Source: Mustelus asterias
Lineage: Eukaryota
Direction: 5' to 3'
NCBI RefSeq assembly: GCF_964213995.1
Contig: NC_135828.1
Coordinates: 30,442,001-30,506,000, forward strand
Length of the DNA stretch: 64,000 bases
Shown here: one piece after another, positions 1-64,000 of the stretch
Layout of the letters: the number at the start of each line of letters is the position of its first letter
How positions within the stretch are numbered: the stretch's first letter is position 1
The notes under the pieces: generated by a model
Databases searched by the model: none
Told to the model about the DNA's origin: nothing
Seen by the model: the letters and a program-made list of their open reading frames with translations, nothing else
Translations under genes and position numbers: made by a program

Positions 1-2965
1 GGCAAGCATACCATTTGCCTTCTTCACCACCTTCTCCACCTGTGTTGCCAACTTCAAGGATTTGTGGACTTGCACACCTAGGTCCCTCTGTGTTTCTATA
101 CTCCTGATGACTCTGCCATTTATTGTATAATTCCTCCCTACATTATTTCTTCCAAAATGCATCACTTCGCATTCATCCGGATTAAACTCCATCTGCCACC
201 TCTCCACCCAATTTTCCAGACTATCTATATCCTGCTGTATTGCCCGACAATGCTCTTCGCTATCCGCAAGTCGAGCCATCTTCGTGTCATCTGCAAACTT
301 GCTGATTACACCAGACACACCTTCTTCCAAATAATTTATGTATGTCACAAATAGCAGAGGCCCCAGTACAGAGCCCTGCGGAACACCACTGGTCACAGAC
401 CTCCAGCCAGAAAAAGACCCTTCGACCACTACCCTCTGTCTCCTATGGCCAAGCCAGTTCTCCACCCATCTAGCCACTTCTCCTTGTATCCCATGAGCCT
501 TAACCTTCTTAACCAACCTGCCATGTGGGACTTTGTCAAATGCCTTACTGAAATCCATATAGACGACATCCACGGCCCTTCCTTCATCAACCGTTTTTGT
601 CACTTCCTCAAAAAACTCCACCAAATTTGTAAGGCACGACCTCCCTCTTACAAAACCATGCTGTCTGTCACTAATGAGATTGTTCCGTTCTAAATGCACA
701 TACATCCTATCTCTAAGAATCCTCTCCAACAACTTCCCTACCACAGACGCCAAGCTCACCGGCCTATAATTTCCTGGGTTATCCCTGCTACCCTTCTTAA
801 ACAACGGGACCACATTCGCCATCCTCCAATCCTCAGGGACCTCACCCGTGTCCAAAGAAGCGACAAGGATTTCCGTCAGATGCCCAGCAATTTTATCTCT
901 CGTCTCCCTGAGCAGTCGAGGATAGATGACATCAGGCCCTGGGGCTTTGTCAGTTTTAATGTTCCCTAAAAAACCTAACACTTCCTCTCTTGTAATGGAG
1001 ATTTTCTCTAACGGGTCAACACCTCCCTCCGAGACACTCCCGGTTAACACGCCCCTCTCCTTCGTGAATACCGATGCAAAGTATTCATTTAAGATCTCCC
1101 CTATTCCCTTGGGTTCTAAGCCTAATCCCCTCCTTTGTCCCTGAGAGGTCCGATTTTCTCCCTGACATCTCTTTTGTTCCTGACATATGAATAGAATGCC
1201 TTAAGATTCTCCTTAATCCTGCCTGCCAAGAACATCTCGTGACCTCTTTTTGCCCTTCTAACTCCCCGTTTGAGTTCTTTCCTACTCTCTCTGTATTCCT
1301 CCAGAGCTCCATCTGTTTTCAGTTGCCTGGACTTAACGTACGCCTCCCTTTTCATTTTAATCAGATCCTCAATTTCCCTGGTTATCCACGGCTCTTGAAT
1401 CCTACCTTTCCTATCTTTCCTTTTTACATGCACACGACTATCCTGCAGCCTTATCAATAGTTCCTTAAAAGACTCCCACATGCCGGACGCGGACGTAGCC
1501 TCGAACATCCTCTCCCAATCAACATCCACCAATTCCTGCCTAATCCGGCTATAGTTAGCCTTCCCCCAATTTAGCACCCTGCCCGTAGGACAGCACTCAT
1601 CCTTGTCCATTACTATCGTAAAGTTAACAGAGTTGTGGTCACTATTTGCCACATGTTCCCCGACCGAAACTTTGACGACCTGACCGGGCTCATTTCCCAG
1701 AACTAGGTCCAGTATAGCCCCCTCTCTAGTGGGGCTATCTACATACTGTTCCAAAGGATCTTCCAGTACGCATTTTACAAATTCCTCCCCGTCCGGACCC
1801 CCAGCTCTAAGCACTTTCCAGTCTGTGCCAGGGAAATTAAAGTCCCCCACTACAACAACCCTATATTTTCTGCACCTATCCAGAATCTCCTGACATATCC
1901 TTTCCTCCACTTCCCGTGGGCTGTTGGGTGGTCTGTAGTACACCCCCAGCATAGTGACTGCACCCTTCCTGTTTCTGAGTTCCACCCACAGCGACTCAGT
2001 ACATGACCCCTCTAAGTTGTCTACCCTCTGCACCGCGGTAATATGCTCCTTAACTAATATCGCTACTCCCCCACCTTTTTTAGCCCCTCCTCTCTCTCGC
2101 CTAAAACACTTATACCCCGGAATAATCAGCTGCCAGTCCTGTCCTTCTTTTAACCATGTTTCCGTCACCGCAACCACATCCAAATTCCGCATAAGCATTA
2201 AGGCCCGAAGTTCGTCTGTTTTACACGTTACGCTCCTCGCATTGAAGCAGATGCACTCCAGACCTCCAGGCCCACTCAGGTCATCCTCCTCCAGAGTGCT
2301 CCTCTTCTTAGCTAGCCTTGCCCTGGCCCCCAGCTCAACCCCAGTATTTACTGACCTACTGTTTTGTTCCCCACCCCCCTGCCACACTAGTTTAAATCCT
2401 GCCGAAACACTCTAGCAAAACTCCCAGCCAGGATATTTGCTCCCTTCCAGTTAAGGTGTAACCCATCCTTTCTGTACAGTTGCCATCCTGACATGAAAAT
2501 TTCCCAGTTATCTATGAATTTAAAACCCTCCCTCTTGCACCAGTCCTTTAGCCACGCGTTCAACTGTAGAATCTCCCTGTTCCGAGCCTCACTTGCACTA
2601 GACACCGGGAGCAGTCCAGAGATTGCTACCCTGGGGGCCTTACTTTTTAGCCGAGCACCCAACTCCCTGAATTTCTCTCGTATGACCCCCCTGCTCTTCC
2701 TACCTACATCATTTTCACCAATGTGTATAATCACATCCGTTTGACTACCTTCCTTGTTAAATATGCTTCCTACCCTCTCGGAGACATCCAGTACCCCGGC
2801 ACCAGGGAGGCAGACTACCATCCTGGATTCTCATTCACTCCCACAGAACCGCCTGTCCGTGCCTCTAACCATTGCGACCGCACAGCTATCGCTCTCCTGA
2901 ACCCCTTCTTTCTCTTCCGGACCCCTGAGCCTGTCTCCGTGGAGGCGATCTGCTCCTCGTGGCTT
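1..2965 (-). mobile_element. CR1-clade LINE, degenerate: ORF1 esterase (SGNH-like) plus ORF2 endonuclease and RT; 3' part runs off the window start
   Basis: ORF 2387-2821(-) VVCLPGA..VIIHIGENDVG is CR1 ORF1 esterase-like. ORF 1122-2387(-) has AP-endonuclease motifs (CFNARS, VTETWL, YYRPP, VGDFN, SDHN). RT motifs read on the minus strand in 1-1100. Confidence 0.93.
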
Positions 2966-3014
2966 ACCCTATTGGACATTGCAGATATACAATGCCAATT
3001 TCCCCGGACAATGC

Positions 3015-3362
3015 AGATATACAAGGAGAGAGATACAAAGAGAGATACAGGGAGATAACTACAAAACGAGAAATAGGGAGAGAGACGCAGAGAGAGATAA
3101 ACACACGCACACACAGATACAGGGAGAGATACAGGGAGAGATACATGGAGAGATACAGAGGGAGCGAGATACATGTAGCGAGAGATGCAGAGACAGATAC
3201 AGAGAGAGAGAGAAAAAGAGAGAAATAAATAAATAGAGGGGTACACATAGAGGGATACACGGGGAGTGATGCAGCTAAAGATGCAGCTCGAGAGAGAGGG
3301 AGAGAAAGAGATTGAGAGAGAGATACACAGAGAGGGAAATACAGAGAGAGAGAGAGAGAGAG
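3015..3362. repeat. Purine-rich low-complexity repeat ((GA)n and GAGAGATACAG-like units)
   Basis: Directly visible; explains the spurious ORFs at 2815-3562. Confidence 0.9.
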
Positions 3363-3838
3363 CTCGGCATGCTGGTTATGACATTTTTGTATTTGCTGTT
3401 GTCAGCCGTATTCAGATTTTGATGTTATTGTCACCTGCATCGGACTCTATCATCACAGAACATAATGTATTTGTATCAGGTCTTTTCAGGATGCAAGCGA
3501 CGGGATTAATCCATGAATCCACGTATCATATTCAGCAACATTTGCTACTTTCCCCAAAATGAAACCCTTGTTTCTTGGTTGACTCCAGATAAGGGCATCC
3601 ATCATTCTGGTAATTTCAAAGGAGGTGAGAGAGGGATGATCATTGCCTGACGGGGAGACTCAATCCAGAAAAAATGCGACAGGAGATTTCGCCGACACGG
3701 AAGGGGGCTTGACTAAGAGTAAGATATTGGGGGGCGGGGGGGGGGGCGGGAGGTGGGGGGCGGGGGCGTCAGGCAGTCACAGATGGAGGACCGCTGGTGA
3801 CAAAATGGGAGGAGTGGTGTGTATATGTCAACCCGTGG

Positions 3839-3938
3839 TTGAAGGGCGGGGCTGTCATTTCCGGGGTTGAAGGGCGAGGCTGTTACTCCGGGACTGAAGG
3901 GCGGGGCTGTCACTCCGGGTTGAAGGGCGGGCTGCCTC
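3839..3938 (+). promoter_or_regulatory. Four tandem 26-28-bp GC-box units upstream of the V1 leader
   Basis: Units like TTGAAGGGCGGGGCTGTCAYTCCGGG start at 3839, 3867, 3894 and 3920, about 120-220 bp before ATG 4056. Confidence 0.55.
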
Positions 3939-4055
3939 TCGGAGATAATAACATGTCATTTGTTCGTGTCTTGCAGACGGGCAACATCACAGCTCCTGTC
4001 TGTGATAAAGTAATTCGTTCTGCACTCACTGCTCCCAGACCTTCTGTCCTGCGCC

Positions 4056-4977
4056 ATGCCGGTTTGGCGCTGGCTCTCCATATCGGTCTTGTTCTTGCTG
4101 GCGGGTAAGTAGCGTGAGGAGCTACCGTTAAAATCAGGCCTTTGAGATTGGGAACTGGAATACATCAATGATCCCACGGACCAAGCGTTTAATGAAGAGA
4201 CATCGGGTGGAATCAGAAAAGATATAGAGAGAATGAAATGAATAAATACGGAATGAGAGAGGGAGAGGAAGACATTTAAACTAAATCAACACGATTGTAA
4301 CCTGAATGATCTTATCCTGTTCCGAAACAAAGGAAGATGCTAATTTCCCCGGATTGATTTAGCCGGGAGAACCTTCAGGGTCACTCGAACCATACAGGCT
4401 GCCAGCAACCGACAGAAGCCTGCGGATTTAGTATATTTTTCTGTATATTCAGAATGGGTAAGAAGCACAATGTCCCGGAATGGAGCAGGTAGAATTTGAA
4501 CATGAGGAAACATAGAGGCATGAGGGCCGCTGTGTAAGGTAGTTCCATTTAGATCGTGTGTCTTATCATTAGTGTCCAGGTAAAAGCAAGCCAAAACTTG
4601 CGGTATCAGTTTTGCAGTTAGTGGAATGTCTGACGCGCGACCATGTTAATATTGATGCGTTTCTTGTTTTTTTCGAGGATTTGGCGAGTCTGAAAGGATC
4701 GTGCAGTCCATGAAGTCTGTAACGGTGATAAAGGGAAAGTTTGTATCTATTCCATGTACCCAAATTGGGTCTGATGCTTACATGTACTGGTACCGTCAGT
4801 CGCCGGAACTGGGCTTTCAGAACATTCTGTACGCAGTACAGGAAAATGAGCCGACCAAATCGGACGGGTTCAGGGATCGGTTCAACGCCAAGAAGACTGG
4901 AAAGGGCTTCTTCGACCTGAGGATCGAGGAGCTACAGCCGAGCGATGCCGCTGTGTATTTCTGCGCCTCCAGTGTTG
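4056..4977 (+). CDS. TRBV: TCR V gene V1, apparently functional; leader 4056-4104, V exon 4678-4977
   Basis: Leader MPVWRWLSISVLFLLA-G|gtaagt. V exon G-FGESERIVQS..IPC..MYWYRQ..DAAVYFCASSV is open, with both Cys and Trp41. Confidence 0.92.
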
Positions 4978-5016
4978 CACAGAGACACGCTTGGGCTGAA
5001 CAGTGCTACAAAAACC
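4978..5016 (+). other. 23-RSS of V1
   Basis: CACAGAG + 23 bp + ACAAAAACC. Confidence 0.95.
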
Positions 5017-5964
5017 TGGCCTATCTCAAGACACTACTGCCTCACGGGTTACGGGGTGCTGATTCAGTTCATAGATGGATAGATAGATGCAGAATGGGGG
5101 ATATATGTTTACATAAGTGGCAGAATACATAGATAGGCAGATTGACTAATTGGGAGTACGGGAAAATACACACGTTTACACCCCCTCCCCCTCTCTCCGT
5201 GTTTCTCAGTTCATTATCCTCTTCTGCCTTGCGATATCTTCCCTGAAGCTCTTTGAAACCAATCTATCCGCTTCTCTCGCCGCTGCTGTGATGTGTTTTT
5301 CTTAGAAACTGGGAGTTGATACTAATAAATAGTTTTAGCATCCAATGTTCTTTGTTCTTTCAGCATGGAGGTACGAATATATTGGATTACATTGCTCTAC
5401 TAAATTAAGTTGAAGACCATTAAATTCGAATCGCAGAGTATTGGCGCCAATAAGATGTTCTAAACCCACAGGACCAGCAATGTGTGATATATATCTACAT
5501 ATATGTGTGTGTGTGTGTATATATGGTTATCTTGAGAGGAAGATTTGCATCCTTATAGGCTTTGAAACATAGGTAATTTACAGCACAACTGCTGGCTAGT
5601 AACCTTTTTCTGAATTTCCATAACTACCCGTTTAATTATATTAAAGAAATGGTTTCACCAAAACTCCTCACGAGTGATGAACTATGAGCTCACAAATCGA
5701 TCCGTGGATTGACTTACTCCCACGTGACAGCAAGCTTTGTTTACATCGCCCAGGAAAAGTATTTCTATATTGCGTCAGCAGATGTGTGACGTCAAAGTGT
5801 TCGCATACAGTGACTGAATTGGAAACAGAACAGTAGAATGGCACTGCGTTCCACCGCACAGCACAGTGTGTACCTTATTCAAGATGAGCGCAACAACTGA
5901 CCACGGCTCCTTTGACAGCACCTGCCAAAACGCCAACTTAACCAAGTGGAAGGACATAGATTTA

Positions 5965-6276
5965 AGTTTTAATCTTATTTGTTTGTGTCACAAAGTAGGC
6001 TCACATGAACATTGTAGTGAAATTATTGTGAAAATCCCCTTTTCGCCACACCCCGGTGCCTTGTCGGTTACACTGAGAGATAATTTAGCATGGCCAATGC
6101 ACCTAAACGGCACGCCTTTCGGACTGTGCATGGAAACCGGAGCACCTGAAGGAAACCCACGCAGACACGGGGAGAACGTACAGTCACCGCACAGGCAGTG
6201 ACCCAAACCGGGAAACGAATCCGGGTCCCTGGCGCTGTGAGGCAGCAGTGCTAACCACTGTGCCACTGTGCCGTCC
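5965..6276 (-). mobile_element. tRNA-derived V-SINE (HE1-like)
   Basis: Reverse complement has the GGCACAGTGGTTAGCACTGCTGCCTCACAG head and the GTCTGCGTGGGTTTCC core. Confidence 0.88.
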
Positions 6277-7708
6277 ATGGTGAGCACTTGCAGCTGAAAA
6301 ATAGCCTCCAGTCCACACATCATCGCAAGTTTGAACTATATCTCCCATCATTCACTGACGGCGAGTTAAAATCTTGGAGCTCCCTTCCGAACCGCACACA
6401 CACATGGACTGCTTCAGTTCAAGAAGCTGGCTCGCTATCGCTTTCTAAACGGTAATTCCTGCTGCACAATGTGTTCATCAATATTGCATGCTTTATTTAG
6501 GCTCGGAATGATACAGAACCCAAGAAAGGCAGTATATTGTTACCGTTGCTGCAAGCTATCTGCATGAATTAAGAAGTTAGTTCCACACAAACAACTTCCC
6601 AGTCCTATTCATCTCATCCTTTCAATGATGTTTCCTAATTCACTCCGCAGCTATCTTACATTTAAATGGATGCTTGCTATTCTCATCAATGAATTACTTT
6701 AAAACAATGGAAGTTCAAGTTATCCTTGAATCATTGTGACAGCGAACCTGACCTCAATTGCCGAAAATACAACTGATTCATAATTGCCCATCTGCATTGA
6801 ATCATCACACATTGCTTAGGACATCGCAATGTTTCTGACTGCCAGAATGATCAAGACGTATCAAAGACCTGGCTGGTAAGATGTGAGGACCCGATTCACC
6901 AATAATGAGGAGCAATGGATCAAGGGCAAGAGGTGACCTTGAAAGAACTGGTCAAAGCGCACACTTCCGTTCACAAAGGCAAATGGATGGCACAATCTCT
7001 CTTCCAGTTCTTCGATCAACTGCTTCCCAGGGCGAGTCATCCTAAAAGTGTTATCTCTAGGGAAAATTCCTGTAGATACTGTAATTCTTACTTTGAGCAT
7101 CCCATTTCCATTCCCTTTGTTAAGTCGCTTCCACCCCCTTCTCTTATGACCAATTTCTCCCTCTTTCTTTGTCTCTGCCTCGCTTCCTCTCACACTGCCG
7201 CCTCATTTTGGTGGCAATTGAATGGATGATGTAAAGTCCCTCCACTGTCAGAACGTTAGCTGATGTCATTTAATTACCTTTTCCAGTTTCTGCCTTGCTC
7301 TCCTATTAATCCGCAGTCCTCATGCTGTTATGAAAAAAGAATACTTGTTCCACCTTTTCATGCAAACTCTAATCTCTAAGGTATATTAACTCCCAGTGGC
7401 CGTGAGCATGTTTTATCCACATTAAACTCGTTTTTGTTCCCATGAACTTCATGTCCAAATCTGGTCCCCATCTCTAGAACAGCACTGTTCAGCTTAAAAT
7501 CATGTTTATCTGATATAACAAATGAAATTCTTCTCTTTACGTTTCATTTGAAAATAAGACAAGTTGCAGACTGTGTTTGAATGAACAACTCAGAACTGCT
7601 GAATGAACAATGAACTGGTTTCAAATGTTTCCATTTGTCACAGGAGCAGGGTTAATTTCCTTGATCCACGTTACTGCGAGATCATGCCCTCTGCTAGATT
7701 GATAATTT

Positions 7709-8045
7709 GGCGGCACGGTAGCACAGTGGTTAGCACTGCTGTTTCACAGCTCCAGGGTCCCGGGTTCGATTCCCGCTCGGGTCACTGTCTGTGTGGAGTT
7801 TGCACATTCTCCTCGTGTCTGCGTGGGTTTCCTCCGGGTGCTCCGGTTTCCTCCCACAGTCCAAAGATGTGCGCGTTAGGTTGATTGGCCAGGTTAAAAA
7901 ATTGCCCCTTAGAGTCCTGGGATGTGTAGGTTAGAGGGATTAGCGGGTAAAATATGTGGGGGTGGGGCCTGGGTGGGATTATGGTCGGTGCAGACTCGAT
8001 GGGCCGAATGGCCTCCTTCTGCACTGTAGGGTTTCTATTCTATGA
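7709..8045 (+). mobile_element. HE1-like V-SINE, full length
   Basis: tRNA-like A/B boxes, V core, CR1-type tail; flanked by TGATAATT (TSD-like). Confidence 0.92.
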
Positions 8046-8103
8046 TAATTCATCAACACTGATATAAGACAAGCCATTCATTTTGCAAATCACATACGTT
8101 TTG

Positions 8104-8299
8104 GTCCAAAGATGTCCAGGTTAGGTTGATTGGCCAGGTTAAAAATTGCCCCTTAGAGTCCTGAGATGCGTAGGTTCGAGGGATTAGCGGGTAAATATGT
8201 GGGGGTAGGGCCTGGGTGGGATTGTGTTCGGTGCAAACTCGATGGGCCGAATGGCCTCCTTCTGCACTGTAGGGTTTCTATGATTTCTATGATTTCTAT
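8104..8299 (+). mobile_element. 5'-truncated HE1-like SINE
   Basis: Near-identical to the 3' half of 7709-8045; (TTTCTATGA)n tail; TGGTCCA at both ends. Confidence 0.88.
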
Positions 8300-9495
8300 G
8301 GTCCACGTAAACGCCGAGTACGTTCCATTCCATTACTGACCTGAAGAATGCACAGATGACTCGACTGGGAAATACTATTTGCCATCCTGATTTGTTTTTC
8401 ATTCGTGACCAAAAGCTTTCACATCAGTGCAGATTTCACACGTTAGGCTTGTTAGGTGGGCTTGAAACCGGTAACATTTTAAACTGAATCTCCCGATTAT
8501 AACTCACAAGCGATACTGATAACTTACTACTTCAAGTAGTTCACCTCCACAATATAATGAAATAATTTTTTGGCCTGATTTTCAATATTCTATCTTTCAT
8601 ACTTGCTTTCTTTATCAAATCAACGCTCCAGTCGAAGAGTGGAAAATAAATTTCTCCAACACACAAATAGGGTTGAAATTTCTCAGGGGGCTCCGGAAGC
8701 GATATCTGCCAGGACGATTTCGTGCTCATGTTGGGAGTTTCAGAAGTGAGTGAGATTGCTGGCATCAGTATAAGAAGGAAACATAGGCGCTCTTTTCACG
8801 GATTTGCAATGCGCCAACAATTTCAGCGAATTACGAGCATTGCTATTAAACAGTAATCCTCTTGATATGTGTTGCCATCCTCCCAGCCAAGGGAGACGAT
8901 GGACGCCGAGGAAGCAGAAACATATTTGCGTGGGATTTTCCTCATTTGGCGCACCTTTATAAATGGCTGTGAAAGCCACTTGAGGATTGATGCCCTGTCG
9001 TTCAGGGGCAGCTTCTCCGACATGTTTAGCATGTAACGTTGCCAAGCGACGTTTTGCGTTGCCCTGAAAAATCCTGTTTGGTAACTTCCTGCGACTCTCT
9101 CCAAAAATGTCAGAGTTGCTCTGCAGACTATTTAGTTAACAGCCCGAGATAGTTATAGTCAGACTCATACATTAGAGCCAATGTCCCAAATGCCAACATG
9201 AGCATCTCTGGAACAAGCTGGCAATATATGCTGCTTAGAGTAGGGCAAGATAACGGAATGATTCAACAGGAGACGCTCTGGTGTACGCTTGGAAATTTGG
9301 AGCAAAGTGTTTGCAGGTGCAACGGAAAGTGGATAATCCAGATTCAGGATCAGAGGTTGAACTAAGTGAGAAAGAAGTCAGGAAAACCTGTTCAAATCAG
9401 TTAGTTGTAAGGTACAATATAACTGAACTTAAAGTGAGACGGAAGCACATTCGATCACAGGAATCGTCAAGCTCTGCATGGGGCATATAAATGCG

Positions 9496-9700
9496 AGGCT
9501 ACTGGAAATTAGCGAGGGCAGGTAGCAATTCCGCAGGGGAGACGAATGCCTATATATACAGACACATTTATGGTAGAAACTAGATAACGGCATTCAGTAG
9601 GTGGTTCACGCAATGTTTGAAGGGGAGCCTGTTTTGGGCAGAGAGTAGGGGGAACCGTACCGTGTATTACTCCTGTAGATGAGTAAGACTTGCACAGCTG
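9496..9700 (+). pseudogene. Possible highly degraded V relic (V1-like)
   Basis: Across frameshifts reads VAIP..NAYIY..GIQ*VVHAMFEGEP..VYY.C, versus V1 VSIP..DAYMY..GFQNILYAVQENEP; ends at CACAGCT. Confidence 0.3.
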
Positions 9701-10134
9701 CAGCGGTTCGGTCTCCACAGCCCACTCAGTATTTGCAAATTTTCAATTGTACCATCATCTGATTTGCCATGATTTGCATTTTCACCCAGGCAAAACACAG
9801 GAAAATATTTGATAGGCAATTTAAGTTGCAGTTCAAACCATTTGATCACTGCATTCAAAGATCTTGGAGTGTCGAATGCTGCTTTGAACTAGATTAATCG
9901 GTATGACGCTTTATGCTATGTTAACTTTAACTCTCGTGTCAAGAGATATTTGTGCAACTTTGGCATGACTAACATGCATTTGGACAAAAGGTCCCTCTTC
10001 GCAATGACATATAATAGTTAAGTGAGGTTGGATAGTCTTGGTTTGTTTTCGTTGCTGAGATGCTCCAATAGGTGGCACTGGTCACTTTGTTTCAGAATGT
10101 GATCTGTCTGACAACATTTCTCTATTGGGTTGAT

Positions 10135-12408
10135 ATAGAACATAGAACAGTACAGCACAGAACAGGCCCTTCGGCCCACGATGTTGTGCCGAGCTTTATA
10201 TGAAACCAAGATCAAGCTATCCCACTCCCTATCATCCTGGTGTGCTCTATGTGCCTATCCAATAACCGCTTAAATGTTCCTAAAGTGTCTGACTCCACTA
10301 TCACTGCAGGCAGTCCATTCCACATCCCAACCACTCTCTGCGTAAAGAACCTACCTCTGATATCCTTCCTGTATCTCCCACCACGAACCCTATAGTTATG
10401 CCCCCTTGTAATAGCTCCATCCACCCGAGGAAATAGTCTTTGAACGTTCACTCTATCTATCCCCTTCAGCATTTTATAAACCTCTATTAAGTCTCCCCTC
10501 AGCCTCCTCCGCTCCAGAGAGAACAGCCCTAGCTCCCTCAACCTTTCCTCATAAGACCTACCCTCCAAACCAGGCAGTATCCTGGTAAATCTCCTCTGCA
10601 CTCTTTCCAGCGCTTCCACATCCTTCTTATAGTCAGGTGACGAGAACTGCACACAATATTCCAAATGTGTTCTCACCAAGGTCCTGTACAGTTGTAGCAT
10701 AACCCCACGGCTCTTAAACTCCAACCCCTGTTAATAAAAGCTAACACACTATAGGCCTTCTTCACAGCTCTATCCACTTGAGTGGCAACCTTTAGAGATC
10801 TGTGGATATGAACCCCAAGATCTCTCTGTTCCTCCACAGTCTTCAGAACCCTACCTTTGACCCTGTAATCCACATTTAAATTAGTCCTACCAAAATGAAT
10901 CACCTCACATTTATCAGGGTTAAACTCCATTTGCCATTTTTCAGCCCAGCTTTCCATCCTATCTATGTCTCTTTGCAGCCTACAACAGCCCTCCACCTCA
11001 TCCACTACTCCACCAATCTTGGTGTCATCAGCAAATTTACTGATCCACCCTTCAGCCCCCTCCTCTAAGTCATTAATAAAAATCACAAAGAGCAGAGGAC
11101 CAAGCACTGATCCCTGCGGCACTCTGCTAGCAACCTGCCTCCAATCCGAAAATTTTCCATCGACCACCACCCTCTGTCTTCGATCAGACAGCCAGTTACC
11201 TATCCAATCGGCCAACTTTCCCTCTATCCCACACCTCCTCACTTTCATCATAAGCCGACCATGGGGGACCTTATCAAACGCCTTACTAAAATCCATGTAT
11301 ATGACATCAACTGCCCTACCTTCATCAACACACTTAGTTACCTCCTCAAAAAATTCTATCAAATTTGTGAGGCACGACTTGCCCTTCACGAATCCGTGCT
11401 GACTATCCCGGATTAATCCGCATCTTTCTAAATGGTCGTAAATCCCATCTCTAAGGACCTTTTCCATCAATTTACCAACCACCGAAGTAAGACTAACCGG
11501 TCTATAATTACCAGGGTCATTTCTATTCCCTTTCTTAAACAGAGGAACAATATTCGCCATTCTCCAGTCCTCTGGCACCATCCCCGTGGACAGCGAGCAC
11601 CCAAAGATCAAAGCCAAAGGCTCTGCAATCTCATCCCTTGCCTCCCAAAGAATCCTAGGATACATTTCATCAGGCCCAGGGGACTTATCGACCTTCAGTT
11701 TATTCAAAACTGCCAGGACATCCTCCCTCCAAACATCTATTTCCTCCAGCCTATTAGCCTGTAACACCTTCTTGTCCTCAAAAACATGGCCCCTCTCCTT
11801 GGTGAACACTGAAGAAAAGTATTCATTCATCACCCCGCCTATCTGTACTGACTCCATACACAAGTTCCCACTACTGTCCTTGACCGGCCCTAACCTCACC
11901 CTGGTCATTCTTTTATTCCTCACATAAGAGTAAAAAGCCTTGGGGTTTTCCTAGATCCGACCCGCCAAGGACTTCTCGTGTCCCCTCCTAGCTCTCCTAA
12001 GCCCTTTTTTCAGCTCATTCCTTGCTAACTTGTAACCCTCAATCGAGCCATCTGAACCTTGTTCCCTCATCCCTACATAAGCTTCCCTCTTCCTTTTCAC
12101 AAGACATTCCACCTCTTTCGTGAACCATGGTTCCCTCACTCGGCCATTTCCTCCCTGCCTGACAGGGACATACCTATCAAGGACATCCAGTATTTGTTCC
12201 TTGAAAAAGTTCTACTTTTCATTAGTTCCTTTCTCTGACAGTTTCTGTTCCCAACTTATGCCCCCTAATTCTTGCCTAATCGCATCATAATTATCTCTCC
12301 CCCAATTGTAAACCTTGCCCTGCCGTACGGCCCTCTCCCTCTCCATTGCAATAATAAAAGACACCGAATTGTGGTCACTATCTCCAAAGTGCTCTCCCAC
12401 ATATGTTC
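10135..12408 (-). mobile_element. CR1 LINE, 5'-truncated (RT and partial endonuclease, frameshifted)
   Basis: ORFs 10673-11923 (QHGF, DFSKAFD, PQGS, FADD) and 10212-10724; (TTCTATG)n tail. Confidence 0.95.
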
Positions 12409-12409
12409 T

Positions 12410-12737
12410 CATAGAAATCATAGAAACCCTACAGTGCAGAAGGAGGCCATTCGGCCCATCGAGTCTGCACCGACCACAATCCCACCCAGGCCCTACCCCC
12501 ACATATTTACCCACTAATCTACACATCCCAGGATTCTAAGGGGCAATTTTTAACCTGGCCAATCAACCTAACCTGCACATCTTTGGATGTGGGAGGAAAC
12601 CGGAGCACCCGGAGGAAACCCACGCAGACACGAGGAGAATGTGCAAACTCCACACAGACAGTGACCCGAGCCGGGAATCGAACCCGGGACCCTGGAGCTG
12701 TGAAGCAGCAGTGCTAACCACTGTGCTACCGTGCCGT
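12410..12737 (-). mobile_element. HE1-like V-SINE abutting the CR1 5' end
   Basis: Reverse complement of the same consensus as 7709-8045. Confidence 0.92.
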
Positions 12738-13120
12738 CTATTTAATGAGACTATTGAATTATAATTGATATTATCTATCTAATGTGATCATTTCATGTGT
12801 GGATATATCTGAAAAGGTATAGCTGGGGCGATGGAGTGTTGTATTACAGTTATCGATTCGTATTTACTAAATGTTTTATTCTTTTGTTAAACGTTAATTG
12901 GCAGTTCCATGAACCTGTTCATCCATGTCTCCTTAAACAAATGTTACGATCTGCCGAGCTGAGGTTCGGCCTTAGGCCTGACTCCCCAGCAGCAACATCA
13001 GCTGGGATGGTAAAAATATACGTAACCAACTTCCGGCCCGGAGTCGGAAATTTGCATCCGCTTCAAAACCATTCTCCCGTTTATTCTCAGCTCTCAGAGG
13101 AACATTTTACTGTCGGCAAA

Positions 13121-13917
13121 ATGCTCATCAGTTTGCTCGCCTTTGCTCTGCTATTTATATCCCCAAGTAAGATAATCTTGACTATTGCTCAGCGCTGTTC
13201 TTCTCTCATTTTCAGCGGGAAATGAATTACGATTCTGTTTCGTGCTATTGGTTCGATCGGAGAAGTGTATTTGCGCAAGGAAACTCCAACATCGATATTT
13301 CAAAATAACCAGCGCAAATTCTTCTGAAAAGACGTTTAATATTCTTCAAGCTACGATTCATATTTATCGATGACAGATATTCTCATTTTAATTTAAAACT
13401 CCAGAAAACGTTAGTTTCATTATTCTGCCTTTCATTTCCGTTTAATTCCAGAAATATGGAAATAACTGTGTGATGATGTTTTGTGTTGTAAAGCTTGCAT
13501 GCAGGTGAAACACGTTTCATGTCGGTTATTTGCCGAAGCATCAATTGGAAATCTACCTTCTCGAATGTAGCCGATGATTAAACTTGTCGCCTGTTTATTT
13601 TTTCCCAGAGTTTTCACGGGCCGATTTGATACACTCGTGGACGGCTTCGCTCGCAGTTCAACAGGGACAATAGGCCGGGTTAAATTGTTATCAGAATGGC
13701 AGTATGCGGAATGTCATGCTCTGGTACCGCCAAATTCGTGGGCAAGGTTTCACGCTCATCGGGTATAAGCACGTCGGCAGCGACGCTGTATATGAAGCAG
13801 ACTTCGGAACTGGATTTCAAATCACACAGACTGCGAACGATAAGATGTCCACACTAACGATCCTAAGGGTTAAACGTGTCGGCTCAGCGATATATTACTG
13901 TGCTGCTAGTGATGGTG
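13121..13917 (+). pseudogene. TRBV: TCR V pseudogene V2; leader 13121-13166, V exon 13609-13917
   Basis: Leader MLISLLAFALLFISP|gtaaga. V exon ..LNCYQNGS..WYRQ..IYYCAASDG has an in-frame TAG at 13671-13673. Confidence 0.9.
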
Positions 13918-13956
13918 CTCAGCGCTGCAGACTCAGCAGAAGCCCTGACAAAAACT
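13918..13956 (+). other. Defective 23-RSS of V2
   Basis: CTCAGCG (CAC broken) + 23 bp + ACAAAAACT. Confidence 0.88.
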
Positions 13957-14489
13957 GAAGCACAGAAACATTTCGGTCCTCTCATACCCCTCGTTCACAG
14001 TTACTCTCCCTTATCCTTTTGAGCAAGAGAACCAGAAAACAAAAATGAATGAATTTGTAGCGATGTAAAGGGAGATGTTTGAAATGGGAAGGAGAAAGAA
14101 GGACGGTGAGCCTGTGTAAAATGCTCTATAGGAGAGTCGGTACAGACTCGATGGGCCGGATGGCCACCTACTGCACTACAGGGATTCAGTGGTTCTATGG
14201 AACAGAGAGAAGGGAACGAAAGAAAGGACACGGTAAAGATCTGCGGATTTAATTGCAGTCGTGAGTTGATCTGGTGTGTTCTGCATTGTATCTAACTTTC
14301 TCCAATAAGCGTTTCTTGCAATCATCTGCAAATATCTAATATTTGATTTCTGATGCTGTGAAAGTTACATTCCGTCCAATGAATGTTCATTGAAACGGAA
14401 CAGAATGATTAGAGTCTACATCACCCAGTACGGCAGAAGTGTTTTTGATATTTTTAGCGTTAATTAATTCCAAGAGAATTCCTGCTGCC

Positions 14490-14786
14490 AAACAGGAGGA
14501 TGCGGTGCACCAGCACTCTCCTTTGTTTGATATCAACAAGCGACGACCCGTGGGAATGCACTCACTGCACAGAGAACTTCTGGCTAGCAGGCTAATACAT
14601 ATTTCGTCCATCGGTCAAGGCTTCATGTTAATCGACTCTATTCGTTTCGGCCTAAATGTTCGGACTCCGTAGGGTGTTATGAGCAGATTAGCGACTATGA
14701 TGAACATTGAAAAGAGCTCCACTCTGAAGTTTGCGAGCATCAAAGCCAAAGTGGGGGATATGCATTTCTGTGAAGCTTTTGATGGG
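14490..14786 (+). pseudogene. Degraded V relic related to V2
   Basis: One frame reads DAVHQ..GQGFMLIDS..*..KSSTLKFASIKAKVGDMHFCEAFDG, aligning to V2 GQGFTLIG..MSTLTILRVKRVGSAIYYCAASDG; stop at 14670-14672. Confidence 0.65.
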
Positions 14787-14906
14787 TGCTGTTTTTCTGA
14801 CCCTTTCATCTCATAGACAAGGCTCTTCACGTGGCTTTGATCGATAGTATGCTGGGAATTAGGAACAATATCAAGTTTATAGAAGTTGCGCCTTTTTGCC
14901 ACAACA

Positions 14907-15063
14907 TGATATGGAGTTGCCGGCGTTGGACTGGGGTAGGCACAGTAAGGAGTCTCACAACACCAGGTTAAAGTCCGACAGGTTTATTTGGTCGCAGGAG
15001 CTTGAAGGGGCAACGCTCCGAAAGCTCGTGCAACCAAATAAACCTGTTGGACTTAACCTGGTC
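14907..15063. mobile_element. Penelope-like fold-back mini-element, copy 1 (degenerate)
   Basis: Same TGATRTGGAG(A/T)TGCCGGCGTTGGACTGGGG end as other copies; internal inverted repeat; flanked by TTGCCACAACA / TTGCCACTACA. Confidence 0.75.
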
Positions 15064-16501
15064 TTGCCACTACATGGCGCTGGATCTCCACTGTAGCCTG
15101 TGTCAAATATACCTCTTGGTTTCTCCTGTTTAGTGAACCGACTACATAGTCATTACAAAATTCAATGTATTTATTTGACTGATGGTTCTTATTTCCCAAA
15201 TGAACTCAAAAAATGTACATTTTTTCAAGCTGATGCGGTCGTCACGGATCTATCTTTGAAGCTGTCCTATTGCTTAAGGGCCTGTCACAAATAAATGGTA
15301 TCGACTGCAATAAAAATGTCATCTTGAAGTGCACGTTTACCGTAGCGTGTTTGACATAACATCGACCTCTCGTGATCTCCGACCTTTGCCTAAATTGTCA
15401 GACTGCGTATGCAACACTCAGTGCCCGATGAACAGGAACGGCCTGTGCGAAATTTCCTAGGGCAAAAAAAAAGTTGATTTCAATCCTCACTCCAAGTGCT
15501 GTCGCTTCGTTTAGACTCCGTCGCTTTCCATTGTAAATACAGACGCTGAACAACATTGCCAGGCAATTTAGTGTAATAACTAAATACGCCCGCAGAGCTC
15601 TTGTCATGCTTTATTGTGTATTTTTTCAGGGAATGCCATACTTACTGGCGAGGCCAAACTTTGCTACTGGTCCCTGGGAGGAAAGGCAGCGTTCAACCTC
15701 TTTTTCTTCCTTCATTCATGGGATCAGGGCGTGATTGGCTGGACAAACATTTATTCAACATCCCTAATTTCCCTCGAGAAGGTTGTAGCGAGCGGTCTTG
15801 TTGAATTGGTTTCGTCAATTTCTTCCCGTTCACAAGTTGTTATATCTGATCGGTCTGCTCGACCATTTATGAGTTCCTTTCGGAGTCACCAACACGTATA
15901 TCTGGGTGTGAACATAATAGACTATTGATCCAGGTTAATAGCCTTGTGGGAAGGGATCAAATCCAAGAAGATTAGCTGGTGAAACTAAAATTTAAGTATT
16001 GAAATTCGAAAACGTAAGGAATTGAAATTGAACAAACAAATCCATCATTGTCTGCTGCAAATAGGAACATCTGGTTTTCTAATGCCATTTTCCCAAGAAA
16101 ATTTGCCGCCACTTCCTGCGCTGCCTTGTGGCTTTTGCACCTCCAGTGATGTGGTGCAGCAAGCCGCTCAGTTAAAGGGAAATGAGGTCAAGAGCAGCAA
16201 ATAGCGGCCATGTGAATAAATAGAACATAAATAATACGCGCGGCAGTGAGACAGTCAGAGCCGCAGATGGAGGAATGTTAAGAGAGTAAATCACAGAGAT
16301 AAAAACAGGTTGGGGAGCAATTGATATGCTCAAATGAGGGATGAATGCAAACAACATAAAGTCACTTCCTTATATTCCTCACATTGCTTCAAATGGTTTG
16401 AAATTCATGGTTTGGTTATTTCCAGACGTCCTCTTTGCATTCTCGGCGCCTTACAGATCTAGAAGACTGTGAGCAGTATTGGTCTCCTTATATAAAGAAA
16501 T

Positions 16502-18981
16502 ATAGAAACATAGAAAAACTACAGCACAAACCGGCCCTTCGGCCCACAAGTTGTGCCGAACACATCCCTACCTTCTAGACCTACCTATAACCCTCCATCC
16601 TATTACGCTCCATGTACTCATCCAGGAGTACCTTAAAAGACCCTATTGAGTTCGCCTCCACCACCACTGACGGCAGCCGATTCCACTCGCCCACCACCCT
16701 CTGTGTGAAAAACTTCCCCCTAACATTTCCCCTGTACCTACCCCCCAGCCCCTTAAAACTGTGTCCTCTCGTAGCAGCCATTTCCACCCTGGGAAAAAGC
16801 CTCTGAGAGTCCACCCGATCTATGCCTCTCAACATCTTATACACCTCTATTAGGTCTCCTCTCATCCTTCGTCTCTCGAAGGAGAAAAGACCGAGCTCCC
16901 TCAGCCTATCCTCATAAGGCATGCCACTCAATCCAGGCAACACCCTTGTAAATCTCCTCTGCACCCTTTCAATCTTTTCCACATCCTTCCGATAGTGAGG
17001 CGACCAGAACTGAGCACAGTACTCCAAGTGGGGTCTGACGAGGGTCTTATATAGCTGCATCATTATCCCCGGACTCCGAAACTCAATCCCTCGATTGATA
17101 AAGCCAGCACACCATACGCCTTCTTAACCACCTCCTCCACCTGCGGGGCCGATTTCAGAGTCCTATGGACCCGCACCCCAAGGTCCTTCTGATCCTCTAC
17201 AGTACTAAGAGTCTTTCCCTTTATATTGTACTCCTTCATCCCATTTGACCTACCAAAATGGACCACGACGCATTTATTTGGGTTGACGTCCATCTTCCAC
17301 TTGTCCGCCCAGTCTTGCATCCTATCTATGTCCCTCTGAAACTTCTCACAACCCTCCAGACTATCCACAACCCCACCAACCTTCGTGTCGTCGTCAAACT
17401 TACCAACCCATCCCTCCGCTTCCTCATCCAGGTCATTTATGAAAATGACAAACAGCAAGGGTCCCAGAACAGATCTCTGGGGCACACCACTGGTGACCGA
17501 CCTCCATTTAGAAAAATACCCATCTATACCCACTCTCTGCCTCCTTTGGGCAAGCCAGTTCTGGATCCACCGGGCAGCAGCCCCTTGGATCCCATGCCCT
17601 CTCACTTTTTCCAGAAGCCTTGCATGGGGGACCTTATCGAACGCCTTTCTAAAATCCATATAAACCACATCTACCGCCTTCCCTTCGTCAATGTGTTTAG
17701 TCACATTTTCTAAGTACTCCACCAGGCTCGTAAGGCACGATCTGCCCTTGACAAAGCCATGCTGAGTATTCTTGAGCATACTAAACCTGTCCAAATGCTC
17801 ATATATCCTGTCCTTCAGGATCCTCTCCATCAGTTAACCAACCACTGAGGTTAGACTCACCGGTCGGTAATGACCTGGGCTATCCCTATTCCTCTTCTTG
17901 AAAATAGGAACCACATCCGCAATCCTCCAATCCTCCGGCACCTTTCCCGTCTCCATCGACGATGCAAAGTTCATCGCCAGAGGCTCTGCAATCTCTTCCC
18001 TCGCCTCCCACAGTAACTTGGGGTACATCCCATCTGGACCCGGTGACTTATCTATCTTGATGCCATTCAAAGATTCCAGCACAACCTCTTTGTTAAAGTC
18101 CACATACTCAATCCTTTCAGTCCACCGCACGCCCGCAGTACATCGAACCAGGTCTTTCTCCTCTGTGAAAACCGAGGCAAAATACTCATTGAGCACCTAT
18201 GCCATTTCTACTGGTTCCGTACAGGCTTTCCCGCCTTCACCTTTTATAGGCCCTATTCCTTCACGTCTCATCCTTTGACTTTTCACATATTTATAGAACG
18301 CCTTAGGGTTCTCCTTAATCCTACCTGCCAGGGCCTTCTCGTGACCCCTTCTGGCTCTCCTAATTTCCTTCTTTAGTCCCTTCCTACAAGCCGTATACTC
18401 TTCTAAATCCCAATCTTTGCTAAGCTCTCTGAGCCTTTTGTACACTTTCCTTTTCTTCTCGACTAGGTCCCGCACAGCTTTCGTGCACCACGGTTCCTTT
18501 AACCGACCAACACCACCCTGTCTGATCGGAACGTTGTCCTGTAGAACTCTAGGCAGACATTCCTTCAAAAACTGCCACCTCTCTTCAGTACATTTCCCCG
18601 AGAATACCTCCTTCCAATTTTCTCCTCTAATTTGCTGTCTAATGTCTTCATATTTCCCCTTACTCCATATAAACACTTTCCTAGCTTGCCTGATCCTCTC
18701 TTTTGCCAATGCAAGCCTAAAGGAGATAGAGTTATGATGGCTATCCCCAAGATGCTTTCCCACTGAGAGATCTGACACCTGTCCAGGTTCATTGGTCAGT
18801 ATCAGATCAAGTACTGCCTCTCCTCTTGTAGCCTTGTCTACATGCTGTGTCAGGAAACCCTCCTGAACTCACCTAACGAACTCTTCCCCATCCAATCCCC
18901 TTACCCTAGGGATATTCCAATCTATGTTTGGGAAGTTAAAGTCTCCCATCACAACAACTCTGCTATTACTGCATCTCTCCA
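16502..18981 (-). mobile_element. CR1 LINE, 5'-truncated, inserted into an older + strand CR1 fragment (about 16465-19106)
   Basis: RT and endonuclease ORF pieces 16581-18778. The flanks join to an old RT C-terminus (CEQYWSPY..EERLNNLGLDSLEF). Confidence 0.93.
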
Positions 18982-19499
18982 GTTGTTAGATTGGAGGCAT
19001 GTCAGTAAAGGTTCATTCTGTTGAATCCCGATATGGAGGGATTGTATCACGAGGAACGATTAAACAATTTGGGACTTGATTCACTGGAATTCAGTAGAAT
19101 GAGAGACTGGGTGTGGCAGGAGCTGTGCTGAAAACAATTGGGGTGTGATGGGCATGCCAGTCGGATGTATGGGCGGGTCTTTCAATCAGCGAATGAAGAA
19201 CTTGGACGCCTCCTCTCGAGGGCCGATTGGATTGTCAAGTAAATAAAGGTGGGTTTTAAGGGCGGGGTTGACTGTGCTGCAAATTTCGTTAGGATGCCAC
19301 GAGATTGGCTAACAGTGAGCTGAAATCCGGAAAGGGGGAATTGGCCTGGTAATTTGATGTTCGTGCGCAGCCGCTTTTTCTATGAATGTTCAAGGCTATC
19401 CACGTTTCAGGCCGCCATTTGCTCAAATCTTGCAAACCTCATGTATCCAGGCAACTAATAAACCGTGTAGTCTGTGCTCAGAAACCCTGAATTATGAAA

Positions 19500-20484
19500 A
19501 TGCGGACCTAGCTTTTGTTCTCCATCTCGCTCTTGTTCTTATTGGTGGGTAAGTAAATAAAAAAGTTGGCGTTACAGGAGGCATTTAGGGTTTCGAGTTG
19601 CAAGTCGCCAGAGATCCGGCAGATCAAGTGCTTAACAGAGGGACGTCGGGTGAAATCAGAAAAAGTGGTGAGAAAGAATGGATCAGAGGGAATGAGGGAA
19701 GTTAAGAATGAGGAAGCGAGCGACAGCCAGGTGAAAGACAGGAAAAGGATTGTCAAACAAATAATATTGTCCTGTCCAGTGACCAAGGAAGAGATACATT
19801 GATTTGGACAGATGAATTGAAGCTCCGACAATCCTTCATCGTAATAAAACGGGATCCCGGACACATATGCTCCTAACTAACAAAAAAAGCCTGCGAGTTT
19901 AGTCCATCTTTCTTGACTTATAAGGTTTTCCAAAAATATCATCTTCTGGGATAGAGCGGAGATATTTTTCACAAGATTGACAAAAGAAAATGAGGGCATT
20001 TGTTGCCTCTCGTAGTGTCATAATTTAATTTGACATTGACCATTGTGCATGATTGGTTCACTTGCTTTTTTTATTTCCCTATCATGAATTCTGCTAGCCA
20101 GAAATTCAAGTCTTTCAATCTGAGTTTTGGAAATTGTGCAATGCCAACACAACCGTCTCAATATCTTCTTGCTCTTGTTTTATTTGAGGGTTTGGCGAGT
20201 CTGAGAAGATCCTTCAGTCGCTCAAGTCTGTATCGGTCGGAGAGGCTGTGTAAATATCCCGTGCATCCAGTATGGGTCTGATAGTTGGATGTACTGGTAC
20301 CGTCAGTCACCGGTTCTGGGCTTCCAGAACATTCTTTCCGCAGTGCAGCGAGGTAAACCGACCAGGTCAGACGGTATCACGGATCGGTTCAACGCCCAGA
20401 AGACTGCAAATGGCTCCTTCCATCTGAAGATCAGGGAGGCACAGCCGAGAGATGCCGCTGGATATTTCTGCGCCTCCAGTGATG
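19500..20484 (+). pseudogene. TRBV: TCR V pseudogene V3, paralog of V1; leader 19500-19548, V exon 20189-20484
   Basis: Leader MRT*LLFSISLLFLLV (TAG 19509-19511). A 4-nt deletion in FR1 gives TAA at 20251; the downstream frame reads MYWYRQ..YFCASSD. Confidence 0.92.
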
Positions 20485-20515
20485 CACACTCGGGCTGACC
20501 CGTGCTACAAAAACC
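20485..20515 (+). other. Defective RSS of V3 (8-nt deletion)
   Basis: CACACTC + 15 bp + ACAAAAACC; the V1 spacer aligns with 8 nt missing. Confidence 0.88.
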
Positions 20516-20569
20516 CCAAACCGTCTTAGACGCCACCCCTCAGAGGTTATAAATATATAAAATTTATAA

Positions 20570-23500
20570 ATATATAAAAAGGAATAGAGTGGCTAGAGTG
20601 AATGTTGGACCCTTGGAGGACGAGAGGGGGGAGTTAATAGTGGGAAATGAGGATATGGCTGAGTCTTTAAATCAGTTTTTTGTGTCGGTCTTCACGGTGG
20701 AGGACACAAATAGTTTGCCAAATATTAACGATAGAGGGTTGGCAGCAGGAGAAATACTTAATACAATTAATGTTACCAGAGAGGCAGTGCTGGGTAGACT
20801 AATGGGACTGAAGGTGGACAAGTCCCCAGGTCCGGATGGAATGCATCAAAGAACAAAGAACAAAGAACAATACAGCACAGGAACAGGCCCTTCGGCCCTC
20901 CAAGCCCGCGCCGCTCCCCGGTCCAGGATTGAATCCTGAATCCAGGATCCCCGCCCAATTTTCCAGCCTATCTACATACCAATATCCTATCCACCGAGCT
21001 GTCCCTCACAGCTACGATGCTTTGTTCATTACAACCTATTAACTCACCCCCACCCCCCCATTCCAGACCATGTGATCTCCAGGGAGAGGCGAAAACCCAG
21101 AGTGAAAACCCCAGGGCCAATATGGGGAAAAGAAATCTGGGAAATTCCTCTCCGACCCCCTGAGGCGATCGAAACGAGTCCAGGAGATCACAATGGCCCT
21201 GATCGGAAAATGCTTCCCAACCCTAGTCATTTCCACTTCCACGAACACCATATGAATTCCCTGCCCCCGAGACAGGTTCCCAACTATCCGAAGTCTCGCT
21301 CTGTACTGGCACCAGCAAGATGATCATAGAATGAAGCCTTGAAACGAGAAACAAGGAACAATTAGCCCGCGCCGCTCCCTGGTCCAGACTAGACCACTCT
21401 TTTGTATCCCTCCATTCCCACTCCGTTCATATAGCTGTCTAGATAAGTCTTAAACGTTCCCAGTGTGTCCGCCTCCACCACCTTGCCCGGCAACACATTC
21501 CAGGCCCCCACGACCCTCTGTGTGAAATATGTCCTTCTGATATCTGTGTTAAACCTCCCCCCCTTCACCTTGAACCTATGACCCCTCGTGAACGTCACCA
21601 CCGACCCGGGGAAAAGCTTCCCACCGTTCACCCAATCTATGCCTTTCATAATTTTATACACCTCTATTAAGTCTCCCCTCATCCTCCGTCTTTCCAAGGA
21701 GAACAACCCCAGTTTCCCCAATCTCTCCTCATAACCAAGCCCCTCCATACCAGGCAACATCCTGGTAAACCTCCTCTGTACTCTCTCCAAAGCCTCCACG
21801 TCCTTCTGGTAGTGTGGCGACCAGAACTGGACGCAGTATTCCAAATGCGGCCGAACCAACGTTCTATACATCTGCAACATCAGACCCCAACTCTTATACT
21901 CTATGCCCCGTCCTATAAAGGCAAGCATGCCATATGCCTTCTTCACCACCTTCTCCACCTGTGACGTCACCTTCAAAGATCTGTGGACTTGCACACCCAG
22001 GTCCCTCTGCGTCTCTACACCCTTTATGGTTCTTCCATTTATCTTGTAGCTCCTCCCTACATTATTCCCACCAAAATGCATCACTTCGCATTGATCAGGA
22101 TTGAACTCCATCTGCCATTTCCTTGCCCAAATTTCCAGCCTATCTATATCCTTCTGTAGCCTCTGACAATGTTCCTCACTATCTGCAAGTCCTGCCAGTT
22201 TTGTGTCGTCCGCAAACTTACTGATCACCCCAGTTATTCCTTCTTCCAGATCATTTATATAAATCACAAACAGCAGAGGTCCCAATACAGAGCCCTGCGG
22301 TACACCACTAGTCACAGGCCTCCAGCCGGAAAAAGACCCTTCCACTACCACCCTCTGTCTTCTATGACCAAGCCAGTTCTCCACCCATCTAGCCACCTCC
22401 CCCTTTATCCCATGGGATCCAACCTTTTTCACTAGCCTACCATGAGGGACTTTGTCAAACGCTTTACTAAAGTCCATATAGACAACATCCACGGCCCTTC
22501 CTTCGTCAACCATTTTGGTCACTTCTTCAAAAAACACCACCAGGTTAGTGAGGCATGACCTCCCTCTCACAAAACCATGTTGACGATCGTTAATGAGTTT
22601 ATTCCTTTCTAAATGCGCATACATCCTATCTCTAAGAATCTTCTCCAACAACTTCCCCACCACGGACGTCAAGCTCACCGGCTTATAATTACCCGGGTTA
22701 TCCTTCCTACCCTTCTTAAATAACGGGACCACATTGGCTATCCTCCAATCCTCTGGGACCTCACCTGTGTCCAGTGACGAGAGCAAAGAAGAAGAGCACT
22801 CTGGGGGAGGACGACCTCACTGAGCCTGGGGGTCTGGAGTGCTTATACTTCAATGCAAGGAGCGTAGCAGGTAAAACAGACGAACTTGGGGCCTTAATGC
22901 GCATGAGGAATTTGGATGTGGTTGCGGTGACAGAGACTTGGTTGAAAGAGGGACAGGACTGGCAGCTGAATATTCCAGGGTACAAGTGTTTTAGGCGAGA
23001 CAGAGGAGGGGCCAAAAGAGGTGGGGGAGTAGCGGTATTGGTTGGAGAGCATATTACAACGGTGCAGAGGGAGGACAATTCGGAGTAGTCGTGTAGCGAG
23101 TCACTCTGGGTGGAGCTTAGAAACAGGAAAGGCGTAGTCACTATGTTGGGGGTGTACTACAGGCCCCCCAACAGCCCAAGGGAAGTGGAAGAATGGATAT
23201 GTCAGGAGATACTGGATAGGTGCAGGAAATATAGGGTTGTTGTAATGGGAGACTTCAATTTCCCTGGTATAGACTGGAAATCGCTGAGGGCAGGGACTCT
23301 GGATGGGGAGGAATTTGTAAAATGTGTACAGGAGGGTTCGTTGGAACAATATGTGGACAGCCCAACTAGAGAGAGGGCTATACTTGACCTGGTACTGGAG
23401 AATGAGCCCGGTCAGGTCTTCAAAGTTTTGGTTGGGGAACATGTGGCAAATAGTGACCACAATTCTGTTAGCTTTAGGATAGTGATGGAAAAGGATGAGT

Positions 23501-25800
23501 GGTGTCCCAAGGGTAAGGTGTTGGATTGGGGGAAGGCTAACTTTATTGGGATCAGGCAGAAATTGGCAGCTCTTGATTGGGAGAGGCTGTTTGAGGGTAA
23601 ATCCACATCTGGTATGTGGCAGTCTTTTAAGGAACGGTTGTTAAGGCTACAGGACAAGCATGTGCCTGTAAAAAAGAAGGATAGGAAGGGTAGGATTAGA
23701 GAACCGTGGATAACCAGGGAAATTGAGGGACTGGTCAAAAGGAAAAGAGAGGCGTATGTTAGATCCAAGCAGCTAAAAACGGAGGGAGCTCTGGAGGAGT
23801 ACAATGAAAGTAGGAAAATACTCAAACGGGGAATTAGAAGAGCAAAAAGGGGTCACGAAGTGTTCTTGACAGACAGGATTAAGGAGAATCCCAAGGCATT
23901 TTATTCATACGTTAGGAACAAAAGGGTTGTTAGGGAAAAAATCGGACCTCTCAGGGACAAAAGTGGGGACTTATGCTTGGAGCCCAAAGAAGTAGGGGAG
24001 ATCCTAAATGAATACTTTGCGTCGGTATTCACAAAGGAGAGGGATGTGTTGACTGGGAGTGTCTCGGAGGGGAGTGTTGAACCGTTGGCGAAAATCTCCA
24101 TTACAAAGGAGGAAGTGTTAGGTTTGTTAGAGAATATAAAGACTGACAAATCCCCAGGGCCTGATGGAATGTATCCAAGGCTGCTCAGGGAGACGAGAGG
24201 TGAAATCGTTGGGCCTCTGACGCAAATCTTTGTCTCGTCATCCCAGGGTATTGAAAGAAATGTCAGAGGTAATAGTGGATGCGTTAGTGATTATTTATCA
24301 AAACTCGTTGCATTCTGGGGTAGTGCCGGTTGATTGGAAAACGGCTAATGTTACGCCGCTGTTTAAAAAAGGAAGGAGACAAAAGGCGGGTAACTATAGG
24401 CCGGTCAGCTTAACGTCTGTAGTAGGGAAAATGCTGGAATCCATTATTAAAGAGGAGATAGCAGGGCATCTGGATAGAAATGGTTCGATCAATCAGACGC
24501 AGCATGGATTCATGAGGGGAAAGTCGTGCTTGACGAACATGTTGGATTTTTATGAAGATGTGACTAGGGCGGTTGATGGAGGAGAACCGGTGGATGCGGT
24601 GCTTTTGGATTTCCAAAAGGCATTTGATAAGGTGCCCCATAAAAGGCTGCTGAAGAAGATTAGGGCACACGGAGTTGGGGGTAGTGTGTTAAAGTGGATT
24701 GGGGACTGGCTATCCGACAGGAAGCAAAGAGTCGGAATAAATGGGTGTTTTTCCGGTTGGAGGAAGGTAACTAGTGGCGTGCCGCAGGGATCGGTACTCG
24801 GGCCGCAACTATTTACCATTTATATAGATGAGCTGGAGGAGGGGACGGAGTGTAGGTTAACGAAGTTTGCAGACGACACAAAGATAAGTGGAAAAGTGAA
24901 TCGTGTGGAGGACGGAGAAGATCTGCAGAGAGATTTGGACAGGCTGAGTGAGTGGGCGAGGATATGGCAAATGGAGTATAACGTTGAGAAATGCGAGGTT
25001 ATACACTTTGGAGGAAATAATAACAAATGGGATTACTATCTCAATGGAAACAAATTAAAACATGCTACCGTGCAAAGGGACCTGGGGGTCCTTGTGCATG
25101 AGACGCAAAAGCCCAGTCTGCAGGTACAACAGGTGATCAAGAAGGCAAATGGGATGTTGGCCTATATTGCGAAGGCGATAGAATATAAAAGCAGGGATGT
25201 CTTGATGCACCTGTACAGGGCATTGGTGAGGCCGCAGCTGGAATACTGTGTGCAGTATTGGTCCCCTTATATGAGGAAGGATATATTGGCATTGGAGGGA
25301 GTGCAGAGAAGGTTCACCAGGTTGATACCGGAGATGAGGGGTTTGGATTATGAGGAGAGGCTGAGGAGATTGGGTTTGTACTCGTTGGAGTTTAGAAGGA
25401 TGAGGGGGGATCTTATGGAGACTTATAAGATAATGCGGGGGCTGGATAGGGTGGAGGCGGAGAGATTCTTTCCACTTAGTAAGGAAGTTAAAACTAGAGG
25501 ACACAGCCTCAAAATAAAGGGGGGTCGGTTTAAGACAGAGTTGAGGAGGAACCTCTTCTCCCAGAGGGTGGTGAATCTCTGGAATTCTCTGCCCACTGAG
25601 GTGGTGGAGGCTACCTCGCTGAATATGTTTAAAGCGCGGATGGATGGATTCCTGATCGGTAAGGGAATTAAGGGTTATGGGGATCAGGCGGGTAAGTGGT
25701 ACTGATCCACGTCAGATCAGCCATGATCTTATTGAATGGCGGGGTAGGCTCGAGGGGCTAGATGGCCTACTCCTGCTCCTATTTCTTATGTTCTTATGTT
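20570..25800 (+). mobile_element. Host CR1 LINE (5'-truncated), split by a nested insertion at 20848-24238
   Basis: ORF2 reads ..KSPGPDGMH (to about 20847) and resumes HPRVLKE.. (from about 24239) through a full RT to 25705; (TTCTTATG)n tail. Confidence 0.93.
20848..24238 (-). mobile_element. Nested CR1 with inverted 5' segment (3' part 20848-22781 on minus; endonuclease part about 22775-24240 on plus)
   Basis: The plus segment ends ..TQIFVSS and the minus segment begins SSLDTGEVPEDW, so the two are contiguous in ORF2; CATC flanks both ends. Confidence 0.9.
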
Positions 25801-26187
25801 ATTAATGGACTATTTAGTTCATAGGCATTCAGATGGATGGAGACGGTGGATAGATGAGCAGATAGATGGACCGATAGATACATAGAGAAATAGACTGAGA
25901 CATGCAGAGAGATAGACTTTAGAGAAAACTGATGGTTACGCACCCTCCTGGAATTGGCTGTCGCTGACCCCTACCCACACCGCCGGTTTATAAACCGTTT
26001 CTCCTGTCCTTATGTGGCAGATGGTTCCGCTCTCTTGATCCCCCTCACTTCTCCATTTCATACCGCGGGCTCCAGCTGACATTTGTATCTCCCTTTCGCA
26101 CCCATTATTTTGGTTATGTTGCCCTATTGTCTCTCCCCATCTCCCAGTCTCCCCTCAATCATGTAAAATGAAAAAAATTCCTTTCAG

Positions 26188-26490
26188 AGTTTTTATTTGC
26201 AAGGGATCCCTACCGTTTTGCAAAGTCACTGATTTCTTAACGGTAGCCGCCCGCGAACAGTGACTGTGAGGTTTTATCTGCAGTAATATCATCCCAGAGT
26301 ATTGTGATATCGACAGAGTCCAAACAAGTCCTCCGAATTCCGCACCTCCGTGCGTGAGACAGAGACTGGCGCGAGATACGAGGAGTACTCAGGGTATGGT
26401 CGGCAGCAGGGGAACAGACAACTACCACTTTAAGCTGTCCCAGCTGCAGCCCAGTCACTCGGTTGCGTATGGATACGGATCGCTGGCCAT
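26188..26490 (+). pseudogene. Degraded V relic of a family not otherwise seen here
   Basis: IPTVLQS..TVTVRFYLQ*..VL*YRQSPNKSSEF (Trp to stop at 26305), then after a frameshift YHFKLSQLQPSHSVAY. Confidence 0.6.
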
Positions 26491-26609
26491 GGATAATTTC
26501 AGGAACACACGGCGACTTGCTCTAAACACCACAGTCGGCGCTTGGAGATATCAACAGAGCGGTCCAAACCGTTTGATATCTTGTCATTGCATTTTGGATG
26601 AACCTGAGG

Positions 26610-26897
26610 CAGATTCACCGTTGAAGGACATAGCTTTAAATTGAGGGGTGACAGATTTTGGACAGATGTTAGAGGTAGGTTCTTTACTCAGAGAGTAGTA
26701 AGGGCGTGGAATGCCCTGCCTGCAGCAGTAGTGGACTCGTCAACATAAAGAGCATTCAAATGGTTATTGGATAAACATATGGATGATATTGGAATAGTGT
26801 AGATTAGAGGGGCTTTAGATTGGTTCCACTGGTCGGGGCAACATCGAGGGCCAAAGGGCCTGTACTGCGCTGTAATGTTCTATGTTCTATGTTCTAT
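26610..26897 (+). mobile_element. CR1 3' fragment
   Basis: Matches the 3' end of 51187-53669; (TTCTATG)n tail. Confidence 0.9.
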
Positions 26898-27019
26898 GAA
26901 GTTGAAGTTTATAATGAGTGGGAGCTGGAAGAACGCAGGGTCAGCGGCTGCAAATCAGAACTCCACTAATACATAATTTGAAGAGCATGTCCTCTCTATA
27001 TGTAATATATACATACATA

Positions 27020-27050
<31 letters not shown>

Positions 27051-27924
27051 TTATATATAGATATATAAATTACATACATATATAGATATTACTTTGTCCA
27101 CCGTGACTAGAATGAACTGGGGCCTGTTAGAATAACTCTCTTGCCACTTCCTATATTGGTCTGCAGTTTTTTTTTCCTGCTCACATTTAGATACGTAATT
27201 GTCCTGCCAAATCACGGACCCAATCTGTATCCGCCGCCATTTCAGAAAATAAATTCCCGAACACAAAACCAAGCTGATTTTAAACGAAAAAAAAGTTTCT
27301 TCCAATGTCCTCTCGGATTCTTTTTGCATTGCGCATGTAATTTTCGCTGTTTCTGACCCTGCTACAGATCAATGCTCATAAACATCTGTATGCCATTATC
27401 AACCTTCGCTGCTCCAAGTCCAACAAGCTCAACTTCTCCATATCTCCTGGTATCATCCCTTCTTCCATCCACGAGTGTACTGCCACAAGGGAAATGTTTT
27501 TGTTCATTGTCTGGCGATGATTCATCCTGAGTCGTTCGATTCTAGGCAACTGCACCAGTGCTTTGCTATTTCTGTCTGGTCTACGGGGGCGGGCAAGGAG
27601 GCAAGCCCCAGGCCAACTTCAGGAGGCACATGTTTTGAACCTGCGATGCTGCTGCTATTCTAAAGTACACGTTTGCCATCGATTCAACTAAACAAAGCGT
27701 CCTCCTCCAGCATGCTGATGCCATCCGAGCTTTTTTCTATAACCATCATATCACTGAGTCCTCGACACCCAGATACAAATTGGAAATATCTCTTCAGGGG
27801 AGAGTAAGCGAATGGTGTCTTTGTGCAAAACTGAGACGCTTCCACAGAGACTTACAGCTCTGTGGCACCTGCCTCCTGATTACATTTCAGAAGCAGTTTT
27901 TATTCAGTTTATCCGCATCCACAG

Positions 27925-28294
27925 ATTTTATTTCGAAGTTTTTTTTCTCTGAGAAACTTGGAGTTCACACCAGTGAATGGTTTCAGAATTTCATGTAATT
28001 TGAGCACGGACGTACGATTCCAGACCACACGTCCAGAATCTTAGAATATTGGCACCGACACACATGTTCAAATATAACAGGGGCAGAAGTGGGATTTATA
28101 ATCTATTAAACGAATAAATATGTGTCATTAATTATTACAGTGAAAGTACCAGGTTAACGGTTTCAGTCAGCTCCTGTGGAAAGGAAGCGTACCATCCTTT
28201 CGTGGACTGAACAATATTGATCTACAGCACTGCTGCCTACTGTCAGTCGACCTCTGCAGTGAACTAATCAGATACTCAATTTTAAATAAGAAGT
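27925..28294 (+). pseudogene. Possible degraded V relic with RSS remnant
   Basis: Across frameshifts RISCNLST..YWHRH..GAEVGFIIY..YYSESTRLTVSVSSCGKEAYH..STAAYC; TGCAGTG at 28255-28261 + 24 bp + ATAAGAAGT. Confidence 0.4.
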
Positions 28295-29134
28295 GGCGGT
28301 GACGCCATGTCCTCAAGAGCGATTAGCTCGAGAAGCAGTCTCACAAATAGACCTCCGGGGTGATTTAGGTTTATCTGACAGCATTCCACGTTTACCAGCG
28401 CATTCAAAATAGGCGGTCCCATCAACAGACTTCTATGTTGCTTCTGCGAATATGTGGCTCTCTTTCAGTTCACAGCCAGTGAATAAATTAAGAAAACAAA
28501 GCGGCAGAATAGACCTCCCCATTTCCAGTGACAGCACATAGTCTACCGTTCAATCGATACAGTGCAGGAACTCACCAAAGTTTCTTCAGTAGTACCTTCC
28601 AAACCGCCATCTTAGCCACCTGGAAGCACCAGGGTAGCCAATGCATATGTAAATTAGCACCTGCAATTACCCTCGAAAACACACACATCCTCGCTTGCAA
28701 CTATATTTCCTTTCCTTCAGCCTCGGTGTGTCAAAGCCTTGGATTTATGTTCCGAATATCCTCATTCGTGTGCCCACTAAAAAAAAACTACTGGACGGCA
28801 AAAAGGTGGCTCACCACCACTTTGTAAACGCGAATTGGTGATGAACAATGCATTCTGGCTTTACCAGCGACACCCAGAAATCATATATATATAAAATAAT
28901 TTTGCGCACTTTATAACGTCTCAATATCATACAGAACCGATGAAGAACTGTAGGTTGTAGTCATCTTGGAAGCTATTTTCAAGAGGAAATAGTCCCACAC
29001 AAATGTCAACCCAGCCTTGTTCATCACAAACTCTCCAAATATTTTACATATTTCTTTATACCTCGCATTTCCGTCTGTCTTCTTTTTAAATGGAGGTTTG
29101 CCGTTCCGTTCAATAACGTAATTTAAATGAGGAT

Positions 29135-29475
29135 GGCGAGCGTTGCTGCAGCACAGCGCCAGCGGCCCGGTTTGAATCCCGACTTTGGGTCATTGTCTGT
29201 GTGGAGTTTGCAACTTCTCCCCGTGTCTGCATGGATTTCCTCCGGGTGCTCCGGTTTCCTCCCACTGTCGGAAAGATATGTAGGTTAGGTGGACTGGCCG
29301 TTGTAATTTGCCCCTTGGTGTCCCAGGGTTTGTTGTTTAGATGGACTAGCCATGGTAAGTGGCCTGCTAAATGAGTTATGGGATAGACGAGGGAGAGTGC
29401 CTGGTTAAGATACTCCGTGAGAGTATCGGTTTAGATTCGATGGGTCGAATGTTAATGGATCTGTGATTCTATGAA
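29135..29475 (+). mobile_element. HE1-like V-SINE, older copy
   Basis: V core GTGTGGAGTTTGCA..GGTGCTCCGGTTTCCTCCC. Confidence 0.8.
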
Positions 29476-30728
29476 ATGAAAAAAATCATGATTTTCTCAT
29501 GAATGGCGAATGAGAACTGACATTTATTTTATCCCTAAATACCCCGTTGGATCTCGACCACCATTAGCGAACAGAGGGGTTACATGTGACTCCAGCCCCA
29601 GGCTGACACCTAACTGCCCTCTGAAATGGATCTTGACGTATGCAGCTATACCAGAATTATCGAAAATGGACGATGGACGCTCAGGCAGGCCGATCAACAG
29701 TACCTTTTCAATGGAAATTGGATGAGCATCAGATGCTGATTTTGCCAGCGACGGCTATGTCCCACATTATGAAAAAAAACATAAATAGTACTTTTCTCTG
29801 GTGATCAGTATCTTGCAAGAGTAGTTCTTCTCCCCCGAATTGAATGTTGTATTTGTAAGTGACCCCATGTCGATTATGGACCTTGAACGTTATCGCTTAT
29901 GCCATCTCCTCACCTCTTTCCCTAAAACCTGCAGTTTTGTATTCCAAGCATTTATCCGATTCTGCTGACTCGACACGCCCATGCAATCCAAATCATCCCA
30001 TCTTGCTGCATAAGGAGGAAGCTCTCCTCAGCTGCTGTCTACGGTTTTGTGCAATTAGCTTCAACCTGTAAATCCCATCTTTTTGTATTAGCAACAACAC
30101 GTTAGACGCATTTACGATATTTATTAAATCTACTGACCCCCCGACTGAAATTTGAAAGCACCAATTAAATTACCCCTAACGGACTGTGCTGCATCATTTC
30201 CCACATTTACTGAGAAAGGTAACAGGATGGAGAGTGCTTCTGCAGGAAGTGACGTTTGCAAGCTACTGTCAAACAAATCCTCCGTTGTTTAAAAAGTTAC
30301 AGCAAGAACAACTACCTTCAAAAGTGCTGCTTGACCAAACCCCGTTCGTACATACAACTAGCATCGAATGAAAAGATCAAGTTTGCTATCTAATCTGGAT
30401 GCCTGTATTTTTGACAAGTGAGTTACTGTCAGAACTGGAGTGGAATAACGCATCTATATTTCAGTTTGAGTTGGTAGCGCTCTGACAGTTGAGTCAAAAA
30501 TCATGCACTCGGAATTGAAATTAAGTCTGCCATTCGGGGTGTCACTACTGCAGGAACCATGCAATTTACGAGCAACTATTTTCCGGTGTAATTATAGACG
30601 GATCTCACCTCTCAGGGAATTGGAAGTGATTCCACAGCCCTATTCAGAGAACTGGAAACAGTTACTCTTCTGTGCTCGTGTGTCAACCTAGAGAACCCAT
30701 TCAAACCCCCCGTACACTGCCCACTATA

Positions 30729-31231
30729 ATGTTACTGGCATCCGCAAGTTTGCTGCACTGTTTGCTTCATATTAGCAGTGACTTTAATTTAGAGAAAAAA
30801 AAAACATTGTGTTGAAAGCACTGTGAAATGTCATGACGTTGCAATAGAGCACTCTGTCAATGTTGGTCTTCAAATGTATTCTTTCTTACACACATCATTG
30901 ATAAAATTGTTAATGCATTCAATGTTCCTCTGACCAGGTATGCTCGCCTCTCACGTGGAACAGTCACCTTCTATCGTATCGATCGCAGCACGGGAATCGG
31001 CGACGCTGAACTGCACTTTGGTGAATATTGGCTACAGCAACATGTTCTGGTACATTCAAAAATCAAACCGGGCAATTGAAGCTCTATTCTATTCCGCTGG
31101 AGAAGGGTTTGTTACAAATTGCACTGCCGATTATTTTACGGCCAAGAGACCCAGCAATACGCTATTTACTCTCAATTTGAGGGACGCGGCTCTCTCACAT
31201 TCCGCCGTCTACTTCTGCGCTTGTAGTTTCG
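30729..31231 (+). CDS. TRBV: TCR V gene V4, apparently functional, TRBV30-like; leader 30729-30777, V exon 30938-31231
   Basis: Leader MLLASASLLHCLLHIS|gtgact; 160-bp intron; open V HVEQSP..LNC..MFWYIQ..LFYSAGEG..AVYFCACSF. Confidence 0.9.
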
Positions 31232-31270
31232 CACAGTGTGTGAGATAGCGAGTCTGCAACGACAAAAAAA
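31232..31270 (+). other. 23-RSS of V4
   Basis: CACAGTG + 23 bp + ACAAAAAAA. Confidence 0.93.
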
Positions 31271-31308
31271 GTCTCGGATGGGTTAGCCTCCAAGCCAGCG
31301 TTCAATTT

Positions 31309-31328
31309 CCGCCACCAGGCGGCAGCAG
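31309..31328 (+). promoter_or_regulatory. CTCF-like motif about 40 bp downstream of the V4 RSS
   Basis: CCGCCACCAGGCGGCAGCAG resembles the CCACCAGGGGGC(A/G)GC core. Confidence 0.55.
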
Positions 31329-31856
31329 CAGACTGACGCTCAGTGAATTTTCTTTACCACGAGGCCATGGTGTTACAAGAATGAAAAAGCCACTCTGTTC
31401 ATGTTGCCGCAACAGGGCATTGAGTGAACTATTCAATAAATCACACGGCTCCTCCTCTTTCACCATTTGCGTTCTACTTGTTTTCTGTCTCGTATCGACT
31501 CAATCACCTTCCTCAAAGCATTGATGAAAACTTGCTTCTGAAAGTCTTTCAGAAAGCCCTGTCTTGAGATCAGATACTTGCTTATATTAGACATTTCTGC
31601 GTAAATATTTCCGCAGTGGTCCTTGAAGGCACCAGAGAATGGGAGCTCAGGAGAACATCTGAAGACCTTCAAAGGCACTTGTCACAGTGACCTAGTGGCA
31701 TTGTCGCTCGTCGCTGGTCCACAGATCCAGGGTCATGCTCTGACGACCTGGAATCAAATTCTGCCACGGCAGACTTTAAAATTGGAGCGTTATGAAAATG
31801 TGGAAACAAAAATATAACAATGACCCATGTAAATATAGCGATCACTTATGTCCTTG

Positions 31857-32224
31857 GTGCGGCACCGTGGCGCAGTGGTTAGCACTGCTGCCTCACAACG
31901 TCAATGACATGGGTTCAATTCCGACCTTGTGTGACTGTCTGTGCGGAGTTTGCATGTTCTCCCCGTGTCTGCCAGTGTTTCCACTGAGTGCTCTGGTTTC
32001 CTCCCGTGTACCAACAATGTGCATGTTCGGTGAATTGGCCATAGTACATTACCCCTCAGTGTCCAAAGATGTGCAAGTTAGGTGGATTGACACAAAATGA
32101 TTCATTTAACGGGCTAAACACGTGCGGCTATGGGACTAGGGCAGGGGTGAGGTACTCTGTCAGATAGTCCATGCGGACTTGATAGCCGAATGGGCTCCTT
32201 CTGCACAGTAGGATTCTGTGATTC
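31857..32224 (+). mobile_element. HE1-like V-SINE
   Basis: GGCACCGTGGCGCAGTGGTTAGCACTGCTGCCTCAC head and V core. Confidence 0.82.
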
Positions 32225-33164
32225 GCTTCAGCTATTCCCTGTGTTCTACATTATTAATACCGCTTGGGTAAACAAATTTCTATTGATTTCTCTGTCGCAT
32301 TTCATGGTGAATGCCTTTTGTTAATGACATGCTGCTTCTTTAGTATAACTTTAAAAAATAATATTCTTAATAACAACAATAACAATGGTTTTAATCTTAT
32401 ATGGGACAGGAGATTCACCTGCGAGGCTAACATAGATATTTTTGATATCATACAATGAAAGCAAATAATACGAGAGGAACAATTCATATTGCATCAACTC
32501 TCGCAAATTCTGTTAAAACACTTCGTAATATACATACATTTTTAGCACAACACTCAAATCACTTCTTTCAAAAAAGAATAATACGGCTCGTCAATCATTT
32601 TCTGACAGGAAGGCAACGAGACCAAAACTTTGGGAGTTCTGTATTATATGGTCACTAAACAAAACAGGGTGCAACTCACGTAGTGCAGCATTTGCGGCAG
32701 AGTGATACGTTAAAGTGACTCGACTGGGAATCCAAAAGCGCAGTCTAATAGTTTGCTGCACTCGTACAAATTTCACCACAACAACTCTTGGAGCCATTAA
32801 TTCAACTATATACTTGAAATTTGTTTTCTGACCAATCGGTTACATGGACAGGTTGAATAAATCATCTCCTGACTCAACAAAGCCTACCCACCAACCACAC
32901 AGCACACCTCAGGGAATATGTTCCACTGGACTTAATTAATCCAACAATACCGATGCATAGTGATTCTATCCAACAGAGTTCTGCCGACATAGCGACCCCG
33001 TCCCTCCTCCCCTCACCCCAATCTGAACATTTCTCATTCTCTCTCGACACCAATGTCCCAACCAAAGTTTAATAAAGCTTCACCATGGCATCCTGACTCT
33101 TATACTCAATGCCCCGATCAACAATGGCAAACATGCCATGCGTCTTGTATGCCACCCGAGACAA

Positions 33165-33252
33165 GTATATATGTATATACTTATAAGTATATACATATAT
33201 ACTTATAAGTATATACATATATACTTATAAGTATATACTTATAAGTATATAC
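33165..33252. repeat. AT-rich palindromic minisatellite (GTATATACTTATAAGTATATAC units)
   Basis: Self-complementary unit repeated about four times. Confidence 0.85.
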
Positions 33253-33267
33253 CGCCCTATATGAAGT

Positions 33268-34938
33268 ATAGAATATAGAACATAGAACAGTACAGCACAG
33301 AACAGGCCCTTCCGCCCACGATGTTGTGCCGAGCTTTGTCTGAAACCCAGATCAAGCTATTTCTTCCCTATCATCCCGAAGTACTCCATGTGCCTATCCA
33401 ATAGCTTCTTAAATGTTCCTAAAGTTTCTGACTCCACTATCCCTGCAGGCAGTCCATTCCACACCCCAACCACTCTCTGAGTAAAAAACCTACCTCGGAC
33501 ATCCTTCCTATATCTCCAACCATGAACCCTATAGTTATGGCCCCTAGTTACCGTTCCATTCACCCGAGGAAATAGCCTTTGAACGTTCACTCTATCTATC
33601 CCCCTCATCATCTTATAAACCTCTATCAAGTCTCTTCTCAACCTCCTCCGTTCCAAAGAGAAAAGCCCAAGTTCCCTCAACCTTTCCACATAAGACCTAC
33701 CCTCCAAACAAGGCAGCATCCTGGTAAATCTCCTTTGCACTCTTTCCAGTGTCTCCACATCCTTCTTGTAGTGGGGTGACCAGAACTGCACACAATATTC
33801 CAAATGCGGTCTCACCAAGGTCCTGTACAGTTGCAGCATAACCCCACGGCTCTTAAACTCAAACCCCCTGTTAATGAACGCCAACACACTATAGGCCTTC
33901 TTCACGGCTCTATCCACTTGAGTGGCAACCTTCAGAGATCTATGGATCTCTCTGTTCCTCCACATTCTTCAGAACCCTACCTTTGACCTTGTAACCCACA
34001 TTTAAATTTGTCCTACCAAAATTAATCACCTCGCATTTATCAGGGTTAAACTCCATTTGCCATTTTTAAGCCCAGCTCAGCATCCTATCTGTATCTCTTT
34101 GCAGCCTACACAGCCCTCCACCTCATCCACTACTCCACCAATCTTGGTGTCATCAGCAAATTTACTGATCCACCCTTCAGCCCCCTCCTCCAAGTCATTT
34201 ATAAAAATGACAAATAGCAGAGGACCAAGCACTGATCCCTGTGGCACTCCGCTGGTAACCGGTTTCCAGTCCGAAAATTTTCCATCCACCACCACCCTCT
34301 GTCTTCTGTTAGATAGCCAGTTACCTATCCAATCGGCCAAACTTCCCTCTATCCCACACATCCTTACTTTCTTCATAAGCCGACCGTGGGGGACTTTATC
34401 AAACACCTTACTAAAATCCATGTATATGACATCAACTGCACTACCTTCACTACTGCACTACTTAGTTACCTCCTCAAAAAATTCTATCAAATTTGTGACG
34501 CAAGACTTGCCCTTCACAAATCCGTGCTGACTATCCCGGATTAATCTGCATCTTTCTAAATGGTCGTAAATCCTATCCCTAAGGACCTTTTCCATCAACT
34601 TACCGACCACCGAAGTAAGACTAACCAGTCTATAATTACCAGGGTCATTTCTATTCCCTTTCTTAAACAGAGGAACAACATTCGCCACTCTCCAGTCCTC
34701 TGGCACCACCCCCGTGGACAGTGAGGACCCAAAGATCAAAGCCAAAGGCTCTGCTATCTCATCCGTTGCCTCCCAAAGAATCCTAGGATTCTGCCCAGGG
34801 GACTTATCAACTTTCAGTTGAGTCAAAATTGCTAGTACATCTTCCCTACGAACATCTACTTCCTCCAGCCTATCAGCCTGTGACACCCTCTTTTCTTCAA
34901 AAACATGGCCCCTCTCCTTGGTGAACACCGAAGAAAAG
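33268..34938 (-). mobile_element. CR1 LINE, 5'-truncated RT
   Basis: ORF pieces 33357-34928; same subfamily as 10135-12408. Confidence 0.94.
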
Positions 34939-35029
34939 CTTTGCCAGACAAAGCTTGGGACAGGCTCCTTGAGAGGCAGATTGATTCAAGAGGTCAGAGG
35001 GTTGTCTTAAGAAGAGAGATTGTGCAGTT

Positions 35030-35455
35030 TAGATCTATGCTCCTTGGAGCTTAGAAAATGAGGGGGGATCTAATTGAGGTATACACGTTGATAAGGAGAA
35101 TTGACAAAGTAGACGTTGAGATGATGTGTCCTCTTGTCGGGCAGTCCAGAACAGGAGGGCATCCTTTTAGGATGAAGAATAGTAAGATTAAAACAGAGAT
35201 GAGGAGAACTTATCTCTGTCAAAGGGTTGTGAGTCTGTGGAACTCACTACCCCAGAGCGTGGTGGATGCTGAGACTTTGTGTAAATTTAAGGAGGATGTG
35301 GACATATTTTACTTAGCAAGATTTGACGGGCTGTAGTGGAAGGACAAGAAAGTGGAGTTGAGGCCGAGATTAAAACAGCAATGATCGTGTTCAATCGCGA
35401 AGCAGACTCGAGGGGCTAAGTTGTCTTCTCCTTTTCCCAGTTTTTAGGAATCTTA
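35030..35455 (+). mobile_element. Old CR1 3' fragment
   Basis: ORF 35058-35336 MRGDLIEVY..QRVVSLWNSLP. Confidence 0.8.
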
Positions 35456-36085
35456 TCATATGTTGTTAACTAACAAGGGGGACACGGGATATCAAGTGTG
35501 GGCAGAATTGAGGCGTTGAAGCCACTGTAAAACCAAGCATGTCATTATTGAAAGGGCGAGCAGGCTCGAGGGGCCGAAAGGCTTGATCCAGTTCTGAATC
35601 ATAATACGAGTGTAAATGTCTGCAAGTCTTATTTGCACCGAAATTAACTCCAGACTGCTCTGGTTCTGTATTTACTAAAAGTATATTCCTGTCCTGAATT
35701 CCACAGCCATGAGTAACACTTGACCTGTGTCTTCTCGTTGTTTCCACGAATGTATTGGAAAAATGGATCAAATCACGATTTTGCATTCGGAATGCAATGA
35801 AGGTACATAAAAATAAGATTGGATTTAGGATCAGGATTGAACATCTCGTCACGTTAACGCTGCTCCGACATTCAATGCGATAATGAACAATCGGATTATG
35901 GTGTCTATTTCACTGTCCTTTCTTCTCGCCCATTGCATTTGACTTTCTTGCCTATCAGATATGTTTCTAACCCAGCGCTTGATACACTTAATGACTCATA
36001 CTAGCCTGTTCCCAAACAAAATATATATCTTTTTCCACTGAGGTTCGTTCGCCTTTTGCATTCTTTTGTTCGGGAACAGTCTAGT

Positions 36086-37263
36086 CATAGAACATAGAAC
36101 ATAGAACAGTACAGCACAGAATAGGCCTTCGGCCCACGATGATGTGCCGAGCTTTATCTGAAACCAAGATCAAGCTATCCCACTCCCTATCATCCTGGTG
36201 TGCTCTATGTGCCTATCCAATAACCGCTTAAATGTTCCTAAAGTGTCTGACTCCACTATCACTGCAGGCAGTCCATTCCACACCCCAACCACTCTCTGCG
36301 TAAAGAACCTACCTCTGATATCCTTCCTAAATCTCCCGCCATGAACTCTATAGTTATGCCCCCTTGTAATAGCTCCATCCACCCGAGGAAATAGTCTTTG
36401 AACGTTCACTCTATCTATCCCCTTCATCATTTTATAAACCTCTATTAAGTCTCCCCTCAGCCTCCTCCGCTCCAGAGAGAACAGCCCTAGCTCCCTCAAC
36501 CTTTCCTCATAAGACCTACCCTCCAAACCAGGCAGCATCCTGGTAAATCTCCTCTGCACTCTTTCCAGCGCTTCCACATCCTTCTTATAGTGAGGTGACC
36601 AGAACTGCACACAATATTCCAAATGTGGTCTCACCAAGGTCCTGTACAGTTGCAGCATAACCCCATGGCTCTTAAACTCCAACCCACTGTTAATAAAAGC
36701 TAACACACTATAGGCCTTCTTCACAGCTCTATCCACTTGAGTGGCAAACTTTAGAGATCTGTGGATATAGACCCCAAGATCTCTCTGTTCCTCCAGAGTC
36801 TCCAGAACCCTACCTTTGACCCTGTAATCCACATTTAAATTTGTCCTACCAAAATGAATCACCTCACATTTATCAGGGTTAAATTTCATTTGCCATTTTT
36901 CAGCACAGCTTTGCATCCTATCTATGTCTCTTTGCAGTCTACAACAGCCCTCCACCTCATCCACTACTCCACCAATCTTGGTGTCATCAGCAAATTTACT
37001 GATCCACCCTTCAGCCCCCTCCTCTAAGTCATTAATAAAAATCACAAAGAGCAGAGGACCAAGCACTGATCCCTGTGGCACTCCGCTGGCAACCTGCCTC
37101 CAATCCGAAAAAAATCCATCCACCACCACCCTCTGTCTTCGATCAGACAGCCAGTTACCTATCCAATCGGCCAACTTTCCCTCTATCCCACACCTCCTCA
37201 CTTTCATCATAAGCCGACCATGGGGGACCTTATCAAACGCCTTACTAAAATCCATGTATATGT
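36086..37263 (-). mobile_element. CR1 LINE, 5'-truncated, inserted in a fold-back of an older CR1 (about 35880-37490)
   Basis: RT C-terminal half within ORF 36170-37486; (TTCTATG)n tail. Confidence 0.93.
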
Positions 37264-37514
37264 CTAAGTCATTAAATGTATCAAGCGCTGGGTTAGATAG
37301 ATATCTGATAGGGAAGAAAGTCAAATATCCCCCAGCTCTCGTCACCTTCAAAAGTGTAAACATTCTCCAGGTATCCATGTTATCAATTCCCCTCTGGATC
37401 TTATGTAGTTTAATAGGATCAGACGTCATTCCTCTGAACTCGACTGGGTATAGACCAAAGCTTTTCAAACATTCTTCACTGAGCAACTACTAAATCCAAG
37501 GTGTAAGGGTATAT

Positions 37515-37722
37515 CATAGAATCCTACAGTGCAGAAGGAGGCCATTCGGCCCATTGAGTTTTCACTGCCACAATTCCCATGCACCAGGCCCTATCCCCAT
37601 GCATTTACCCAGTTAGTCCCCCTGACACTCAGGAGCAATCGACCATAGCCAATCCACCTAACCCGCACATCTTTGGCCTGTGGGAGGAAACCGAAGCACC
37701 CGGAGGAAACCCATGCAGAAAC
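37515..37722 (-). mobile_element. Partial HE1-like SINE
   Basis: Tail and part of the V core on the minus strand. Confidence 0.8.
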
Positions 37723-38733
37723 CCAGGTAGTTTATACAGCATTCTAGCCTCGTGTAATCCTTCGCGTATTTTAAACCTCGTGAACACACACACAGTCTCT
37801 ACAATGTTTTTTATATTTTCAAATTGTTAATAAATGTTGGTCTACAATATTTCCATTCACATCAACAATTATTCTAGGATTTTGGCGTGTCAGTTCACAT
37901 TTCGATGCAGTTACTGTTGAGAGCCCTGCAATTTATCCAACTAACAGCTGGCAGTAATAGCTGTTGCTGCGTTTGCACCATGACTGCCTTCCTGCAATTC
38001 TGGAGGGTGTTCAACCCTGCATTATTCCAGGTGAAAGACAGTGGCTAACCGCATGAGCAACAGAGTATCTTCCATTTCTTCCCGTGTTGAAACGTCAAAA
38101 TGTCATTTCTAATTGGTGGTGCACAGAAGTTTTGACAATACGTGTGGTCTAGCTAGGGACAATGAAGCATAACTTGTTTTTTAAAAGTGCATTGTTGTTG
38201 CCTAGATGCAAGGGTGAAGGGTGAGTGATTACACTTTAGATCAATTGTGGCACCCATTTTCTCTATCAAAGTAGGTGTGAACGAGAATCAGGGTAAAACT
38301 CACCATGGGTCGGAAAAAGCACACAGGGCGATGCTTATAGTTCTTGGGGACAAATCAAGGCAACTGCAGCATACTAGCGCACGCCAATAACACCAAAGAA
38401 GCAATAAACTTTCACTTCTTCATCAGTGACTTGTTTTCAGGTGCTTGCTGCTTACTGTTCAGTCATCAATATCGTTCACGACATATAAGACATAAAGATA
38501 ATCTGTGCCCGTATGCTGCAAGTCCAGTTCAAAACTCAGGTATCGTCTGATAAGTGGAGAATCAATATTCGCTCCAGATACGCTTTCTACCTAATAAGCA
38601 ATACATTCGTCACCCCTGCCTGCCACTGCGGTTTCTTAAGTTTGTTTTCTATGATGTATGGTTTACTAATCCCAAAATTAACGGAAGCCCCTCATTCCTA
38701 TCCATTCAATTAAACGCGCACATGAGTATGAGT

Positions 38734-39641
38734 TGCCTGGTATGGAGGGGCTTGGTTATGAGGAGAGATTGGGGAAACTGGGGTTGTTCTCCTTGGAAAG
38801 ACGGAGGATGAGGGGAGACTTAATAGAGGTGTATAAAATTATGAAAGGCATAGATAGGGTGAACGGTGGGAAGCTTTTCCCCGGGACGGTGGTGACGTTC
38901 ACGAGGGGTCATAGGTTCAAGGTGAAGGGGGGGAGGTTTAACACAGATATCAGAAGGACATATTTCACACAGAGGGTCGTGGGGGCCTGGAATGTGTTGC
39001 CGGGCAAGGTGGTGGAGGCGGACACACTGGGAACGTTTAAGACTTATCTAGACAGCTATATGAACGGAGTGGGAATGGAGGGATACAAAAGAGTGGTCTA
39101 GTTTGGACCAGGGAGCGGCGCGGGCTAATTGTTCCTGGTTTCTCATTTCAAGGCTTCATTCTATGATCATCTTGCTGGTGCCAGTACAGAGTGAGACTGC
39201 GGATAGTTGGGAACCTGTCTCGGGGGCAGGGAATTCATATGGTGTTCGTGGAAGTGGAAATGACTAGGGTTGGGAATCATTTTCCGATCGGGGCCATTGT
39301 GATCTCCTGGACTCGTTTCGATCGCCTCAGGGGGTCGGAGAGGAATTTCCCAGATTTTTTTCCCCATATTGGCCCTGGGGTTTTTCACTCTGGGTTTTCG
39401 CCTCTCCCTGGAGATCACATGGTCTGGAATGGGGGGGTGGGGGTAAGTTAATAGGTTGTAATGAACAAAGCATCGTAGCTGTGAGGGACATCTCGGTGGA
39501 TAGGATATTGGTATGTAGATAGGCTGGAAAATTGGGCGGGGATCCTGGATTCAGGATTCAATCCTGGACCGGCGAGCGGCGCGGGCTTGGGGGGCCGAAG
39601 GGCCTGTTCCTGTGCTGTATTGTTCTTTGTTCTTTGTTCTT
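38734..39641 (+). mobile_element. CR1 3' end with long (about 540 bp) 3' UTR
   Basis: Near-identical to the reverse complement of 20848-21760; (TGTTCTT)n tail. Confidence 0.93.
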
Positions 39642-40263
39642 GAGTGTATTCCCTTTGTTCAAAAAAATCTCCACTTGACATCTCCGTTCGATGGATAGCA
39701 AAATAGGCTGGCGATATTTAAAGGCAAAGCACTGGGCAGGCCAATACTAGAACTCAGTTGTAATCGTGGATTAAACGACTGAGGTACGATAATGGACAGA
39801 CGGTTCCATGAGAGCGAAAATGTTCTAGGATATGCGGATTAACAAACTATATAGCAGTTGGGTATGTGAATGTTTACTTTTACCAATTAGTTCATGAGAG
39901 TTTAGTGTCGGTGGAGAGGACAACACCTCTTGCCACCCCTAACTGGCGTCGAGGAGCTGATGAGATTACATCTTGAGGTGCTGCAGCCACTTGCTTTAGC
40001 TGCACCATAGTATTGTTAGGAAGGACTTTGCAAATCACAGTGAGGGGGAGGGACGTATTTTCAAGTCATTATGTTGCGTGACTTTATGAGAAATCTGTGT
40101 GGCGTTGTAACTATGCGCCCGGTGTCCTCCCCGTATAGGTGGTAAATTCTGCGCGTTCAGAATGCGCCAACAAAGGGTCTTCAGTGATTTTCTGCAGTGC
40201 ATCTTTCAAATGACGGACATAGAACCCCTGTGGGTCGATGCTCAATTATGACCAGTTAAATTA

Positions 40264-41410
40264 CATAAGAACATAAGAACATAAGAAATAGGAACAGGAG
40301 TAGGCCATCTAGCCCCTCGAGCCTGCCCTGCCATTCAATAAGATCAAGGCTGATCTGAAGTGGATCAGCTCCACTTACCCGCCTGATCCCTATAATCCCT
40401 AATTCCCTTACCGATCAGGAATCCATCTATCCGTGATTTAAACATATTCAACGAGGTAGCCTCCACCACTTCAGTGGGCAGAGAATTCCAGAGATTCACC
40501 ACCCTCTGAGAGAAGAAGTTCCTCCTCAACTCTGTCTTAAACTGACCCCCCTTTATTTTGAGGCGGTGCCCTCTAGTTCTAGTTTCCTTTCTAAGTGGAA
40601 AGAATCTCTCCATCTCTACCCTATCCAGCCCCTTCATTATCTTATAGGTCTCTATAAGATCCCCCCTCAGCCTTCTAAATTCCAATGAATACAAACCCAA
40701 TCTGCTCAGTCTCTCCTCATAATCAACACCCCTCATCTCTGGTATCAACCTGGTGAACCTTCTCTGCACTCCCTCCAAGACCAATATATCCTTCCGCAAA
40801 TAAGGGGACCAATACTGCACATAGTATTCCAGCTGCGGCCTCACTAATGCCCTGTACAGATACAGCAAGACATCTCTGCTTTTATATTCTATCCCCCTTG
40901 CCATATAGGCCAACATCCCATTTGCCTTCTTGATCACCTTTTGCACCTGCAGACTGGGTTTTTGCGTCTCATGCACAAGGGCCCCAGGTCCCTTTGCACA
41001 GTAGCACGTTGTAATTGTCTTCCATTTAGGTAATAATCCAATTTGCTATTATTTCTTCCAAAGTGAATAACCTCGCATTTGTTAACGTTATACTCCATCT
41101 GCCAGATCCTCGCCCACTCACTCAGCCTGTCCAAATCTCTCTGTAGACCTTCTACGCCCTCCACGCGAATCACTTTTCCACTTATCTTTGTGTCGCCTGC
41201 AAACGTTGTTACTCTACACTCAGTCCCCTCCTCCAGATCGTCTATATAAATGGTAAATAGTTGAGGCCCCAGTACCGATCCCTGCGGCACGCCACTAGTT
41301 ACCATCCGGCAACCAGAAAAACACCCATTTATTCCGACTCTCTGCTTCCTGTCGGATAGCTAATCCCCAATCCACGCTAACATCCTACCCCCAACTCCGT
41401 GTGACCCAAT
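40264..41410 (-). mobile_element. CR1 LINE, 5'-truncated
   Basis: ORFs 40365-40976 and 40934-41305; same lineage as 24239-25800. Confidence 0.93.
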
Positions 41411-42160
41411 GAGTGGATGATGTGCTCACCAAGCGGGCTGCCTTGTTCTGGATGAGATGGTTAACTATTATTGGAGTCACATTCAGTCGGGCAAGAGAAA
41501 ATTATTGCAGCACACGGCTGAGACGTGCAATGTAAATGTAACTTCGGGGAGTCAAGAAGTGACTTCCTTGTCGCAGACTTGAAAATTCGCAGCTACACTT
41601 GCTGCTACAGTCCTTAGGGGCTCGCTCATATATACTGTTGTAAAATCCAGAATGACTGTGGTGTGTAGTGTGTAATGGGAACTCTCCATTATTTGCAAAA
41701 GTGTTGCTTCATGTTTACATCAACAATTATCCGAAAAATGTTTTAAAAATGACCCGACTGCCATCTCCCTATGGAACGAGGAGTTTGGTATACCCAATGT
41801 CGGTATGGTTACGTTTGCGTTAATGCTTTGTTCGTTACAAAGTTTTGTACTTCACGTTGGACTGTCAGTAGCTCCCTAGATTAATAAATTAAATTGAGAC
41901 GACGGCAAATAATCCTATTTTTGCAGACTGCCCTTCGTTTTTGTGGACTATTTGCTCTTTTTTTGCGAATTTAGCGTTGCGTGTGACGTAATTGGTGTGC
42001 ATGGCCCGGCATCCATTATTTGAAGGAGCATTGAATCTACGCAAGCTGCAACTACCTCTTGCTTCTGGAAAAAAAAGCATTTCGGTGTTCTGCTGCGGTA
42101 TTCTTCTTTGATTTGTGATGCTCAAAACCCGTCATGATATGGAACTGGTCTTTTACTTAA

Positions 42161-43153
42161 CATAGAACATAGAACATAGAAAGCCACAGCACAAACAGGC
42201 CCTTCGGCCCACAAGTTGCGCCGATCACATCCCCACCTCTAGGCCTATCTATAGCCCTCAATCCCATTAAATCCCATGTACTCATCCAGAAGTCTCTTAA
42301 AAGACCCCAACGAGTTTGCCTCCACCACCACCGACGTCAGCCGATTCCACTCACCCACCACCCTCTGAGTGAAAAACTTACCCCTGACATCTCCTCTGTA
42401 CCTACCCCCCAGCACCTTAAACCTGTGTCCTCTCGTAGCAACCATTTCAGCCCTTGGAAATAGCCTCTGAGAGTCTACCCTATCCAGACCTCTCAACATC
42501 TTGTAAACCTCTATCAGGTCACCTCTCATCCTTCGTCTCTCCAGGGAGAAGAGACCAAGCTCCCTCAACCTATCCTCATAAGGCATGCCCCCCAATCCAG
42601 GCAACATCCTTGTAAATCTCCTCTGCACCCTTTCAATGGCTTCAACATCTTTCCTGTAATGAGGTGACCAGAACTGCGCGCAGTACTCCAAGTGGGGTCT
42701 AACCAGGGTCCTATAAAGCTGCAGCATTATCTCCCGACTCCTAAACTCAATCCCTCGATTAATGAAGGCTAGTACGCCGTACGCCTTCTTGACCGCATCC
42801 TCCACCTGCGAGGCCGATTTAAGAGTCCTATGGACCCGGACCCCAAGGTCCTTCTGATCCTCTACACTGCTAAGAATGGTACCCTTCATATTATACTGCT
42901 GCTTCATCCCATTGGATCTGCCAAAATGGATCACTACACACTTATCCAGGTTGAAGTCCATCTGCCACTTCTCCGCCCAGTCTTGCATTCTATCTATGTC
43001 TCGCTGCAACTTCTGACATCCCTCCAAACTATCCACAACACCACCTACCTTGGTGTCGTCAGCAAACTTACCAACCCATCCCTCCACTTCCTCATCCAGG
43101 TCATTTATGAAAATGACAAACAGCAAGGGTCCCAGAACAGATCCCTGGGGCAC
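42161..43153 (-). mobile_element. Young CR1, 5'-truncated
   Basis: Uninterrupted ORF 42245-43153; absent from duplication copy B. Confidence 0.94.
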
Positions 43154-44157
43154 TTAGTGCAACAACTTATTTTTGCATTGCGCCTTTTTTATATAATGGA
43201 AGGTCGCAATGTTTTTCCCATGCGTATTATTAATCTAATTTGATGCCGAGTCAGTTGTGGAGTTAACAGGCCAGATCAGTCAAAACTTGGGAAACATATA
43301 CAGGTTGTGGTAAATGAAAAAAAAAACAAGGCAAAGAGGAGGAAAGTGGTAAAGCCGGAATTTGAGAGCTTATGGCTTCGGCGACGAAAGCACAATTATT
43401 AATCTTGAAACAACCATAATTGGGAATTTTCTCAAGGGTGAATGGGGCACAGCTATTACGACGACTTAGGTGGTGAAAGTCGTTTACAGAGATATGCTGC
43501 AAGGCCATGGAAAGGTTAAATATGCAAAGTTTCAAAATCAAAGTGTTTCTCAATCAACACTCAGTGTAAGTCAATGGCCACAGTGGCAACAGGCGGAAAT
43601 GACCTGTTGTGAGTTAATACACACGGGCAGCAAAGTTCCTGATGGCCTCAAGCATGAGAAGGGTAGGGTGTGGGAGAAAAGCAAGGAGAGGTGGCAAAGT
43701 CCAGCCTAGAGATAAGAAAGGCGTGGGTGAGTGTTTCAGCAGCAGAAGGATTGAGACAGTGTGGAATTGGAAATAGAGACCAGAGTGATGATCACACAGT
43801 GCGTGATAAGGCGATAGGACGAATTGATTAATCAATGACTTCTTGTGTAAATTCTTATTGGATTAACAAAAGTGGAAATTATATCATGGCTTTGCTAGAA
43901 TATATAAGAATATCTGCATGGATTGGCAGCAACGTTTCCAACAAATGGCCACAGATACAACAGAATTTACGTTGATTAATTGAAACTTGTTTTAAAGGGA
44001 GAGACGTTGCCGAAATTCTTCGAATTGTATTCATCATGATAATCGCAAATGTGTCGAATTTCAAAAGAATATAGCAATGAAAAATACCATGGGAGCAACA
44101 ATTCTAACTGCATAACAGGTACACTCCGATTGGCTGAGGTATTGCCAAGTCGAAAGA

Positions 44158-44488
44158 GGGGTCTGGATAGGGTGGACTCTCAGAGGCTATTTCCAAGGGC
44201 TGAAATGGTTGCTACGAGAGGACACAGGTTTAAGGTGCTGGGGGGTAGGTACAGGGGGGATGTCAGGGGTAAGTTTTTCACTCAGAGGGTGGTGGGTGAG
44301 TGGAATCGGCTGACGTCGGTGGTGGTGGAGGCAAACTCGTTGGGGTCTTTTAAGAGACTTCTGGATGAGTACATGGGATTTAATGGGATTGAGGGCTATA
44401 GATAGGCCTAGAGGTGGGGATGTGATCGGCGCAACTTGTGGGCCGAAGGGCCTGTTTGTGCTGTGACTTTCTATGTTCTATGTTCTAT
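44158..44488 (+). mobile_element. Young CR1 3' fragment
   Basis: Encoded tail is identical to that of 42161-43153; absent from copy B. Confidence 0.92.
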
Positions 44489-44802
44489 ACACTGGTCCGC
44501 ACACTGGTTGATAATTGAAAACAAAAGCAGCGTCGTAAAAATGTTTTCCCTATAGAATAGAGGTAATTGGCTAAAGATTTGTGTTACATCCGGAAAGCCC
44601 CATTGCGAGCTCTCTGAATAATAATTAACCAAATGCAGTCATAAAGACTCTATTATTTAGGAAGATTTATTTTAAGGATCAGAAAATAATGCCCCAAGTG
44701 ATATCATAATCAACAGAGCACGAATTTTTTAAGACAGGTGGACAAATACTTTAAAAGGCAGCGGTTGCAGAATTGTCCGGGATGAGCAGATGAGAATGAG
44801 CA

Positions 44803-45050
44803 GGGCGGCACAATAATAGAGTGGTTAGCACTGCTGTCTCACAGCGCCAGGGACCTGCGTTCAATTCCGACCTCGGTTTACTATCTCTGTGGAATTTGCA
44901 CGGCGTGTCTAGGTTTACTCCGAAAGACGTACTAGTTTGGTGCATTGGCCATGCTAAATTCTCCCTCAGTGCATCTGGACAGGCGCCGGAGTGCACTTGG
45001 TAAAGGTTTTTCACATTTATTGTGTCTTAATGCAAACCTACTTCTGAATT
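44803..45050 (+). mobile_element. Old V-SINE (orthologous copy at about 54802-55050)
   Basis: GGCGGCAC..GTGGTTAGCACTGCTGTCTCACAGCGCCAGG head at the same position in both duplication copies. Confidence 0.75.
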
Positions 45051-46277
45051 CATGTTACAATTGAGATGCGGCGACTGGCAGGTTAGGTCAGTTGGTTAGA
45101 CCTCCACAGCGTTGCTTCCATTCCCGTTCTGGCTGTGGTTATTAATAAAGTCCCCGCCTTCTCAAGCTTGCCTCTCACCTGAGGGTAAGATGCTTCAGAG
45201 AGTGTTTGCAGACTCGATGCCACTTCTGCAGTGCAGGAATTTTGTAATTCAATTATGCCACGTGGTGTAAGTGCACCCAAAGATTTGAGTCCAAGATTTT
45301 GAAATAGGGACAACATTGTCAATAATAGGCACTGGATTTATTGGCCATTATTACAAAGAATTACAGGGATGTCGTCCCTGGTGTCAAACAACAACAAAGC
45401 GATTTCACTGAAAATTAAGTATAAAGCCTCACTCATGGGGCGAATGTTAGTTTGAGGAAAATATCCCGGTCAATTGCATTACAACAGTTTGTTTTCTTTT
45501 TGAGCGCTCTTGAGAGCAAAGGTGCTGGTATGGAGTGAGACCATAGCAATGGCAACGAAAATTCAACGTTCCTTCCTTAAACGATACAATGATCTCTGGT
45601 GTAATTAAGCACTCAGGCAATCAATTCGACTATCAATGTAGAATGTTTCATTTTCCAACTTACAGCGTCACTCTTGCTCACAGGGAGTTTCAGTCTTGTC
45701 ATCAACATTTTGCAAACAGAACGAACGGTCTTCAGAGACTCATTGCTTCATACACCCTAAGCCGCAGGGCCACCTTTATTTAACGGACCGTTTTGAAGTA
45801 CATGTCTAGCTGATTTTTGTTGACCTACCAATTTGCCATTGATCCATAACCCTTTATTCAAGTGCACTTCCAATTATGTTGTGGAAGTTTCCAGTTAGCT
45901 TAGTATATAGTTATAGTTACTTTGCCGTTTATCTGAAAATTATTCCTCTGATTAACAGTTATTTTCAAGCTGATGTATTCCCTTATTTAATTGGTTAAAA
46001 CAATTCATGATTTTGAGTACCTCAATTCAACCTTCCTTCATGTCACCTAATCTGGGGATGTCTGGGTTACATTTTTTGGTCTCTCTAAATAATGTACATG
46101 TCGACAAAGCGGGTAAATAACAACGGTTCGATGTGTGAGAAACTGTCCGTGCACCTGGAGTCAATTGAAAATTGCATTCCAAAGATGCACATCTATTCAT
46201 CTTAGCTTTAGAAATGAGAAATAACTATCTGCTTTGCTTTGGTGGGCAAGAACATTTTGTATCGGATGCCCTTGAAA

Positions 46278-46291
46278 TGACGTCACTTCCG
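46278..46291 (+). promoter_or_regulatory. CRE/decamer plus Ets-like promoter element of V5
   Basis: TGACGTCACTTCCG, 112 bp before ATG 46390. Confidence 0.75.
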
Positions 46292-46389
46292 CAGCATACC
46301 ATAAGCCGTGTCTCAATAGCAGAGGAACAACAGGCTGCGAAAGCAGAGCTCGACTGCAAGAGTGAAAGGACGGACCAAAGTTTGTTATC

Positions 46390-47195
46390 ATGTACAGGAG
46401 CCTGTTTTTGCTTCTTCTCCCGGGTGAATGTTTGTTACTTATGTTACTTATGTAGATAATTTGACTGACCTCATTCTGATTTTGGAAACACGGATTTTGT
46501 GTCGCTTCATAAACAATTCAGCTTGTGTGGATTGCTTATGGCTTTCGGTTGGTGAGGCAAAATAAATACAATGCCACAGAGGAAACTTGGATTCATGTTC
46601 GAATGAGAAATGTTTTCCGGACTGTGGCTCAAGGTTGTGGGGCTAGGAGTAACTTGACAGTTCCTTCAGCGTTGAACTGTGTTTCTGAAAATGGCTATAT
46701 CTTTTGATCTAATAAGATATTGTTAAACTTTTAAAAGTATCTGTATCAAACGCGTCTTTTCCATAATGTTGCCGAACATTCCAATCGAGGCAGAGTTGGC
46801 AGCTGTAATTTAGTAAATTGACAAAAACATTCTTGCCATTCTTATTGTCCCAGTTCACATTTGATCTGATCTCTTTCTTATCTGCTTCCCCAGCCCCTTG
46901 TAGGAGTGCCCTCTTGTTCCATTGGTGGAAACGGTTGTCCGTTGTACAGGGGAGTACAACGGAGATGAATTGTTACCAGAACGATACCGACCATAGCTAC
47001 ATGTATTGGTATCGCCAGCGCAGTGGAGCGGGCTTGCAGCTCATAGTGAACTCAATTGGCGTCTCAAAACCCACGGTTGAAGAAGGTTTCAAGGAGAGGT
47101 TTAAAGCCAGCAGACCCAGTTTGAAGTCATGCAACCTGAAAATACAGAGCGTGGAGCCGACTGACACTGCGCTCTATTACTGTGCTGCGAGTGAG
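46390..47195 (+). CDS. TRBV: TCR V gene V5, apparently functional; leader 46390-46423, V exon 46894-47195
   Basis: Leader MYRSLFLLLLP-G|gtgaat; open V ..HWWKRL..MNCYQNDTDHSYMYWYRQ..DTALYYCAASE. Confidence 0.92.
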
Positions 47196-47234
47196 CACAG
47201 TGACTCAAGGGGATGCAAACCCTGGTCAAAAACA
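47196..47234 (+). other. 23-RSS of V5
   Basis: CACAGTG + 23 bp + TCAAAAACA. Confidence 0.93.
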
Positions 47235-47940
47235 TAACTGCCTGCGACGCTGTTTGCCGCAAGTTCCGAAAACACCAGTAAATATTGCTTAAAAAACAAA
47301 CTGACATTGACGTCGTTAGGCGCCGTTTCCAACAACAAACACATTGGATATTTTTTTTCCATAGCCTCTCAGCACTGCCTGAAGTACATTTCGAAATTCA
47401 TGCCCCAACCACGTACTTTCCAAGCACAAATCGAGGAGCCTTGATGATGCGTGCGAGTACTTAAGACAGCGCAATTATCTCAACCTACCTCGCCTGTTCA
47501 AATCTCCTTTATATTTTATCTCGCTGGCTCTCATTTCACAAAGAGCAGCTAAGTAATTCATTGCAAATACATTTCCATATTTCATTTGAAAATTACTACC
47601 GCGTCTCCTGAATGTTTTCAGGCAATGCTTTCCAGCTTTTTATAACTCAACATGTTAAAAAGGCGAAGCATCTCATCATCTACGGGCCTTTTAATTTGAT
47701 CTTTAATCGGTGTCGTGTGTTAGCCAGTCTTGGTGCTAATATAAATGTTTGTCCTTACTCTCGAGGAAAACCTCATCAATGAATTTAAAGTGAAAAATAT
47801 CATCGTCTTCACTGACTGGATGTTGAGAATCACCATAATCACTGCCCCCTGCTTAAAATGAAAGCAGTTTCTCCTGATTTACTCAATCAAAACTCTACAT
47901 ACATTCTATAATTTCCATGTGTTCTGCTCGGCATTCTCCT

Positions 47941-47977
47941 TCACCTGACGAAGGAGCAGCGCTCCGAAAGCTTGTGG
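47941..47977 (+). ncRNA. Minimal type-I hammerhead ribozyme motif in a Penelope-like LTR fragment
   Basis: tcac-CTGACGA-a-GGAGC-agc-GCTCC-GAAA-GC-TT-gtgg: stem I, core, stem II and palindromic loopless stem III. Confidence 0.72.
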
Positions 47978-48529
47978 TTTCAAATAAATGGACTATAGCC
48001 TGATGTCGCGTGATCTCTCATCACATCGAGAAGGCGAAGGATAACGTTATATTCCCATGTATTGTTTTACCAGCATTCCCGATTTTTAAAAACTGATTTA
48101 TAACATTCGCAACGTTCCCTTTGTTAGTTAGAATTGCAGAGGCTTCACTGGCTTTTCAGCTAATGGAAATTCCCGAGATAGATTACGGTGAGCAAACAAG
48201 GAACCCACTAATTGACGACTGAACTTGGAAACATCATCACCTGGAAGTTCCCCTTCACGCCATCCACCGCACTGACATGGAGATAAATCGTCCTTCTTCA
48301 CGATTGCTGAGCCGAAATTATGCAATTCCCTCCCTCACCGCAGTGTGTGTCTGCCGACTCAACATGGACTGCAGGAGTTCAAGAATGCAGCTCACCACGA
48401 CCTTTGGGGCTGGCCACCCCGGTGGCGCCCACATCCCATGAATGAAATAAACTAATAACATGTCAATCGTTCGAACTTTACAACCATCCCCATCGTCCGC
48501 ATATATTGAGGATTACAAGATATCGGCAG

Positions 48530-48850
48530 GTGCATAGGAACAAAGGAACAAACGAACAGGTTTGGGACATTCAGCCCATTGAGCCAGCTCCACCATTCAA
48601 TGAGATCATGGCTGATCTGTACATTTGGCCATATCCCTTAGCACCTTTATCAATGTCAAATTTGGAGATAGCAACTGATCTAACGTTAACTGCCTATTGT
48701 GGAAAAGAGTTCTAACACTCCATCACCACTTGCATGTACAAATGCTTCCTAACATGTGTCGTGAACGGTCTGGTACTATTTTCTAGAAAATACCCCCAAA
48801 TTCTAGAATGTAAAATCAGTGCTCTGCCTTTTCCTGTTAATATCTTGAAG
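48530..48850 (-). mobile_element. Old CR1 3' fragment
   Basis: Degenerate tail (CATTCAGCCCATTGAGCC..CCATTCAATGAGATCATGGCTGATC). Confidence 0.65.
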
Positions 48851-48952
48851 ACTCTGCGTTCTCTACTTCATTGTTATTCTTGCAGTTGCACGAAAAGGAA
48901 TCATCCAATCTGCTTGAATACAGAGGGAGAAAGCTATTGGGTGATCTTGCAA

Positions 48953-48960
48953 TGACGTCA
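48953..48960 (+). promoter_or_regulatory. CRE/decamer element of V6, displaced by a CR1 insertion
   Basis: CTTGCAATGACGTCA; about 106 bp from the ATG once the insertion is removed. Confidence 0.65.
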
Positions 48961-49120
48961 GACACTTTAGGAACATTTAAGCGGTTATTGGATAGGCACA
49001 TGGAGCACACCAGGATGGTAGGGAGTGGGATAGCTTGATCTTGGTTTCAGATGAAGGTCGGCACAACATCGTGGGCCGAAGGGCCTGTTCTGTGCTGTAC
49101 TGTTCTATGTTCTATATGTT
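48961..49120 (+). mobile_element. Short CR1 3' tail inserted in the V6 promoter
   Basis: Matches the reverse complement of about 10135-10292. Confidence 0.9.
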
Positions 49121-49218
49121 CACCTAAACGAATCACGAGATTCGGGGGCAAACGGACTAAAACAAGTGAGAGTTGTTCAAGACTGAGACGTTGAAAGGAC
49201 GGTTGAACTTCTGTGATA

Positions 49219-50673
49219 ATGCTGTCTGCTGCTTTCCTGCAGGCTATCTGCCTGCTGTTCCAAGGTAACATTTCATCCTGCTAATTTAGACCAATCTTTA
49301 TCTGGGTTTGGCTCCTAACACTCGGTACCAAAGACATAATGGGGCAAGTCATTTAGTAGGTTCCTTCTTTGTTCCCAACAATTCTACTCCGGAATTTGTA
49401 TTAGCTGCAAAGCCAGTGAAGCATCTTCTGCAATTTCAACTTTAAAAAAGGGATTTTGAGGAATTTCTAACTGGGTAAATAAAAGCATGATGTGGAGATG
49501 CCGGCGTTGGACTGGGGTAAGCACAGTAAGAAGTCTCACAACACCAGGTTAAAGTCCAACAGGTTTATTTGGTAGCAAATACCATAAGCTTTCGGAGCTT
49601 GCTGCTCCTTCGTCAGATGGAGTGGTCTCTGTGTATGACAGAGACCACTCCATCTGACGAAGGAGCAGCAAGCTCCGAAAGCTTATGGTATTTGCTACCA
49701 AATAAACCTGTTGGACTTTAACCTGGTGTTGTGAGACTTCTTACTGTAAATAAAAGCAACCAGGATAGATGGTAAAAGGTTTAGGGACATAATTAATTGT
49801 TAAGCTTGTTGAAGCTGTTTTTATTTTTAAAAATCTCAGGGTTTGTGCCAAAATTTAGTTTCCATCTCTAATTTTTCCAGAACGGTGTGTGGCCAGCCGC
49901 CTTCTAGCACTGCTTGCAGAGGTAAGGTTGGCAATATCGATTGCTAAACAATCTCATTCTGTATTCATATCTCATTTTTTTCAAGTATTTGTAATCGACG
50001 TTTTCGCTTGACCATGGCAAAAAATGCATTCGTTAGGCTCGAGATCCTTTATTGCTCAGATCGGTGAATAACACCGATAATAAATCGCTGGACTGGCCAT
50101 GGGTGCGAAGCAAGGCAACCGAGGCCGCGTATGCAGCGGGAAATATGGGCAACTGATTGGCATTTTTTTTCGCTGAGTGACTTTTATGGCGGTCAAATCT
50201 ACCTACTTGGCTTCGTTCCGGTGTGAACTTGGCGCAAAAGAATGACCCGTTGCCTGAAAGGCGAGCGGAACGACCAAGAGGTCCATCGTGTGATATGACA
50301 GAAAAATGCTTTTATGTTCTTCGTGTAACACTCCCTAATAGATCCGATCCCTTTCTGATGTCTCTCCACAGTTGGCTGCAGGTGCACTCTCGTATCCCAG
50401 TGGTGGAACCGATTGACCATTGAAAAAGGGAAGACGACGGAGATGCACTTTTATCAGAACGGCAGTGGCGATAGCTACGTGTATTGGTATCGTCAGCACC
50501 TCGGAGCAGAACTCCGGCTCATAGTCACCACCATTGTAGGTTCAACCCCCATGTATGGAAAGGGTTTCACGGAGAAATTTGATATCAGCAGACCCAACCT
50601 TAAGTCGTGCAGCCTGAAAATACAGAGAGTGGAACCGTCGGACACTGCTGTCTATTACTGCGCTGCTAGTGAT
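49219..50673 (+). CDS. TRBV: TCR V gene V6, open frame but first Cys replaced by Phe; leader 49219-49264, V exon 50372-50673
   Basis: Leader MLSAAFLQAICLLFQ-G|gtaaca; V ..SQWWNRL..EMHFYQNGS (TTT at 50449-50451)..WYRQ..YYCAASD. Confidence 0.88.
49582..49620 (-). ncRNA. Minimal hammerhead ribozyme motif (minus-strand mirror copy)
   Basis: Exact reverse complement of 49650-49688. Confidence 0.7.
49650..49688 (+). ncRNA. Minimal hammerhead ribozyme motif, sense to V6 pre-mRNA
   Basis: ccat-CTGACGA-a-GGAGC-agcaa-GCTCC-GAAA-GC-TT-atgg. Confidence 0.72.
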
Positions 50674-50712
50674 CACAGTGACACAAAGCGGTGCCATGCA
50701 AGCTCAAAAACA
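50674..50712 (+). other. 23-RSS of V6
   Basis: CACAGTG + 23 bp + TCAAAAACA. Confidence 0.93.
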
Positions 50713-51183
50713 TACTACCATGCATTGCCAGAAAACGACAGTACAGAAAACTCAAATAAATCTATTTTTGCTGACAGCACTTCTTTTTTGTGGTCTATTT
50801 GTTTCCTCTTGCGAATATAACCTTGTGTGAGACGTATTTGCAGTGTATGACCCGGCATCCATTATTTAAAGGGGGATTTAATCCATGCGAGGGTTCAACA
50901 GACCTGTTGCTTCTGGAAAAGAAGCAGTTAGGTGTTCTGCCACTAGCGAATTCTTTGATTTGTGATGCTCAATATCCGTCACGAATAAGCAACAGGTTTT
51001 TTACGTAATACAACAACTTATTTTTGCATTGCGCCTTTTTTATATAATGGAAGATCGTGATGTTTTTCCCATGCGTATTATTAATCTAATTTGATGCCGA
51101 GTCACTTATAGAGTTAGCAAGTCAGATTAGTCAAAACTTGGCAAACATATACATGTTATCGTGAATGAAGAAACCAAGGAACC

Positions 51184-53669
51184 AAGATGATTCTGGATAG
51201 GAGCGAAAGTAACAGGGTAGTTGTTATGGGGGACTTTAACTTTACAAATATTGACTGGAAAAGCTATAGTTCGAGAACTTTGGAGGGGTCGGTTTTTGTC
51301 CAATGTGTGCAGGAAGGTTTCCTGACACAGTATGTAGATAGACCAACAAGAGGCGAGGCCACATTGGATTTGGTACTGGGTAATGAACCAGGCCAGGTGT
51401 TAGATTTGGAGGTAGGTGAGCACTTTGGTGACAGTGAACACAACTCGATTACGTTTACCTTAGCTATGGAAAAGGATAGGTATATACCAAAGGGCAAAAG
51501 TTATAGCTGGGGGAAAGGAAATTATGATGCGATTCGGCGAGATTTAGCTAGCATAGGTTGGGGAAGGAAACTGCAGGGGATGGGCACAATTGAAATGTGG
51601 AACATGTTCAAGGAACAGCTGCTACGCTTCCTTGATAAACATGTACCTGTCTGGCAGGGAGGAAGCAGACATGTGAGGGAACCGTGGTTTACTAAGGAGG
51701 TTGAATCTCTTGTGAAGAGGAAGAAGGAGACTTATGTAAAGATGAGGCGTGAAGGCTCAGTTAGGGAGCTTGAGAGTTACAAGTTAGCCAGGAAGGACCT
51801 AACGAAAGAGTTAAGAAGAGCCAGGAGGGGACATGAGAAGTCTTTAGCAGTTAGGATCAAGGAAAACCCTAAAGCTTTCTATAGGTATGTCAGGGGTAAA
51901 AGAATGACTAGCGTAAGATTAGGGCCAGTCAAGGACAGGAGTGGGAAGTTGTGCATGGAGTCTGAAGAGATAAGAGAGGCACTAAATTAATATTTTTCGT
52001 CAGTATTCACACTGGAAAGGGACAGTGTCGAGGGGAGTACTGAGATGCAAGCTGTTGGACTGGATGGGATTGATGTTCATAAGGAAGAGGTGTTAGCAAT
52101 TCTAGAAAGGGTAAAAATAGATAAGTCCCCTGGGCCGGATGGGATTTATCCTAGGATTCTCTGGGAGGCTAGAGAGGAGATTGCAGAGCCTTTGGCTTTG
52201 ATTTTTGGGTCGTCATTGTCTACTGGAACAGTGCCAGAAGACTGGAGGATAGCAAATGTTGTCCCCTTGTTCAAAAAGGGGAGTAGGGACAACCCTGGTA
52301 ATTATAGACCGGTGAGCCTTACTTCTGTTGTGGGGAAAGTATTGGAAAGGATTATAAGAGATAGGATTTATAATCACCTGGAAAGGAATAATTTGATTAG
52401 GGATAGTCAGCACGGTTTTGTAAAGGGTAGGTCGTGCCTCACAAACCTTATTGAGTTCTTTGAGAAGGTGACCAAAGAGGTGGATGAGGGTAAAACGGTT
52501 GATGTGGTGTATATGGATTTCAGCAAAACGTTCGATAAGGTTCCCCATGGTAAGCTTTTGCGGAAAATACGGACACATGGGATTGAGGGTGATTTAGTGG
52601 TTTGGATCAGGAATTGGCGAGCTGGAAGAAAACAGAGGGTGGTGGTTGATGGGAAATATTCATCCTGGAGTTCAGTTACTAGTGGTGTACCACAACGATC
52701 TGTTTTAGGGCCACTGCTGTTTGTCATTTTTATAAATGACCTGGATGAGGGCGTAGAAGGATGGATAAGTAAATTTGCGGATGACACTGAAGTCGGTGGA
52801 GTTGTAGACAGTGCGGAGGGAAGTGGCAGGTTACAGAGGGACATAGATAAGCTGCAGAGCTGGGCTGGGAGGTGGCAAATGTAGTTTAATACGGAAAAGT
52901 GCGAAGTGATTCACTTTGGAAGGAGTAACAGGAATACAGAGTACTGGGCTAATGGTAAGATACTTAGTAGTGTGGATGAACAGAGGGATCTGGGTGTCCA
53001 TGTGCATAGATCCCTGCAAGTTGGCACCCAGGTTGATAGGGTTGTTAAGAAGGCGTACGGTGTGTTAGCTTTTATTGGTAGAGGGATTGAGTTTCGGAGC
53101 CAGGAGGTCATGTTGCAACTGTACAGAACTCTGGTGCGGCCGCACTTGGAGTATTGCGTACAGTTCTGGTCGCTGCATTATAGGAAGGATGTGGAAGTGT
53201 TGGAAAGGGTGCAGAGCAGATTTACCTGGATGTTGCCTGGTATGGTGGGAAAATCGTATGAGGAAAGGCTGAGGGGCTTGAGGTTGTTTTCGTTCGAGAG
53301 AAGAAGGTTAAGAGGTGACTTAATAGAGGCATACAAGATGATCAGAGGATTAGATAGGGTGGATAGTGAGAGCCTTTTTCTACGGATGGTGATGGCTAAC
53401 ACTAGGGGACATAGCTTTAAATTGAGGGGTGATAGATATAGGACAGATGTTAGAGGTAGGTTTTTTACTCAGAGAGTAGTAAGGGCGTGGAATGCCCTGC
53501 CTGCAGCAGTAGTAGACTCGTCAACATTAAGAGCATTCAAATGGTTATTGGATAAACATATGGATGATATTGGAATAGTGTAGATTAGATGGGCGTTAGA
53601 TTGGTTTCACTGGTCGGCGCAACATCGAGGGCCGAAGGGCCTGTACTGCGCTGTAATGTTCTATGTTCT
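51184..53669 (+). mobile_element. CR1 LINE, 5'-truncated, with stops
   Basis: ORF pieces 51187-51990, 52045-52884 and 52906-53583; absent from copy A. Confidence 0.95.
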
Positions 53670-55707
53670 CAGGCAAAGAGGAGGAAATTGGTAAAGCCGC
53701 AATTTGAGAGCATGTGGCCTCGGCGACGAAAGGCAGAATTATTAATCTTGGAACAGCCATAATTGGGAATTTTTTCATTGGTTAGTGGAGCATAGATATT
53801 ACAAAGACTTAGGTGGTGGACGTCACTTAAAGATATATGATGCAAGGCCATGGAAAGTTTAAAAATGCATAATTTCAAAATCAAAGTGTTTCTCAATCAG
53901 CACTCAGTGTCAGTCAGTGGCCATAGTGGCACGACCTGTTGTGAGTTAATACACATGGGCAGCAAAGTTCCTGATGGCCTCAGCATTGTGAATGGTAGCG
54001 TGTCGAAGAAAAGCAAGGAGAGCTGGCAAAGTTGAGTCTGGAGACAAGAAAGGCGTGGGTGAGTGTTTCAGCAGCAGAAGAATTGAGACAGTGTGGAATT
54101 GGAAATAGAAGACAAGAGTGATGGATCACAGAGTGAATGATAAGGTGATAGGACGAGGTGATTAACCAATGACTCCCTGTGTAAATTCCTATTGGGTTGA
54201 CAAAAGTGGAAATTATATCTTGGGTTTGCTCGAATATATAAGATCTGCATGGATTGACAGCAACGTTTGCAGCAAGTTGCCACAGTTACAGCACAATTTA
54301 CATTGATTAATTAAAAGTTGTTCTAAGGAGAGGAACGTTTCCGAAACTCTTCGAATTGTACTCATCATGATAAAGGCAAAAGTGTCGATTTTGAAAGGAA
54401 CATGGCAATGAAAAGTACCATGAGAACAATAATTCTAATTGCATAACAAGTACACGCCGATTGGCTGAGGCGTTGCCAAGGAGAAAGTAAGCGAGATAAC
54501 ACTGGTTGCTAATTGAAAACAAAAGTGCAGTCGTAAACATTTTTTCCCGATAGAATAGAGGTAATTGCCTATAAATTAGTGTCGCATCCTGCAAGCCCCA
54601 TTGCGAGTTGTCTGAAAATTAATTAACCAAATGCAGTCATAAGGGCACTATTAGTTTCGGAAGGTTTTCTTAAGGATCAGGAAATAATACGCCAAGTGAT
54701 GGCATAAACAACAGAGCACGAAACGTTTAAGACAGATGGATAAATACTTTAAAAGGTAGCGCATATTGCATTGTTCGGAATGAGCAGACGCGGATGAGCA
54801 GGGCGGCACGGTCGCAGAGTGATTAGCTCCCTTGTCTCCCAGCGCCAGGGTCCTACGTTCAATTCCGCATTGGGGTTACTGTCTGTATGGGGTTTTCAGG
54901 GTCTGCTTGGGCTTCCTCCCACAGTCCGAAAGACGTTCTGGTTTGGTGCATTGGCCACGCTAAATTCTCCCTCAGTGCATCTGGACAGGCTCCGGAAGGC
55001 GGCTGCTAAAGGATTTTCACAGTAAATTCGTCTTAATTTCAACTTACTTTAACTGTTTAGATGAGGCGACTGGTCGTTTTGGTCAGCGTTGCTTCCATTC
55101 CCGTTCTGGCTGAGGTTATTGATAAAGGCCCCGCCTTATCAAGCTTGCTTCTCAGCTGAGGGTGAGATGCTTTAGAGATTGATTGCAGATTCGATGGCAC
55201 TTCTGCAGTGTAGGGATTTTATGAATCAATGATTGCATGTGGTGTAAGTGCCACCCATGGATTTGAGCCCAAGATTTTGAAATAGGGGCAGCATAGTCAA
55301 CAATAGACAATGGATGCTTTTGGCCATTATAACAAAGAATCACAGGGATGTCGTCCTTGATGTCAAACAACGATAATGCGATATCACTGAAAATTACGTA
55401 TAAAGCCTCACTCATGGGGTGAGTGTTAGTTTGAGGAAAATAGACTCAGCAATTGCATTGCAACAGTTTGTTTACTTTTTAAGCGCTCTTGAGCGCAAAG
55501 GTGCTGATTGGGAGTGAGACCGTAGGAATGGCAACGAAAATTCAACGTTCCTTCCCTGGAAGATAGAATGATCACTGGTATGACTATACACTCTGGCAAT
55601 CAGTTGGACTATCAATGTAGAATGTTTCATTTTCCAGTTTACAGCGTCTCTCTTCCTCAATGGGAGTTCCAGATCAATGTCTTGTCGTCACTATTTTGTT
55701 GTGTACC

Positions 55708-56751
55708 ATATACAGGAGCCCGTTTTTGCTACTTCTGTAAGAAGTCTCACAGCACCAGGTTAAAGTCGAACAGGTTTATTTGGCAGCAATAGCTTTCGGA
55801 GCCCCAAGCCCCTTCTTCAGGTGAGTGAGGACTCGTGTTCCCAAATAGGGCATATAAAGACACAAACTCAATTTACAAGATAATGGGTGGAATGCGAGTC
55901 TTTACAGGTAATCAAATCTTAAAGGTGCAGACAATGTGAGTGGAGAGAGGATTAAGCACAGGTTAAAGAGATGTGTATTGTCTCCAGCCAGGGCCTGTCT
56001 GGTGTTATGAGACTTCTTACCGTGCTTACCCCAGTCCAACGCTGGCATCTCCACATATTTGCTACTTCTCCCAGGTCAATGTTCCTACTTATGCAGACAA
56101 TTTGGCTAACCTCACTCTGGTTTTGGAAACACAGATTGTGTCGCTTCATAACCAATTCATTGTATGTGGATTGTTTATCGCTTTCGTCAATAGTCTAAGT
56201 TGTTCCCGTCTGCATGGCATTGTGCGATCGGTTGGTGAGGCAAAATAAATATTCATGTTTGAATGGGAAATGTTTTCAGGACTGTTGCTCAAGATTGCGA
56301 GGCTAGGAATAACTTGACAGCCCCTTCAGGGTTGAGTAATCGAATTGATTCGGAACTGTATAATTGTGTTTCTGAAAATGACTATATTGTTTGACCTAAT
56401 AAGATATTGTTTTACTTTCAGAAGTCTCTGTATTGAACTTGTCTTTTTCGTGAAGTTGCTAAATATTCCCGTCGAGGCAGAGTTGGGCAGCTCTAATTTA
56501 GTAAGTTGGTTGACGCTAGAATTCCACAGGCATCACACTGTGGCAATGAGTATCGCTCTATTCCTGCCAAAATTGAACTGAAGGGATGCTATGTGTTCAA
56601 TAATTCCAATTCTATTGGTTCAAGTAGGTGGTCGACTGAGGTGTAAATTGTGAAAATTTGCAAAGAATATGCTTGCCGAGAATACAGCGATTGTAACTTT
56701 TGGATTCTGCTGTCTAGTGATTCAAACCGGTGCCGTGCTAGGTCAAAAAAC
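55708..56751 (+). pseudogene. TRBV: Destroyed paralog of V5/V6
   Basis: Leader ATA-TAC-AGG-AGC.. (start lost) split by an insertion; intron homologous to V5; V exon mostly lost. AGTG + 23 bp + TCAAAAAAC at 56716-56751, and the 3' flank matches V6. Confidence 0.75.
55737..56057. mobile_element. Penelope-like mini-element, copy 3 (opposite orientation), inside a leader exon
   Basis: TTTGCTACTTCT duplicated at 55725-55736 and 56058-56069; hammerhead-like core on minus at about 55788-55824. Confidence 0.82.
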
Positions 56752-57634
56752 ATACTACCATGTGTTGCCAGGAGACGACAGTGCAGAAAACTCAAATATG
56801 CTTCTCTCTCATAAACAACGTGTTCATTGATGGAAATTGTCCGTTTCGCAACAGCCTTCCGACTGGATAAAACAATCCCTTCGTCTCTAAAGGAATACCT
56901 CGGTGAGAATTCAAAATAAAACACACACGTTCAATACTTTCCAAGGCAGAAGAATTGTTTCGGGTGAAACGTGGACTTGCATGGGACAGAAGTTTCAATT
57001 CGGCCTATCGTACGTCTTCCAAACTGCTTGATATTTCTTCTCATTGCTTCCATTTACGCTACGGCGGAAAATGTGTCAAAATGGCTTCTAAATTTTATTT
57101 CTGAATATGCTTCCTGCAACATGACATCCATGCGCCACACAACTGATTTTTAAAAAATCAACCTTCCCCTTTCGACTCTTCTGAATCCTCGGTTCGGCCA
57201 ACTTACTGCTAAGCGAAAGTAACCCGAACCCTCATGTACAAAATCAAAATTCAACTTGATTTGGAATATGTCTAGTGGATCCCGCCTGGGCGTTTCCTGC
57301 CTAATAATGGAAGTCCTTGCTTCTACATTGCCACTTGCAGTGTCGGATAAGGGCAACATTTTGTTGGGTCACCTCTTCATTCTGGGTTACCTGCTGAGAT
57401 GCCGAATGGAGCAATGCAGCGAGTTCGAGGAGATTCTCCAGCGTTTTATATGGCTCTCCATATAACACGCATATCCGATCCGTTTGAATATTATAAACGG
57501 CCGCCTGGGAAGAAATGCAGATTGAAATAAATCATCCACATTTATTGCTCTCCCATGACCACAAAAGAAAGGGGAATCGGCATTGTTTGGTGTAGCGAGC
57601 GGGGTGGGGGCAGGTGTTTTCAGTCTTCTTGACA

Positions 57635-57647
57635 TGACGTCATTTCC
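57635..57647 (+). promoter_or_regulatory. CRE/decamer element of V7
   Basis: CTTGACATGACGTCATTTCC, 110 bp before ATG 57745. Confidence 0.75.
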
Positions 57648-57744
57648 ACATCAAACCGAACACAGTGCTCAGGGGCAATAAGATCGTAGTGTACAAGAGC
57701 AGGACGGAGTTGAAAGGCTGGCAGGACATTTACATTCTTGCACC

Positions 57745-59020
57745 ATGCTGTGTTCGGTTTACCTGGATCGATTTTTGCTGCTACTGCTGTTGCCAGGTTA
57801 CTTTTCCTCTTTGCAAAACACTTGGGACCAGTGGGAACCTGCGTTTAGCAATTTCTATTCTTGGTGGCATAGAAATATTATAATCAGTTCGATGATTTAC
57901 AGGCCCCGTTACTGTTTCAAGTAGTGAGTTGACTTGCTCAAACGCGCTTTGACTGTAAAGGTTGGTAAAGCACAATTATGATGTGGAGATGCCGGCGTTG
58001 GATTGGGGTGAACACAGTAAGAAGTCTCACAACACCAGGTTAAAGTCCAACAGGTTTATTTGGTAGAAAATCCGATAAGCTTTTGAAGCACTGCTCCTTC
58101 GTCAGATGGAGTGGCAATGTGATCGAAAGCTTATGGTATTTGCTACCACATAAACCTGTTGGACTTTAACCTGGTGTTGTGAGACTTCTTACAAAGCACA
58201 ATTAGACATACCTTGCAATATAAAGCTGCCTAAAGTTCCAAATGAACGCTATTTGTGGGACTGTTTGCAAAGAGCATAAGTGAAGAATTAATTTTTTATC
58301 TTCATCAAAGAGCTTTCACAGGCACTGGTGGCCGAATGTATATTCTCAGCTGCATCAGTATATGATTAACTCAATTCATTCCTTTCGTGCCTTGCCTTTG
58401 AAATATATATTTAGCCAAGCTTGTTGCTTGCATGTTAGCTGAAAGTTTCAGTGCCTGGCCAGCAGATGTGGTTATATTTCCCGCGGCAGTGAGTAGCGGC
58501 ATTCAGTCCCGCCAGGTTTACGATGCAGGGCTATACGGCCATGGCGGAGCTGTGGAGTAATCGTATTATTATTATTGTTATTATTATTTGCAGCCGCTGA
58601 GTACTCAATTTGTTGGAAATGCAAATTGAGCGAACGTTGTGTGTGTTTTGAATGAAAATGAATCGCTATCCTTATGTTAACGGTTCATAATTGACCCGAT
58701 CTCTTTTTTGTCACGTAGCTGGCTGCAGGTGTGCCTTTGTTTACCAGTGGTGGAACCGGCTGTCCGTCGGCAAGGGTGAGACGGTGGAGATTCACTGTTA
58801 CCAGAACGATACCAGCGAGATGTACATGTACTGGTATCGCCAGGAGAGTGGGGCAGGTTTGCAGCTCATTGTCACCTCGGTTGTAAATTCAGAGCCCAGT
58901 CATGAAAAAGGTTTCGAAGGAAGGTTTCAACTCACCAGACCCGATACCAAGTCGTGCAGCCTGAAAATACAGAACGTGGTGCCGAATGACACTGCAGTGT
59001 ATTACTGCGCTGCTGGTGAT
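57745..59020 (+). CDS. TRBV: TCR V gene V7, open frame but defective RSS; leader 57745-57796, V exon 58719-59020
   Basis: CACCATG; leader MLCSVYLDRFLLLLLLP-G|gttact; V ..YQWWNRL..IHCYQNDT..WYRQ..YYCAAGD. Confidence 0.88.
57979..58192. mobile_element. Penelope-like fold-back mini-element, copy 4, in the V7 intron
   Basis: AAAGCACAATTA duplicated at 57967-57978 and 58193-58204; inverted arms; degenerate hammerhead core on minus (GAAA to AAAA). Confidence 0.85.
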
Positions 59021-59057
59021 CAGTGACTCAATCAGATGAAGAGCTGTTTCAAAAACG
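59019..59057 (+). other. Defective 23-RSS of V7
   Basis: GAT-CAGTG (CA missing versus V6 GAT-CACAGTG) + 23 bp + TCAAAAACG. Confidence 0.88.
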
Positions 59058-59151
59058 TTCTCCCCGTCTTAAAGCGAGCTGGAGAATGACGAAAATAGAG
59101 TGAGCAGCGATAATTAACCAACCGCTCAGTGAGGATGCTTTTAATGCAAAC

Positions 59152-59238
59152 TAAGAACAAAGAACAAAGAACAGTACAGCACAGGAAACAGGCCCTTCGG
59201 CCCTCCAAGCCTGTGCCGTTCATTGGTCCAACTAGACC
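59152..59238 (-). mobile_element. Short CR1 3' tail
   Basis: (AAGAACA)n tail and stem-loop; short-UTR relative of 38734-39641. Confidence 0.8.
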
Positions 59239-60133
59239 TGTTTAATAAACTGTGAAATGGCGAAGCAGGAAAGAAATATCCATTCCAAGTTAGATTGAAC
59301 CGACGAAGCTACTTCTCCTATATCGTCTTGAATTAATGGTATAATTTCCTTCGACAGGTACAAGCATAACATTTGAACTGATTAAAATGAACATATTCGA
59401 TGAAAGAAGTTAAAAGAGTTGTTACAAAGTTATTGTTTCCTCAAGTGTGCTGAGTGTAGGGAAGGCGCAACACTAAGAAAATGGAGGAAAAGGAGCAAAC
59501 TTTCCCCCTCAAAACAATGTTAAACATGTGTCGAAAATCATAAATTTCAATGATTTGACTGGAATTAATCGGCAAGGACATTTCTGTGGTGCTTTATGTC
59601 GTGGTGGCCATGTATTTGCTAAGGAACGCCCGGGGTGGGTCAGGAAGCATACTCTGGCCGAGCAATCTCTGCGGCAATCGCTAAAAAGGAAGACAGTGGC
59701 CTGAGAAGATACATGATTCGCCAGCTGATTTCCTGCTAAAGCTCACTCCTTCAAAATCCCTTTCAAAATGCAGCCTCCAGAGCGACTGCCCCTCTCACTC
59801 TTCCAACACACAATTGTTGGCGCTCATATGTTTCATCTCCATATTTCACTTGCAGATTATAACATAGCAAGAATTATGGACTATCACAAGGTTGCGGCAC
59901 ATGAGCGAATTCTTTGTGGGTGTATCGCCGTCATTCATTTGATTAACGTGGCTATGCCAGCACAGACGTCGTTGTCTCAGCAATAGGTTTATACTGACAT
60001 AATTTGCACTTTCCAGGACCTCTCAGTTTGTGAATTTCAACTGCTAGCAGCTGACGACATATCCAGGACGCCGAGGGCAGTAAATATTGAGCCTTTTCTC
60101 CTGCCGAGCACAAGCTTTCCAGTTCACAGAATC

Positions 60134-60495
60134 GGGGATGCGATGGCCTAGTTGTATTAGCCCCAGACTATTAATCCAGAAACTCAGCTAATGTTCTGCG
60201 GATCCGGGTTGGAATCCCGCCACGGCAGCTAATGGAATTTGAATTCAATAAAATGAATCTGGAAGTAAGAATCTGCTGATGGCCATGAAATTATTGTCGA
60301 TTGTCGGAAAACCCATCAGGTTCAGTAATGTCCTTCAGGGAAGGAAATCTCCCATCCTTACGCGGCCTGGCCCACATGTGACTCCAGAGCTACAGCAACG
60401 TGGTTGACTCTCAATTGTGCTCCAAGGGCAACTAGGGATGGGCAATAAATGCTGGCCAGCCACCGACGCCCCATGCCTTACGAATGAATTTTTTA
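60134..60495 (+). mobile_element. tRNA-derived SINE of a second family
   Basis: A-box (TGGCCTAGTTG) and B-box-like (GGTTGGAATCCC) head; 3' GGATGGGCAATAAATGCTGGCC tail seen degenerate elsewhere in the window. Confidence 0.65.
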
Positions 60496-61269
60496 AAAAT
60501 GCAAAGTAGTTTACAGAGGCTGGAGTCTTGGCAGCGCTTTTGTGTGGTCTCTTCCATCAATATATGATTCCACACACTCTGACTCTGCTTGCACACACAA
60601 CTGCGGATTTTTCGACTTGTTCATTGATATCAGCTTTAAGTAACATACGTTGGTAATTGCGGAAACCAAATATGTAATGACATCAAAGACGACCAATGCC
60701 ACAGTGGCAATGCCGATAGGTGGCAGTGTAGCAACATTCTAGACCGTGATATTTAACCACCCGCTGTTAGTTGCCAAATTATTTTTGTCCAGACCTGAGC
60801 AAATATATCAATTCTCCACTGTAGGTGTTCCTCAGCATACAATATTAGGTTTCGATCGTCAACATAAGTCAACTCTCCGAACAGGACTTCGCAGAGTATT
60901 TTCTTTGATCATCAGTGATCAAGGCTGAACAGATTTGCATTATTTCGGGTCCTTAAGAAGACATTCTTTGTGCATGATGTGGAACAGTGTAATACCAGAA
61001 AAGAGCAGAACATGCACCAGGGATTCGGAACCAGAACACGGCGCTATTTGACGCCATTTCAGACTTTAACGTGTTCCAATGTTGTGACGTCGTATTTTTC
61101 AGGAAAGTGGCGAGTAGATGCTTGGGTGGGCAGCCAATTTTCTGAGGCAGCCTAATTCAACCGCCTCTGTTCACATGGTTGAATCATTTGGTTTGACCGA
61201 TGAAGTCAATACTTAGTGGTCCACTTTGTTTGCTGCATTCATCTTGCGGCTGCTAGCCTGGGAGAATCA

Positions 61270-61573
61270 TAATAAATCCTTCAATTGAGAAACCACATAG
61301 GGATTTCGGATGCAGACATTGAGCCAAAAGTTACAGCTTACAACTGGGCAAATCGGGCAAATACCTTTCCCATAAAGCCTAGCAGGGCGACGCCTCGATA
61401 ATTGAGTTCACCTTTTTAAATACGAGATTGGACGTTAGGAAAAAAAACGGAGGCCATTCGAAGTCCAGTCTCACCATATGGAATTGGCACCTAGCGAAGT
61501 TGTATTTATTTACTGCGATAACGGTTACTGGGGCATGTTCTTCTGTTGATTACCTAGCACGCTGACAAAAACC
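61270..61573 (+). pseudogene. Degraded V relic retaining a perfect nonamer
   Basis: ..RLDVRKKNGGHSKSSLTI / ELAPSEVVFIYC.. resembles FR3; ACAAAAACC at 61565-61573 lies 24 bp after CATGTTC. Confidence 0.5.
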
Positions 61574-63178
61574 CTCAGTATCAGAAGATAAACAGACCTC
61601 GGTAAAGAGGAGTGTGAACATCATGCATGGATTTCTGTCAATTCTTAGGTGAAGCTAGCTCCCAGTATCCGATTCTCACTGCCATTGACTGGGATTGTCA
61701 GAAAGTGAGTCAGCAATCAGGCAAGCGGATAGAGAAGCAACCCCATGTGCGTTTCACGTTTCCTAATCTCAGTTCACACTCACAGTTTCTTTTTCTCTGA
61801 ACGAGATTTCAAGTCGAATTTAGTCACACAGCAGACCTTTTGGACGGACATTTTTGGCAGTAATGAGGAAGTGCTCCCACCGTTGGAACTATGGGACGTC
61901 CAAACTGGTCATCCATATGACAAGCTGAACAAAACGCAAACACATCACATGGTCTTGTATCTTTGGAGAACAGCGTTGTGTCCTCTGCTGTCAATCATAC
62001 TTAAACCAAGAAGATTGGAAAATAGATCATCAATTTAATTTGACAGTATAATTTTTAGCTGTGTGGAAATTGCCTGCCCAAGTTCCTACATTTCAACAGT
62101 GATTGTTTTGTGATCACGGTTCACTAGCTTAACGATGCTTTGGGAATTCCTGAGATCCTGACAATCACAGTGGGAATTCTGTTCCCCTTTCTTAGAAGAT
62201 GTAATTTTCTCTGTCCTCAGAATTACCTGTAAGAATCCGCTCTACCCTAAAACAACACACGGAATAAATCTCCCATTCAGATGGAATTGCCACTGCTTGC
62301 GTGGTAATTTCTATTCAATGACCAAGCAAACAAAACTACTTTGATCGAATAATAAAAATTAGTAGGACAAATAAAGGCACTAATCTCATGGGTCCTGAGA
62401 CTTCTGTTTACCACACCGATCTTATTGTGCTCATTATCTTACACATTAAATTGCAAATGCTACTTTTGCCAATATGTTTCCGATTTGTTTTTGAAAGTTA
62501 GGATTGGACCTATATATTTCAGTCTTTGAAGAACTGCATTTCAGGCGGCAAGCACTCTACTACGTACAACAAAAACCTTCTCAGAACCAACCTGTTGCTG
62601 TTGCTGATCACATTCAATCTGTGCGCCTCTGGTTAGCGATCTCACTACTCGGGATGGAAATTTCTACTTGTTGACTCTGTCAATCACCACGTGATTTGGA
62701 AAATCTCCACTGAAACCTCTCACCAACTTCCCGGATTTGAGGAGACAAAATAATGGATATCTCCAGAATGTACGTATATGGCAGCCAGAAAGGAGCCTTG
62801 CAGCAGGTATATCTGGACACCGCAATGCATAAGTTCTCATCCAAGTCATGCAACTTTCCGATAACGAACGACATCACCGTCCCTCCACTTTCGCAGGATT
62901 AATTCCAGGAATTCCCTCCCGACAGGACTGTGGATGCACCTCCAACAAATGGGATTTATTAGTTCCAGAAGACTACTCGCCACCAGCTACGGAAGATCGT
63001 GAGGGACGGCCTAGCCAAGGAAGCCCACATCCCATGAACAAATTAACAGAGTAAATTTTGCCTCTGAAACTATTTCAATTTTCTACTTCAAGCTTGTACA
63101 TAATTCATTCTTACCTTTACATATCAGAAGTAACCTGTTTTGATAAACAAGGTAATATCCTGTTGAGTGCGGTTCCAA

Positions 63179-63186
63179 TGACATCA
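63179..63186 (+). promoter_or_regulatory. Decamer/CRE-like element of V8
   Basis: AATGACATCACT, 110 bp before ATG 63289. Confidence 0.7.
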
Positions 63187-63288
63187 CTCCCGCACCAACC
63201 ATACAATGAAGTTCAGCAGCAAAAGGACTGCTAGTCCCAGAGCAGGGCAAAACTGGAAGTTTGAAATGACCATTGAAATACCAGCATC

Positions 63289-64000
63289 ATGGCATGGTCT
63301 GTTTATCTATGTCCACTGCAGTTGCTGCTACCAGGTGACGGTTAATACTTATAGGGGAATTTACCTTCCAATTTAATGGTTATTGGCAACATCAGTGCAC
63401 ATTGCTGAACTGATATTTCTATCGGTGAGATCAGTTAGAGCATTGATTACTCTTTTGCCAAATAATATAAGTTTCTATTATGGAAATCGACGCAGTTACG
63501 TTCTATAACAGTAACTTGCATTAATACACGAAAGCAAAATATATGCAAGACAAATGTCGGACAGTTTGGGAGTAGACATAATTATAATGTTCCTTGGGAG
63601 CCTATGTGGGCACAGTTACAACCTCAGTAAGTCGAGTCAGGAAGTCTCTCTATATTTTTTTATGGCTCCAGTGCATCTCTCGCGAAACAGGGTTAGTAGC
63701 GTGGAATATGGAAACCCGGTAAGTTTTTGTATTCAACGGAAATATGCATTGATACCAAAAGCATCGACACATCGCCATTAATGTCAAGATATGGAGACAC
63801 TGTGTGTCCAGACCTTACCGTCCTCTTGCGTGCCTCATGGCGATGATCAGCTGAGACCTTGTGAGATTTAACAAAAACTTTCTCCCTACCCTTAATGTGC
63901 AAGTTCAAATTTGATCTGTTTCTCATGTTCCTCTGTGGCCACTGGTTGGATTGTTCCGGTCTCCCAGTGGGCGAAGCGATTGTCTATTATAGAGAGGAAG
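63289..64000 (+). pseudogene. TRBV: TCR V gene V8 (V5-V7 family), truncated by the window end; leader 63289-63334, V exon from 63939, acceptor AG to GG
   Basis: Leader MAWSVYLCPLQLLLP-G|gtgacg; V start ..PVSQWAKRLSIIERK aligns to V6 LVSQWWNRLTIEKGK; the expected acceptor reads TGG. Confidence 0.78.

Follow-up and report, generated by a model that had tools for sequence, protein, structure and literature searches.

Fold-back insertions at a shark TRBV locus as probable truncated, inverted ends of an abundant Neptune-type Penelope-like element

What are the short fold-back insertions found among the TRBV genes of this locus, and did they enter V-gene leaders and introns by preference or by chance? 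The window, that is, the whole 64-kb stretch of DNA analysed, contains four of them, which we refer to as stumps. We consider it highly likely that they are truncated, inverted ends of an abundant Neptune-type Penelope-like element (PLE), that chance probably accounts for their presence in V genes, and that they probably persisted there because the host genes are defective.

A search for the 30-mer at the shared end, allowing up to 3 mismatches, gave four matches in the window (14907, plus; 49488, plus; 56029-58, minus; 57979, plus) and none in 100 shuffles. Stump 1 (14907..15063, minus strand, 157 bp) comprises the tail, an arm of 90 nt and a second, short arm in inverted orientation. It is intergenic, about 1 kb downstream of the pseudogene V13617, and its 13-bp left TSD (14896..14908, plus strand; right copy 15064-15076) shows one mismatch between the copies and overlaps the element end by 2 nt. 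Stump 2 (49488..49745, minus strand, 258 bp) joins a 35-nt single-copy tail to a perfect 110-bp hairpin with a 5-nt loop, and is bounded by a 13-bp TSD (left copy 49475..49487, plus strand; right copy 49746-49758). Stump 3 (55737..56057, plus strand, 321 bp) has a tail-less inverted arm of about 260 nt and a tailed arm of about 60 nt between 12-bp TSDs (55725-55736 and 56058-56069), while in stump 4 (57979..58192, minus strand, 214 bp; 12-bp TSDs at 57967-57978 and 58193-58204) the tailed arm exceeds the tail-less arm in length. The original prediction of four insertions with one common end, each with its own direct duplication, is borne out, except that it overlooked a fifth, older piece, a fragment of a PLE pLTR at 47939..48006 (plus strand) whose minimal hammerhead core is intact. 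The other end, described there as variable, is nearly fixed: in three of the four stumps the inverted arm ends at 36-39 nt from the tail, and it is the internal turning point that varies.

In organism B, a related species, a contig proved empty at both sites examined: 271 bases (258 + 13) are skipped at 49488 (run X4) and 226 (214 + 12; runs X4 and X5, one sample) at 57979, and stumps 2 and 4 are therefore genuine lineage-specific insertions. Together with the separate TSDs, this supports independent and recent events. The insertion sites in the host genes V50371 and V58718 lie 4 columns apart in a global alignment, but a common ancestral insertion was rejected: the alignment of the two introns does not rise above noise (60.5% vs. 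57.8% when shuffled; local score 23 vs. a null of 21.8), each site has a different TSD, and organism B has neither insertion. The unique flanks of the insertion sites were thinly covered in sequencing runs X3, X9, X10 and X14.

Full-length copies of the element exist, with 892/893-aa ORFs that carry RT and GIY-YIG, which supplies the autonomous partner sought by the original prediction. RVT_1 scored above its cut-off on these ORFs, whereas GIY-YIG matched C-terminal pieces at E values of 2-3e-4, 0.3-1.3 bits below cut-off, and was not listed on the full ORFs; a C-terminal endonuclease with a CX2-5CxxC linker and a CCHH motif was read in the translations. The available portion of PMC8557442, which defines the Neptune-clade domains, describes the same single ORF with RT, a CX4CxxC linker, a C-terminal GIY-YIG with an internal Cys pair, and a vertebrate host. 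By these motifs the element is a predicted autonomous PLE of the Neptune type. The arm of stump 2 shares 97% identity with the pLTR of L071, a copy that bears the ORF, and across the stumps the identity to the ends of copies coding for RT and endonuclease is 87-97%. As in EN+ PLEs, pLTRs flank the ORF, with an optional inverted 5' copy; in copies spanning the pLTR-ORF junction the tail continues into the ATG of the ORF, and the fixed end of the stumps is the ORF start. Judged from sequence, the stumps are thus apparently 5'-truncated, head-to-head inverted ends of this autonomous PLE. The proposed Penelope-like identity and inverted arrangement are supported by the RT/GIY-YIG ORFs and by the genome-wide fold-back layout.

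The pLTR origin also extends to the hammerhead motifs. An intact core (CTGAnGA with paired stems I and II) was found by pattern only at 49488, where each arm carries one on opposite strands, and in the older 47939 piece, in agreement with the minimal hammerhead that had been proposed. The claim that the cores are intact or decayed applies to 49488 (intact) and to 55737 (stem I broken) and 57979 (GAAA changed to AAAA), although not to 14907, from which CTGAnGA is absent altogether. In an Rfam scan of 47800-58400, hammerhead families were absent at E<=10 and the matches were limited to miRNA-like hairpins below threshold. Monomer folds of four hammerhead regions did not exceed shuffles in stability, a comparison that says little about a dimer-dependent motif. 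As far as the available text of PMC4209133 goes, minimal PLE hammerheads share the CUGAnGA, the extra nucleotide ahead of stem II, the G-C closing pair, the GAAA, the 4-bp stem I and a palindromic stem III that requires a dimer; the stumps differ in having two copies on opposite strands, with the motif broken or missing in three of four. Because of this opposite orientation, a tandem hammerhead dimer is impossible in the stumps. The hammerhead would be a passenger of the pLTR; the hairpin of a stump would enclose it, and in most cases it is broken.

Genome-wide, pattern counting found the shared end 46,993 times as an exact copy and 142,564 times as a near copy; a word-based search with a 113-nt arm had returned 0, very common words being skipped. 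The expectation is therefore about 2.5 copies per 64 kb (2.48 vs. 4 seen, P=0.24), and the 464 kb around the window hold 22 copies against 18.0 expected (P=0.20). We analysed the structure of 94 sampled loci (97 less 3 duplicates). The fold-back layout was present in 56, two of which (L093 and R-187566) are probably two neighbouring insertions each. Adjacent TSDs were found in 48 of the 56 (null, 4/300), with a length of 11-13 bp in 37 and a mode of 12 bp, so that the predicted duplication length applies across the genome. The tail-less arm stops 33-40 nt from the tail in 44/56, and the 30-40-bp tail is on a single end only, as in EN+ PLEs. Lengths grade into one another between 120 and about 1,000 bp (full range 120-1,242 bp, median 270 bp), and arms extend into the ORF. 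No identical centre was shared among the 56 fold-backs; 7 of the 1,540 pairs were roughly colinear, all with gaps. The available portions of PMC8557442 and PMC3846280 (Adineta Pen2/Pen2a) describe the same complex EN+ PLE insertions: head-to-head inverted pLTRs, the second copy inverted and 5'-truncated, a 30-40-bp tail at one end, a palindromic junction, a short TSD and heavy 5' truncation. The differences are that TSDs are 11-13 bp here, as opposed to 8-10 bp in Adineta, and that most copies here, of which there are more than 140,000, are cut down to 120-1,000 bp.

For the origin of the fold-backs, we lean slightly towards a two-ended priming mechanism as a whole. A nuclease would cut the target with a stagger of about 12 nt, and each freed 3' end would prime reverse transcription on RNA from one common source element, the outer start site yielding the tailed arm and the inner start site the tail-less arm. 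Both cDNAs would halt early and be linked through short stretches of self-complementarity or micro-homology, so that the centre of the hairpin differs every time. In favour of this route, the same subfamily 9-mer is present in both arms in 39/50, vs. 0.38 expected under independent draws. In the available part of PMC11167929, two RT start sites bound the tail in vitro, and both strands are cut and extended. Poseidon of Anolis carolinensis (PAc), studied there, likewise has two fixed ends bounding the tail and a minimal hammerhead in its pLTR, but belongs to the Penelope/Poseidon clade and has its start sites 111-118 nt inside the ORF, whereas the outer end here lies at the start codon.

A snap-back origin, in which the first cDNA folds back and is copied until 33-40 nt from the primer, is a possible though less probable route, and would leave the identity of the element unchanged. 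Self-priming of this kind is proposed in the available text of PMC3846280. Near-equal arms were found in 38/56 fold-backs and some centres are non-templated and symmetric (e.g., 49488), both of which snap-back or later palindrome repair explains at least as easily; the arms also share some private variants and their subfamily. However, in 11/56 fold-backs, six of them TSD-bounded and 55737 among these, the tail-less arm exceeds the tailed arm, a pattern beyond the reach of simple snap-back copying. Several centres have a loop of 0-1 nt, and the inner end coincides with the second of the RT start sites that PMC11167929 demonstrates in vitro for a Poseidon element; these too speak against snap-back. 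A search for twin priming with inverted Penelope-like elements, covering few subscription journals and no supplements, returned nothing. The mode of PLE integration is still unsettled in the available portions of the cited PLE papers, and thousands of recent TSD-bounded hairpins, with a 12-nt stagger, two start sites and either arm longer, form a natural record of it.

Three stumps had been placed in the leader exon or intron of V5-family genes, and the placement stands, although the host of 55737 is only a relic leader without a V exon. TRBV gene V50371 (49219..50712, plus strand; leader 49219-49264, intron 49265-50371, V exon 50372-50673, 23-RSS), which holds stump 2, has an open frame, but Phe in place of the first conserved Cys. 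The relic (55710..56520, plus strand), a paralogue of V46893, retains a leader with ATG changed to ATA and an intron, beyond which only RSS-nonamer-side sequence remains (56716-56798). V58718 (57745..59053, plus strand; leader 57745-57796, intron 57797-58718, intact V exon 58719-59020) holds stump 4 and has an RSS heptamer short of 2 nt, without its CAC. Among TRBV genes, 4/8 defective and 0/9 intact ones carry an insertion (P=0.029; P=0.06 without the gene broken by the insertion itself).

Alternatively, the insertion came first: a hairpin in the leader intron, with a 70-110-bp stem and a poly(A) signal, would first impair TRBV splicing or stability, and the heptamer or Cys codon would decay afterwards. 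Stump 2 does form a 110-bp stem (-218 kcal/mol, z -34.7), and all four insertion-carrying TRBV genes are defective. In V58718, both the insertion and the heptamer loss postdate the split from organism B, in which the site is empty and the heptamer intact, so this gene cannot have been dead for long when the insertion occurred. However, 4/8 defective TRBV genes have no insertion in the gene body, V50371 and V58718 retain intact splice sites, and the order of events is not readable from one genome. We regard this reading as unlikely. It is equally improbable, in our judgement, that the fold-back insertions thin out the T-cell repertoire of the shark, with a leader-intron hairpin silencing a TRBV gene and the RSS or structural Cys being lost later, repeatedly in one V subgroup since the sister-species split. 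If the hairpins in leader introns came before the V genes were lost, antigen-receptor genes of a cartilaginous fish would be turned over directly by the action of a retrotransposon; as found, the locus is another one dotted with a very common repeat, and of small significance.

Even less probable is a preference of the element for V-gene 5' regions, or a true local insertion hot spot in the V5-like subgroup. For comparison we used 58 RSS-bearing IgH, IgL and TCR-alpha/delta-like V genes (70 less 2 duplicates and 10 without an RSS), a set that is redundant (13-40 clusters), has short leader introns and is biased to intact genes because they were chosen as the best Pfam scorers, and background regions (18 picked, less 3 nonexistent). 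No copy was present in the 141 kb upstream of these 58 genes, where 5.5-9.4 were expected. Outside this set, at the RSS-less locus L122, a copy lies 683 bp upstream. Of 31 insertions, 8 fell inside the V cluster (P=0.28), and the pooled V test gave 3 against 1.2-6.5 expected (P 0.11-0.96). TRB alone showed a nominal excess, with 3 insertions in about 12.7 kb of leader and intron against 0.49-1.10 expected (P=0.014-0.099, with 8/17 lengths assumed). The relevant background is below the all-ages figure, because two insertions postdate the split from organism B. The 24-kb V5-like subgroup has 6 insertions, which reach P=0.005 post hoc but 0.15 when scan-corrected; 4/6 of its genes are affected. 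The insertions other than the three in leaders or introns lie outside 5' regions, in a V exon and intergenic DNA. Its insertions belong to different PLE subfamilies, and organism B lacks both of those tested. The suggested favouring of V 5' regions was thus not upheld: enrichment in TRBV leaders and introns over background is nominal and confined to TRB, and genome-wide density, named in advance as the explanation that would count against it, accounts for the number seen. Germline transcription of V segments takes place in lymphocytes, while inherited insertions need germ cells or the early embryo. Literature searches on shark PLE catalogues, shark TRB loci and TE enrichment in TRBV introns, covering few subscription journals and no supplements, yielded nothing on this PLE family.

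The original prediction had favoured a non-autonomous family. That the hairpins form such a family, self-contained like MITEs or retrozymes and multiplying as whole units, is largely refuted and extremely improbable: the stumps are ORF-less, TSD-bounded and short, but their identity to the ends of coding copies, their continuous lengths, one-sided tail, arms reaching into the ORF and lack of any identical centre all oppose it. MITE membership was rejected, as internal structure and length are not shared. The animal non-LTR retrozymes in the available text of bioRxiv 10.64898/2026.07.22.740005 are likewise pLTR-derived, hammerhead-bearing and ORF-less; those, however, are head-to-tail tandem units, whereas each of the four copies in the window is a single head-to-head insertion with a unique centre, and membership in that class was rejected as well.

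The 30-base end of the element matched the window four times at ≤3 mismatches, compared with none in 100 shuffles. The four insertions, at 14907 (157 bp), 49488 (258 bp), 55737 (321 bp), and 57979 (214 bp), were each flanked by their own 12–13-bp direct repeat, and an older fifth fragment of the element lay at 47939. Contigs of a related species (organism B), approximately 95% alike, allowed empty-site comparison at two sites: a contig from run X4 skipped 271 bases (49475–49745), and contigs from runs X4 and X5, both of one sample, skipped 226 bases (57967–58192), with the element absent in each case. Because both gaps equal the insert plus one repeat copy in length, they prove that the 49488 and 57979 elements inserted with target duplication after the split from the organism B lineage. 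The independent duplications of the original prediction were thus confirmed; of its fixed end and variable opposite end, only the former stood, as both ends were nearly fixed and the centre was the variable part. The predicted CTGAnGA–stem II–GAAA cores were intact only in 49488, whose minimal hammerhead is located within a perfect 110-bp stem, and decayed in 55737 (stem I broken) and 57979 (GAAA broken), while 14907 lacked CTGAnGA altogether. The four elements are real insertions, of a known class and in a known layout.

Among 94 copies with a tail (72 taken from the beginning of another contig, C1, and 22 from the TRB region, after removal of three duplicates), 56 had an inverted arm within 1.5 kb. 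These fold-backs were 120 to 1,242 bp long; the tail-less arm stopped 33–40 nt from the tail in 44, and 48 had an adjacent target site duplication (TSD), compared with 4 of 300 mismatched controls. This agrees with the Penelope-like element (PLE) layout of an inverted 5'-truncated copy plus a 30–40-bp tail in PMC8557442. The PLEs in PMC3846280 are likewise head-to-head palindromes, but with TSDs of 8–10 bp, whereas ours were mostly 11–13 bp (37/48). At G000:C1:152232030-152232485, three tail plus ORF-start matches at 214-bp spacing formed a head-to-tail tandem of terminal repeats (pLTRs), possibly retrozyme-like. Five other loci (L195, L201, L204, L208, and L213) carried 70–100 nt of the ORF start before apparently returning to pLTR sequence, suggesting short pLTR-ORF-pLTR mini-units.

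Some tail-bearing loci extended into RT, a CX4CxxC linker, and a GIY-YIG domain, with the tail running on into the ORF start codon. The anticipated autonomous partner was found at L221 and L222, genomic loci with open ORFs of 892 and 893 aa, each between two pLTRs. A separate non-autonomous family, as originally proposed, has no support: ORF-bearing copies share the pLTR (97% identity between the 49488 arm and that of L071), and no identical centre was found in any two of the 56 fold-backs. Judged from its sequence, the element would be of Neptune or Nematis type under the domain definition of PMC8557442; vertebrates are reported to carry the Neptune type (bioRxiv 10.64898/2026.07.22.740005).

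In vitro, according to PMC11167929, an anole Poseidon element cuts and extends both target strands, and reverse transcription begins at two sites bounding the tail. Fold-backs would arise if the target were cut with a stagger of about 12 nt, each end primed reverse transcription from one of the two start sites, with RNA of one source element as template, and both syntheses ended early before the ends joined in the middle. We lean slightly toward such two-ended priming because 11 of 56 fold-backs had a tail-less arm that exceeded the tailed one in length (6 of these TSD-bounded, including 55737) and a subfamily 9-mer was common to both arms in 39/50. Snap-back synthesis of the second arm would also yield near-equal arms, which predominate (38 equal, 7 with a shorter tail-less arm). 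Our literature search found no paper on twin priming in PLEs.

Across the 3.68-Gb genome, the 30-base end had 46,993 exact matches and 142,564 near ones (38.7 per Mb). Against this density, the 64-kb window held 4 copies versus 2.48 expected (P=0.24), and the 464 kb fetched around it held 22 versus 18.0 (P=0.20); by BLAST, all fragments amounted to 31 insertions in those 464 kb versus 13 in an arbitrarily chosen background of 150 kb. The suggested preference for V 5' regions has no support. TRB leaders and introns (about 12.7 kb) were nominally high, with 3 insertions versus 0.49–1.10 expected (P 0.014–0.099), and a 24-kb V subgroup held 6 (P=0.005 post hoc, or 0.15 after scan correction); the whole V cluster showed no enrichment (8/31 insertions, P=0.28). 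From 70 V-set loci elsewhere, 68 were unique and 58 carried a recombination signal (RSS); these 58, which collapse to 13–40 clusters and are biased toward intact genes, had no copies in 141 kb of upstream DNA versus 5.5–9.4 expected. Pooled with TRB, 3 copies were seen versus 1.2–6.5 expected. Three loci (L127, L121, and L122) lacked an RSS and had J-like ends joined to their V-set exons, a pattern that fits germline-joined Ig genes; at L122, a PLE piece lay 683 bp upstream.

V-set exons with 23-spacer RSSs, followed by D and J segments, place the window in a TCR-beta locus, and the gene types point to a shark or relative as host. An insertion was present in 4/8 defective and 0/9 apparently intact TRBV genes (P=0.029), or in 3/7 defective genes with the split gene left out (P=0.06). 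The first conserved Cys is missing from V50371, the V relic hosting 55737 lacks both start codon and V exon, V58718 has lost two heptamer bases, and the next V exon (window 63959-64000 plus L051:1-2900) is split by a longer copy of the same PLE. Relaxed selection accounts for this pattern most simply. V58718 of organism B has an empty site and a complete heptamer, however, so insertion and gene loss fall on the same short branch, in either order; the one novel reading, less probable, would be that the insertion came first.

The splitting copy comprises an inverted arm reaching into the ORF, a nested LINE, the tail, and a 12-bp TSD. A further copy with a tail is located at L051:3319-3720. Six genes make up the putatively V5-like subgroup (window 46390-59053 plus L051); just two, V46893 and that at L051:5165, appear intact, and the introns of the subgroup have diverged almost to noise level. 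Other TRBV pseudogenes lie at 13617-13913 (in-frame stop) and 20214-20483 (5' frameshift, short RSS). On G000:C69, from approximately 23 kb ahead of the window to 152 kb beyond it (L031-L070), the whole locus is compact: it contains 15 V units in forward orientation, a D with a 23-RSS approximately 21 kb past the window end, and then five J-like segments. Another 100–150 kb on, one J-like segment and two V genes lie in inverted orientation, one of the V genes being intact and the other frameshifted. A large share of the window consists of long LINE-like repeats, both at 51150-53670 and at numerous other positions.
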